Assembly: GCA_024679065.1 (NCBI GenBank)
Contig: JAGIQG010000016.1
Span: 8,556,001 to 8,620,000, forward strand
Direction: 5' to 3'
Source: Sphyrna mokarran
Taxonomy: Eukaryota
DNA: 64,000 nt
Shown here: piece by piece, positions 1-64,000 of the stretch
Layout of the letters: every line of letters starts with the position of its first letter
How positions within the stretch are numbered: position 1 is the stretch's first letter
Notes under the pieces: model-generated
The model's input: only the letters and a program-made list of their open reading frames with translations
What the model was told of the DNA's origin: nothing
Databases searched by the model: none
Program-made: the position numbers and the translations under genes

Positions 1-639
1 AATATAGAAGATGATTTTGCCGGAAGTTATAAGAAACCTTGTGCTTTGCCAAAAGGGTGATGAAGATCATTAATTTAAAATAATTCTCGAAAAACTTGCC
101 CAAGAGATCTAAGGAGATGGATTTCTACAGTTAGCGTTGATATTCTTTGGAATGTAAAGTTTACATGAGTGATGTTATCAGAAAATACTTAGAGGATTCG
201 AGCACAAGCACATAAATGCGATGAATTAGCTGGAACATAATGAAGATTGTGTGATATCAGTTCAGTGCTGTTATGAAGTTACATAGGTATCGGCGAATGC
301 AGGTGCTTCATATTATTTTTATATACATTCGGACTTTGGGGCGTGGCTTCAGAAAGGATATTCAGCATAAGTCCAAAACCCACACATTTGGATGTTTATT
401 CTCTCTCGATTTTATGGTTCTTCTATCAGCTTTGCTTCGTTTCAAGTAATTTCCACCAGCAAAAAAAAACGCATCATACGAGACCTTGGAACTAAACTGA
501 TTGCTGGATGCATGGAGTGGAAACTGGGTAGATTTGAAACTGATCGGCTTTTCAACCTGTGTGGCCCTAATTGTTGAAACACAAGTGACCAGAACCATGG
601 AAAATGCTCAGCAAGTAATGATGTCTATTTCGAGCGTTG

Positions 640-1070
640 CAGGTTTCAAATATCGAGGAATATATGTCTGTTACTATAGTATGTTGATTGGACCACTTTG
701 AACCACTGTGGTTCTCAGAGACCTTGGTCAGATATAATTTTGAGCGTTGAGAACAGTTTTCAGCAACAATTTTTTCGGAACAAAATTAGAATTCTTGGAC
801 CGTTATTGTCTCCATATTTTAATGAGGGTATTGAGGCACTGGAGAGGTGCCAAAATATGCGAAGTGATGATAGCAGAATTTGCGTCTCTGAATACGAAAG
901 AATTGAACTTGCTGGAATTGATTTTCAGGGGGAAGCAGGGACACTGTGAAGTGCTGGAGATTTTTAATACAATGGAGCTGCAAATTGGATTCATAAGGAA
1001 AACTTATTTCCACTTCGTAGGCAGTCCAGAATCAGGGATCAAGATCATAACAGAGTTAGGCGGATGCTTG
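640..1070 (+). mobile_element. Highly degraded CR1-like LINE fragment (approximate bounds)
   Basis: accttggtcaga...gagaacagttt...gaggcactggagaggtgcca echoes the TLVRPHLEYCVQFW...ALERVQ region of the intact CR1 copies in this window. Confidence 0.45.
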
Positions 1071-1084
1071 TGATCTTATTTTAT

Positions 1085-1410
1085 TTTTTTCAGGAGATGT
1101 AGGCGTCGCTTGCAAGGCTAGTATATGTTGTCTGTCCCTAATTGTCCTCGCAATGAATGGCTATCTCGCCAATTATTGAAGTTGGTTCAGAGTGAACTAC
1201 ATTGCTTAATGTGTGTAGACTCATTGGGAAGTTAACTAGGCTAAGAATGGAAACTTTCCGTTCCGGAACACTAATTGTTAATCGGATTTTATGCCGCAAT
1301 ATTTTATAATTTCACTGATACCATAACCGAGAGAAAATTAGTGGTCAAATTAAAATTTAAACAGCAGCAAATGTGGGTTTTGAACGGAGACCCAGCCTCC
1401 CCCTCTACCC
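1085..1410 (-). mobile_element. Old SINE-like repeat (Deu/SacSINE-like; approximate)
   Basis: gatgtaggcgtcgcttgcaaggc...ccctaattgtcct and gggttttgaac...cccag resemble a common elasmobranch SINE, recognised from memory. Confidence 0.4.
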
Positions 1411-1678
1411 CGCCCTCCCTGTAAATCCGACCTGTAAATTTGGTGCCTCGATTTCCAATCCAGTGATGAACCGGTAAAATGAAATGAAACTAAATACTTC
1501 TGTTTGTGCGGAATTATGAAAATGCTTCTTTTTATAACATGATTCTCTTATAATTGAGAGGTTGAGGCCAATTGCATACTTGCAGTCGTCAAATTGAGTG
1601 AAAATAAGAGAGACAGAGAACAGCACAATGGATGAAGGATTGAGTGATTCATAGCAACATGCATAATATGGACTGAAT

Positions 1679-1684
1679 TTTATT
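1679..1684 (-). promoter_or_regulatory. Candidate polyadenylation signal AATAAA
   Basis: tttatt on + (AATAAA on -), 26 nt downstream of the stop codon; AT-rich context, so chance occurrence is possible. Confidence 0.4.
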
Positions 1685-1710
1685 TTTTTTTAATGATTAA
1701 TGTCTCCGAT

Positions 1711-2225
1711 CTAAACTAGGGTTAAGGTGCCATCAGGGCGCGTGGTGACCCAGAGTTTGAAGACAGGGTAAACTTTGCCTGTGAGTTTGGCATTGAAGGT
1801 ATGCACATGGGCTCCGTTCTCTGGGTTGTAGAAGGACACCCGTCCTTCCTTGTTGTCCACGTAGACCCCCAGTTTGCTCAGATGGGCCAGCAAGACTGAA
1901 GTGCCCAGCGATCTTACATTTTCCTTGTTCCCTTCGATGTTCCACATCATCAGGGCCCAGTAACTCTCCTTGGCAAACGGTCTGCTCCATCTGTTCATAG
2001 GTCGGACACTCTGGGAGACTCCGACGCTCCAGACTGTCCCTGGGCTGGCTGACACCTCCCAGTATTGCTTGCCAGGAGGAACACCGTCGCTTGCCCAGAT
2101 TGTCCAACTGTCCGCAAATTTTAGCTTCTTGATTGCTGCTACTGTGTCACTCCAGCCGACGCTTTTCTTGTCTTTGCCAAAGACGAATCGTGGATCAGCA
2201 TTTTCATTATCGAACACAATCGGAA
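1711..2225 (-). CDS. Terminal exon encoding a B30.2 (PRY-SPRY) domain of a butyrophilin-like/TRIM-like gene
   Basis: The ORF has B30.2 hallmarks: VPIVFDNENADPRF (equivalent to VTLDPxTAxPxL), GKQYWEV, WSVGV, YWAL, LGVYVDNKEGRVSFYN, HVHTF, KVYPVF. The acceptor ctctttttgtttaccag precedes 2225 and the exon starts in phase 1. TAG stop at 1711-1713. Length 515 nt = 2 + 171 codons. Confidence 0.93.
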
Positions 2226-3091
2226 CTGGTAAACAAAAAGAGAAGAAAAATGAGCATTGTATTCATGCAATTGTGCACAGTTCACAAAATAAATAATCAA
2301 CCCCTTTAAAGCAGCAGTAACAATGTGCAAAATTTCTTTTGTACTTTAACCTGTCACCTTTTGTTCTTTCCCCTGAATCATTTCTAAATTACAACGCACA
2401 TACTTTATCCATAAAATATCTAATATAACTTTGCAAAATACTTCCAAGTAGTCATGAAAGGAAGTGCAAGGAGATACATATATCTACATTATTGTTGTTT
2501 TAGGAGCTACAAATTGATAAAATTAACATTACATTTTCAAATATATTCGCTGTATTAAATTCAACTATGTTTATATTAGCTGCATGCTTTTTTTTCCAAT
2601 ATAAGGAGCTTCCAATCATTAATAGTAACATCACATGCACAATTAGGAAAATGATGACCCCCCCCACCCCCACCCCTTACAGGACGTAGCTCCATATTCT
2701 CCCGTCTGAGGCTCAAGCTGCAGTATATTTATGACAAAAAGTTGTTTCCTTCTCTGGAGTTTCACCCAGCTGGCTACTTTATCTGATTCCCTGTTCAAAG
2801 AATCTTCGCATCTCTACAAGTGCCTCTCAGAGACCATCAAAAAAATCTCCTTACCTCAGGAGGTTAAAAAAAAAACTACACTTCGCAATTACTTAAAATT
2901 TTCCCTCATCTCATCACGCGTTGCGTTTCCACGAACTGCTGGAGTGACTCATATTATGAATTAGGGGAGGGTAGTCGGTGACAGTCGAGCGATTGGAGAC
3001 ATCTAGAAGGAGATGTGGCTATTCTAAGGAAAGTAAAAGGGGAGGGGGGCGGGGTTGGGGAGACTGTGAAGCAGAATCCGTTATGGCTTAC

Positions 3092-3118
3092 CTTTATGCT
3101 TCGTTAGAACTTTCCATT
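3092..3118 (-). CDS. 27-nt microexon (E)WKVLTKHK, penultimate exon
   Basis: actattactag|AATGGAAAGTTCTAACGAAGCATAAAG|gtaagc; phase 1-1; resembles the 27-nt EWK-type exon that precedes B30.2 in butyrophilins. Confidence 0.88.
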
Positions 3119-3275
3119 CTAGTAATAGTCATGTGGATAGCAGAAAAGAGAGGACAGTGAAACATCCCCAAAATCCATACTTATTACAGCTCTATTTCAT
3201 TAATACTATCTGCCTGTAAGTGGAAATCGCTCTCTCATATTTAGGACTTAAGATCTTGAGCTTAATGGAGTTCAA

Positions 3276-3545
3276 AGAATCCATGCAGTGTAGAAAGAGG
3301 CCATTCGGTCCATCGATCCGCACTGTTCACCATTCCACCCAGGCCCTATTTGTGTAACGCCCCACATTTATCCTGCGAATTTACCTGATACTAAGGATTA
3401 ATTTATCGAGGCCAATCAACCTAACCCGCATACATTAAATGTGGGAGGAAGTCAGAGCACGCAGATACGGGGAAAACGTGCAATCTCTTCGCAGAAGTTA
3501 TCCGAGACGCAGTGAGGTAATAACGCAAAACACTGTGCCACCTTT
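3276..3545 (-). mobile_element. tRNA-derived HE1/V-type SINE
   Basis: Reverse complement of the SINE at 31160-31490 (gaggccattcggtcc...tgtgggaggaa...cactgtgccacc). Confidence 0.7.
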
Positions 3546-3686
3546 CTGAGCTTTCGATTGAAAGGATACAAACTTTGACCAATCCCACACGTGGAAACAC
3601 TGAGGAAACGCTTTATTTTTAGTAAATTATTAAACCGAGGATCTTTTCAACCTGTCATCGCGGATCTGCTAAGCAAGAGTGTAGAA

Positions 3687-3816
3687 CATCCATCAGAATA
3701 TCACTGTTCCCTCAAAAATTCTATAGAAATTTTGACTAAAACCAACGGTCCATCCATCAGAATATCACTGTCCCCCCCAAAAAAATCTATAGAAGTTTTG
3801 ATTAGAACCAACGGTC
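3687..3816. repeat. Tandem duplication of a ~65-bp unit
   Basis: catccatcagaatatcactg...ctatagaa...accaacggtc occurs at 3687-3750 and 3751-3816. Confidence 0.9.
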
Positions 3817-4419
3817 ATCAAACAACGTCCCACAAAACACACACAGTGGGGCACAAATTGTCGGGGCAGAAAAAAATTAAGTAAGCCATTGGTTGACCCA
3901 TTATCAATTAAGCACAATCCACTTGGAGTAATGATCTGGGTCAGGCTTTTAACCGCTTTCATCCAAAAACCTGATGCCATCTTGATTTTACCAGTATCGA
4001 TCTCCACCTCCCATTTCCAAAATCAATACTAATTGAACACCACTTGTTGCGGCGGGTGTGGGGGGGGGGGAGGTGGTGGTGGGGGGGAGAGGTGAGTCGA
4101 GGGGTGTTGGGGGTTTGCTACTGATGGTGTCATGACGAATTCCTCCGCTGCATTAGAACGAAATGGATATTTCCTTCTTTTGTCCCATAAGCTTCTGGAT
4201 CCCAGGCAATAAAAATGGTGGTGACACTTCTATAACTAATGAAACGGAGTTTTTTGTTAATTTAATTTTGCTGATAAATCATGAATTTATATTGAGGATA
4301 CATTTTCACTGGCCTTATAGTCCAGGAACGGTGAATGAAGAAAAGTATCCCTTTGCATTTTATGTGACCATCCTCCATGTATTTACATGGCTAACCAGCA
4401 CACAGTTTTGATACTTTAC

Positions 4420-6110
4420 AGATTGATGAATATGCTGTGTATTTTCAAAATCACTGATAGTGGAGATTTTTTTAAATATTCAGGCATAGAAGTTGCTTTC
4501 ATAATCATGTATATGTGAGATGTTATTATGCAAATGAATCTATGGAAGCTTTTTAACCCACAGTGATTAGTGGTCGATTTTCATATTTATGTCCATTGGA
4601 GATTTTGCACTTGTTGTTTGCTCTGGGAATGTTTGTTCAGTTTGTTAGACATTTATCGTTCATGTAGATTGTTTGAGAGATGTTGGGATGGATATTTTCT
4701 GTGCTGACGAATAGGGGAGATGATTTCTTAATTTATGACAACGGAAATCTTTTCATGGTCATGTATATCTATGCTATATTCACACTGATGGAGATGAGAG
4801 GGGTTTTTGGATGTGACAGATATTTTCTGAACTGAAAGACGAGGAAGATATTTCTCAAACTGATGGTTACCTGAACTATTTTACACAATGGATGGAAGGT
4901 CATTTTTCAAATTATGTCCCATGTTTTCATGATCATACAATCTTCATCATGAAACCTATGGGAAAAATATTCATTCTAAAGGGTATGGGAGATGTTGTTT
5001 AATGATGGGAATAGGTGATAACTTTGTGTCAAAGGATCGGACTGACATTTTGTAATGATATGTATTGGCAGCATTTTAGTGTTGGTTGTAATATGGAATG
5101 ACTTCATACTGCTGGATATGGGCGATTCTTTCATATTGATGGAGCTGGGTGATGCTTTTAATACTGTTGTATATGGCCAAACTTTCACACTGATGGATAT
5201 GGTACATATTTTCAGTCAGATGGATGGATTGCTAGACAAGCAAAATGCTTTCATGATATTGGTCATGGCCGTTGGAAATCCACAATTCTTTGTATTGATG
5301 GGCACTTGAGATGCTTTCATTCTCACATGGGCCACATTTTCATGTTAATATATATGGTAAATTTTATATATTCATGGACATAGACGATATTTCCATACTG
5401 ATGGATATGGGCGATATTTTTTCTTTGATATATATGGACGATATTTACGTGATGGTCTATATGAAGCATATGCTCATACTGATTGGTATGTGGGATGCTT
5501 TCATACTGATGAATTAGGAGATATTTTAATACACCTGGTTATAGTAATGCACATGCAGAATTTCGTCATACTAATTGTCAAAGTATATATATTCATTCCT
5601 GATGTTTATGACCATGTTTTCATGCTGGTAGATGTGGCTGATATTTTCACACATCGATATGGACGAAATTCCCATGCTGACGGATATCACCATTGCTTTC
5701 ACATCAATAAATATACAACATTTTTCAACCTGATGGATATAGGCGACGGGTTCATATTGATTGATACGAACAATACTTCCATGCAAATGTAAGTGGCTGA
5801 ATTGTTAATTCTCAAATATGAGGAATACGATTCGATTTCAATTGATCTGGATAATATTGCCATAAAGACTAAATAGATGAAGTTTTCATACTGTTGGATA
5901 TGGTTGGTGATTTCATTCGTAGGGAATGGGAACAGGTTTTCATCCAAATTAACGTGGTTAATATAATTCTACTGACATGTATGGGACGCATCTTTGTATT
6001 GATGAATGTGGTCAAAGTTTGATGGACATGGGCAATCTTACAACTGATGGGTTGAGAGGGGTTTTCAGACTGATGAATGTGGAGATATTTTAAGCAGGTC
6101 AATAAGCACA
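4420..6110. repeat. Decayed minisatellite, unit about 27 bp (consensus near ATACTGATGGATATGGGCGATATTTTC)
   Basis: Recurring ctgatggatatgg..gatattttca motifs; spurious ORFs show 9-aa periodicity (ILMDMGDIF). Confidence 0.75.
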
Positions 6111-6559
6111 CTTTTCGAGAGAGCCATAATGGCTACACATCGAAAATGCCATCATTTTTTGTCCTACTTCAGGATATTTACTAGGCTTCATGAAACACAT
6201 TTTAGAACTCCACACTCTTCGTCATTCAGCTTGTAGTAGCTGAACACATCAGAAGAGGACAATCCAGATTACAGTTATCAAGTTGTTTTGTTCTAGTTTG
6301 CAACTGAATTAAGTATAATTCAGATGTTAGACTGAAGCCAATAATAATCATAATTTGGCGTTCGGTTTTGAAATTCAAATGTGGACCTTCTGACGATTAT
6401 TAGATATAAATGTAATATTGGAGGGTGTGTTACATGAGGTCTGCTGCGTTGAACAATGACACAAAATGAGGAAACATCTTAAAATGGCAAATTAATGATA
6501 TCCCAACCTGAACAGTATCCTCCACATAACCATGACTGAAAGGCAATAGTACCTTATAC

Positions 6560-6607
6560 CTGTAACCAAACGGAAAATTGTCGCACCTTTGGCAGGATCC
6601 ACGCAAC
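6560..6607 (-). CDS. 48-nt exon (G)CVDPAKGATIFRLVT
   Basis: cccttcttaactccacacag|GTTGCGTG...TTGGTTACAG|gtataa; phase 1-1, no stop. Confidence 0.72.
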
Positions 6608-6689
6608 CTGTGTGGAGTTAAGAAGGGAGTTATTGTTGTGATTGTGATTATAATCATCGGGCTAGATGTTAACATAATAATACTTCAGA

Positions 6690-7570
6690 GGAAATGTTGG
6701 TCATTCGGCCATTCATTTCTGCTACAGCGTTCAATGATAGCTTGGGAGAATTGAAATGAAATTTCCCAGTCCACTTCCCGACTTCGATTCAAGGGACAAA
6801 TCCCTTGACTTCTTTATTGATTACTGCATTTATCTCAGCCCTTAGTTGGCTTACCAGCCCATACACCACAGCCATCTGTGGTAAATATTTCAATAGATTC
6901 AATATTCCTGCGATAATAAAATTCTCATCGTTTCTCTCAACATAGGCGATACTCGACTGAGAATATGTCCCTGGAACATAGACAATACCGCAGCGGAAAC
7001 CAACCTTCCCACATCTAATCTTTCAAGCATCCATGGAAATGCTAATCATCTCAGACAAGTCACCTCCCAATCTTCCATACTCGAGTGAATGGAGAACAAA
7101 CCTACTCAGCACCTTGGAAAATCTATCTGCATCCAAGATCAGCTTCGGGAACTTTGTCGAAACTGCCTTGAATATCAATATATATTTTGTTAGAAAACGG
7201 AAACAAAGCTGTTTGCAGTATTTCAAGCGTGGCGGAGCAGGAACTTGGCGTAGAAATATGACGTCTTCTTGGAATGCGTACTCCATTCCCTTTGACATAA
7301 CGGCAAACATTCTATTTACTTTCATTCAGATTTTTTAAGACTGCCGCTACATTTTTTTTCAGTTTAACGCGCAAGGACCCCCAAAAACATTTGTGTTGCA
7401 TCTTACTGCAGCCTTTTAATCAATTTCGATTATATTTACTTTCTTTGTTCCTGCTGCCACATTTCAAAATTGCACATTTGATACATTATGTAGTTTCTGC
7501 CTACTTTTTGGTGACTCACGTAACCTGTCGACATACACTTTTAAATCCATCTATCAACGTTAACACTTGC
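6690..7570 (-). mobile_element. Old CR1/L2-like LINE 3' fragment (approximate)
   Basis: cattcggcc, cccttgact, ccacagccatctgtggtaaa..ttc, gcagtatttcaag and ccattcccttt motifs match antisense CR1-type 3' regions. Confidence 0.5.
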
Positions 7571-7723
7571 CATCCCATTTTTTTAGAGACCAGAATCTTG
7601 CCAATATATGTACAAATCTTTTCCCGTATCAGAATAGAGTAACCGTGTTTAGAATTCAGCATGATGACCCTAAAAGCATATTTTTATTTTCCTTTGACAG
7701 TTAGTAGATTGGTCAATCTTTTT

Positions 7724-8244
7724 CCTGATATCTAACCAATTGTCATCTCTGCAACAAGATAATCAGTTCTAAGATTTTGTAAAATAAAGCTCAACTACTC
7801 ACTTCTTATTGATCATTTTGAATTTGGAATGGATGGGATGAAGGCTGACCTTTGTCCCTCCACGTGTTATTGGGAGTTGTATGATTACTTCCCCGTCTAT
7901 TCTATGATGGCGTTATCAGTTTCATTTTCAGAAAATTGTGCATTCTTGCACAATTACATAGATTGAGTACTAAACCCTTTGACTGTTGCTGCTACTCAAT
8001 GGTTATTGAATTATCGGATATGAAATCATTCACTGTTTTTTTTAAATCCATAACCCCCTGCAGGAAAAACGTCTTATTCCCGAATAACCTGAGTGGGTGA
8101 GGGTGAATCTAATTTCATTAGTAGGAATAATTTTATCTCAACAAAAAAATCGTTAAGTAGAATTAAATCAAAATACATTGATATATTCATCCATATGGCA
8201 GAGAGCAATTTGGACAAGACATGCCGAGAGATTGTCACATTGTA
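7724..8244 (+). repeat. 521-bp direct repeat, copy 1
   Basis: cctgatatctaaccaattgtc...gagattgtcacattgta is near-identical to 9803-10323, with only scattered differences. Confidence 0.95.
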
Positions 8245-9410
8245 TAATGTATAAATAAAGCTTTTATTGCTTTAACAATAAAAGCAAATATTATTGTTCC
8301 ACCTCAAACAGTAGAATCTAAGATCAAGCACCAGTTTTATTTTATATTTATTAATTATTACAAGCCTTTTGTTTTGCTAAAGCTTCAAAATTAGTGTTTC
8401 GTGTTGGAGCATTTCCTATTTTATAGCGGCCTGTAATTAAGAAGGATTCTACAAAAAAAAAAATGTTTGAGAGAAACTTCTTTTGCTTATTAAAGGTAGA
8501 TAACTTGGGGACGTCGTTAATCAATTCCAAATGATTGTTAAAATAAAACATTGTCATAAATATTGAACGTGGATAGTTTTGTGGCCTCTGATTTCCAATT
8601 GGAATATGTATTGATTAGCGGATGATGGAAGTAACATCGAATGTTACTTTTGTATAATTGACCCAATTCACAGAGTTACTGAGTAACAAAGGGGCAAGTG
8701 GAGAATGGATTTATTGGTCCCGCAGAGATCCAGAGACAACTTGAGGTGTTCAAAGACCTCTTGTGAGAAGAGAGGAATAACTATATTTCATACCCAGAGA
8801 TCAGGTAATGACATATTACTTCGTATTGGGGCGAAGCTTCCCAAACATTAGATGCCCAGAGGAGATTGTAGATGCACATTTGTGTCTTGCAACATCTTAT
8901 ATTGTCTGAACAATTTAATTGTTTATTTATCAACATCAGTTGAAATATAAAATAAGAAACAATAAATGAAGAACAAAAAAGAAAAAAAAGGTATAAAAAG
9001 ATTAATTAATTATCGGTTGCAACATTTTAAAATTCACTTCCCCGATGTTTGACCATGGAGTTATTGTTTCTCTTATGACTGAACAGATTTGCTATAATTC
9101 TTTTAGAATGGATCAATGACAGTGGGATACAATGACAAATTAATAAATTAATTATGATATAAGGCCTAGTACTATTCTGTACACATGTTCGTAATTCTGT
9201 ATAGTAAAATTTTCAAACTCGAAAGTGATTGGTCTTTTATTAGACAACATAAAGTAGAATGTACTTCCATGTGAGACACAGATGGAGTTCAATTAGGAAT
9301 TTTTGAATTTCAATGCCGGAATAGACTTGAGCATTTAAAAGACGGGATCTTCCCTTTTTATAATACAGAAAAAGGGTTTTGAGTGAAAGTTGAAAGCAGA
9401 TCAGTCTTAC

Positions 9411-9446
9411 CTGCATCACTTGCATCTTGAAGCTTACTCTCGAGTT
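9411..9446 (-). CDS. 36-nt microexon (E)LESKLQDASDA
   Basis: tctctacctttcag|AACTCGAGAGTAAGCTTCAAGATGCAAGTGATGCAG|gtaaga; phase 1-1. Confidence 0.85.
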
Positions 9447-9802
9447 CTGAAAGGTAGAGACGTTAATGTTTGTGTTGAGTATTAAACTGCAAGGCTTCCT
9501 CTTGTTCCGACTCAAAGTTTCATGTTCACGAACTTCCGAACTTTATTCCCACTGCATCTATTTTCAGATACAAGGTACAGCGCAACTGCGCAAGTCGGAG
9601 AGCCATAGCAAATTTAGTGCTCAGTGAATCAAGATAAAAGAAAGATAAAGTGATGGAAATACTCAATAACCATGCAAGATTTTCTCATAAATGGAGATTA
9701 GTTATTTGCCCGCAGATTCTGCCAGATCTGCCAAGCATTTGCGGATGAATTGTTTATGTTTATAATTTGAACTGTGCACCGTCTCCATGTCTTATATTCA
9801 CG

Positions 9803-10323
9803 CCTGATATCTAACCAATTGTCATCTCTGCAACAAGATAATCAGCTCTAAGATTTTGTAAAATAAAGCTCAACTACTCACTTCTTATTGATCATTTTGA
9901 ATTTGGAATGGATGGGATGAAGGCTGACCTTTGTCCCTCCACGTGTTATTGGGAGTTGTATGATTACTTCCCCGTCTATTCTATGATGGCGTTATCAGTT
10001 TCATTTTCAGAAAATTGTGCATTCTTGCACAATTACATAGATTAAGTACTAAACCCTTTGACTGTTGCTGCTACTCAATGGTTATTGAATTATCGGATAT
10101 GAAATCATTCACTGTTTTGTTTAAATCCATAACCCCCTGCAGGAAATACGTCTTTTTCCTGAATAACGTGAGTGGGGGAGGGTGAATCTAATTTCATTAG
10201 TAATGAATAATTTTATCTCAACAAAAAATCGTTAAGTAGAATTAAATCAAAATACATTGAAATATTCATCCATATGGCAGAGAGCAATTTGGACAAGACA
10301 TGCCGAGAGATTGTCACATTGTA
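9803..10323 (+). repeat. 521-bp direct repeat, copy 2
   Basis: Near-identical to 7724-8244; offset 2079 bp. Confidence 0.95.
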
Positions 10324-10729
10324 CGCTAAGATTCACCTGAAGCAAAGGGAGTTGGTGACCCCCCAGGTAATGGAAAAGAGCCAAGCAACCAATGCATTCC
10401 GTAACCATTTCCCTGCTAAAAAAAGCACCACTTAGGATACTGTTGAAAGGAATGATCTTGCAGTGGATAGAGTTGAAGACAAATCTGATAACCACGACTG
10501 TTTCTCCTGCAGGGCAGAGGATAAAAAACGTACCAACATGAAACAGTATAAGGAAATCAATTGTAATGAGAATAGACAGGCCACAAAGAAGACTCCATTT
10601 TAGCATGTTGCCCACTTTCTCCACGCAATCCGCCTCACCACCAATTCCATGCCACCCCCCACCCCGCTTCCTTGACCACCCAACCTATGCTCAGGTCATC
10701 GATTTCTCAGATTAGTTACGGGGTATTCT

Positions 10730-13600
10730 GGAGGTGGAGGTGAACAATGACTAGTCCTGGTACATATCAGTACAAATGACACAGACAGAAACAAAAAGTG
10801 AGCTTAAAAACTTAGTTGGGAAGAAAGTTGAGAGGTCAGAACGCAAGGGTAGAGATCTCAGGATTACGACCAGCGTCATGTGCTAATTAAATTAGAAATT
10901 GTAGGACATGACAGATGAAGAGATGATGTGAAGTGGAGGATACCAGATTTCTGTGACTTTGGGACTGCTTATGGGAATACTGCAAACTGAACAGATTACA
11001 TGTGGTCAGGACCAGGTCTGACGTCGTCTGGATCATATTTCGAGGTGTAATTGAGATCGAGTTAACTTAAAATGGCAGCAGAGTGGGAACCTATGCCAGG
11101 AGTCAGTCGAGAGAGAATCAAAGACAAAAAGCAAAGTCAGAAAGAGAAAGAAAAACAGTAAAAACAGAGAAACTAAACGCCAAATCAAACAAACTTCAGT
11201 AAAAATAATGGGAACAGGACCAATAATTTACATAACGTTCTCTTTGAAGGCTTTGTGCGTTAATACACGTTACTTTTATAATACAATTTGATGGATGAAC
11301 AGGTATGATGTAGTCAGGATTTTGGGAATGTGGCTATAAAATGACCAAGGATGGAAAGTGATCATCCAAGTATATTTGGAAATATAAAAAAAAACTGTCT
11401 GGTTGCACTGCTGCTGGAGGATGAATTTTTCATCATAGTAAGGAACGATATTACCTCTAAAAATGTGGAACTTATATGGTAGTGCTATGAAGCACCAAAG
11501 ATCAAAAGTGTTAGTGAGTATTGTACACCAATCCCCAAGCTGCCGTTGTGATGCTGGTAATGACGTTAATCCGGAAATTAGAGATGCATGCACAGAATCA
11601 ATATCTGAAATTATGGGTGCTTTTAATCTGCAAATACATTGTGCAAAACAAATTAACGACAGTACTATAGGTGAGGAATTTCTGCAGTGTATACATGATA
11701 ATTTTCTAGACCAATACGTAATGGAACCTATTGAAGAGTAGGCAATAAAAGACTTGGCATTATGTAGTGAGGAATGAAAGTTTGGTGATCTATTTATGCA
11801 AAAGCCTTTTAAGGATGAACAATCATTACATGATGGATTTTTTTTAAGAGGATGGATTGTGATTCTGAGACAATGGTAATAAAGGAAACTGATGATGTGA
11901 GGTGTGATTTGGCTATAATGGGTTTGGAAACGTTACTTAAAACTAACGCCATAGCAAACATTCAGACAACTTGTGGGTGAATTGAAACAATTCGCAAAAG
12001 TCAAAGCGGAAAAATAGCCAAAGCATCGTTATAGTTTACATTGCATCCGAGGAAGAAGTATTATAATTGGTGAAGAAAAAGCGGCAAACCTGAGTATTGG
12101 AAACAGTTTAGAATTCAGCAAAGGAGGGCAAAAAGAACGATTACAAATGAAAGAAAAAAAAAAAGAGCATGGAGCAAGTTTGCAGGAAAAGTAAAAGCTA
12201 ACCGTGAAATTTCCTAATAGGTATTTGAAGAAAATAACAAGCCTGATGAAGATTGATGAAGCCTTACAATGAGAAATATGAGATTTTATACATTAATGGA
12301 TGACCATCTGAATGCATACTTTGGTTCTGCCATCACAATAGAGGTCACAGATAAGATACCAGAAACGGTGGGATGAACAGGGCTTCATTGGGTAGGAGAA
12401 ACTGAAGGAGATTAACATTCGTCAAGAAATGGTGAAGAACAAACTGATGGGGCTGAAGGCCAATACATCGCCAGGGCCTATTAATCTACGGCTGAGAATA
12501 AGTAACAAAGTGGCTCCGAAAATCTCTGAATGCATTATTATTCATTTTTAATAAAAAATCATTTTTAAATATTCTATACACTGTGGAACGAATCCTTAAG
12601 ATTGTAAATTAGCCAACGTAACCTCACTATTTTAGAAGTAAGGTAAGAAAAGAGATAAGGAATTATAAACCAGTAAGACTGATAAGATAATGGGGGAGGG
12701 GGGGAGAGTCTAGAATCGGTTACTGGTTATAAACCAGTAAGACTGATAAGATAATGGGGGGGGGGAGTATAGAATCGATTATCAAAGAATTTTTTCAAAG
12801 CACATGAAATACAGTGCTGGAATTGGATACAGTCGGCATGGATGCGTGACAAAGGAAGCAATACTTGACAAATTTGCGAGAGTTCTATGAGGATTTAACT
12901 AGCAGAGATGATGAAGGGGAACCATTGGTTGTAATTGATTTGGACTTGCAGGAGTTTTTCAACATATTACACGTCAGAGATTAGTAGGCAACTTTAAAGC
13001 ACATGTGATTGAGTGCAACTTTTTTTTGAGATGGACAGAAAACTATTCGGCAGACAGGGATCAAAGAGTCGGAAAAAATGGGTATTTTTTTTTTAAGTGG
13101 CTAGCAGTGGCTAGTGTATTAATACAGGATTTAATGCTGGAAGCCCAGCTATGCACTATATGCATTTATGATTAGAAGCGGGAAGTAAATGTAATATTTC
13201 CATCTTTTCAGATTGGGCCACATGCTAGATGGTAGGGTGAGCTTTGAGAAGGATACAGAAAAACCTCAAGTGTAATTTGCTCTTTGAGTAATCAAATTGA
13301 ATGCAGACGCAGTACAATTTGAATAAATGTAAGGTCACTCTCCTCGGTAGCTAAAACTGTTTGAACAATTATTACCCAAATGCCCAAAATTGGAAGAGCA
13401 GAAAATTAAATGAAACATGCCATCATGCATTAGTCATTGAAGATAAGCATGCATGTGCAGCAGGCAGTGAAACAAAATGTAAATGCTATGTGAGTCTACA
13501 TAGCATACGATTAAGAGAGGAGTTAAATTAATTCAAAAAGCCTATGAAACATCATATTATCATGGCACATTTTGAACATTATATTGGATTTTTAGGGCCT
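10730..13600 (+). mobile_element. Old, decayed CR1 LINE (endonuclease to RT region), with a small internal duplication at about 12663-12779
   Basis: Remnant motifs IMGAFN...FLQCIHDNFLDQYVMEP, cgccagggcct, aacgtaacctcactattt, aattataaaccagtaag, cggcatggat, ttggacttgca; many stops and frameshifts. Confidence 0.75.
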
Positions 13601-13732
13601 ATGGGATTATTAAATAATAATTATGTATTTTGTACACTACCGGATTCCAATTACACCTCATTCACGAAGGCATCATCTTTTCAAGGGTTTTTAAGTAAGA
13701 TTCATAGATGTGGAAGCTTACAACAAATCAAA

Positions 13733-14036
13733 GGGCAGGACGGTGGCGCTACTGCCTCATAGTGCTAGGGACACATCTTAATTCCCGGCTTGTATGACTT
13801 TGAGGAGTGCACACATTGTCCCAATGTCGGCGTGGGTTTCTTCTGGGTAGTCCCATTTCCTCCCACTGTCCAAAGATGTGCGGGTTAGGTGCAATGCCCA
13901 TGCTAAATTGTCCCTTAGCCAGGGGAATTAGCTTGGGTAAATGCATGGGGTTATTGAGATAGGGTCTGGATGGTATTGTGGTCGATGCTGACTCGATGGA
14001 TCGAAATGCTTCCGTCTGCACTGTAGGATTCTATGA
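13733..14036 (+). mobile_element. HE1/V-type SINE
   Basis: tRNA-like head gggcaggacggtggcgc..ctgcctcatagtgc, core ggtttc..ctgggt..tttcctcccactgtccaaagatgtgcgggttagg, CR1-like tail ctgtaggattctatga. Confidence 0.8.
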
Positions 14037-14120
14037 CTGTGGTGTCAAGTGCTATTTATCAGACTGAGGCAATATTCTTACTTGTGAATAATTCATGCAT
14101 TGGATTTGGACCACACTTAC

Positions 14121-14147
14121 CTAGAAGTTTGGAACGGGTATCAGCTG
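14121..14147 (-). CDS. 27-nt microexon (A)ADTRSKLL (NAGNAG acceptor could give 24 nt)
   Basis: gtccaactcag|CAGCTGATACCCGTTCCAAACTTCTAG|gtaagt; phase 1-1. Confidence 0.75.
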   Translation of the reverse strand, partial: QLIPVPNF

Positions 14148-15537
14148 CTGAGTTGGACATCAATAGAAAAAAAAATCCGTCAGAAACTAAATTGATGCAA
14201 TTTAAACAAACAACACCTCACTTTATTCTCCTGTTCTCTTGGCCAATGCAGGATTTTCCGAGAGGAGTTCAGCAAATTAGATGAACAGATTTCCATTTCC
14301 TTGAGCCCACACTTCCAATTTTGGACTTGTGCATCTGCAAACGTGGATGTTTGGTTTAAATAAGGAAATGTTAGTGCCAGCTAATATATGGTATTCGAAT
14401 TTCAGCCGCATTTGATAGTATAGATGTAATTGAACATAAGACGCTCTTTGTTGCACTCCAATTTGTTGGTTTCCACTTGCTAAGTGTTGTCCCAGAGCGA
14501 CCTTTGAAGACTAAGGTTTTCTAATGTGCTGGCCTATGGTTTGAGGATTATGGGGCAGTGGCTGCAGAAGTGAAGGGGTGGAAGCGTCATTTTCCAAGGC
14601 CCTCCAAGCATAGAATATGGAGAAACTTCTCATTGTGCATAACCCGCTGCCATTGTGTGCCCGATCTGTTGTAAATACCAGGAGTTTTGCTACTGCAATG
14701 CATGGTATACTTTCTATAACTAAATTTAATTACACTTTCTTTGATCTGCAATTTCAATTCAACTGTCGTCCAGCTGCGTTCCAGGCACACAGTTTGAACT
14801 GTATATGCCAATGCTTTTAATACTGGAAACGGGCTCTGTTCCTGCACTGCAGTATATACTGTCCTAGTGTCTCAATTTGAGGCTCTGGCTTTGGATTATT
14901 ACAAGGGAATGTGGATCAAGGAACAGCCTTTGAAAAGTTGGAAACACTCCTAGTCTACAATTCTTAGCTATGGAAACAGCCAAAACACTGTCATGGTGTT
15001 CGATTAAGTTACGTCAGAGAATTGGAATCCAAGAGTTATTTTTGGAGACAAGCACGTTTTTGTAACCTGCATGCTGAAGGAAAATAAATGGAAAGACATA
15101 ACCTCCAGTTGTTCAGGAGTCTGAGACGAACACAGTTGAAAAAGAGTTACATTGTATCAACATCAGCGGGAACTCAGAAGAAAAGATTAACAACAGATGG
15201 TCAAAATGGACAATGTGTTGTTACTCTATGAAGAAGTGGGAGATTTTTTTCGCACACTTGAGAGAAAATAGCACGTTTAGAAACATACGGGAAATATGGT
15301 ATTGTATCCAGATTGGTGAGATGCGAATGATTGTCTGGAAGTTCGTGCAGACTATGTAACAGTGAGCAAGTGAATTTTCCGTCAGGAGTGAAAAAAATGG
15401 AATACATTGTCTCATGCAATTTTGAGGATGCCATCCTCAAGACAATTTAGGGCTGATTTGCAGCGATGGCAGTAAACACAGTGAGAAGTTTCACAACACC
15501 AGGTTAAAGTCCAACAGGTTTAGTTGGTAGCAAATAC

Positions 15538-15572
15538 CACTAGCTTTCGGAGCGCTGCTCCTTCATCAGGTG
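15538..15572 (-). ncRNA. Minimal type I hammerhead ribozyme motif in the Penelope terminal repeat
   Basis: CAC-CTGATGA-A-GGAGC(AGC)GCTCC-GAAA-GC-TA-GTG: conserved core, 5-bp stem II, CAC/GTG stem I, palindromic AGCT stem III. Confidence 0.8.
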
Positions 15573-16723
15573 AATGGGGAGTTCTGATCACAAACAGGGC
15601 ATATAAAGGCACACACTCAATTTACAGAATACAGATTACTGTACCTTGAAGCATAGGCTCGACAAGGCATCTTCACTGCACAGGAACTTTAACCGATCCT
15701 TTACAGTAGATAAACCGATGACATGTTCTTCCTTTGGACTCATGTTGAACAATCATTGAAACAAGAGTATGTACCATGCACCTCGTGGATGGTATTCCCA
15801 CGTGAGATGACGGCATCCGTGTCGAAGATTCGGCACGACTTGCAAAGGTTGCTGTGGCAGGGTTGTTTAGTGTCGTGGCCACAGTTCTCCTGAAGGCTGG
15901 ATAATTAGATGCAGACAATGGTCTGTTTGAGGTTGTGTGGTTGTTGAAGGCAAGAAGTGGGTATGTGGGGATGGTCTTGACGAAATGTTCGTCTTCATCA
16001 GTGACATGTTGAAAATTTCAGAGAAGATGTTATGACTTCTCAGTTCCAGGGAAATACAGGGCAATGAGTTGTGTCCCTTGTTTGAATATTATAATATCAA
16101 CAAGCTCCATCCCACCATGACTAACCATGGGCTATTCTCCGGAATCAGTTGTATTCTTGGACACAAACATCTATATTAAGGACAATCACCTCGGCACCTC
16201 AGTGTACCGCAAGCCCACGAATAACCTCAGGATGCTCCATATTCCAGCTTCCACCCTAAACACGTTAAAGAAGCCATTCCCTTATGGACAAGCCCTCCAT
16301 ATACACAGATCTGCTCAGGTGAGGACAATCGCAACAGACGCCTTCAGACGCTGAAACATGCCCTCATAAGAACAGGGTAGGACTTTCAACTCATGAATCG
16401 ACAGTTCTGACGTGTCACAGCGAAAAGCCGCACTGACCTCCACAGAAGACAAACATAGGACACAGTAGACAGAGTACCCTTCATCGTCCAGTATTTCCCT
16501 GGAACTGAGAATCCACGACATCTTCTCTGGAGTCTTCAACATGTCACTGATGAAGACGAACATCTCGTCAGGACCATCCCCACACCTCCACTTCTTGCCT
16601 TCAACAACACACAACCTCAAACAGACAGTTGCCTACAGCAAATTACCCGGACTTCAGGAGAACAGTGGCCACAACACCACACAACCCTGCCACAGCAACC
16701 TTTGCAAGACATGCCGAATCTTC

Positions 16724-17371
16724 GACATAGAACATAGAACATTACAGCACAGAACAGGCCCTTCGGCCTTCGATGTTGCGCCGACCAATATAAAAAGCAA
16801 TGCCCCTCCAAACTAAACCATTCCCTTCTCTTCCATATACTTATCAACTAACCTCTTAAACGCCACCAAACTTGGCGCATCTACAACTGCTGCAGGCAGG
16901 GCATTCCACTCCCGAACCACCCTTTGGGTAAAGAACCTACCTCTGATATCCGTCCTATAACTATCACCCCTTAATTTAAAGCTGTGTCCCCTCGTGCTAG
17001 CTTTCTCCATCCTAGGAAAAAGGCTATCACTGTCCACCCTATCTAAACCTCTAATCATCTTATATGTTTCAATAAGGTCTCCTCTTAGCCGCCTTCTTTC
17101 TAACGAAAACAACCTCAAATCCCTCAGCCTCTCTTCATAAGACCTGCCCTCCATACCAGGCAACATCCTGGTAAACCTCCTCTGTACCCTCTCCAATGCC
17201 TCCACATCTTTCTTATAATGTGGGGACCAGAACTGCACACAATACTCCAAGTGCGGCCGCACTAGAGTTTTGTACAGTTGCAACATGACGTTGCGGCTCC
17301 GAAATTCAATCCCCCTACCAATAAAAGCTAAGACTCCATATGCCTTCTTAACAACCTTCTCGACTTGACTG
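16724..17371 (-). mobile_element. Young 5'-truncated CR1 LINE nested in the Penelope element
   Basis: Open ORF2 C-terminus (LYKTLVRPHLEYCVQFWSP...RGHSFKL...FFTQRVVREWNALP) and (ttctatg)n tail; near-identical to 45950-46600. Confidence 0.95.
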
Positions 17372-17951
17372 TCATCATCTCATGTGAGAATACCATCCAC
17401 GAGGTACATGGTATATACTCTTTTAACTTGGCCAACACTGTCTACCTGATACACTGCAGGAAAGGATGTCCCGAGGCATGTTACATTGGGAAGACCATGC
17501 AGAGCTAAAACAATGGATGAATGAACACCAATCGAAAATCACCAGGCAAGATTGTTCTCTATCTGTTGGCGAACACTTCAGCAGTCACGGGCATTCGGAC
17601 TCCGATCTTCGGGTAAACGTTCTCCATGATGGCCTTCACAACATACGACAGCGCAGAGTCGCTGAGCAGAAACTGATAGCCAAGTTCCGCACACAAGAGA
17701 ACGGTCTCCACTGGGATCTTGGGTTCATGTCGCATTATTTGTAAGCCCCATGACTTGCCTGCGCTTGCGACATCTCACTTACTACCCTGTCTGGAGATAA
17801 GACACATCTCTTTAACCTATGCTTAATGCCAACTCCAGTCACATTGTCCGCACCTTTAAGACTTGATTATGTATAATTCGCATGCTGGTCTTTATTCTGT
17901 AAACTGAGCGTGTGCCTTTTTATGCCCTATTTGTTCTCAGAACTCCCCACT

Positions 17952-17986
17952 CACCTGACGAAGGAGCAGCAGTCCGAAAGGTAGTC
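17952..17986 (+). ncRNA. Degenerate hammerhead motif in the Penelope terminal repeat
   Basis: CAC-CTGACGA-A-GGAGC(AGC)AGTCC-GAAA-GG-TA-GTC; core intact, stems mutated. Confidence 0.55.
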
Positions 17987-18499
17987 GTGTTTCATATCAA
18001 ATAAATCTGTTGGACTTTAACCTGGTGTTGTGGGAATCCTTACTGTGGACTGTGAGGCAGCAGTGTCAACCACTCTGCCACCATGCCGCCTGGTTATATG
18101 AGCATGGGTTTGATCAATTAGGAGTGAGAATATTGAACCAAAGGATAAAGAATGTTAATGTATCGACGAATGAAAATAACTATGAAAAGTAGCTATCACC
18201 CAAATCAGATAGATCGAGTCCATTTTGAGAAACTCAAACTCAGTTCTGCTCAGTTGTGAACTCCTTGACGACCAATAGTTAACCTAAGAGCGGCTCTTTT
18301 CATGTCGTTGGACGCATCAAGTCCCACTGGACATCTGGACGTGAAACTGGGAAATTTCCCGTGTATACACTTTCACTGTCTGTCCGTGGACAATGTTAAT
18401 AAAGGTTCCGAGCACCTATTGTCTTATTACCGCTGTTTCAAAATTCACTCTGATGATGATTCATTGAATGTAACTCCGTAATACACGTTTTTTTTCCAA

Positions 18500-18900
18500 G
18501 ATGCTATTACATCAACAAACTCGTATCAGCACCCGACCCTCACGTAACTCTGTGCGACTTCAGATTTTTTTATCCAGCAGCATTAATTAGATGGCGATAT
18601 TATGCCAATCTTTGAATGGCTTGGAGAGCAACTTGGAGACGACTTTTCCTCCCTGGGTACCTGGTGCTTTTGCCCTCCCAGATACGTGTGTCTTATCACA
18701 GTGCATCGTGCAGATGTCCACAATTCTGCCATTGTGCACTGATGCTGACGGCAGTGAATATTTATGGATAGGTTTCGAATCAAACAACTAGCTTTCTCAT
18801 GGACTGTTTCGAGCTTATGGATATTCTTGGAGCTGCAGTCATCCATCCAATAGCAGAACATTCCACCAAATGGTTGTGGACAGACGTTTGGATGTCAGAA
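18500..18900 (-). mobile_element. Old CR1/L2-like fragment (approximate)
   Basis: Decayed ORF2 C-terminal peptide on minus (WMDDCSS..IHKLETVHEKASCLI...INIHCRQHQCTMA). Confidence 0.5.
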
Positions 18901-19156
18901 CGTAAGTTATTTGCAACAATACTCAGCTTTGCTCAGGCATCGAAAACAGATAAGTGTATACAGTGGATATCTGTAAACAGATATTCACAGTATACAGTTA
19001 AGTTTCTTATTAATTGAAAAGTCCAGTATTTTGAAACGAATCGAATGTATAATGATCAGTACTTTGCTTGTTTAATGATGGAGCATGCTCGAGAAGCTGG
19101 CTGTTTTATCCTCTTCTTCACTTAATTCTGTGTTTTACTGATGATTTTAAACTAAC

Positions 19157-19192
19157 CTTTATCTTTACCCGCGTCCTTCAGCTTCTGGAGTT
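19157..19192 (-). CDS. 36-nt microexon (K)LQKLKDAGKDK
   Basis: ggtttcttcgttag|AACTCCAGAAGCTGAAGGACGCGGGTAAAGATAAAG|gttagt; phase 1-1. Confidence 0.82.
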
Positions 19193-19884
19193 CTAACGAA
19201 GAAACCATGGACAAATCACTAGGTGCGGGTGTACAGCAGATTAGAATAACTATTCTGTCCTATACTTCGTACAAAATTAAAGCTTAGTCTTTGTAAAAGA
19301 AATGCATCAGTCTTTTTTTTTGTTTAATTACCCAAGATTGTTTCTTCCAAATCTTTTTCTAAAGAAGGAAGAACAAAATTTTATTCGACCTGCACAATAA
19401 GCATTACTCATCTGCTCGTCGTGCGTGACAGCTAATCAAAAAAAAAAATCAAACACAACTCATAACCTGATGCAGGATCAAATTTGCACAATGTATGAAT
19501 TAAGTGTAACTTCAAGCTTCATGAGCGATTTTGGTTATCTGAATGCCTTGGTTAGATAGCAGAGAAAAATATATAGATCTTGAACCCAAATATTTTGCTG
19601 ATAGAACATTTCGAACTCCCTGTACTATTCGAGGTGACATACATGAGACAACATTCAGGAGCTACATATGCACATTTCCGATTTTCATGCAGATTGGGTC
19701 AAATGCATTAAACACAGAAACACATTCTCCTCTCGATATTAGAATCAGAGATCTCGATACCTCCACATAGAGTGTTCTGGGGAATTAGTTAACACTGTAT
19801 CCAGGTTTGTCTTCCATTTTACCTGATAAGTCAATCTGTAATTTTAAAATATCTCACATCGTTCGCTATTTATTTTATGTACAC

Positions 19885-20095
19885 ATTGAGTCACCAAGGC
19901 ACGTAAGCTAGACTGGAGTCAGGCCAGTGAATGTCTTTAAGACAGAGATAGGTAGGTTCTTGAATAATAAAGGGTTCAGGGGTTATGGTGAAAAGACAGG
20001 AGAATAGGGATGAGAAGAAAGAAACAACCATGATTGAATGGCAGAACAGACTCGATGGGCCGAGTAGTCTAATTCTGTTGCTATATCTTATAGGA
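19885..20095 (+). mobile_element. CR1-type 3' end fragment
   Basis: tttaagacagagataggtagg..aagggt..ggggttatgg..ccatgattgaatggcag..ctcgatgggccga..tatatcttat. Confidence 0.7.
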
Positions 20096-20735
20096 AAAAA
20101 AAACTGCACACAATTCTTCTCTGGGCACATCTAGCTCAGTTTTGCTCTCATTATCATGAACAATGTTCATGCCTGCATGTATTGCTGAAAACACACGTGG
20201 ATTTGTGCAAATACATATGGGCTGAAACTCACAATTTGTGACTCGAGGCGTCAATTAGTGCGCCAAATCAGTTTAAAATAATAATATCTAATTGAAGCGA
20301 GTGACAGCACCAATATGCAAGAGGCTGTTCACCATGGAAAACTGATTGAAACGTGTTGCTTCTTTGCATTAGATTTTGTTTTGAGCTGTTACTTCCAAAG
20401 ATTATGATTATCTATAGGGGAATATACTCAAAGCAGGTGTTTTCCTGCAGGGTAACATTAGATCTATGTTCACCCAAATGATATACCAGCTAAATAAAGC
20501 AGCAGATACCCTTCCCCTACCGCCCCCACCATCTCTCCCCCCCACAAAAAAAACAGTAGTGAAACAGTTCGGCTGGATCAATGATGAACATTGGTTCCAT
20601 GCTCACTATCACTGTGTCAGATTTCACCTTCAAAACGGAACAATTTACTTGAAATCTCTGAACGTCTGGAATCCTTGTCCAGTGACACTATCAAGTCCCG
20701 CCCCCCCTCCCGCTATTCCAACACGCGTTACTTAC

Positions 20736-20762
20736 TGCATTTTGCGTTGATGGTTTCAAGTT
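20736..20762 (-). CDS. 27-nt microexon (E)LETINAKC
   Basis: ttttgcattctacatgtag|AACTTGAAACCATCAACGCAAAATGCA|gtaagt; phase 1-1. Confidence 0.82.
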
Positions 20763-22025
20763 CTACATGTAGAATGCAAAGTTAAAATTACAGTCAAAAT
20801 TATACTGGTTGATAATATAACACATACCGCTAATTTGCCTATATATGTGGACCCTCAGAGCTTAATTAAGTGAAGATGCAACACATCAGTGCTATTTATT
20901 ACTTAAGACTGCCCAAGTAACGTCTGAATGCCTATATCTAGAAGTTATGCTGTTACAACTGCATGCCATGCTACAATAGTGGGTATCAAATGATCGATTG
21001 ACACAACTTTTCCAACTGTGTTCCAGCCTCCCTTATCTGTATGACATCTGCAACTCTGACAGGTCGCATCTCCCGTGAGATCTTTTCACTCATTGTTCGC
21101 TTGTACTCAAAGCTCCACACTGCCATCTCAATGACATTCAAAATGTCATTGTCTCCCCAATTTTCATGTTGTCACGTAGTTCTAGCATTGATACCTTCGA
21201 CTTCACTCTGAAATCTGCCATGACTTCAAGATCTGACATCCAGTGCCCGTTAACTCTCCTTCATATTACATTCTGAGGTGCATTCTTTCCACACTGGACA
21301 GTGTTATAAAACAACGATTCTTTTTCTTATAGTAAATAAGAACAAAATCATTCTGCTTCGTGATATTTTGCAAATGTATGGATCAGTAAGAATTAGCATG
21401 ATGGATAATTGTGTCGTCTGGAGGAGAGGGATTGCTGAGGGTGTTTCCTTAATTTTAATTTGCGAATAAATAATGTTCTATACACTTGAGTAGATGATTC
21501 TATTCACAGTGTATGATGGGCCAACGAAACATGCTCTGGATTGAATTTGATCTCTGGAGTCGTCTCAAGCCAGAGATATTTTTAGGTGTGGTCGTTTTTT
21601 TTTGTCTATGTGTTTATGGAACACCACGTTTTGTGTAATGTATTTCAAGCGATGCTGGAGCAGTTTACTCTTCAGGGAAATTGTCATACCTCAATACTTC
21701 ACTGTGATATTTCGTACAATTTCTGGTCACAAATGAATATTGCTTGTGTCTTTTTTCCCTACTCAAATCAAAAGTGGTCAAAGTCTAACTCTGAGATTTG
21801 TAATAACTTATGAAGTGATAATTATAATTTTGGAACAGTGTATTGCAGGCTGTATAGAGTAGGGTGTTCTGAACTTTATAAATCTTTCAGTTTCTTTAGC
21901 CTGCTTGCACGTTTACACAAAATCCAGTATTATTCAAGCATCCAGATAATTAACCAAATCATTTTGCGCCAGCAAATACAATAGAAAATAAAAGGAAATA
22001 GTAAGCACACATTGTGGAATCTTAC

Positions 22026-22052
22026 CAATCGTTTTTTGTCGTAACTGTTCCT
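22026..22052 (-). CDS. 27-nt microexon (E)EQLRQKTI
   Basis: tcttcctactcttatag|AGGAACAGTTACGACAAAAAACGATTG|gtaaga; phase 1-1. Confidence 0.85.
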
Positions 22053-23037
22053 CTATAAGAGTAGGAAGACTTTTCATTGGTTGTTGGAAACGAATCAGAA
22101 AAATACAACGTCCAAATCCAAATTTACCGAGGCAATGCATGATCCTGCATGCCGTTATTTTATAATTCTGAAGTATTCCATTTCTATGCTTTCCGGCAAT
22201 TCAAAGTCAATAGATATTCCATCTGGAACGAGGATAAAATTTCGAGATTTTACCAAGTGCATCAATAGAAACGTGACATTTTATAGACTAAGAAGAAACA
22301 GTTTTGAGTTACAGGATGATCCCATACTTAAAAGGAATAAAAAACGGATAGATTTGGGATGATTGATATAAGTCCAAAAAATATTGGGCATGGGCTTGAA
22401 TAGATCTATAGTGCGCCCGCAATGGATTGAATCATGCGTCTCTATCAATGAAATGCATTATTTCTATATTGCCGAATGCTGTCACCTAGCAGTGAGTTTT
22501 CTGACGAAACCTCGACAAAACCATTCCTCGACGTCAAGTTTACCCTTGGAATGTATTTGCAATTGTCTTTGAAAACACATATCGTTAGACTAGGACACAA
22601 TTCTAAGCCTTGGTACTACTTAACCGTTCCGTGGTGTTTTCAGCGTTGCTCAGCTACGTTCTAAGTGCTCGAATTGATTACTTAACAGCCAACTCAAATT
22701 ACAAACCAAACCTGTCAATCTATGTGCCATTAATCGATCAGCCTGATCAACGTTTTGATCAGCTGCAAAATTTAGGAACCATTTTTGTGAAGTATGATTC
22801 CTGACATCATCCTTGAGCAAAGTAATTGAATTCTCAACTTCTCAAATTCGCGATCTGACCCCACATGTAACAATATTTCTTCAACTGCTGGAGAAAATAT
22901 TTTATCAAATGCACGCTTATCTTCAGCATTCAAAGCAATATAATAGAGCCATGTTTAATCGCTGCTGCTCATTTCAACCTTTATTTGGATGATTCCGAAT
23001 TGCACTTAAGAGAAGTCTTCTATATTTTCGTTATGAT

Positions 23038-23994
23038 GTGATGGACACACGCATCTCCATCAAGGACGGTCACCTCAGCACCTCACTGTACCGCAAACCG
23101 ACAGACAACCTCACAATGCTCCACTTCTCCAGCTTCCACCCTAGACACGTTAAAGAAGCCATTCCCTATGGACAAGCCCTCCGTATACACAGAATTTGCT
23201 CAGATGAGGAGGATCGTGACAGACACCTCCAGACACTGAAGGATGCACTCGTGAGAACAGGATATGGCGCTCGACTCATCGATCGACAGTTCCAACGTGC
23301 CACAACGATAAACCGCACTGATCTCCTCAGAAGACGAACACGGGACACGGTGGACAGAGTACCCTTTGTTGTCCAGTACTTCCCCGGAGCGGAGAAGCTA
23401 CGACATCTTCTCCGGAGTCTTCAACATATCATTGATGACGATGAACATCTCGCTAGGGCCATCCCCACCCCCCCACTTCTTGCTTTCAGACAACCGCACA
23501 ACCTCAAACAGATCATTGTTCGCAGCAAACTACCCAACCTTCAGGAGAACAGTGACCACAATACCACACAACCCTGCCACAGCAACCTCTGCAAGACATG
23601 CCGGATCATAGACATGGACGACATCATCAAACGTGAGGATACCATTCACCAGGTGCACGGTACATACTCTTGCAACTCGGCCAACGTTGTCTACCTAATA
23701 CGTTGCAAGAAAGGATGTCCCGAAGCATGGTATATTGGGGAGACCATGCAGACACTACGACAGCGGATGAATGAGCATCGCTCAACAATCACCAGGCAAA
23801 ACAGTTCCCTTCCTGTGGGCGAACACTTCAGCAGTCATGGGCATTCGGCCTCCGACCTGCGGGTAAATGTTCTTCAAGGGGGCTTTCGTGATACACGACA
23901 GCGCAGAGTCGCTGAACAGAGACTGATAGCCAAGCTCCGCACACATGAGGACGGTCTTAACAGGGATCTTGGCTTCATGACACACTATCTGTAA
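23038..23994 (+). CDS. Penelope ORF C-terminal part: RT thumb, Cys-rich linker and GIY-YIG endonuclease (5'-truncated, apparent start is a junction artefact)
   Basis: TSLYRKPTD..LHFSSFHP..AIPYGQALRIHRICS; PCHSNLCKTC; NVVYLIRC..WYIGET..LRQRMNEH; VGEHF; GLNRD. Confidence 0.9.
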   Translation: MMDTRISIKDGHLSTSLYRKPTDNLTMLHFSSFHPRHVKEAIPYGQALRIHRICSDEEDRDRHLQTLKDALVRTGYGARLIDRQFQRATTINRTDLLRRRTRDTVDRVPFVVQYFPGAEKLRHLLRSLQHIIDDDEHLARAIPTPPLLAFRQPHNLKQIIVRSKLPNLQENSDHNTTQPCHSNLCKTCRIIDMDDIIKREDTIHQVHGTYSCNSANVVYLIRCKKGCPEAWYIGETMQTLRQRMNEHRSTITRQNSSLPVGEHFSSHGHSASDLRVNVLQGGFRDTRQRRVAEQRLIAKLRTHEDGLNRDLGFMTHYL

Positions 23995-24209
23995 CCCCCG
24001 TAACTTGCCTGGGTTAGCAAAAAACCTCACTTACTGTGCTGTCTGGAGAAAATACACAATTCTCTAACAATGCTCAGGATTCCCTTCACACACATTGTTA
24101 GCCACTTTAACACTTGAATAGCAGGTTAGATGTAAGGATTCGCATTCTAATCAGCAATCTCTGACTGTCTGTGCTGATGTGTGCTATTGCAGACCAGAAC
24201 ACTGCACTT

Positions 24210-24243
24210 GCCTGAGGAAGACACGGGAGTGTTGAAAGCTCGC
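24210..24243 (+). ncRNA. Minimal hammerhead ribozyme motif (variant) in the Penelope 3' region
   Basis: GC-CTGAGGA-A-GACAC(GGGA)GTGTT-GAAA-GC-TC-GC; different stem II sequence with pairing retained, GNRA loop, CUC cleavage triplet. Confidence 0.75.
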
Positions 24244-24999
24244 TTTTTTACTATCAAATAAATCGGTTGGATTAATAATTGGTGTTGCTAAATTCTTACT
24301 CATATTTTCGTTATCCAGAAATATATTAGAAATGTTCAAAACTTATTTAGCAAGAGTATGGTAGACACTTGGTTTGCATACCTGTTTTACTAGTTGTGTT
24401 TTCGCCTGACAGTGGAAAAAAAAGACCAATGAAATCCAAATAAATTACTCATTTCACAAGACGACAGTTGGCTTTTTTTTTGTCACAGTGACTGTGATAA
24501 TTGAAATAAAAGGTTTACGAGATTCTGTATCGGAATCCTTTCATCGTTGTTCTTATATTTTAATTGTTTAATTATTAAATATAATTCAACTCTTAGAATG
24601 CTGTACTAATTTGCCGTGGCATAGAAATTAAAGCATCAGAATGTGTGACTTTTGCATCAATGTGGACTATGATGACAGTTTGTATTTAACAAAAATCTTC
24701 CACATAATCTTGCCAAGGAAATACGTAAATCAATTAATTAAATGTACCTGAAACCATGTGAGGAAAAATACTTCAGTGCTGTTATTATAAGTTGCAGCTT
24801 TTAAGAAAAATGTATGCATGTCTGTGTGTGTGTCTATGTGTACGTCAGTGCGTCTGTGTGAGTGTGCGAATGAGAATGAGAGGTAGCGAATCTATGCATA
24901 CTGCTGGGGGTGGGAGTTGTGGAGTTGGGAAGGGAAAGGGGAGATTTTGGGGGTTGGAACTGTGATGCCACTGGGTGAATGCGTTATTTTCAGTGAACA

Positions 25000-26160
25000 G
25001 GATTGAACTGGAAAACCTTTACTTTATTCAAAAGAACTGTGGTCCTATTAATCGCCACTTGGAGAGCCAAGGGTTAATCGAAAAATGTCAGCATGGTTTC
25101 GAGGGGAAGGGGGCGGAGGATTACGTCTCTCAAGTTGGGTGGAATTTTTGAGGCATTAATTAGGATTGTTTAGATGGGAGAAGTGCAGTTGTTATAGTTT
25201 AAACGAATTGCAGTCAGGCTTTTGAGAAAGGTCCGCCTGGGATAATGATCAGGATGCTAAAGAGTCCATGGAACTCAACGCAATTTGGGAAATTAGTTAC
25301 AAAACTTGCTCGAGGCAGGAGTTAGATGCAAGTACTGCAATGTTGCTTTTCTATAGTTGGAAGCCTGCTTACAATCGTGCCCGACAGGCGTGGGTCCCTG
25401 TTTCTTTGGCTTTTCTACTGTGCATTTAAAATCTAAACGTTAATGTGGGAATCATGATAAGTAAGTTCCCAGATGAAACAATAAATCAAAGTGTGGTTAA
25501 TGGAAGGACAAAAATAATTGCATTGCACGACGATTTGGAAAGACTGGTCAGATGGACAGAACAGTGGAAAAATAAAGTCATCGTCATAAAGTGTAAGGTA
25601 GTACATTTAAGGAGGGGAGCAAAACTACGGAATACACAATGCACAGTAGTATTCGACAAAACAAAGAGCTCAAGAGGGACTTCCGGATCAACAATTTAAA
25701 ATCCCTGGAGGCATCCGAGTTGTCAGTAATGCAGTACAAGTTGTATGTGGGATATGTGCCTTTATTCGCTGAGACAGAGAATATAAGACCATGGAGGTAA
25801 TTGGTATGCTTTTTAGGCCATAGCTGGAGTCGGGCGAAAATTCATTGTTGCTGAAAACAGGCTGGCTCCTCTTTTTCTTAAAACTGAGAGATCTGAGGGT
25901 TTGTCGTGTGTAAAATCAGGAGAATTACACAAAATTAGATATCGAACAATGTTTCCCCTTTGTCGAATGTTCATTGTCAATGAGACATAGATTTTGGATG
26001 TGCACCAGGTTTCAAAAGGTTTGAATAGATTCATTTTCGTCCAGAGGTTGACGGGAAATTGTAACTCACTGCTTAAATAGTTGTGAAAAAAATCAGCCCT
26101 TACAACAATTAAGAAGTACATACATGATAAGTTCAAAGGTTACAGCATATAATAGAACGA
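25000..26160 (+). mobile_element. Old CR1 RT-region fragment (approximate)
   Basis: cagcatggtttc, ggcttttgagaaaggtcc, ISKFPDET...LHDDLERLVRWTEQWK...KCKVVHL. Confidence 0.7.
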
Positions 26161-26179
26161 TAGCATAATTACAATACAG

Positions 26180-26475
26180 AAATTGCTGATCTGGAACATC
26201 GATTCTGCATCAACTCTCCGAAAGAGTGGCCCCTCCAAGTCCTGCCCATATTATGTTATGCACATAACATAGCACAGTTAACATAACTAATCCATCATCT
26301 TATACACCTTTGGACACTTAGATGAAGTACGCCAACCTAAGCTACACCTTGAAATTTGAAGCATCATGAGGTAAACCACACAGAAGCAGGAGAACTTGCA
26401 AAGTCCGCATGAATTGTAGTTGACTCTTGGCCCCTAACACTGTGAGGCTGCAATGCAAAACATTGTGTAATCCAG
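26180..26475 (-). mobile_element. Degraded HE1/V-type SINE
   Basis: tttggacact...gagaacttgcaaagtccgca...ctgtgaggctgcaatgc. Confidence 0.5.
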
Positions 26476-26980
26476 CCAGTTAAAGATACAGATTAAGTTT
26501 TGCAAATTGAATTGCAAGATATGTTTTATTTTGTACAAAGCACAGACAACAATATTTTGAACCACTTTTCATGCTGTAAAATTCTATGGCACTTTCACTA
26601 TGATTTAAGAATAAAGCAGCAGCTGCCGTCTGGGGTAGAATATCTCAAAGGTTTACAAAACTCTGAATGAAGCCACACTTCCTCCTTTTATTTTTCCAGC
26701 GATTGCACCTCATTATTAAAATTTGTAGCAGGATTCATGATGATAGGAAGCTCCCAACAACAGCGACGTCCCAACCAGTGGAAACAACCCTCCTGAATTT
26801 ACCTTGTATTTCTCTGTGACAATTGTGTACATTTGAATGAAATCATCTCTCAATCCTCTAAAAATCTGAGAATAACTCATCAATATATGAAAGGTTAAGA
26901 TGGAAAGAATATTATCTTTGCTTGTTCTGAGCCTATATTCAGTGCTCAATCATGCATTTGTTTTTCATCAAATGCTTAAC

Positions 26981-27010
26981 TATATATACATATATATATA
27001 TATATATATA
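26981..27010. repeat. (TA)n microsatellite
   Basis: Direct reading. Confidence 0.9.
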
Positions 27011-27093
27011 ACTTAATTACATCGAATAATTGTAATGTACAATGAAGATTGGCAAGGACATTTCAAAATATCCAACAATTGCTGCTTTCTCAC

Positions 27094-27129
27094 CCAATTC
27101 CTTCAATTTTTTAAAATATAATTCTCTCT
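27094..27129 (-). CDS. 36-nt microexon (E)RELYFKKLKEL
   Basis: tttgatcgtctttcag|AGAGAGAATTATATTTTAAAAAATTGAAGGAATTGG|gtgaga; phase 1-1. Confidence 0.83.
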
Positions 27130-27669
27130 CTGAAAGACGATCAAAACAATATTTTAATTTTCAATCAAATAATGATTCGATCATACAACAGAATAAGAGG
27201 CCACTTGGAAGAACGTGGCGTTTCTAGCAATTTCAAAGCTCTCGCATAAGGGGTCATGCTTCACAGCTTTCTACGCTTCGCCAATGTATTTAAAATATTT
27301 TGTTCCTCAAGGTTAAATATTCCAGCCTCTGCAAATGTGTAATCCACTCTCTGCAACGGCCAATGCGCAAACAGATCTATCCCTTTCTGAGCAGGATAAT
27401 TAACTATTTACAAATATTTCAAAACTTATGGATCGAGTTGATAACACAACACTGTCGTATACCATTCACACTTTTGTAACCAAATGGCTACATTGTACTT
27501 TCGATTAGACAACCCTGATGAGATTCTGAAGCTTTCTTTCGAAATGAGTATCGCAACATTTTCTTTCAATTTCAGACAATGTCAACAGCCTTAATCATAA
27601 TCTTCACAAGGGATAAAGGTTTTCCCAATTAGTCAAGTGAATCGCAGTGGTATAGTGCATTTTGTGAGG

Positions 27670-27900
27670 GAGTGATAGCACAATGGCTATGCCACTGGAC
27701 TATAATTCAAAAGGCCGGACCAATGATCCAGCAGACGTGTTCAAAATCCATCACAGTTTCTGTTTGGAAACATAATTAAGACAATTAATGCGACAAAGAT
27801 ATCTTATATCTGTGATTGCAACCATGAAACAATCGTTGATTTATATTCTAGCGAAAAAGTCAATTTACAGGAGGGCATTTGTTTTTTTTCCTTGTTTGCC
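27670..27900 (+). mobile_element. Deu/SacSINE-like SINE remnant (approximate)
   Basis: Head ggctatgccactggactataattca..gaccaatgatcc..ttcaaaatccatcacag and accatgaaacaatcgttgat. Confidence 0.45.
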
Positions 27901-29860
27901 CAAGCTGTCCGATTTCAATTTCTACATTCAATTCATACGTTCAATTTCTACATTCGTGATCTAACCACCGTCAGTGTGAAAAGTAAAATACACCTTCTTC
28001 TTTTGCCGATCAATATTTTGTATCCACCATTCGAATGCCGATGACAGGTGATTCCGGCATTCATAATAACACTTTACCCTATCAACAGCTTTATTTGTAT
28101 TTTGAAGAAAAACAAAATCTGCTGCGGGTATTAGCGATAGTGGCCGTTGAAGAAAATCTCTTTGTTCACATCACTCACAATGTCAAGGTGCATTTGTTTT
28201 CTTGCTTGTCCGCTTTACGAATTTATGCAGGACCCTTATATTAACCATTGACTTTGAAGTTCTCCTATTAATTCAACATGCAGTCAATGTGCTCTGCTGA
28301 AACACATTCTTAATCCTGCCTGTTTGGCTCGTTCAAAAATTGCCCATCAATTCTCCAACACTTTCCCTGTCCTTCGATATCGAGCAGGCAACAGAGGAGT
28401 TGGCATCCGGCTGTAGAGATCATCATTTGTTTGCCTGTCTGTGCTATCCCCTTAAAAGTTTTGCTTTTAAATCGCGCTCCATCCCCAAATAGGTGGATCT
28501 GGCGCGTTGTTGAAATGTTTACAATTTCATTACTTTTCTTATTCTCTCCCATACAGGCAGCTGTTATTCCCCTTGTCTTCATTCTGATAGGTTCTTAGAA
28601 ATCCATGAGACAAGGATACAAAATATTTATCGAAAGCAACCGGAGGTGTATCTTTCTTTTCCAAAAGCAGGTGGTTAGATCAAAAATAAATAAATTAGAA
28701 ATATTGTCCAATCGGACAAGGTAGGAATGGTCTATCATAAGTGTTTAGCATGGTTGTTTTTAGAGCTGATTATCTTATTCGCTGTTGACTTCATCATGGT
28801 ATTTCAGAGGCATCTATTTTACTTTGAGTTTGATATTCTGAAGAGCCGAAAGCGACTTTCGATAAAAGTTGGTGTGTCTGTTTGAATCTACGTCTGCAAA
28901 ACATTTTTTGTGAGAAACACGCAACATAGTTATTACACTTTCACAATGCATTTCTATTCGAGTTTTATGGAAATGAACTTTGACATGTTATAGGCATAGG
29001 TTGAAGTGTGGTGTAAAATTGTGCAGCACATTAAAACTACTGAATCTCGCAGTTAGATATTACGTCAGAATTCATGCTTCTGTGACTTTTGTTTTCGCGG
29101 TACCAAGAACTGAATACGACGTGTCCGAGAATTTTGTCAACTCACTTCTTTAACTTACCCTCACCATCGACGACATAATTTTGCCATCCAGGTGTCATGT
29201 CATACCTAGTCTACGTAACAGTAACCCATTCCAAATTTCTGGGTAACTTACAAACTGTTTGATTTTTTCATCATTCATGCAAATCCTCTTTTCCTATGTT
29301 CCTCATAACTTTACCCCCGAAGTAACACGGGTCTACCACTGTGCCAAGTACTCTTTTTGCAATTGCAGTAAAGAGCATAGTGATCAGAACTGAGAACTAC
29401 ATGAATTGCTGGATCGAAGAAATTACATGGAGACGAGCATTGTTCACACACATTGCTTCTCATTTTACTGTTATACGGAAATAAGAATTGTGCACAGTGA
29501 TCCGACGTTTGTGGTAATAACGTAAAATGTGAATAGAGCTGCAGACAATGTTCGAGCATTATAATAAGTTTAGGGAGTCGTTTCTTCAAGTGTGCTGTAT
29601 GCACAGCATATAGAACAATTCAAGGGACCCACGTGCCGTGGGTATGCGCAACAAGTGGCATTTGTTATCTCAAAGTATCTGTCGCGTCATATATGTGTTT
29701 TGAAGGTAGATGAATCTGAAAAGTGACTTATGTACACTGTGGTTATTGCTAGTGATAAGGCAGTGCATGATATTGCTAAAGTCGCGCATAAGGACCCAAT
29801 TAATATCATACAATAGGGTGCATAGTTGAAAAAGACATAAAGTGCTTTTGAAGAACTCAC

Positions 29861-29887
29861 CTTTTCCTTTCTTTTTCAAATCTTCTT
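29861..29887 (-). CDS. 27-nt microexon (E)EDLKKKGK
   Basis: ttccgtgttcccacag|AAGAAGATTTGAAAAAGAAAGGAAAAG|gtgagt; phase 1-1. Confidence 0.87.
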
Positions 29888-31159
29888 CTGTGGGAACACG
29901 GAACCAGCATTGTTACAATGGGAAGAAATTTGTCTCATTGTGCACTGGAAGCAGATTACTACTTTTCAATCTGTTACACATTCATGCGAATTTCTTTGGA
30001 AATACAAACAGTGTAGTGATCTAAATATTGGCAAGTGCAACTAAGTTAATAAAAACTAAAAACACCAGATTCATTGAGGCCGATCACTTACTCGCAGAGA
30101 CACGTTCAGACGGATTATCATTCTGAATGAAATAACGCACGTTGAGATTGCAAAACCCTCTCTTACTCAACAAGTTTTATTCATTCTGGGTGAGACAGGA
30201 ACAATGACTGGTGTCGCAGGCTATATCGTCAATATCCAAATATGGTGCACAAATGGAAGGAAACTCCAATGTTACAGGACTGACCTCTCTGAAGAAGATG
30301 TGACAATTTAAAGGGAGAAAACACGTTCCAATGGCCAGTATTTCCGATATCAGTGGCCAATCTGGGGGAAAACACAAAGGCCAGTAAGTCAGTCTGAGGG
30401 TAGCTGGGGTATTTTGCTGCACGAGGTTTGGAACAGAATTGTGTTCCAATGGAAGAGGATGGACAGAGGAAGGCGGTGTGGTGGGAGTTGTTTGGGCCTA
30501 TTGAGTGTGAATTATCCAGGAGGGAGGTCTGGGTTCAGATCGAATGGAAGATGGAGTTGAACAGGCGGGAAAGTTTGCATATCGGATTGCAGGAATAAAA
30601 CACATCCCACATGAGGGAGGGGGATTCAGAACAGACGTGGAATAGTAGGGAGATATTGGAACATATTGACAGATTGTTGGAAGCAGCGCGTGGTACCCGT
30701 TGAGTCGGAAGGGAGGGTGGATTTTACCTGTGTGTTTCGATCAGTCTGAACGTGGGAGGAGGAAGGGACTTGGTTAGTTGTTCTGTGGGAGTACTTTCCG
30801 CTTTGTTGGGTCATGTATGGAGTGTTTTGTGTGCGGAGTTCCAGCTTGGACCAAGGGCACAAAAAAGTGTGGCGGAATGTTGTTCCAGAGGGCCAGTAGC
30901 AGAATTAACTGGTGTGTTGTTAAAGCTGGCGATTAGGGTTTGATTTGGAGTGGTGGGGCGGTGGTGCTATGTGGGTGATTCGCCGGGTGGAGCGTTTGTA
31001 TTGGAACAATCCAGTGCATGGATTCGTGATAACATTTGAGTACTAACTTTAGATATGTAAGTAATTTTGTTTCTCCATGTCTGAAAGTTGCAATAATCAG
31101 CGTAAAACTATTGGAGCGTTCCGAAGTTAACGATTGAATCACTTCTGTTCGATGATTGA

Positions 31160-31490
31160 GGCGGCATGATGACATAATGGTTAGCACTGCTGCCTCCCAG
31201 CGTCAGGGATCTGGATTTGATTCCTGGCTTAGGTCACTGACTGTGCAGAGTCCTCACATTCTCCCCATGTCTACGCGAGTTTCCTCCGGGTGCCCAGGCT
31301 TCCTCCCACAGTCCACATATTTGCGGATTAGATTGATTCGTCATAGAAATTGCCCCTTAGTGTCAGGGGGTACTAGCTAGGGTAAATGAAGGGGATGATG
31401 GGGATAAGGCCTGGATGGGATTGTTGCCAGTGCAGACCTGATGGACCGAATGGTTTCCTTCTGCGCTGTACATTCTGTGATTCTATGATT
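31160..31490 (+). mobile_element. HE1/V-type SINE, nearly full length
   Basis: tRNA A/B-box-like head (tggttagcactgctgcctc...gatttgattcc), core cacattctccccatgtct..gtttcctccgggtgc, tail ttctgtgattctatgatt. Confidence 0.85.
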
Positions 31491-33464
31491 TTTAGCACGG
31501 TGCAATCGACCAGGGAAAAATAGTACTGCTAGACAATTGATTTCTAATACTTTACGTTGCTATCCCACAAGTATGATGCTGGCGAACAAGAGGGGAAAAA
31601 GGAGCCACATATTTGTTTTTTAGTGTGCTTGGTAATTTGCTAAGTCGATCGATTGGCGGAAAATTTGCAAACAGGGCATAATCAGTGTGCTTTGTTATTA
31701 AGTTTCAATTCCATAAATCAGCCCAGTGCAGAGATATAGGCATCATTAATGTTTATATTTAAGTGAGTGTATATTAATGCTATTTCCGTTGTGGAAAGAA
31801 TGTCTGTCTTTGTCACAACAATGTTTCATTCATGTAGCTATCTTCATACAGATCACTGCCCACGCAATGACCCAGTTGTAGTTTTTGGCTTGACACGATC
31901 GTGTCAAGTTCTCACTTGAGTGACTTTTGAATGGATAATGTGTGCTAACCGTTTTGATAAGAAATAATTTGGCACTGGGGGTAGGGGGACTGTCAACATG
32001 TTTTCTTTGGATTCAACAATGTCGTTAATGGAAAGGTGTGAACTAACTTGGAAGCAGACAGAATAGATGAAGTATATTGGTGTGACAAGTGAGTTTGGAA
32101 GTAGGTTCGCAATTTCTGTCAGTTAGTGTTTTGCAGTTCTTACGACGGGGGTGAGATCATATCCATAATTAACAGAAAGCGTCACCTGAAGAGAAATAAA
32201 AGCAGTACATCGTGAAATATAACGAAATATATATCCCAAAAGATTATCAATTTAACGTGAATTTAAGAGAGAGGAATAGGGAGGCGGGTAGCACAATGTG
32301 AACAAAGATAGGCAGATCGCTAATTGTCCCTAAACTGAGCTTCCAAAGACATTTTAAAATAACTCACATTGCTGTCGGACTTGTTTTACAGGGAGGATAG
32401 ACAAGGTAAGGCACAGAAAATTCCCTAGTGTGTCCTGCAGATCAATAACTTGCCTAGTTAGAATTTGAAACAAAATCTGGGAGGTCAATTGTTCTGTGCT
32501 TCATTATCTGTATCAAAGTCTCCACTCATCTGAGCCAATATACCAACCAATCAACATGGTTTATTTATGGATAAGAATTTTATTCCTTTGTTGCAGTTGG
32601 CAATTTCTGGAATGCAACGCTGATCAAGAGAAACTACAATTAGTGATAGGCTTTTATCATTTCAGCAAAAGCTAAGCACACAACCATTGTTTATTTTATG
32701 TTGCCTCTTATTTTGCTGCTCTGCCTCTCAGTTGTATTGAAACCGCCGAAACATTGTTTTTTAATTGTGCTGTCTAGAATATCCAATCTTCTGCATTGTG
32801 CACTGCTTATTTCATCTTATGATTTATCCTTTTCTTCCTAATTATATTCCGATGCACCCTCTAGTTCCTCAATTTCTCAGTTTTGGTCATTCTAGTGTAC
32901 TAATTGAAATCAACGTGTTCTCTTTACGCGAATGTCACGCATGTGTTTTGTTGCATATCTGCTTACAATGTCCCCATGCGCTCATTTTACTTTTTTTTCT
33001 GAATGTTTTGCTTTGAAACATCAGCTCCTCGGAACATTAACAAGGAGTGAGACATCAGTGCTGCACCGAAGAAGTACTGCGTCATCAGCAGTATATTTTA
33101 CGAACATTGAGTCGCCTCTATTTCCTCTTCAGTAAATGTAAAGGATTAATCCGGATGGTCTTTGTTTTGAAATGTGGGGAAGGTGTTCTTGATTATCTGA
33201 GACAAAATTTTCGCTCAGATTTACATACATTTTCAGTCGGGTCTTTCCTTGTTTTCTTTAATCAATGTACACATCTACTATTTTTAAGATGGATACGCCA
33301 AAATAGTACAGTGTTTGGCACTTTGTATTCTGATAGAACCCGTATCTAACATCTCTGATAGCTCTCTTCCTTTCTCAATCTCCTGAATGGATAAATCCAT
33401 CATTTGTATTCATGAATTATTATTTGCATCAGTATGGTTTAATGATCAATAATACACTTCTCAC

Positions 33465-33500
33465 CTAAATCTTGTAGTTTCTTTTTCAATATTTCTGTTT
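33465..33500 (-). CDS. 36-nt microexon (E)TEILKKKLQDL
   Basis: cattttctttttcag|AAACAGAAATATTGAAAAAGAAACTACAAGATTTAG|gtgaga; phase 1-1. Confidence 0.88.
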
Positions 33501-33757
33501 CTGAAAAAGAAAATGTAGAGTTGAGTATCTATTCGAATATAGCCACGTTTAATTGGGGGAACTATGGCCGTTTGGTCAGGTTTTGTCATTGATTAAAATA
33601 GTGCGAGCACGGTGTAAATCAACTCAACATTCTGACACTTTCTGCAGAACCTTGTTGTTCCGTTCAGTCCAACAAAATCCATAAGCAGCAATCTTAAATT
33701 ACTGAACATATTTATCTCTCTGCATCAGAAAATCCGAATTTGCAAACATCACACACA

Positions 33758-34060
33758 AAATCATCGATTCATACCATACAGAAGAAGGGCATTCGGTCCA
33801 TTAGGTCTAGACCGAACTCAATTCCATCCAGCTCATGTTCCTGTAACCCATGCATTGACCCGAGTTAGTGCTGACACTAATGGGCAATTTAGCATGGTCA
33901 ATCCACCTCAGATGCTCGTATTTGTGCTGTTGGAGGCAATCGAATCACCCGGAAGGAACCCATATAGATACGGAGAGAATGTGCAAACTTCACACAGACA
34001 GTGACCCAAGCCGGGAATCGAATCCAACAGCGATTCTAATCACTATGCCACAGGGCAGCC
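33758..34060 (-). mobile_element. HE1/V-type SINE
   Basis: ggcaatttagcatgg..gagagaatgtgcaaacttcacacagacagtgacccaagccgggaatcgaa. Confidence 0.8.
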
Positions 34061-35633
34061 ATTTATAATATTGCGATACGACATATGACAGTTCATCTCA
34101 AGTCTGTAAGACGTTACCATGGTCGCCTTCTCCCTAGTTTAAAACGTTTCAACCAACGAACAGGATCTCAATTCCTGAACACGTAAAACGCTCTGAATTT
34201 TGCATTCGTTAAAAAGGCACCGTCTATAGGATGGCTGCAGCAAAATGGGACAATTGGTCATGATGCAGCGACTTTGTTCTTTGTTCTTGGATCTTTGACT
34301 GTTTGGTTTCCTGCAAGTAGAACTAAATTCCAACTAGTTCCGCATAGCCCAATTTGCGCTGTTCAATTACCTGTAAAATTCATTTTTTTCTTATGGCCGG
34401 ATGAAATTTGCGTCTTCAACACCACCAGGCAATGCATTGAATCTTTACATCTCAGAATCGCTCATCCTTTGAACCCGGGCTATACAACAAATAGCGTGCT
34501 GGCGTATGGAGTTACCTTGGTGATGCAATAGTTAGGCGGGGCACATGATAGGTTAAAAAAACAACGATTGCAGAGCTGAAAATCAACAAACATGTTTTAA
34601 ATTTATCGTTAGTTTTGGCAGAGTTACTTTGGAGATGACATCTCCTCTTATGGAAGTTGTATCATTAGTTGGTTACGAACATATAGTTGTCCCCAAGCAA
34701 ACCAATATGGAATTGAAAAGAAAGATCTTTACTCAAAAGGTAATGTGAATATGCAATACGTTATAATCGTGATTGGTTTCAACAAAACTGTATTGTTGCA
34801 TGAGCTGGGAAGATGGAAGAGAAATAGAATGGCGGCCAAATTATATCAAGGCAGTGGAAACGGTGGTTGCCACACGTGATTTAAATGTGACAAGTTCCTA
34901 GAGGGATACATGCAAATCTAAATCTGGTGTCAATGTGTGGTACTGGCGTCTTATAGTTCCCATATATCTTTTGCAACACGAGATGTAAGGTTGTCACAAG
35001 CTTATTTCTAAAAAAAAAGTAGATGCTGCGATATGCAAGGCAAACGTTTTATGAATGGTGTGGGTAAAATGTTTGTTTTTCGTTTTCGTTATAGCAGTGA
35101 CGTATGTTTGGATCTTTCTTGTAAATAATCGATGCATTTTGTTAACACATTTTTTGTACTTGTGCACTACAACGTCAAGGTCATTAGAAACACAATGCTT
35201 GTTCACATAAACGCCATTATGTCTCGACAACACAGTATTGATAATGTCTGCAACACATTCAAATAGATACAATGTTGCTGCAGAATTTTTCACCAGAACA
35301 AAGGAAAAGTTCCTGATGCTCTTTCTAAATTATTGCATTTCCCGTATATCAAATCTCGCCTTATGATTAACCCCTTAACTGATTCTCATCAGTGGTCAAG
35401 TGGCATTGACCAGTTCAGTGGCATGCGATTATTCAATCACAACAATGTCTTCCCTAACATTTAATAATTCGGAAGCTCAATTTTTTTCACAAGAAATTCT
35501 AATTTGTTTGAGGGCTTGATGATGAAGTGTCGTGCCTTAACTATGTTTTCGCCACATGCCGATTATTTCTTCCTTCATGCAAAGACATAACTCTGTTCTT
35601 GCAGTTTATCTTTGCGCCTTTCAAAGTTGTATC

Positions 35634-35940
35634 ACAGCGGCACATTGGTTAGCATAGCTGCTACAGCGCCGGAGATCTGGGTTCGATTCCCAGCCTATGC
35701 CACTGTCTGGGTAGACTCTACACATTCTCCCCGTCTCTGTGTAGATTTCCTCGGTGTCTCTGTAGGTTTCCTCCGAGTGCTTTGGTTTCCTAACACAACC
35801 TGTAAGAGGTGCCTGTTAGTTACACTGGCGATGCTAAATTCTTCCTCGATGTAACCAAATGTTACAGATTGGCGATGAGGGAGTTTTGACAATAACTTAA
35901 TGGTAATGTGAATGTAAACCTACATGTAAGCCAATAAATT
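35634..35940 (+). mobile_element. tRNA-derived SINE variant with a different tail
   Basis: cagcggcacattggttagca..gggttcgattccc head and the same core, ending ...aatgtaaacctac..aataaa. Confidence 0.75.
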
Positions 35941-36228
35941 CAATTTGAAATATCGTTGATGCTGTTTCTTTTTTTTGTTCGCAAATCGTCGTATTTTCTG
36001 CTTTATTACTGGCTGAAGTGGAACAACATTTTTTACCCAGTACTAGAATTCACCATTATTCCTCTTTGTTACCTCTACACGCTGCTTCAATCCAACCCAT
36101 GACAATATTGTCTGAATCCACTCCAAATCTCCGGTACCGTTGCTTCAGCCAAGCGACAGGTAATCAAGTGATGTACTAGTTGGAACAGATGCTTTAATCT
36201 CCAGGGACTGTGATGTCATGGTTCTTAC

Positions 36229-36255
36229 CACGTTGCAGCTTCTCCATTTGTTCAT
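36229..36255 (-). CDS. 27-nt microexon (D)EQMEKLQR
   Basis: cttgtgttttaatacag|ATGAACAAATGGAGAAGCTGCAACGTG|gtaaga; phase 1-1. Confidence 0.85.
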
Positions 36256-36397
36256 CTGTATTAAAACACAAGCAAACCATTTGGATTAATAGCAGAAACT
36301 TCTGGAAAAGAACTTCACGCCTGGTTCTATATGACAAGATTGGAAAAAATATCATTTTGTTGCACTTTCCTCAAAATTCGACAATATTACGAAAAAA

Positions 36398-37290
36398 ATA
36401 GCAGAACCCAAGGACAGGTAGCTAGATGGATAAGTAACTGGCTTGGTAATAGGAGACAGAGAGTAATAGTGGAAGGGTGTTTTTCTAGCTGGAGGTCGGT
36501 CACTAGTGGTGTGGCACAGGGCTCAGTACTGGGACTTCTTCTATTTGTAATGTATATAAATGACTTGGAAGAGGGAGTAAGTGGAGTGATTAACAAGTTT
36601 TCAGACAATACAAAAATGGCTGGACTTGCGATAGTGAGGAACATTGCCAGGCCATACAGCAGGACATAGATAGGCTGGTAGATTGGGCAGATAGATGGCA
36701 GATAGAACTCAATCGTGAAAAATGCGAGGTGATGCATTTTGGGACAAAGAATGTAGGGGGAGGTATATGATAAGGGCAGACCTATTAAGAGTATAGAAAC
36801 GCAGAGGGACCTGGGGATGCAGGTGCACAAGCCTCTCAAGGTGGCAGAGCAGGTGGGGAAGGTTGTGAAGAAAGCATACGGAACACTAGCCTTTATAGGA
36901 AGGGGTATGGAGGACAAGAGCTGGATTTTAATGTTGCAGTTGTATAGAACGTTGGTTAGACCTCATTTGGAATACTGTGTCCTGTTCTGGTCGCCTTACT
37001 ACTGGAAGGTGTGGAGACTCTGGAGACAGTGCGGAGGATGTTTACCAGGATGCTGCCTGGTATGGAAAGTCTGAGTTACGAGGAGAGGTTAGGCAAATTG
37101 GGGCTGTTTTCTTTAGAAAGACGTAGACTTAGAGGAGATCTAATAGAGGTGTACAAAATTATGAGGGGTATAGATCGAGTAAATAATGGGAACCTTCTTC
37201 CTGGGTTGGAATCAAATATCACGGGTTTAGGGTGAGGGACGTAAGGTATAATTTGGATGCTAGAGGGAGTTTTTTCACATAGAGCGTTGT
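36398..37290 (+). mobile_element. CR1 LINE RT fragment with frameshifts
   Basis: WISNWLGNRRQRV..VTSGVAQGSVLG..FVMYINDL..KFSDNTK; LYRTLVRPHLEYC; [17 protein letters not shown]. Confidence 0.92.
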
Positions 37291-40200
37291 GGTCCTACAG
37301 TCCCACTTCGTAGGATTATGGCATTAATTGGGGGGAAAGACGTCTAGAAAATGGCTCTAATTGCTTCTGTTGATACAGTTGCCAGATGGCCTCACTATGA
37401 ATTCCTAGCTAAGCTCCAGGAATGGTTATTACACTTAGTCCTCTGCAGGAAATGTTGGCACAGCTATAGAGGGGACTGCAAACTTTGTTTGACATCTCCA
37501 TTACCTTGTAATGAATTATTCTTTTTGAAGAATTTTTTTTTCAAAGTCTGATGTTTATTTAAAGAAGCTTAGGAGGCACGAAATGGATAAAAGTTTTTTT
37601 GTCATTGAAACAATAAATGGTTTTGATTGACACTTTTTTTTAGAAGCTGTAAGAATGAGCCATTTTTTTAACACTGCTTATTGTGTCCGTTTCAGACACT
37701 TGCCAATGGCCTATTGAATCTGTTCATATGGGGGAAGTGGGTTTGCAGGATGCACGGAGGACATGAAAAATAAGAGGGTATTGGAAAATATGAGAGTGAG
37801 AGAGAGGAGAGGATTAGTGGGGGTGACATTCATGATTACAACTGGGCCAATGTCCCAGTAATCAGAAGCAGGCCTTTAGCCGACTGGCCTCACCATCTGT
37901 CCACCTCCACTGCCATTTCTGGAATACCTCCAGAAGTGGCATACCTGATTCCATCCACAACCCGCTGCCACTACCGCCACCGGCCAAAACACCCCACACT
38001 ACCACCACCACCAACAAACCAGGAAATTATGGCAGGCAGGGACCGATTTAATGTAGGCAGGTTTGCAGATAAATAGCTTTCCCAACTCAGGCTTTCCTTC
38101 TCCTTCATGCAAATCCAGTCCTTGGAAGCCTGCACAGAAAAACAATCAAATAAATCAGCATTTGGTACCTTCTCTGTTCCTGTTCTTTCTGGGTACCTTT
38201 AAATGACAGTACATTTGTGGAACTGCTCTATGAAGTGTGTGTGAAAACTGAGCCAACCTTTGGAAGAACAGTGGTCCAATTGCTCTAACTTGGGAAATTT
38301 AGCATCACAGGGATGCTATGTGAAATACTTGGCTTTGTTTACCTAGTTAGCAGTTTTCACAAACCAGTTGCTGCATGGTTGCCAATGAATATTGAAATGT
38401 GCAACCTTGACATACCGTGGTAGCACAGCAACATTCAAACGTGGTCCCTGAAAGGGTAGGGGGTTATAATTCACATAGGTACCCTGGTCGCTGCAGGCTT
38501 GGATGTCTGACGGGCCTGTTCATGTAAAATAATATTCTTTGTGCTTTGTCCTATATTCAGTGGAGAAATGTGTACGACATTTGTGCATTTCGGATTCCTC
38601 TCCTTCCCTTACACTTGTGTCCTGTGTTACAGAGGCAGATCCGGGCTCCGCGGGACCATCCGGCATTGTGGCCCTGCTGCAGCTCCTGCCCATCCTGATT
38701 CAGGCAGCTTAGGCGCATCCTCGGAAGAAGCGGAAGAAAAGACCTCTAATAGCGCTGTTGGTGCCAGCTTCCACTCACCAGCACTGATACTGGCATGATG
38801 TTGTGTCCAGTTAGTTGCGAGGCCTGTGAGTAATGTTCTCGTGAGTACGACAGACTGATAATGTGCATCAGCTGGACCAAGGAACATATCATGCGTCTGG
38901 CCCGCGGGTGCCTGCCAGCCGTGAGGACTCAGCTGGCTCCAGGCGAAATGTTGGACTCTGAGATCATTTCTCTCTCAGCTGTTGGAGATGCAGCAACAAA
39001 GTCAGGGAATGCACTGGGGGCTAACGGTTACAATGTTACAGCTGCGAGGCTGTTAGGAGGAATCGGAAACCTTTCAGGTGAAGTAGATATTGTCTATTGT
39101 TCGTGGTTCCCAGGCCAACACTGTGAAGGCGGCCTCTGTGATGGAAATTCTGGGGTAGGGAATCTTCACCATGAGTACCAGGCTGCAAACAATGACTATG
39201 TCCACAGCAGACCACCAGATTCTCAGACAGCCGTGGCCGAGATAAAGTGGGCCACGGCTGAGGGGCTGAACAAATTTCTTGAGTTCCTGCGGCCCATGAC
39301 TGAGAGCCTCCGCAGCTTGCAGAAGATCCAGAGGGACAGCACTGAGACACAATGAGCTATAGCATCTGATCTTGTGAACATGGCCCAGTTATAGAGTGTC
39401 ATGGCTGAGGGCTGCAGGGTGTGGCCCAGTCTCAAAGGTCAGTTGCTGCGGCCATTGACAGGTGGTTCCCGATTCAAGTGGCCATATCAGAAACCTCAAT
39501 TTACATGGGGAGGATGCAGGTGGTCCTCTAGAAGTGGCAGGGCCAAGAGACCCGGAGCTTCTGGAGCTCAATGTGGATTATGGCTCCATCCTATAAAATT
39601 ATTCAGGGGCCCACAGGAACCCCAAGGGAAGAGACAGGGATGGAGCCCAGGCCAGGGCCTTCAATCAGGAAATTGCAGTGTGGCCGCACTTCTTGACATT
39701 CCCCTTCATGGCACCGAGGCATCTTACTGGCAACGGAATGAAGAGGGTCTCATCGAAATGTCTCCGGTACCTGGAAGGCAGCCAGCGCCCTCAATGTTGA
39801 GGGCCTCCAGAGAATACCCGCCATGCGCATCATAGCCAATGGAGTGAGTTAGGCAGCTGCTTTCCTTCACCACTGGTGTACATTTTGGGGATAAACTGAG
39901 ATGTAATTGAAATGGTGTCATGGGAAGCAGATAGTAGATAGCACAGACTGTTTGTTATCCTTTGAAATAATTTTAATATAAGGCAATAAATTATTTTAGT
40001 ATATGCTGTGAAATACTAATGAGCACAACTGATTCCTCTCACTTTGTAATTTGATGCAGTTTTCAACTTAATATGTTACTTGTTAAACAGAAGTAAGACT
40101 TACATTAACAGAACAATGGAGTTATTGTGACAATCCCATAAATGCCACATTCCAGCGCCTGTTCAGGTCAATGCACCTAGTCGGTTTGTCTTTCATAATC

Positions 40201-40840
40201 AAAATACTTCAAAATTGACTAGCATAAGAATGAAGGAGAATCGGAATGACACCTAAAAATTCTAACATGACAAGTGGGATATGAGTGAAACTTTTTGCCC
40301 AGCTGGTGACATAATCGCAGCATAAGAAAAAAGCCATTTCAACTGAGATGAGGAAGAATTCCTTCACTCTGAAATTCACAATGGTTAAAAAAAAAGAAAT
40401 CGCTGCCATGGACAGTTGTGCAATCTAAATCATTGAGTATGTGCAGAACACAATTCATTGCATGTCTGGATGCTTGTGAAACCAATGACAATGGAATAGG
40501 GGCATGGGCATTTTTAATAGCGCCACTATTAACTATTCAAATTGTGGAACAACATTTGTTGGCGTAATAATTTTCTCCTTGACATTTGATAGACTTTCCA
40601 CTGAAACAAGTACAGAAGCATTTTATTTTCCCTGTTCTTTCACCAGCTTCATATATTGTCATAATTTTGAAACGGCAAGCATGCCTATTTAAAAAGGGTC
40701 TCTTGAAATTTTGCACATATGCTCGATTTTAAGATACAAGAGAGTGAGTGCTTATAATGAGTTTCAGTTCATTTTGATAGTATTTTATTATTAACTCACA
40801 AAGATGTTCGTGATATCTGTTAGAACATGAACAAGCTTAC

Positions 40841-40867
40841 CTTTCATTCCACCCTTCTTCTTTAGTT
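40841..40867 (-). CDS. 27-nt microexon (E)LKKKGGMK
   Basis: atatgttgaatttag|AACTAAAGAAGAAGGGTGGAATGAAAG|gtaagc; phase 1-1. Confidence 0.8.
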
Positions 40868-41639
40868 CTAAATTCAACATATTGAGTTAATGCAACAAGT
40901 CGCAATGTAGGTAAGTTTAATGTATGCCACTGTGGCAAATTTAGTCAATCTTTCTTCCTCAGGTATGGACTTTATGTAATACATTGACTCAGATTATGTG
41001 GGTTAAAAAAAAACTCTATTCGAGTAGGGGTTTTTTTTTTCAAGTGTGAACGTTATCCAATCCTGGCGGGGCAGCTGACAGATCTGTTACAGAAAACAAG
41101 CTAAAAAAATGCTTTTGTATGTCTAATATTCAGCAAGGAAGGGATATTTTAAAAATGTAATCATGTGATTTCTTCCATTATCATATCATCGTGCTGATCT
41201 TCATCGGATGAATTCTGAGTTCAGTATAAGAACAGCACACAACAGTCTAAAACAATAACTTTGAAGGGATACAGAATCGGTTGTACATGCATGATTAAGT
41301 TGAGAATACTACGTAGCGGCAAATGAAAAGAAGGAAACATTTAAGAGAACAATTCAAAGATGTTCAACAAAACATTTTACAATTCAAAATATATGATCAT
41401 TTTGAAAAAAAGTTGCTGACTCAAGAATCAATTATATTGTTAAATTAACATTAGCTATTTCTAAAGATTGTTTTAGAAATAAGCAGGAGAAAAATGCACA
41501 CTGGATAAGAATTGAGCAAAGTTTAGTACACGCCGTTAACGAAGATGAAATCAGAGTAAATTTGTTTTCAGAAATGCTGATTGAACAGGGGAACATCCAG
41601 AATATAGATGATGCCTCAAGGACACTACACACACACAAA

Positions 41640-42215
41640 AAAACTTAGGGGTTCGAGAAATCTTGAGCTGGCCATGTTACTGGTAGCAGGGGCGGAGGAA
41701 GGAGGAGGAGGGGGCAACGGCATAGGAGGTGGCGAGCATCGAGGGGTCACCACAAGAGCAGCCACCCCCAGAACCCAGGAAGGAGGGCATGGGGCTACTT
41801 TTGAGGACAAGGAGGTGAGTGAGCAGCCTCCCGAAAGGATGCACAGAAGGCAGAGGATGCCGACGCCAAGGAAACACAAGCTCCATACTTCCTACAAGGC
41901 CCTCTCAGAACAGATGAGGCAGGGGCGTCTGTCAAAGACCACAGTGCATCACATTTATCAGGTGCTTTCCACATGAAATTTCGGGGGAGCGGTGGCCACC
42001 CTCTCCCTGTGCATGTGAAGATGACAGAGCCTCAATTTCTATTCCTCTCCGTCATCCCAGGATCCCAGTGGCAAACTAGCTGGGATCTCACAGGCCTCCG
42101 TGCACAATATATATGACAGGTCTCAGATACCGTGTATGCCCGGATAGGGCAGTTCGTTGATTTCATTGTAGGTCATGCATAACAAGGAGTCCGAGCTGTT
42201 GGCCTCGCATCTATC
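41640..42215 (+). mobile_element. PIF/Harbinger transposase remnant (HARBI1-like N-terminal half)
   Basis: Across frameshifts reads GGHPLPVHVKMT..LNFYSS..SQG..GISQASVH...QVSDTVYARIGQFVDF, matching the Harbinger helix-turn-helix region. Confidence 0.6.
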
Positions 42216-42237
42216 TGTGTAGGACACAGTGGATGGG

Positions 42238-42630
42238 AGTTCCACACACATGAGGACAACCTTAATCGGGATCTTGCGTTCAGCTTACACTATCTGTAAC
42301 TTCCACGACCTGCCCGGGCTTGCAAAATGTCACTAACTCCCTGACTGAAGACAATACACATTCCTTTAAACTTTGCTTATCCCCCTCTCCATTCACATTG
42401 TCTCTACCTATCAGCGTTGATTACGTGTAAAGACTCACATTCCAACCATTATTTTGTAAATTGAGTTTGTGTCTTTATATGCCCTGCTTGTGAACAGAAC
42501 TTCCACTCATCTGATGAAACAGCAAGTTCTGAAAGCTTATGGCTACCAAACAGACCTGTTGGTCTTTAACCTGGTTTTGTGAAACTTCTTTTTGTGCTTA
42601 CACCAGTCCAATACTGGCATCGCTACATCA
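42238..42630 (+). mobile_element. Penelope 3'-terminal fragment
   Basis: acacatgaggac..ccttaatcgggatctt..cactatctgtaac followed by the terminal repeat ending cctgttggtctttaacctgg..ccagtccaatactggcatc. Confidence 0.88.
42508..42541 (+). ncRNA. Degenerate hammerhead motif in the Penelope fragment
   Basis: CAT-CTGATGA-A-ACAGC(AA)GTTCT-GAAA-GC-TT-ATG; stem I is CAT/ATG, stem II is damaged. Confidence 0.55.
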
Positions 42631-42933
42631 GGCACATTGGCAGGTGTAGGAGGCTGATGACCGACATTTTTACCACGTCGTGAAAATACCTGCTAGCCTT
42701 AAAATCCTGAAGATATTCTTGAATCCACACTATATTTTTTCTTGCCCAGCGACGGGAAAATAATGACACACGGCCTCCCCCTGGTTTCTAAGGATTCATT
42801 TAAAAAAAAAATCTCTTGCAATTGCAATAGAATATTTGATTATGAAAATATTTCTGATGAGGAAAGGGAAAAAGAACGGTGCACACAAACAGAAAATTAA
42901 TATTGTCGAATTGAAATTCATTTGCGTCCTTAC

Positions 42934-42960
42934 CTTCTTGATCTGAGATCATTTTTCGTT
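42934..42960 (-). CDS. 27-nt microexon (E)RKMISDQE
   Basis: ttcataattatcttag|AACGAAAAATGATCTCAGATCAAGAAG|gtaagg; phase 1-1. Confidence 0.82.
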
Positions 42961-44344
42961 CTAAGATAATTATGAATGATGTTTTAGATATATCAGTCTT
43001 TTTGCAGCCTCTTTAACAAAATGCAACATTCTTTTTTTCACGAACAGAAACAAATTGACAGTCTTTTGGCAGTTATATAGATTCTCAGACACTTGGTAAA
43101 ATGTTTGCATTTAAAGAAAATGCTTCAACGATGAATGAGAGGGACACCGTCGCAATAATTTATGCAGAATACCTGTGATTAAATCTCAGATAACTCAGAC
43201 CATTCTTCCCCATAGGCCAGTAATTAGTAGCTGTGGATGTCGAGGGACCTAGTTCCGGTAAGCGAACATGTTTGAGAGTTGTGCGCTTGAAAGAAATGAT
43301 GACAATTGTTTGGGGATAAGAACAGTTTCAACTCAGAGGCCCATTTAAAAATCAATCCGTTGCTTTATTGGAAACAAGCGTAAGACAGCGACCGAGGGAA
43401 GATCTTTAAATGCAACTTGGTACACGTTAAGCCTCGGGCCTTCTGGTTTAGATAACACGAGTGTGCAAAATCGTAGAACAGTACAGACCAAACAGGAGTT
43501 GTCATATTCAGTTCTGGGTTTGTAAAAAAATAACGAAGAGGCAATATGCCTGAAACAAGTGAACGGACACACGTCCAAAGTCGACGATATGCGAATGCCA
43601 ATGTCTTAATATTTGAGCAAAATTATTCCAGTTAGCAGCTTCAGAAAGATATGCAAAGATTTTGCATATGAAGAGTGAGTTTTGAAATTGCGCATGGAGC
43701 AACCACAACTGCGATCGGTACAGTGTTTTACAGAGATGGACGTCAAGGTATGTGGAAAGATCATGCCGGATTTACGAAAGATCAATAAGAAGAACCGCAT
43801 CCTGACGTTTTCTATATCGTAGCAATACATCAATCTGCATGATGCATTTTTTTTTGGATAGGAAACCAGATGAAATGGTTCCACTGCCCTGTGCACCTAC
43901 ACAATACTGTGTGGTTTGCACAATATACTTCCTTTCATCTTCTTAAATACAGTTGAATCACTAGAATATTTTATACTTAAGGAATAGTAATCCTGCCTCT
44001 TTTTTTTGAATCAGTTCTCACTATTGAAACTTTTAAGCATCCGGTTCGTTTTTTTCTGTTCAATAATGATAACTGGAGTATGAAACAATCTACTGCTCAA
44101 ACGCCGGCGTTGTGGAAGCAAATTTGACACCCGATATTGAGTTATGTTACTGATATGAGGTAACTAAACACACTGGGATAAATCCCACATAATTGAACAT
44201 GCAGGGTCGATCTTGTCAATGCCCAATATAAACACGTTTTTCGTTCGACCTAAGGCAGTCGAAATATTGCAGTGACAAATACATGCAATAATAATCAAAA
44301 AAATGAAACAATACGCAAGTTGCTGAAGTGCTCCCCGTGCTCAC

Positions 44345-44380
44345 CAGACTCTTGAAGCTTCTTTCTCAGCTTTTCCAGTT
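44345..44380 (-). CDS. 36-nt microexon (E)LEKLRKKLQES
   Basis: ccatcccccctaag|AACTGGAAAAGCTGAGAAAGAAGCTTCAAGAGTCTG|gtgagc; phase 1-1; resembles exon 33465-33500. Confidence 0.87.
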
Positions 44381-44576
44381 CTTAGGGGGGATGGCGGTTG
44401 TTTATGTTGGGGAGAAGGCGTTGAGGTGGCGTGAGTGAGTGAACAAAAAACAAACGTTAATATTTACGACTGAACATGAAAAATATTTTTCTCTATTCAA
44501 CCAATGGTAATAGAGCAGAAAATTATCTCCATTGTAGCACAGAGAGGCTGGTTTGGATTTCTTATCTGACTGAATC

Positions 44577-46600
44577 AGGCGAGGAGGAAATGGTCGAGTA
44601 AGAGAACCTTGGTGTACAAAAAAAGTTGATTTGCTGGTTAAAAGGAAAAAGGAGGCTTATGTCAGGATGAGGCTTGAAGGCTCGGTTAGTGCAATGGATA
44701 GCTATAGATTAGCCAGGAGGGAGCTAAAGAGTGAAGTGAGGAGAGCTAAGAGAGGACACGAGAAGACTTTGGCTGATAGGATTAAGGAGAATCCTAAAGC
44801 TTTCTTTAGATATGTTAAGAATAGAAGATTGGTTAGGGCAAGATTAGGGCCAGTCATAGACAGCAGTGGGAAGTTGTGCGTGGAGCTGAAGAGATTGGAG
44901 AGGCACTGAATAAATATTTCTCTTCGGTATTCACGCAGGGTGATGTAAATGTAGTTATGGAGAACACTGAGGTACAGGGTAGCAAACTGGAAAGTATCGA
45001 AGTAGATAGGGAGGATGGGCTAGATATTCTCGAGGGTTTGAAGTTGGATAAGTCCCCTGGGCCGGACGGGATTTACCCTAGGATTCTCTGGGAGGCAAGA
45101 GAGGAGATTGCAGAGCCTCTGGCTCTGATCTTCAGGCCGTCGTTGGTTACAGGCGTGGTTCCGGAGGACTGGAGGATAACGAATGTGGTCCCGTTGTTCA
45201 AGAAGGGGAAGAGAGACCTTCCAGGGAATTATAGGCCAGTGAGTCTTACTTCTGTGGTGGGCAAAGTGTTGGAGAGAATAATTAGGGATAGGATTTATAG
45301 TTATTTAGAGAGTAATGAATTGATTGGAGATAGTCAGCATGGTTTTGTGAAGGGTAGGTCGTGACTTACTAACCTCATTGAGTTTTTTGAAAAAGTGACT
45401 AAGGAGGTGGATGGGGGTAAGGCGGTTGATGTGGTATATATGGACTTTAGTAGGCGTTTGATAAGGTGGCCCATGGAAGACTTCTGCAGAAAATGCAGAT
45501 GTATGGGATAGAGGGTGATTTAGCTAATTGGATTAGGAATTGGCTAGCGAATAGAAGACAGAGGGTGGTGGTTGATGGGAGATATTCATCATGGAGTTCG
45601 GTGACAAGTGGTGTACCTCAGGGGTCTGTTTTGGGGCCCTGCTGTTTGTAATTTTTATAAATGATCTGGATGAGGGTATTGAAGGATGGATTAGTAAATT
45701 TGCAGATGACACTAAAGTCGGTGGAGTGGTAGATAGTAAAGAGGGGGGTTATAGTTTGCAGAGGGACTTGGACAAGTTGCAGAGCTGGGCCGAGAGGTGG
45801 CAAATGGAGTTTAATGTGGAAAAGTGTGAGGTAATGCACTATGGCAGAAATAATAAATGTGTAGAGTATAGGGCTAATGGTAGGATTCTTAGTAGTATTG
45901 ATGAACAGAGGGATCTTGGTGTGTATGTGCATAGATCCCTGAAAGTAGGCAGTCAAGTCGAGAAGGTTGTTAAGAAGGCATATGGAGTCTTAGCTTTTCT
46001 TGGTAGGGGGATTGAATTTCGGAGCCGCAACGTCATGTTGCAACTGTACAACACTCTAGTGCGGCCGCACTTGGAGTATTGTGTGCAGTTCTGGTCCCCA
46101 CATTATAAGAAAGATGTGGAGGCATTGGAGAGGGTACAGAGGAGGTTTACCAGGATGTTGCTGGTATGGAGGGCAGGTCTTATGAAGAGAGGCTGAGGGA
46201 TTTGAGGTTGTTTTTGTTAGAAAGGAGGCGGCTAAGAGGGGACCTAATCGCAACATATAAGATGATTAGAGGTTTAGATAGGGTGGACAGTGATAGCCTT
46301 TTTCCTAGGATGGAGAAAGCTAGACGAGGGGACACAGCTTTAAATTAAGGGGTGATAGTTATAGGACGGATATCAGAGGCAGGTTCTTTACCCAAAGGGT
46401 GATTCGGGAGTGGAATGCCCTGCCTGCAGCGGTTGTAGATGCGCCAAGTTTGGTGGCGTTTAAGAGGTTAGTTGATAAGTATATGGAAGAGAAGGGAATG
46501 GGTTAGTTTGGAGGGGCATTGCTTTTTATATTGGTCGGCGCAACATCGAAGGCCGAAGGGCCTGTTCTGTGCTGTAGTGTTCTATGTTCTATGTTCTATG
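44577..46600 (+). mobile_element. Young 5'-truncated CR1 LINE (about 2 kb of ORF2 RT plus tail)
   Basis: KSPGPDGIYPR, NVVPLFKKG..NYRPVSLTSVVGK, SQHGF, SGVPQGSVLG, FADDTK; (ttctatg)n tail; few frameshifts. Confidence 0.96.
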
Positions 46601-47353
46601 AACATCCTGCCCGAATATCTGGTCAATAATATTAAACACAAGGCCACAATTACAAGACATGATGTAACGATGCTCGAATACTAACCTAAGGAAAGAACAA
46701 AATATTTGTTTTTACCTGTCACAACTTTATAGAGACTGGTGTCTACCTGGTTACAGTCATCACCCAAGGTGACACTGTACAGAAGCTCACCCTTGCCGTT
46801 GTGAACCACAATGTGTTCCCAATTTGGCAGCCAATGTAATGTTCAATCTTAATTATAAACATATGGAATATCCTGTCCAGTGTCAATGCAGAATCTACTG
46901 ATACTGCATCTTACGAGAATTAAAGGAGCTGGAAAGTGCTCACTTTTTCCCCAATTATTTTAGTTCAGTATTTATTTTCTCACATAAAGCATGTAACTCT
47001 ATTATTACCCTAAGTTTTCGAGAGATTGCCTTTGTATCAATACCTGCCATTAATAAATCAACACATTTTCCATACGTGTGGCAAATGTTCATTGATTTAC
47101 TTTTATAATGATGTATTTCTTATGGCACAGAAGAAAACATGTTTGAAAGTTCAAAGCCGTTCAAAGCCTTTACACTAATATTTAGATTTATTAATAAATA
47201 CCAGCACAAATCTCTCTGAAGTCGTGAAAAATGTATAAAATTGGTTAAAGTGCAGTGTGAAAGAGCAAAACAGCACGCAATACTACACCAGCATGTAAAT
47301 GAAAACAATTATAATAGCGAAAAAGTTAGCTGATAAACAGTTGGTGTAATTAC

Positions 47354-47380
47354 CTCTGTCTTTCTTGCCTAGTTGTTGTT
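47354..47380 (-). CDS. 27-nt microexon (E)QQLGKKDR
   Basis: taatatcccttgtag|AACAACAACTAGGCAAGAAAGACAGAG|gtaatt; phase 1-1. Confidence 0.83.
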
Positions 47381-47499
47381 CTACAAGGGATATTAGTGGG
47401 TTAAAGCACACCAAGATAATCATTTTATGATCTGTCAGTTCGACTTATTTCTAAGAGAGAACAATATGTTAGATTGCCATCTGCGAATCATCTGATTAA

Positions 47500-47705
47500 C
47501 CATTCATACATACATGCATCCATCCATCCATTCATCCACCCAACTGTCCATCTGGCCATCCTGCTGTCCGTCCGTCTGTCCATCCCTCCGTCCCTCTGTC
47601 CTTCCGTCCATCTGTCTGTCTACGTGTTTGCCCGTCCGTCCGTCCATCCATCCTGCCTTCTGCCCATCTCTCGGTCCATTCATCCACCTCATTCTCCCTC
47701 CATTT
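47500..47705. repeat. Degenerate (TCCA/TCCG/TCTG)n tetranucleotide repeat
   Basis: Direct reading. Confidence 0.9.
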
Positions 47706-48324
47706 ATTCATGTCTTCACGTATTTTTTTTCTTCTTTATTTTAATAATGTTTGTTCATTTCATGCGATTGAGCACTTGGGAACAGAAATCCAAAACTTCA
47801 AAAACTACATTGAGCTAAATATATAAAGAAACTGCTTCCATTTCAGAGATAATTGGATCACCGCTTATATTTAAACAATATCCCCAAAACCTAAACTCTC
47901 CTACAGTGAAAAACATCATTTTACTATACCCCCAGAAAGTTCTTCTCAATGTCTGCTCTGTTTTATTCAGATTGACTTATTATTGTGCATTCCAATTGAC
48001 ACAGCCTCAGATTGTCCTCCCCCGCCCTCCCATTTTATTCAGGCTCCTGGATTACGGTCATTTGAAGCACAGGTGCACAAATTACTACTCATATAAAGAC
48101 CGGTTAATTTCCTCAGAGCATTCGTCAAACTAAAAGCAGGTTTCTAGTCTTCAATTGCCTTTTCATATCACAAATAATTTGCACATCCCTCTCTCCATTT
48201 TAATAAAAAAAAGACATAAAAGAACAGTGGCTTTAAGTTGAAAATGGTATTAACGAAGTTGATGCAAGAACTGCGAGATTGTAGCTATTATGAAAGAACC
48301 TTCCGGACATAGAGCCAAAGTTTC

Positions 48325-48720
48325 GATGAAATGGAACAAAGAACAAAGAAAAGTACAGCAGAGAAGCAGCGTCTTCAATTCTTCAAGCCTGTGCCGGTCA
48401 CAATATCTGCCTAAGCAAAATCTGTATGAACATATACTCTATATTCTCCCATTCCCATTCCTATTATGTGTTCGTTTAGCTGCCCCTTCCATACCTCTGT
48501 TGTACCTGCTCTCAGCATCACCCCAGGCAGATCGTCCTAGAAATTCAGCACCCTCTGTGTAAAAACAGAACTTGCCTTGCTTTACACTTTCCTCTTGTAC
48601 CTTAAACCAATGTCCCATCGTATTTGATTTTTCTAGCTTCCGAAAGATTTTCTGACTAAACCTCCATCACGTAATCACTCAATCTCTGCTGTTCCAGTGA
48701 GAACAAAGTTTATCCCAATG
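48325..48720 (-). mobile_element. Old CR1 3' end fragment
   Basis: gaacaaagaacaaagaaaagtacagc tail; caccctctgtgtaaaa; ccttaaaccaatgtccc. Confidence 0.65.
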
Positions 48721-48838
48721 TCAAACGTTATGCTGCAGATAGGCTGGAAGCAGAATACGCTGGCATCAAATTTAGTCATCATATATGTAGCATTGCTGTT
48801 ATTACTTTCAACACGCAATTAAAGATACACGAACTTAC

Positions 48839-48862
48839 TCCGAGATTTGTGAGAATGAACAG
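48839..48862 (-). CDS. Possible additional 24-nt microexon (A)VHSHKSR
   Basis: ttgatatttatctgtcag|CTGTTCATTCTCACAAATCTCGGA|gtaagt; in frame, phase 1-1, but the peptide is not coil-like; not included in the assembled protein. Confidence 0.35.
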
Positions 48863-49519
48863 CTGACAGATAAATATCAAGGTCCATGTCATAAACGAAT
48901 CGGTATGCAGCCGATAAGATAAGAACAGCAGGATTGCGGAATTAGTTGATATTGGAAGAACGCAACATAAGGCCTGTGTGTGTTGTAGAGTTTATTCTTA
49001 TTTTCTTAGTCGAATGAATAGTTTCTGAGTGGAATACACGCAACTTGGAGCAACGAAACTTCACCTCATTTCAAGGACAATGCCTACAAAGACAATCGTG
49101 GTGCAATTATTCTTTTATAAGCAAACGCTTTATGATTGTAGTTGTATAATTGAATCCAAACTAAACATCACTGATTCCTATAGGTTCTTCACAGCAAGGA
49201 ACAGCAAACAAGTTCGTTAAATAATCAGCGTCAAACTGGACACTTGTCTTCGATAGACGGATATTGAGAATAACAGCCCTAGATTTGTCTTTCAAATTAA
49301 TGTCAGTTTGTACGAATCTCTGTCTATTCCTGAGTTCTTTCAATATCCATCATGATTTATATGTTCGTTGACATGATAAGGGAATGCACCAAAACAATGT
49401 TCAAAACACTTTGAAGTGAAATCACATATCATTAAATGAATATGCTTGTTTTTCCTAAGGCCAAGCCGCGTGCAACATTTACCCATTTTCAAATGAACGA
49501 TTAATTATTTAAAGTTCAC

Positions 49520-49555
49520 CTTGATCACTGACGTCTTCTTTAAGCTTTTGAATTT
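49520..49555 (-). CDS. 36-nt microexon (E)IQKLKEDVSDQ
   Basis: ttgtttcccctgttag|AAATTCAAAAGCTTAAAGAAGACGTCAGTGATCAAG|gtgaac; phase 1-1. Confidence 0.85.
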
Positions 49556-50346
49556 CTAACAGGGGAAACAATAATGTTACAAGAACATTGTCATTTAGTG
49601 GCAGTGTGGAATAACACCCTAAATGCAACAATTAAAAGAAAGGGATTACCTGGAACCATAACCCGAGCATTGCGAGGAAATAATGTGGAGTCAACATCAG
49701 ATCCGTATCATACTGGATCAGGCCAAATTGAAATCGTTTGGCGAATGTTCGTTTACTTATAATAGGTTGAATAAAATTGAGGTTCCATGACAGCCTAGAC
49801 TGAACGTTAAGTCATGCAAATTCACTTGCACTTAGTGTTTTTTTGATGTCGAACATGAAATGATTAATATTCGGTAAAATGCATTCCCTGAATTTAGGAG
49901 ATCGGAAATTTGTCTTTATTGAAAGAAGAACATTCTAGCTTGCCAAACAGTTTTACAGTGCATTCGATTCTTTTCATTTCAAGGGTTCATGATTGAATCA
50001 TGATACATTTCAAAAATGCATGACGCAAAAAAAGGGATTCTAAAAAATGTTTTTATCTGAGGGATCGTTTCCGTCCCTAGCGGACTAACAGTGAGGACGA
50101 AGAAAACAGCTAGTGCTAGATTTATGGATTTCACCGTTTAAACACACTTCATTCTCCTTATTCACTGAAAAAAATCTAATAAATACTGATGCAAATTAGA
50201 TGCCACCAATAACCCTTGTTCCAGGACGTTGTCCAACTCAATTGATCAGTTAAAGCGCAATTTTAGACCGGCGTGGTGAGCTATGTGTCTCTCTCCAGAA
50301 AGTTATCAGGTCTGCTGAGATTTGTCAGCACATCTTTTTCCTTCAC

Positions 50347-50364
50347 CTGCAGTTGTTTTTTTTT
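50347..50364 (-). CDS. 18-nt microexon (E)KKTTA
   Basis: attaattcaattttag|AAAAAAAAACAACTGCAG|gtgaag; phase 1-1 only if the 9-A run is called correctly. Confidence 0.55.
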
Positions 50365-52159
50365 CTAAAATTGAATTAATCCATAAAACGTGTTTTGCAT
50401 TCTTTCGAAAGTTAAGATGAGATGGAGGGGATCAATGGATATGCTACAACCTTGGATATCTGATGAAACAGACAAATTGCCTTGCAGACACTGGCGCATT
50501 TGAACTGAGCAACTTAAATAATAAAAAACAGGAAATATGTAAATCACCACAAACAAATTTTGTTCAGAAATACATGCACACATATATGGAGGGAATTACG
50601 GTCCTTGGTTTATTAGAAGTAACTTCACTGTGGCTGTGATTCCCTCTCTCTAAGAAACGCACTTGAGTCATTTTCAGTGGTAAGATTGGTTGCAGTAGAT
50701 CCATGTGGAAAACACAAACCCTGCATTGTTAATGTAACGTGACCATTGATTAGTCTGAACTAATGTCCTTCGGCAGTTATCGGCAGTTATCCCCTGGAAT
50801 TTAAAAAAAATGTTGCTTGATTGGGATGGTTTAAAATTATGCCCCCATGACCGTGTAGAGCTCGGGTTACATAGAGAGCTCAGGCTCAGTCTACTTTTGC
50901 CGATAAGTAACGCCTCACTCTTTTGTCTCTGAAGTCTGGAGACTGGTAGCTGCCAGAAGTGACGTTACTAATTTGAAGTTTTTTTTTATATATGATATAT
51001 CTTTCTCTGGAAACTGATGTCTGGATCTCCGCCCCAAGAGGGTTAAAAAGCTGGAATCTTTGATCACATAAGAATATTTGGTGCCTATGTTAACTGCCGT
51101 ACGGAAGGGATTTTTGTCTTTGGGATATACTGTTGAATTGGAACAATGGAGCTAGCTAGTTTGTAAGAATTGCACTTTGCCATATTTACGTTTTTGAATT
51201 GGCAAAATTTAAGCTGTTTTTGTTCTTAAGTTCCAGCTGTTTTCTTATATATTATTTGCTTTGATAAAAAAAAACTTCCTATTGGATCCCTTGAATCATA
51301 TCGGGAGTCGCGTTCAATTAATAAAGAGGTTTATCTGTGTCAGGTTGATTTTTCTAACGGCTTTACACCAGAAAAGTGCTGGTGTTTTTTTTTCATTTTT
51401 TTTTTCAAATTTGAAAATTATAGGATTTTTCCTCCCAAGGAATGGCTATCGCTAATACATTAGGATGAAACTGATGGTCCGTTAGACAGGCAGTCAGAAC
51501 TGGATACTAAGATCTATTGAAAACAGACATATTTTGACAGAAGGAATAAGAAAAAGGCAACGGTGCCAGAATGGAACTGTTTGTAAAACAGTGGCTGGAT
51601 ATAACTACTCAGGGCCTTGATTTTAATTGATATTGGAATCAACTGGGATGCATTGCAAGACGAATAAACAAAACGTCGGGAATTATAGACATCAAAACTA
51701 CATACGTTGACAATTAAGTTGGAATATAAAACAAATGTTTACATTGTTCTTGTTCAAACATTTTGCAGACGATTCACAATGCTCTTTTTTCAGAACGAAC
51801 TGATGTTACTTGCCAAGGTGCAGTTCAGGGCAACAGACTGTAATCAGTGACAAGTAAAAGGTACATTTGCAAGAGTACGTGTTCTTCACCTTGAGCAGTG
51901 GGCATTGAGTGGCTAAATCTTAGGTGTGAGCAGGGTTGTGCCAGCTTCTCATCAGAATGTGCGACAGAAGGAAACATAGATGCAAATAGCAGAACTTGAT
52001 TTACATATATATGCCGTTATGAAAGGCTGAATCTTTTCAACCAGCAAATGATATTCACCAGACTATCTTCTTTTTTGTGAAACGGGCGGAAACATAAATG
52101 GTTAAAACATTCAATGTGACAATTCGTTTAAAACCTATCAGAAATGTGCTAGCAGGACG

Positions 52160-52525
52160 ATCAGAATAAGAACATAGGCATTGGGAGCATGAGTACTCAA
52201 GTCAGAGCCTACGAGCTCGCTCCATCATAATATATAATTATGGCTGACCTCTATCTCATTCTAATTACACAACCATGCATTTTCCACAAAGCCCTTTGTC
52301 ACATTGTGATCAAATATCTCTGAGTGAAGAATCTACACGGGCATTCTTCTTATTAGTTATGGCACCATCGTAACAACTACATCCACCCGAGGAAATAGTT
52401 TCTTTACGTCCGCTTTATCTATCCCCTTCTTCATCTTATAAACCTCTATTAAATTGCCTCTCCTCCTCCTTCGCTCTAAAGAGAAAAGCCCCAGCTCCCT
52501 CAATCTTTCCTCAAAAGACTTACCT
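52160..52525 (-). mobile_element. CR1 fragments (old 3' tail plus a younger ORF2 piece at ~52340-52525)
   Basis: ataagaacatagg tail; [36 protein letters not shown]. Confidence 0.75.
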
Positions 52526-52544
52526 TCCAAATAAGGCACCATTC

Positions 52545-53440
52545 GTTCGCAAGTTTGCAGGTCACACCAAGATTGCTGGCATTGTAGACAGTGAAGAGGT
52601 TATCTCGGAATTCAACAAGATCTTAATCAATGGAGCCAGAGGACCGATAATACCACATGGAGTTTTATTTAGATCAATGCGAGATGATGCACTTTGATAG
52701 ATAGAACAAGGGCAGGACTTAGTCAGTGAATGATATGGCGTTGGAGAGAGTTATAGAAAAAAAAAGATTGAAGAGTATAGGTTCGCAGCTCCTTGAAATT
52801 GCAATCACAGCTGGACAGGATGGTGAAGAAGGCATTCACCATGTTTGGCTTCATTGGTCAGAACATTGAACACAAGTGTTGGAACGCCTTGTTGAAGTTG
52901 TACATGATATTTTGAAGGCTGCACTTGGAATACTGCATGCAGTTCTGGTCGTCCTATTATGGAAATTATATTATGAAACTAGAATGTGTGCAGAAAAGAT
53001 TGACCAGCATGCTACTTGGAATTGGTGATTTGAGTTAGATAGGGACCCCTTTCGCTCGAGCTACAGGGGTGGCCTTATGGAGGGCTTCATAAGAATGAGG
53101 GAGCATAGAACAATATTTCCCAAATGTACGGGAATCTAAAACTCGAGGGAAGACTTTTAAGATAAAAGAAGAGAGATAAAAAAGGGTCCAGCGGGGCAGT
53201 ATTTTTTTTCACACAGAGGGTAGTGAGCGTCTCCAACACGCTGCCAGATGCAGAAGTAAGCGTGGTTTCAATTTTGCTTTAAAAAAAAACATTTCAACGG
53301 TTACATGTGTAAAATGGGTATAGAAAAAAATAGGCCAAATGCAAACAATTGGGATTACATTACTATTATCAAAAAGTGTGATATGGACAGATTGGGTCGA
53401 AAGGCCTGTTTTCATGCTGTAAACTTCTATGATTCTATGA
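52545..53440 (+). mobile_element. Decayed CR1 3' fragment with tail
   Basis: aagtttgcag..caccaagatt; cacttggaatactgcatgcagttctggtc; cacacagagggtagtgagcgt; tail cttctatgattctatga. Confidence 0.85.
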
Positions 53441-53468
53441 TGATCTGAACAAAAAAAAACTCACTTAC

Positions 53469-53495
53469 CCTTCTGTTTCATTCTCAAGCTTTCCT
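53469..53495 (-). CDS. 27-nt microexon (E)ESLRMKQK
   Basis: cctttgcatattgcag|AGGAAAGCTTGAGAATGAAACAGAAGG|gtaagt; phase 1-1. Confidence 0.85.
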
Positions 53496-56229
53496 CTGCA
53501 ATATGCAAAGGTTTTTTTTTAAATTATTGTCATGATGTTAGAAGAGCAATCACTTCATTTTAGTGGGTATAAAGAATCCTGCCTGCTTAATGCCGTTATG
53601 TATGTACGACATATATGTAAGACATTATCTCACGCTAATTTATCTCATCCTATTCATAGAGCACCTTTATTTTTCTATACAGCATCTAACCAACGCAAAC
53701 TTGAATAACCCGTGTTGGTATATTATGACTCTCTACCATTACTCATATCAGAAATGAAAATGTATTGATGATGATGATGATGACGATGAATATCGTGACG
53801 TTGTTAATGGTTGTCTTTCGAGTTTATGGAATATGTTAAATATGAGAACTCATCTGTAATTAGCAGAATTTGTTTATTTAGTCCAAGCCTAAAGTCACAG
53901 AGCTGGACACAGTTGACTAATTGGTAGTCATCACTTGTGATGTGGACAAAAGCTGTTCTATGATATTGTTTACAAGGAACAATAATATGTTGACTTGGAT
54001 AATTTGCAAGTATGAAAGGATCATTACAGATCAGTGCACTCCAGTGTGTTCCTGCCGTACTCATTTTTCCTCTTCATGACCTTCATATCATATCACATCA
54101 GCTTGTCTGCCTTCCATAATATTTTCTATGAACGAGGTGTTTCTTTAAGATGTTCCATCACAGTTATGTTTTTACTTAGGTATTAGGTATCTTTCCAATT
54201 GCTTTTCTTCCAAAAGTGTTTTGTTGCAGCCATGCGTTGTGAGGAGGATTGTGAGAGTTCCCATCGTGTAGTAACTCCATGTTAACTGAATTTATTGCTA
54301 CTGAGAACAGTTATACATTTTCTGTAATGCTAAGTTCCATTAAAGGTATTGGGCTTCAGCAAGGACGGAAATTATTATCATTCTCCAGCTGAAGAATCAA
54401 AGTTTGTTTTTCGGCTCTGTTTGAGTATATGCCCTAATAGCGTTAGATTCCTTTGCAGTTATCCCATCTTATGTTACCTGAGTATTTTAACTGCGTTTTG
54501 TTTTATATTTTCAAATTGCACTCGATATAATAGATATATTCATTCTCCAGGGGATGAAATAGTAACGTAATTCTGGATATGTGATGCACACATGGTGGAT
54601 GAACAAATTTTGAATATTGGCATTGATCATAAAATAATTGCACTGACCGCAGTTCAGATTACTGTTCCGTTGTTTCTCCAATTCTGTTGAGAAAACGAGA
54701 AATATTAAATTGTTATTTCTTTATAGCTCACTATAAAGTGCAGCAACGAAAAAAAAAAGAAATTATGTTGAGCAAGTTCGAAGATGGAATCGTGTTTTTT
54801 CATAATTGATCACTCTCTGACAGAGCCAATGCGCGCACTGGAATCAATGGAATATGTAAAACAGTATTATAAGAACGAATGGAAGAGAAGCGTGGCTTAA
54901 GAAACAGTATGAATTAGGGTTACATGAAAGAACGCTCTGGAGTAAGAGTTAGTGAATATGAGGGCATTGTCGGAAAAAGATTTAACAGACGAGCATAAAG
55001 TAGTTATATCGTAATCAATTGCATTGTAACGCAATAATTGCACGGACAAGTGTTGTCTTTTATTTTTTTAATGGGGTATAGGCACATCTGAGCAGGCAAC
55101 GATTCATTGTCCCTCTGTAAGTGTCCCTCAGAAATTTGTGCTATGCTGACTTCTTGAACCGTTGAGATCAGCGTGGTCCAGGAACACAGACAATGCTCCC
55201 GCAACAGCATTCAGGATTATGATTAAGCGAAGTGAAGGAAAAAAAAATATAATTTTAAGTCTGAGAAGTTTGAATGGCGCATATCTCAATATATGTGTTG
55301 CCATAGTCTTTCGGGTGGCATGGATCTCGCGTTTGAAGATGCCATTCACGATGCTCCCACAAGTTGCTGCAATGAAACACAACAAATACTTTGTATTTTT
55401 CTGAAACATGCATTGCAAAGCATTGTTGTCCTGTACTTTCTTCCAGATACGTTCTAATAAACATCTGTTATCCTTTCTTGTACTCTCTGCATATTCTTCC
55501 TGATGTTATTTTTTGCCCAGTGAATAACTACATAAACTTAGTGTAGCAAGAAGTTTACAGAAATGTGAAATTAGCTCTTATCATTTCATGACCCAGCACA
55601 CGAGGAAAAATATTAATATTTCATTATAATTAGATTTTAACCTAACCAGTCAACCAAACCTGCATGAATCATTGTAAGAAAAATGTAAACATATGAATGT
55701 AGGATAACTTAAGTTGTGACGAACAACTGTTGTAGTATGCGGGCAAAGAAATATAATTGGAACTATAAATTATTTCTCATATAAGTTCTGAAAACCGTAA
55801 ATCTACAGGGACACCATTATAAACAGCAAACAATCTGAACCATCCGAAAAAAGAACGTTAGACTTTTGGCTTGGGTTGACATTTTGAAAGGCGTGCTGAA
55901 ATTCTAAAGTTATGGATACAAATTCCACTGTAGCAACGCCTGCAACATATACTTTGTATACGTTTGGTATCTACAGGAAGCTTTTTTTTTAATCGTCCCG
56001 ATGAGCTCCATTGTTGTAATAGCATTTGAATTGCCAATGCACTTTAGCGGAGGATAGCTACTCAGTGTGGCATAAATGTGATTTCAGATCCAAGGGAATT
56101 TAGATGTTTCTTAATTCGCGACTATTGAGAACCAAATACCATCTTTCAGCGAATTCTACAATCCATGAATGAAAATAATGTCAAAGACGAAACGTTTACG
56201 CATTAAACAGAATGTTTAAATTATCTTAC

Positions 56230-56256
56230 CTTTTTCTTTCTTTGCCAGGATTTGGT
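56230..56256 (-). CDS. 27-nt microexon (D)QILAKKEK
   Basis: tgtacttctggctag|ACCAAATCCTGGCAAAGAAAGAAAAAG|gtaaga; phase 1-1. Confidence 0.85.
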
Positions 56257-58239
56257 CTAGCCAGAAGTACACATATTTGTAACGTTAACAATCATTGGTG
56301 TCAGTATATTCAGTGTTCAATTTATTGTTTGATCTGCCTGCAAGGTCCATTTTTTACGTGAGCACTTGCAAAGATATGATTCCCATATTAATATTTTAAT
56401 GAATACTTTATTCAATTTCTGACTGATGCTACTTTGGATTAATATTTTAGGAGGAATGGTAGAATGGAAATAAAGATGCAGCAGATAGGTGCTGGAAACC
56501 GACCAGTAAGGAAAATATTCACGTCTAGGCAAGTTCACAGGTATCTGTGCGTGACACATAACTGAAGTCAACATAATTGGATTGCTCAACAATACGTCTT
56601 TGCGTTATTAAATCTGAAGGAATTGTTTTGATAAGCAGAAATGTTGATAGCACATAGGCGCAGCTTAAAGGACTTTTTTTTAAAATAAATTGGATTAAGC
56701 TTTTTCAGCAAGCACGTAATAGCTATGAGTTGAGATGTTCCTTCTCAATGTGTGAAGGACACAGATTCAACAGGAACCTTAATGAGCGGGTTCGCTGAAC
56801 AACTGAATTGGGAAGATTGCAAAATCAATATTTAGGAGGGGGCCGAATCACAAGCAGCCTGTTCACATATATGATAATCCTCTGTTAAAGATTGTTTTGA
56901 TCTGTGTTAATTGCACATTGTTTACCATACGAGAATTGATTAGCGGAAAATTAAAAGTTAAATCTTAGAATTCAGCACTGCATCAACATTTTTCTGTATA
57001 TGGCATCCCTTCAATTCCTTGTAGCCTGTTTCATCTCATGCGATATTGCTAATGTGTGGCAGCTCCATCTGTTACCTTTATACTGCAAATATTCTTTGTA
57101 TCTTTCTGTTAGCTTGATTACGTTATTAACACTTATGCAAAGGCAGATATGTGTCCTGAACGTTCTAATTAAAACTCACGTTGCCTGTGTTTACTGGCAT
57201 TTTCGTACTTCTACTTCCTCTGCTCTCCACTTTATTTTGCTTGATCTGTATCTACTCATTTTTGAGCAGCATAAAACGGAATGCGTTCCTCGCTCTCTTC
57301 ACTGCCAATGACGAGGCATATTATTCTCGAAACTTTAGCCCTGCTTCTCGAAACTGCTGTAATGGGCTCAGTTTCTTCAGCATGTTCTGATAACTCAATG
57401 CTGCAAATTAGCCATGTGAAAGAACATCCAGATTCTATATATTTCCTTAAATCATTTTGTGTTTCATTAGTGATTAATTATCATTTCTGCCAGGTTCTGT
57501 CTTCTATCACTGTGAAAGCAAATTCTGTACAATCAGACTGCTCCATAATTTCCAAAATTCCTATTGTGCTTCCTTATTTATTAATAGTGCATCCACACGT
57601 TTTATTTCGCTCTCTATTCTGGTGTCATCTTTAGGAACTGTGTTCGGTTAGTATCAATGCATAATTTTCTGCAGCATTTTGGCCTTTAAATTGAATATTG
57701 CTCAAATTGTGGATCATTCAGAAAATTATTGTAGATATTACATTAAGACTAGTTTATTTACTTCCTTTTTTGATATTAGAGTAATTGTCTATCGAGAACT
57801 GCCTGTCCTAAAATGCTGCTGAAGTGCCGTATTCAACCCTTGGATTACACATGGTTTAGATATAGTCAGGTTGCTATAATGGAGGAAATTCCGAATAGTG
57901 ATATGTTGAGAGTGAGGGGATGGCGACATTATCTCAACTCACGGTAGGCCGGGGTTTAAAGGAAGGTTATTTTATCCTGCGGCTTCTCCTCTTGCACTTC
58001 TCGATAGTAAAGACTTTGAATTTCCAAGTGTTTTTCGAATGAAACTTGCCGAGATTCGGAGGTGCATCTTGTCGATGCTGAACAGTCCGACCAGGGCGAC
58101 AATATATTGGAATAATTGAACGCTTAAATGTTGAATGGATAGAATGATGAAGTGACCTGGAATGCTGCGAGACGGAATTAAAGTAAATTCAGAAGAAAAA
58201 TCATATCTATCAAGGAGAATGTTAACATCTTTGTTCTTT

Positions 58240-58757
58240 CCCGAGAAGGTTCACCAGGAGATGATGGGGTTAGGTTATGAGGAGAGATTGAGTAGACTGG
58301 GCCTGTATTCGTTTAGAAGGCTGAGGGGGGGGGGGGGGGGGGGGGAGGATCTTATTGAGACATATAAGATAATGAAGCGGCGAGGTAGGATAAAGGTGGA
58401 GAGATTCTTCCCGCTTAGAAAGGAAAACAGAACTAGAGTGCACAGTCTCAAAATAAGGTGGTGGGGGGGAGGATGGGGAGAGGGCGCTTTAGAACGGAGT
58501 TGAGGAGGAACTTCTTCACTCAAGAATGGTGAATCTCTGGAATTCTCTATCCATTGAAGAGGTAGAGGCTACCTCGTTGAATATATCTAAGTCACGGGTA
58601 AATAGATTTCTGATAGACAGGAGAATTAAGGGTTATGGGGTGAAAGCAGGTAAGTGGAACTGATCTAATTCAGATCAGGCATGATCTTACTGAATGGCAG
58701 GGCAGGCTCGAAAGGTAAGAATGCCTACTCCTGCTCCTATTTCTTACGTTCTTATGA
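58240..58757 (+). mobile_element. CR1 3' fragment with G-run expansions
   Basis: GYEERLSRLGLYS.RRLRG...DLIETYKIM; aacttcttcactca; tail ttcttacgttcttatg. Confidence 0.85.
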
Positions 58758-58849
58758 GATGACGCAACTCGTGTTGAGATTTGTCCAACGTTTCTGTTAT
58801 TTTCTGACCGCCTTAATTTCCTTTTGTTCACAGACCTTTTGAAAGTGCA

Positions 58850-59141
58850 TTTATTATGATCATAAGTCGGCTAGCACTAACACTGCAATGAAGGTTCTGT
58901 GAGAATCCCCGACACAATACTCCCTGGCATCTGTCCAAGTGCACGGATGGAGGATTTAGCACGACGAATTTACCTAACCAGCATGTTCTGTTTCGGATTG
59001 TGGGAGGAAACCAGAACACCCGAAAGAAATCGCGAAGACTCAGGACAACACATGAAGACTCCGCACATACTGTGATTCAAACTTTAAATCGAAACCGGGT
59101 CCCTAACGATCTCAGTGCTAACCATGTACCACAGTGCCGCC
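58850..59141 (-). mobile_element. tRNA-derived SINE variant, same type as 35634-35940
   Basis: tgtgggaggaaaccagaacacccg..atcgaaaccgggtccc..gtgctaaccatgtaccacagtgccgc. Confidence 0.75.
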
Positions 59142-60209
59142 ATCTGGTCGTGGATATACAGTCACCTGGGGAATGCGGAGTACTCTGTCCACTACACACC
59201 AGACGAGCCTCTTTTGACAGAGATGAGAATTCCGAATGTTTGAAACTCTTGCGAAAAAAATGGCGTCATGCAGATGCATTCACTATACTTTTTCTACGGA
59301 AGATCTGGAGATATTGTTGGAAAATGAAGGAGCAATATGTCACTGCGTGTATGCGAGGTGGAGATTTAGTACTAATATCAAACCAGTCACGATCTTATCC
59401 AATGTGGGAGGGAAAATGGGACTCGGAGAGGGCTCACTGGGGCCGAATAGATTGCTCTTTCATTGTATGTTCATAGGTTCTTCTGACAACCCTAGAGTTA
59501 ATTTAGCTCATGCCGGGTTTCCACCTTCGGATATTTCCATGCAGGCACAACCTAATAGAGCTACCCAGATAAGTCGATTTTCAGTGATGATCCAAAGTGT
59601 GTTTATGGCGGGGAAGTAGAAGATCGTAATGTGATTGAATATCAAAATGCAATACATGGTTTAAATTATCTTGGAACTGGTCGTTCTCCTGAACTTACGT
59701 TATGCAAATTATAATCAGTCGCCAAAGCTTGAAAGTTTTCAACTTCGATTCAGGTCAATGTTTCAGTCCTCGTGGAAAACATATCATGTTGAATTATTGG
59801 TCACCATCAGCGATTATGTTCACTGTTGACATTTTGTTGGGGGATGCAATAGCTGAAATATATGGGACTATAGCTTTATGAAAATTAACATTTGTAACAT
59901 TGTTTTGAGTCTCAGATGGTTCGCCAACAAAATGGCAAACAGTCTTTCGTTTACACGGCATGGTTCGAATGAGTAGATGCATTTGACACAAATCTGTTCC
60001 GCCTATCCTCTCACCCGCAAATACACATTGAATATGTTTTTCTTACAACTCTTCTAAGCACGTTAAATGAATTTGGCTAGGCATTTCATCTCTTAGCACG
60101 TGAACATACAAGAATTACTTGCATTTCTATCTGAACTACGAATTGCAGAATGTGGGCATCTGGATTTTAATAACGTTAATGAATACATATGGATAATGCA
60201 TTTATTTAC

Positions 60210-60245
60210 CTTTAGCTTCCAGGCTTTCCTTTAATTCGTTGCATT
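60210..60245 (-). CDS. 36-nt microexon (E)CNELKESLEAK
   Basis: ttactgatgtaatatgcag|AATGCAACGAATTAAAGGAAAGCCTGGAAGCTAAAG|gtaaat; phase 1-1. Confidence 0.85.
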
Positions 60246-61277
60246 CTGCATATTACATCAGTAAGAAGCGTTATATTTTGTGATGTTAGCTGATAGCTAA
60301 TGCAATACAAACAAGAGCGAAGCTAATTGTTAAAAAAAAATAATCTTTGAACCAATTCACATAGTGCAACGCAGAAACGTGAACTGGGGATGAACCTGGA
60401 TATTTTTGTTTGGACTTTTTGTTGAAAAGTCCCATTGTATGTAAAGATATAATATCCTTTCTAGGAAACATTCAACTCATTCCCTGTGATTAATGTGGTT
60501 CCACACGACAATTGTAAGCCTTCGTTTTCTAGAGATTCATGAACAAGGTTGAATAATTTATTTCCGTTGGTAAGTTACCTGGCATGTCCAAAACTTGCAG
60601 GGGTACCAGTGACGTCGAAAGATGAATGAAAATTTATTTTCTCTGCCTATCTGATTTTTTTAATGTTTATTCATTTTTTTCGTTATCTGGATAAACTTAG
60701 CGGGCTCTTTATTATTAATGACGCCAGTTCAGGTTAACTGTAAATTCATCCATTTGTAATATTGAATCAGTTGAGCTAGTCATGGAAATGTTTCAGGTTT
60801 CTTTTTCTCTTTAACGGGGTACAATATGAATCGAGAACATCAGGAAACAGAGTTCAAAACTAGTTAACAAAACTAGCATCGATTGCTTATTCATGCGGAC
60901 AATTAAGCACCAAACTCAATGTTTCTCGATCTCGATTCACATATACGAAAGACGAGGACAGGGCAACAGCATAGCTTCACTAATGGACGTTAGTGACTCA
61001 ATGTTGTCATGAAATAGGCAATACTTTAATGATCATAATTAGCTGTTCTATTTTAGATAATTTTGAATTCAATGCAGTGGGAGATTGAAGCCAGATCCCA
61101 GAGAATTATTCTGGGATCATGGGTGACTCGCCCATCGAATACAGCAGAACGCCACAGTTTCCCCACAGAGGGATTTTAATGCACAAGTATTGAGTAGACA
61201 GTAATTCGCACGATGTGAGAATATATCCATGTGTATCTGGATAAAGATTCTTCCGTGTATGTGGTTACATGCGTGCC

Positions 61278-61304
61278 TGTGTGTGTGTGTGTGTGTGTGT
61301 GTGT
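61278..61304. repeat. (GT)n microsatellite
   Basis: Direct reading. Confidence 0.9.
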
Positions 61305-63952
61305 TTCTGACTGCATCTTTGTATTGGTGTGCTATTATATTTGTGTCTACATTTGAGCTTTATTTATGAATTTCTATTTGCAATTATGTTTGCTCTTTCA
61401 GTGAACTACATAGATTAATTGAAGCTAGTTACTGATAACAGCTGTAGGAGTTAATTCAGAAACCTAATTTAATATGGTCACTGCTTACCTGGACTCAGCT
61501 CAGTTCTTTGTTTAAACAATACACATTCAAACATATTGATTGGCTACAGGGGCCGGGATGAGCAACTCCTGATTGCTTTTGAATATAAACTACATGGCCA
61601 AGGCCTACATGCAAAAAAAGTTTAATCTTGTACTGAAGTCTGTATTAAGATTTCAAAAAAATGTGAAACCAAATAAATTATTTAAAGAACAAACTGGTAA
61701 GTTAATAAGCAAACTATAAGTATGGCAAAAAGATTATTTATCTAAGATGGAGCATACGAAAGGTGCTGACATTATCCAGACCAAAGAAAACACGGTTAAT
61801 GTTTTATCTTGAGGATCTTCAGCTCAGATACCTTTAGCTGGAGGTTGAGCTACAGCTATTTTGATAAACAGCGTCTGCGAGTACTTTGGATGTTTTGTAA
61901 TGTTAAATTCCAATCATTTGTTTTCTCTTGTCAGGCCTGTTAAAGTTCCAGGGTTTTAGCTCTACAATGTATTTCTTTTGATTAATAGCATCGACGTTCG
62001 ATGAAATACAGATTGAGATTTTGAGATTGAAGGGTTCAAAAATATACGGAGACACGTGCCCTCATGTCTTGATTCTGCCAGTAATATGGGCCATTATTAT
62101 CATTTTATGGTCTAGAAAGGTAGAAGGGGTTTAAGATGCTTTCTTTTACACAGAAAATAGTCATGATTACAGCTCGCTCTCACTAATATGGTTGAAGTAA
62201 AGAATCATCAAACGTTTCAGCAATGAATTTAATGGAGACTTCAGTGAAACAAACCTGCAAAAAGTTGGTAATAGTGCAGTGGGAGTGACTGCATAGTTCT
62301 GAAGAGGGCATAATGAAATAAGTATGCCCAGTAACTTTAAAAAAAAAGTTCTGTATTTTAAAGCGAAGAACACAAATGTGTTCTTCATGTGAATACCAGC
62401 TGTCGCTTCTGTAACTTCATGTACTGAGGATTATTTTAGTATAGTAATGACAATCTTTCAAAGACTCGATGAACAAAAGTCATTTTTATGGAAATTACTT
62501 GAAGGGACGATTCAAATTGAGGGTAAACCAGGCAAACTGTGGCAAAGAAATGGGGGGTGGGTGGGTTGTGGGGTTGGGAGGAGAGGCGGGGGAGGTGGTT
62601 GGGGTGGGGTGTGGAATGACGTTGCACCCAGGTAAATCACTTAACCTTTCATTGCAATTAAAGCATAACTTGATCACAACCATTTAATGAGACAGGAAAA
62701 GACTACTTGGACTTTATTTCTGCGCTATTCGGAAGGAAAAAAAAGCAGCGAGCATGTCAAATTCCAATTTCCAACATTGCGTTCCTAGAATTGCAACATT
62801 CTGCATTTGAATTCAATGCTCAATCAGTTATTCAATGTTTTGAGGGTTTCAGTCTCGATTACATTTCCAAGCAGGAATTCCCACACCACAATAACTACCT
62901 GGTGACTTATCCCTTCCCCTACCCCAATCTTCCCCCTAATGATTTTGTCAATTACGTTGAAGATACATCTTATATTCCAAGATCATTGAGCTATATGAAA
63001 ATAAGCCCAGTTCTTCCAATCTCTCGAGGCTCCTCATAAATTTATGCATCCCAAAGACATCTTTCTCAACCTCACATTTCCTGGCAGAGTAGGTTGGCCT
63101 ATCAAACCTGTGTTTGAATTTTGCAATTTCCCAATTATTGCAGCATTCTCGTAAATATCCACTATGCCCTCCAAATTGCACGCGAATCTTGTCTGCAATG
63201 TGGTCTCTACAACTACTCGCAAATATTGAATGAAGTAGGGTTTGATTTCGTTGCAGATTAATTATCTCATCTTCTACAGTCTGCTTTGGCGAACAAATGA
63301 CATAATCCCAAAAGCCTTTCTAAACAATTTATCAAAATATCCTGCTACCTGCAGAAACATTTGGACAATCATCCCAACGTCCCTCATGTAAAGTACATTA
63401 ACGACTTTCTACACATATTTGCTTAGATAATGTCGATTATCTATTGATCATAGTTGGCTCTCTCAGCTTGGCGCATAGGACACGGGACGATTTCTACTGT
63501 CAAGGACACAAAATGGATAACATCATTACTTTCGGTCGGATATTGCTAATATTTGGACAAGAGTGGTTATCTACTATGGATTACGCGATCTCACATTTGC
63601 CGCGGTGATTACATCATCTAAATGTAATTCTATCGGACTGGTGGTCATGTCAGTAAAGAAGACCATCCCGGCACTGGCTGCCTGAAAGAAATAAGGTTTA
63701 TTTTTAATTAAATAAAGAAAAAAAAATAAAAAGTTCCCTCATTGACTTGTTTCCTATCATCTTTGATAATAGCGATACATTTGTAACATTTGTCATACCC
63801 GTACGAAACCAAATAGTGCTTTGGAAGGGAGATAATTAAAAAAAAAATAATGTTAACCCTCCGGTGCAAGGACAGATAATTTGCGTTGAAGCAGCAATTT
63901 TCCAAAACATCGTGTTTCCTTGAAAAAAAAATCTGTTCATTTGCATGCTTAC

Positions 63953-63979
63953 CCCTATCTTTGCGGCTAAAATTTAGAC
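63953..63979 (-). CDS. 27-nt microexon (x)LNFSRKDR; gene continues beyond the window end
   Basis: tttatgcttcaccag|GTCTAAATTTTAGCCGCAAAGATAGGG|gtaagc; phase 1-1; ends in KDR like exon 47354-47380. Confidence 0.75.
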
Positions 63980-64000
63980 CTGGTGAAGCATAAATAGAAT

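What the first reader, a model, noticed from the sequence alone, without database searches (positions are those of the whole stretch)
1711..63979. Hidden B30.2 gene whose ~214-aa coiled coil is built from at least 21 symmetric microexons across 61 kb
Seen: 21 short AG...GT segments (in transcript order 27,36,27,27,18,36,27,36,27,27,27,36,27,36,27,27,36,27,36,48,27 nt), all on the minus strand and all phase 1-1, separated by 0.8-5 kb introns. They concatenate without a stop into an E/K/L-rich helix in frame with B30.2, and most junction codons are G+AA/AG (Glu). Established: mammalian butyrophilins have a few 21-27-nt heptad exons between the TM segment and B30.2; chicken BG genes have many 21-nt cytoplasmic exons but no B30.2. 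Inference: this gene combines a BG-like microexon array with a BTN-like B30.2, in a probable cartilaginous fish. Any subset of exons can be skipped in frame, so splicing could act as a ruler setting stalk length and dimer register. Gene predictors would probably report only a lone SPRY exon.
Basis: partly seen in the sequence, partly recalled or inferred. Interest (0 to 1): 0.9.

Follow-up and report, generated by a model that had tools for sequence, protein, structure and literature searches.

The report
Giant shark microexon rod-B30.2 gene
The tiny segments are very likely real exons from the last 7% of a roughly 940-kb cartilaginous-fish gene, one of six in a cluster. About 160 predicted mini-exons would spell a long coiled-coil rod ending in a B30.2 binding domain, and the protein is likely secreted rather than a butyrophilin receptor.

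Summary
A model trained outside the window finds 16-20 exons of 27/36 nt on the minus strand and 0 on plus. The window holds 23 microexons, not 21: two were missed and the "48" is 21 nt. The array continues about 815 kb beyond the window (about 158 exons identified, at least 1,470 aa). Five paralogous arrays lie within 6 Mb. A 36+27-nt pair encodes three heptads, and native exon order preserves register, so single-exon skips would break the heptad; a splicing ruler would work in 21-residue steps. The B30.2 falls in a well-supported clade whose named database members are all cartilaginous-fish proteins, with no Ig, transmembrane, RING or B-box in the members scanned. None was found at the 5' end here either. 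A candidate two-exon signal peptide resembles the leader of a chimaera relative. Best reading: a likely secreted rod-and-head multivalent binder, not a butyrophilin. There is no transcript evidence. The scan noted this family before in two other genomes, and nine literature searches listed no paper describing it.

The parts
1711..2228 (-). Terminal coding exon: B30.2 (PRY-SPRY) domain and stop codon
   Evidence: Pfam SPRY 1.5e-11; AlphaFold2 beta-sandwich pLDDT 78.8; Foldseek to TRIM7/TRIM21/BTN3A1 B30.2, TM 0.73-0.81
3092..3118 (-). 27-nt microexon (last)
   Evidence: both splice sites conserved in paralog 2
6587..6607 (-).
   Evidence: 21-nt donor conserved in 2 of 2 paralogs, 48-nt donor in 0 of 2
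9411..9446 (-). 36-nt microexon
   Evidence: counterpart in paralog 2
14121..14147 (-). 27-nt microexon
   Evidence: colinear DNA match in paralog 2
19157..19192 (-). 36-nt microexon
   Evidence: paralog match
19332..19358 (-). 27-nt microexon, followed by a 139-nt intron
   Evidence: paralog match 79%
20736..20762 (-).
   Evidence: paralog match 78-87%
22026..22052 (-). 27-nt microexon
27094..27129 (-). 36-nt microexon
29861..29887 (-). 27-nt microexon
33465..33500 (-). 36-nt microexon
36229..36255 (-). 27-nt microexon
40841..40867 (-). 27-nt microexon
42934..42960 (-). 27-nt microexon
44345..44380 (-). 36-nt microexon
47354..47380 (-). 27-nt microexon
49520..49555 (-). 36-nt microexon
50347..50364 (-). 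18-nt microexon (weaker support)
53469..53495 (-). 27-nt microexon
54648..54683 (-).
56230..56256 (-). 27-nt microexon
60210..60245 (-). 36-nt microexon
63953..63979 (-). 27-nt microexon (good splice sites, atypical peptide; not picked by the trained model at score 5)
63980..64000 (-). Intron running off the window edge. The gene continues beyond it on G000:C668 (-): 124 more 27/36-nt exons to 9,259,796, 3 more in a sample at 9.29-9.30 Mb, 21-nt exons (8 seen) from about 9.34 Mb to 9,433,670, a candidate 120-nt second coding exon at 9,466,804-9,466,685, and a candidate first coding exon at 9,496,758-9,496,655 (ATG 9,496,682 plus 28 nt). 110 kb inside were not fetched.
   Evidence: second exon: best phase 1-1 exon of 45-330 nt in 90 kb, 11.8 vs best plus-strand 9.0, single-copy; first exon: most hydrophobic of 23 candidates, best match to the chimaera leader, single-copy; both predicted only

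Best explanation
The window is the 3' end of a predicted ~940-kb gene whose ~160 or more symmetric phase-1 microexons would encode a coiled-coil rod of at least 1,470 residues capped by one B30.2 domain, and the protein is likely secreted through a two-exon signal peptide and likely acts as a long multivalent binder. Shown by sequence: the exon array and its strand bias, the frame continuous with B30.2, the B30.2 fold, a 21-residue unit (36+27 nt, three heptads, junction Glu at the e/g positions), an order of exons that keeps register, five paralogous arrays on the same contig, and absence of Ig/TM/RING/B-box where tested. Inferred: that all exons belong to one transcript; the leader and secretion (about 0.6); parallel oligomers, possibly Cys-linked, placing the heads together at the end of a rod of 220 nm or more (about 0.15 nm per residue, established value); length tuning by skipping 36+27 pairs or 21-nt exons, with single skips making hinges. 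The least certain step is the ligand. My best guess is innate recognition or cross-linking of a surface (collectin/ficolin-like logic, recalled); a structural fibre role is nearly as likely.
For: Held-out enrichment 16-20 vs 0. Across 704 kb, 143 exons vs 3 on the plus strand, with length peaks of 55 and 55 at 27 and 36 nt vs 3 and 3 (these counts include the 39 training exons). Large hydrophobics at codons 1/4/8 of 36-nt exons (82/57/69%) and codon 3 of 27-nt exons (72%); 36/27 alternation 97 vs 70+-5.8. 3.5-residue periodicity in native order 22.1 vs 9.2+-2.9 for shuffled exon order, p=0.001; full model 19.1 vs 10.7+-1.4. 27-nt exons change their hydrophobic phase with the preceding exon, p=0.001-0.012. 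A 36-nt-exon pattern gave 36 hits on C668; 35 lie within 1 Mb upstream of, and on the strand of, one of six B30.2 exons, 27 of them in the five paralogs not used to design it; 0.32 expected. Colinear exon-limited conservation with paralog 2. A 15-member clade with support 1.0 among 151 domains. RefSeq relatives are coiled coil + SPRY only, and the skate one models as long helices + B30.2. Internal isoform deletions in relatives are 9, 6, 9, 9 and 7 residues, all beginning with Asp or Ala as G-split codons would. Leader: skate and chimaera models start with a 13-residue uncharged run. The exon-1 length (28 nt) was fixed in advance from those leaders and then found. The predicted leader scores 26 against the chimaera leader, and 0 of 193 other N-termini reach that (max 25, mean 13.9). 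Cys clusters at the two d positions of 36-nt exons (18 of 36 Cys).
Against: No transcript or protein evidence for this gene in any call. 5 of 7 longer relatives lack a leader, although such models are unreliable at the 5' end (one catshark model contains a segment matching the LINE-like repeats in this gene's introns). The leader match is marginal (26 vs max 25), and against the skate leader it is unremarkable (10 of 193 score as high). A genome-wide pattern for the leader exon hit none of the six 5' ends (88 hits vs 66 control), and no convincing leader was found for paralog 6. N-glycosylation sequons are not enriched (4 vs 5.6 expected), and the B30.2 has no Cys and no sequon. The chimaera leader is followed by a basic cluster, which also fits a membrane anchor with a cytosolic rod. 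110 kb inside the gene were not read, and gaps of up to about 39 kb interrupt the array, so two tandem units are not excluded. The 21-residue-unit profile hardly separates family stalks from TRIM coiled coils, so the unit is not shown to be family-wide.
Confidence: 0.55

Rival explanations
1. Same gene and rod, but intracellular: a RING-less, Ig-less cytosolic or signal-anchored coiled-coil B30.2 protein, acting as a tether or scaffold like the soluble BG-derived 'zipper protein' of gut brush border or (recalled) guinea-pig enterophilins.
For: B30.2 domains of BTN and TRIM proteins are cytosolic (PMC10665462 passages for BTN; TRIM from established knowledge). No sequon enrichment; no Cys in the head. 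5 of 7 relatives have no leader; a basic cluster follows the chimaera leader. A soluble BG tail displaces tropomyosin (PMC5938342 passage).
Against: Two relatives and the predicted start here have a hydrophobic leader at residue 1. Acidic residues follow the predicted leader here and in the skate protein, which favours the C-terminus entering the lumen (positive-inside rule, established). Cys is placed at core d positions.
Confidence: 0.28
2. One reading: a butyrophilin/BG-like type I membrane receptor (IgV-IgC-TM-heptads-B30.2) with an extreme juxtamembrane stalk.
For: Heptad repeats ahead of B30.2 are the BTN layout. The 5' part of the array uses 21-nt exons like chicken BG. The best profile hit in PDB is BTN3A1 B30.2, E 2e-33 vs TRIM21 7e-28.
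Against: 0 of 147 and 0 of 79 sense-strand open frames of 68 aa or more at two 5' ends match an Ig family. Six fish butyrophilin queries hit only the B30.2 exon in the held DNA. No TM segment in 7 of 7 relatives (max KD19 1.34 vs 2.35 and 3.21 in two BTN controls). Atlas clusters of 1277-1802 aa list SPRY/PRY without Ig. Cartilaginous fishes are reported to have separate butyrophilins (PMC12841164 passages).
Confidence: 0.06
3. A TRIM E3 ligase with a hugely expanded coiled coil, as the RefSeq names (TRIM39-, TRIM58-, TRIM69-, A33-like) suggest.
For: Database names; top Foldseek hit TRIM7; two family members lie inside a large B30.2 cluster on C1548.
Against: No RING or B-box in the family proteins scanned. 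Seven TRIM-type queries, four from rays, hit only the B30.2 exon. The one weak RING hit (E 0.015, below cut-off) lacks the first and last Cys pairs and follows a stop.
Confidence: 0.05
4. The segments are chance AG..GT matches or relics, and only a lone or silent SPRY exon exists.
For: No expression data. Candidates were filtered for lack of stops. One family member on C1548 has a TGA in its B30.2 match.
Against: Strand bias, length peaks, codon-position pattern, order-dependent periodicity, paralog conservation and annotated relatives.
Confidence: 0.03

Closest known systems
Annotated but unstudied coiled-coil + SPRY proteins of cartilaginous fishes (XP_055510696 skate, XP_042192744 and XP_042191567 chimaera, XP_038668997 and XP_038672308 catshark, XP_069775385 electric ray, XP_078422387 basking shark)
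   Same: Same B30.2 clade (support 1.0), charged helical stalk, no Ig/RING/B-box/TM, isoform deletions of 6-9 residues; two have a hydrophobic leader
   Different: Models are 175-1697 aa and mostly look 5'-truncated or mis-built; names are automatic and misleading; no paper found. The gene here is predicted at about 2,000 aa (my estimate).
Chicken BG genes (butyrophilin family; PMC5938342, passages read)
   Same: Coiled coil written as an array of short exons with a split first codon (27-38 heptad repeats in the alleles described)
   Different: BG is a membrane protein with IgV + TM, 21-nt exons and no B30.2 (the last recalled). Here the unit is mostly 36+27 nt, there are about five times more exons, there is a B30.2, and no Ig/TM was found.
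Butyrophilins BTN2A1/BTN3A (PMC10665462, passages read)
   Same: Coiled coil directly followed by B30.2; same fold (TM about 0.78)
   Different: BTN has IgV-IgC-TM, a juxtamembrane coil modelled as 40 residues and a cytosolic B30.2; 25-26% identity only
TRIM proteins (TRIM7, TRIM21, TRIM39)
   Same: Coiled coil + PRY-SPRY head; same fold
   Different: No RING or B-box here; rod about ten times longer (TRIM coil length recalled); microexon-built
Vespryns/ohanin (PMC4566206, passages read)
   Same: Precedent for a signal peptide leading to a secreted PRY-SPRY domain
   Different: Short N-terminal extension, no long rod, snake venom; no homology tested beyond the shared domain class
Enterophilins and collectin/ficolin/fibrinogen-type rod-and-head proteins (recalled; 'enterophilin' had 0 occurrences in the 15 papers listed)
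   Same: Long heptad zipper + B30.2 (enterophilins); stalk presenting clustered heads (collectins etc.)
   Different: Enterophilins are recalled as cytosolic mammalian proteins; collectins and ficolins use collagen stalks and lectin or fibrinogen heads; analogy only

Membership tests
B30.2/PRY-SPRY domain proteins | SPRY profile match and beta-sandwich fold | tested here: met
   Pfam 1.5e-11; model and Foldseek TM 0.73-0.81
Butyrophilin/BG | Extracellular IgV (plus or minus IgC) domain | tested here: not met
   110 kb inside the gene, and frames cut by 10-kb stretch ends, not covered; the Pfam frame scan of gene 1 stopped at C668:9.48 Mb
Butyrophilin/BG | Internal transmembrane helix | tested here: not met
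   max KD19 after residue 30 is 0.59-1.34 in 7 relatives vs 2.35 and 3.21 in BTN controls; no TM exon evident at the 5' end
Butyrophilin/BG | Heptad coiled coil encoded by short symmetric exons | tested here: met
   unit is 36+27 nt, with 21-nt exons near the 5' end
Butyrophilin/BG | B30.2 grouping with butyrophilins | tested here: not met
   separate clade, support 1.0, long branch; fish BTN domains outside it; sister group unresolved
Butyrophilin/BG | Phosphoantigen or gamma-delta TCR function | not testable with these tools
   needs binding assays
TRIM | RING and/or B-box before the coiled coil | tested here: not met
Chondrichthyan coiled-coil + B30.2 family (undescribed) | B30.2 in the clade with the skate, catshark, ray and chimaera proteins | tested here: met
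Chondrichthyan coiled-coil + B30.2 family (undescribed) | Microexon array upstream on the same strand | tested here: met
   6 of 6 members on C668; for C1548, three 27-nt pattern hits 0.9-1.7 Mb upstream of one member; exon structure of other species not visible here
Secreted PRY-SPRY proteins (vespryn-like logic) | Cleavable N-terminal signal peptide | tested here: inconclusive
   candidate two-exon leader; 2 of 7 relatives have a leader; negative; no SignalP available
Secreted PRY-SPRY proteins (vespryn-like logic) | Protein found in a secretion | not testable with these tools
   one shark mucus proteome paper has 0 occurrences of TRIM/SPRY/B30/butyrophilin in its main text (PMC10707392); supplements not read

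The most novel reading that the evidence does not exclude
Cartilaginous fishes carry a dedicated family (8 B30.2 exons in this genome, shared with chimaeras) of secreted rods 200-300 nm long with B30.2 heads. Each is encoded by up to about 170-190 microexons over as much as 0.9 Mb, and splicing out 36+27-nt pairs sets rod length in 3-nm steps. This would be an extracellular use of B30.2 on a programmable-length stalk, among the most exon-rich genes known (recalled comparison), and almost invisible to gene prediction.
Probability: 0.35. Interest if true: 0.88.

Novelty: new variant of a known kind. Interest (0 to 1): 0.72.

Why it matters
A cluster spanning about 6 Mb of a shark chromosome holds six giant genes of a family whose database relatives appear as lone SPRY exons or misnamed TRIMs. 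The family is shared by sharks, rays and chimaeras, so it predates their split. It shows heptad-exon arrays, known from butyrophilins and chicken BG, carried to an extreme without Ig or TM domains, and probably turned outward. It offers a natural test of how spliceosomes handle 150 or more consecutive microexons across kilobase introns, and of whether splicing tunes the length and hinge points of a coiled coil. If secreted, it is a candidate unrecognised component of shark innate defence or extracellular material.

Tried and rejected
Expression: the look-up of sequencing runs listed no RNA holder for window 1400-3200, so no reads were laid; this is not evidence either way. Complex prediction of two copies of the skate relative (residues 20-295): no answer, score 0.01; not evidence either way. 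Word-index protein searches with the window domain found nothing at near or longer lengths. The alignment search returned 34 proteins; I added 8 of them to the tree, and one (P0164) joined the family clade. Leader candidates rejected: C668:9,190,475 (inside the array, matches five dispersed copies); 9,456,844 (pyrimidine tract plus purine simple repeat, no paralog); 9,469,762 (reads as a LINE fragment by recalled motif). In paralog 6, the hydrophobic exon candidate at 13,753,778 lies after a microexon candidate and was left unresolved; my guess that it is the same repeat as the first rejected leader was not borne out. The leader pattern search was negative, and the 21-nt-exon pattern was not above control (8 vs 12). 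The weak RING hit was rejected. A 24-nt candidate at 24405-24382 has strong splice sites but lowers periodicity (22.1 to 18.9) and was left out. The 21-residue profile on relatives was not discriminating. The first tree lacked two paralogs through a script error and was redone; isoform duplicates and P0004 were left out of both. The tblastx part printed unusable E-values and was ignored. Literature: 9 searches listed no paper on this family; subscription journals and supplements were not covered.

Full report
WHAT WAS CHECKED. The window is G000:C668:8,556,001-8,620,000. A 171-codon terminal exon on the minus strand (2228-1711) encodes a SPRY domain. It models as a B30.2 beta-sandwich (pLDDT 78.8 for the best of five models, the other four 34-48) and matches TRIM7, TRIM21 and BTN3A1 B30.2 at TM 0.73-0.81 and 19-27% identity. 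A generic splice scan (frequency tables recalled) shows 27-nt and 36-nt AG..GT segments in excess on the minus strand (10 vs 1 and 6 vs 2). To avoid circularity I trained a model on 39 exons outside the window. Inside the window it finds 16 vs 0 candidates by splice sites alone and 20 vs 0 with composition. The corrected set is 23 exons and 226 codons with no stop.

THE GENE IS FAR LARGER. The array continues without a second B30.2 (the genome search scored 150 of 185 candidates). In the contiguous 704 kb from the window start there are 143 exons of 27/36 nt against 3 on the plus strand, 1,470 codons. Sampling further shows 27/36-nt exons at C668:9.29 Mb, then 21-nt exons from 9.34 to 9.434 Mb, and no convincing microexon from there to 9.50 Mb or in samples at 9.55 and 9.65 Mb; a sample at 9.80 Mb gave one low-scoring minus-strand candidate. 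About 158 microexons are identified. With 110 kb unread I estimate 170-190 exons and a protein near 2,000 residues. The span to the candidate first coding exon is 939 kb. That all exons form one transcript is inferred; gaps of up to about 39 kb occur.

HOW THE ROD IS WRITTEN. The 36-nt exons carry large hydrophobics at codons 1, 4 and 8 (82, 57, 69%), and the 27-nt exons at codon 3 (72%). A 36+27 pair is thus 21 residues with a/d positions at 1, 4, 8, 11, 15 and 18, and the split codon, mostly Glu, at g and e. The two lengths alternate more than chance (97 vs 70+-5.8). Native order gives stronger 3.5-residue periodicity than shuffled order (window 22.1 vs 9.2+-2.9, p=0.001; full model 19.1 vs 10.7+-1.4, 0 of 300 shuffles). 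The selection model used composition but not residue position beyond the first and last four exon bases. A 27-nt exon after a 36-nt exon has its hydrophobe at codon 3 in 35 of 41 cases; after another 27-nt exon in only 13 of 27, with codons 1 and 4 used instead (10 of 27 each; p=0.001-0.012; neighbours over 8 kb apart were dropped), which reads as built-in stutters. Simulated skips lower the local periodicity from 11.3 to 6.3 (27 nt, n=74) or 8.3 (36 nt, n=58), but only to 10.0 for a pair (n=90). Indirect support for real skipping: RefSeq isoforms of relatives differ by internal blocks of 9, 6, 9, 9 and 7 residues, each starting with Asp or Ala (three further differences at N-termini not counted), and an Atlas cluster is named 'isoform X51' (automatic name, membership not verified).

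A CLUSTER AND A FAMILY. Six related B30.2 exons lie at C668:8.56-14.32 Mb and two on C1548. A pattern for the 36-nt exon gave 188 genome-wide hits (control 90; only the first 100 listed). Of 36 on C668, 35 lie within 1 Mb upstream of, and on the strand of, one of the six (8, 8, 5, 1, 6, 7), where 0.32 were expected; 27 are in paralogs not used for the design. Paralog 2 matches the window colinearly at exons 20762, 19358, 19192, 14147, 6607, 3118 and the terminal exon. Among 151 domains, the window, 6 paralogs and 8 database proteins form a clade with support 1.0 (FastTree, midpoint root). All named members are from skate, catshark, electric ray, basking shark or chimaera. The taxon of the window is inferred from this. 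Those proteins carry SPRY only (one with a sub-threshold PRY) and no TM segment, and the skate protein models as two long helices plus B30.2. Atlas clusters of 1277, 1579 and 1802 aa with SPRY in 100% of members resemble the chimaera protein (scores 0.90, 0.92, 0.79).

THE 5' END. No Ig, RING or B-box reached Pfam's cut-off in 147 sense frames of C668:9.39-9.48 Mb or in 79 frames covering the interval between paralog 5's B30.2 and the start of paralog 6's array; only retroelement domains did. Thirteen BTN and TRIM queries hit only the terminal exon. The strongest phase 1-1 exon in the 5' 90 kb (120 nt, C668:9,466,804) is single-copy and opens with a short hydrophobic run ending in Ala. Lining this up by eye with the skate and chimaera leaders, I predicted a first exon of Met plus 8 hydrophobic residues (28 nt, phase 1). 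The genome-wide pattern built on it failed, but newly fetched DNA held such an exon at 9,496,682: the most hydrophobic of 23 candidates, single-copy, with A at -3 and a good donor. It is the best of the 23 against the chimaera leader and second against the skate leader. Together the two exons give an 18-residue uncharged run followed by acidic residues. This is suggestive only; the margin over unrelated N-termini is one point, and paralog 6 gave no clear leader.

MECHANISM. Shown: anatomy, register logic, fold, family, absence of BTN/TRIM modules where tested. Inferred: ER targeting and secretion (about 0.6), parallel oligomers (18 of 36 Cys sit at d positions), heads clustered at the end of a rod of 220 nm or more, and splicing-set length. 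The head is basic and Trp-rich (21 K+R, 15 D+E, 9 W); its ligand is unknown. I favour multivalent recognition or cross-linking outside the cell. The main rival is an intracellular or membrane-anchored tether (0.28).

WHAT IS KNOWN. I read passages (term look-ups, not whole texts) of PMC5938342 (BG: 21-nt heptad exons, IgV, TM; zipper protein), PMC10665462 (BTN layout, 40-residue coil models), PMC12841164 (butyrophilins reported in cartilaginous fishes; variable heptad number in squamates) and PMC4566206 (vespryn: signal + PRY-SPRY). PMC10707392 (shark mucus proteome) has no mention of these domains in its main text. All other papers were seen as search listings only, and no supplements were read; shark proteomic supplements could bear on secretion. 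Nine searches listed no description of this family. Enterophilins and collectins are recalled. Two earlier scan notes on other genomes reached the same family reading. I saw them after forming mine; they are not independent support.

VERDICT. A real, giant microexon gene of an undescribed chondrichthyan coiled-coil + B30.2 family. It is not a butyrophilin or TRIM by the tests possible here, and it is probably secreted. New variant of a known kind; interest 0.72.

Noticed in passing
G000:C1548:99,103,312-99,103,836 (-): Likely eighth family member (55% to the basking shark protein; not placed in the tree as a paralog) with one TGA inside the B30.2 match; three 27-nt-exon pattern hits lie upstream at 100.03-100.76 Mb (-). 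Possibly a broken copy.
   Followed up: partly
G000:C1548:91.8-112.9 Mb: Large cluster of ordinary B30.2 exons (the large majority of the 145 matches); two members of the rod family sit inside it.
   Followed up: no
window 24405-24382 (-): 24-nt segment with strong splice sites and an open frame but atypical peptide; including it lowers heptad periodicity. Possible alternative 'hinge' exon or chance.
   Followed up: partly
window 5442-5371: Intronic stretch that matches paralog 2 at the colinear place (67%, 72 nt) without evident exon boundaries; low-complexity surroundings.
   Followed up: partly
window 19331-19193: Unusually short 139-nt intron; the paralog keeps a 138-nt intron at the same place.
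   Followed up: yes
window 22993-23991 (+): 333-codon CpG-rich open frame that looks like a Penelope-type retroelement end (GIY-YIG-like; label recalled, not scanned), antisense in an intron.
   Followed up: no
window 44574-46193 (+), 36265-37071 (+), 17379-16816 (-): LINE-like reverse-transcriptase fragments in introns (label recalled; similar frames near the 5' end match RVT_1).
   Followed up: no
G000:C668:9,192,000-9,199,000 (-): LTR-retroelement-like open frames (335-503 codons; label recalled) inside an intron of the gene; observed only.
   Followed up: no
protein P0007 (XP_038668997), residues 63-118: This catshark RefSeq model contains a segment that matches the LINE-like repeats in this gene's introns, so its N-terminus is probably a prediction error.
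   Followed up: partly
L107 6758-6651 (-): Candidate first coding exon has two short upstream frames and two donors 4 nt apart; only the first keeps phase 1.
   Followed up: partly
window 1694-1679 (-): Poly(A)-type hexamers 17 and 27 nt after the stop; further hexamers at 1085, 968, 823, 400. The 3' end is not determined.
   Followed up: no
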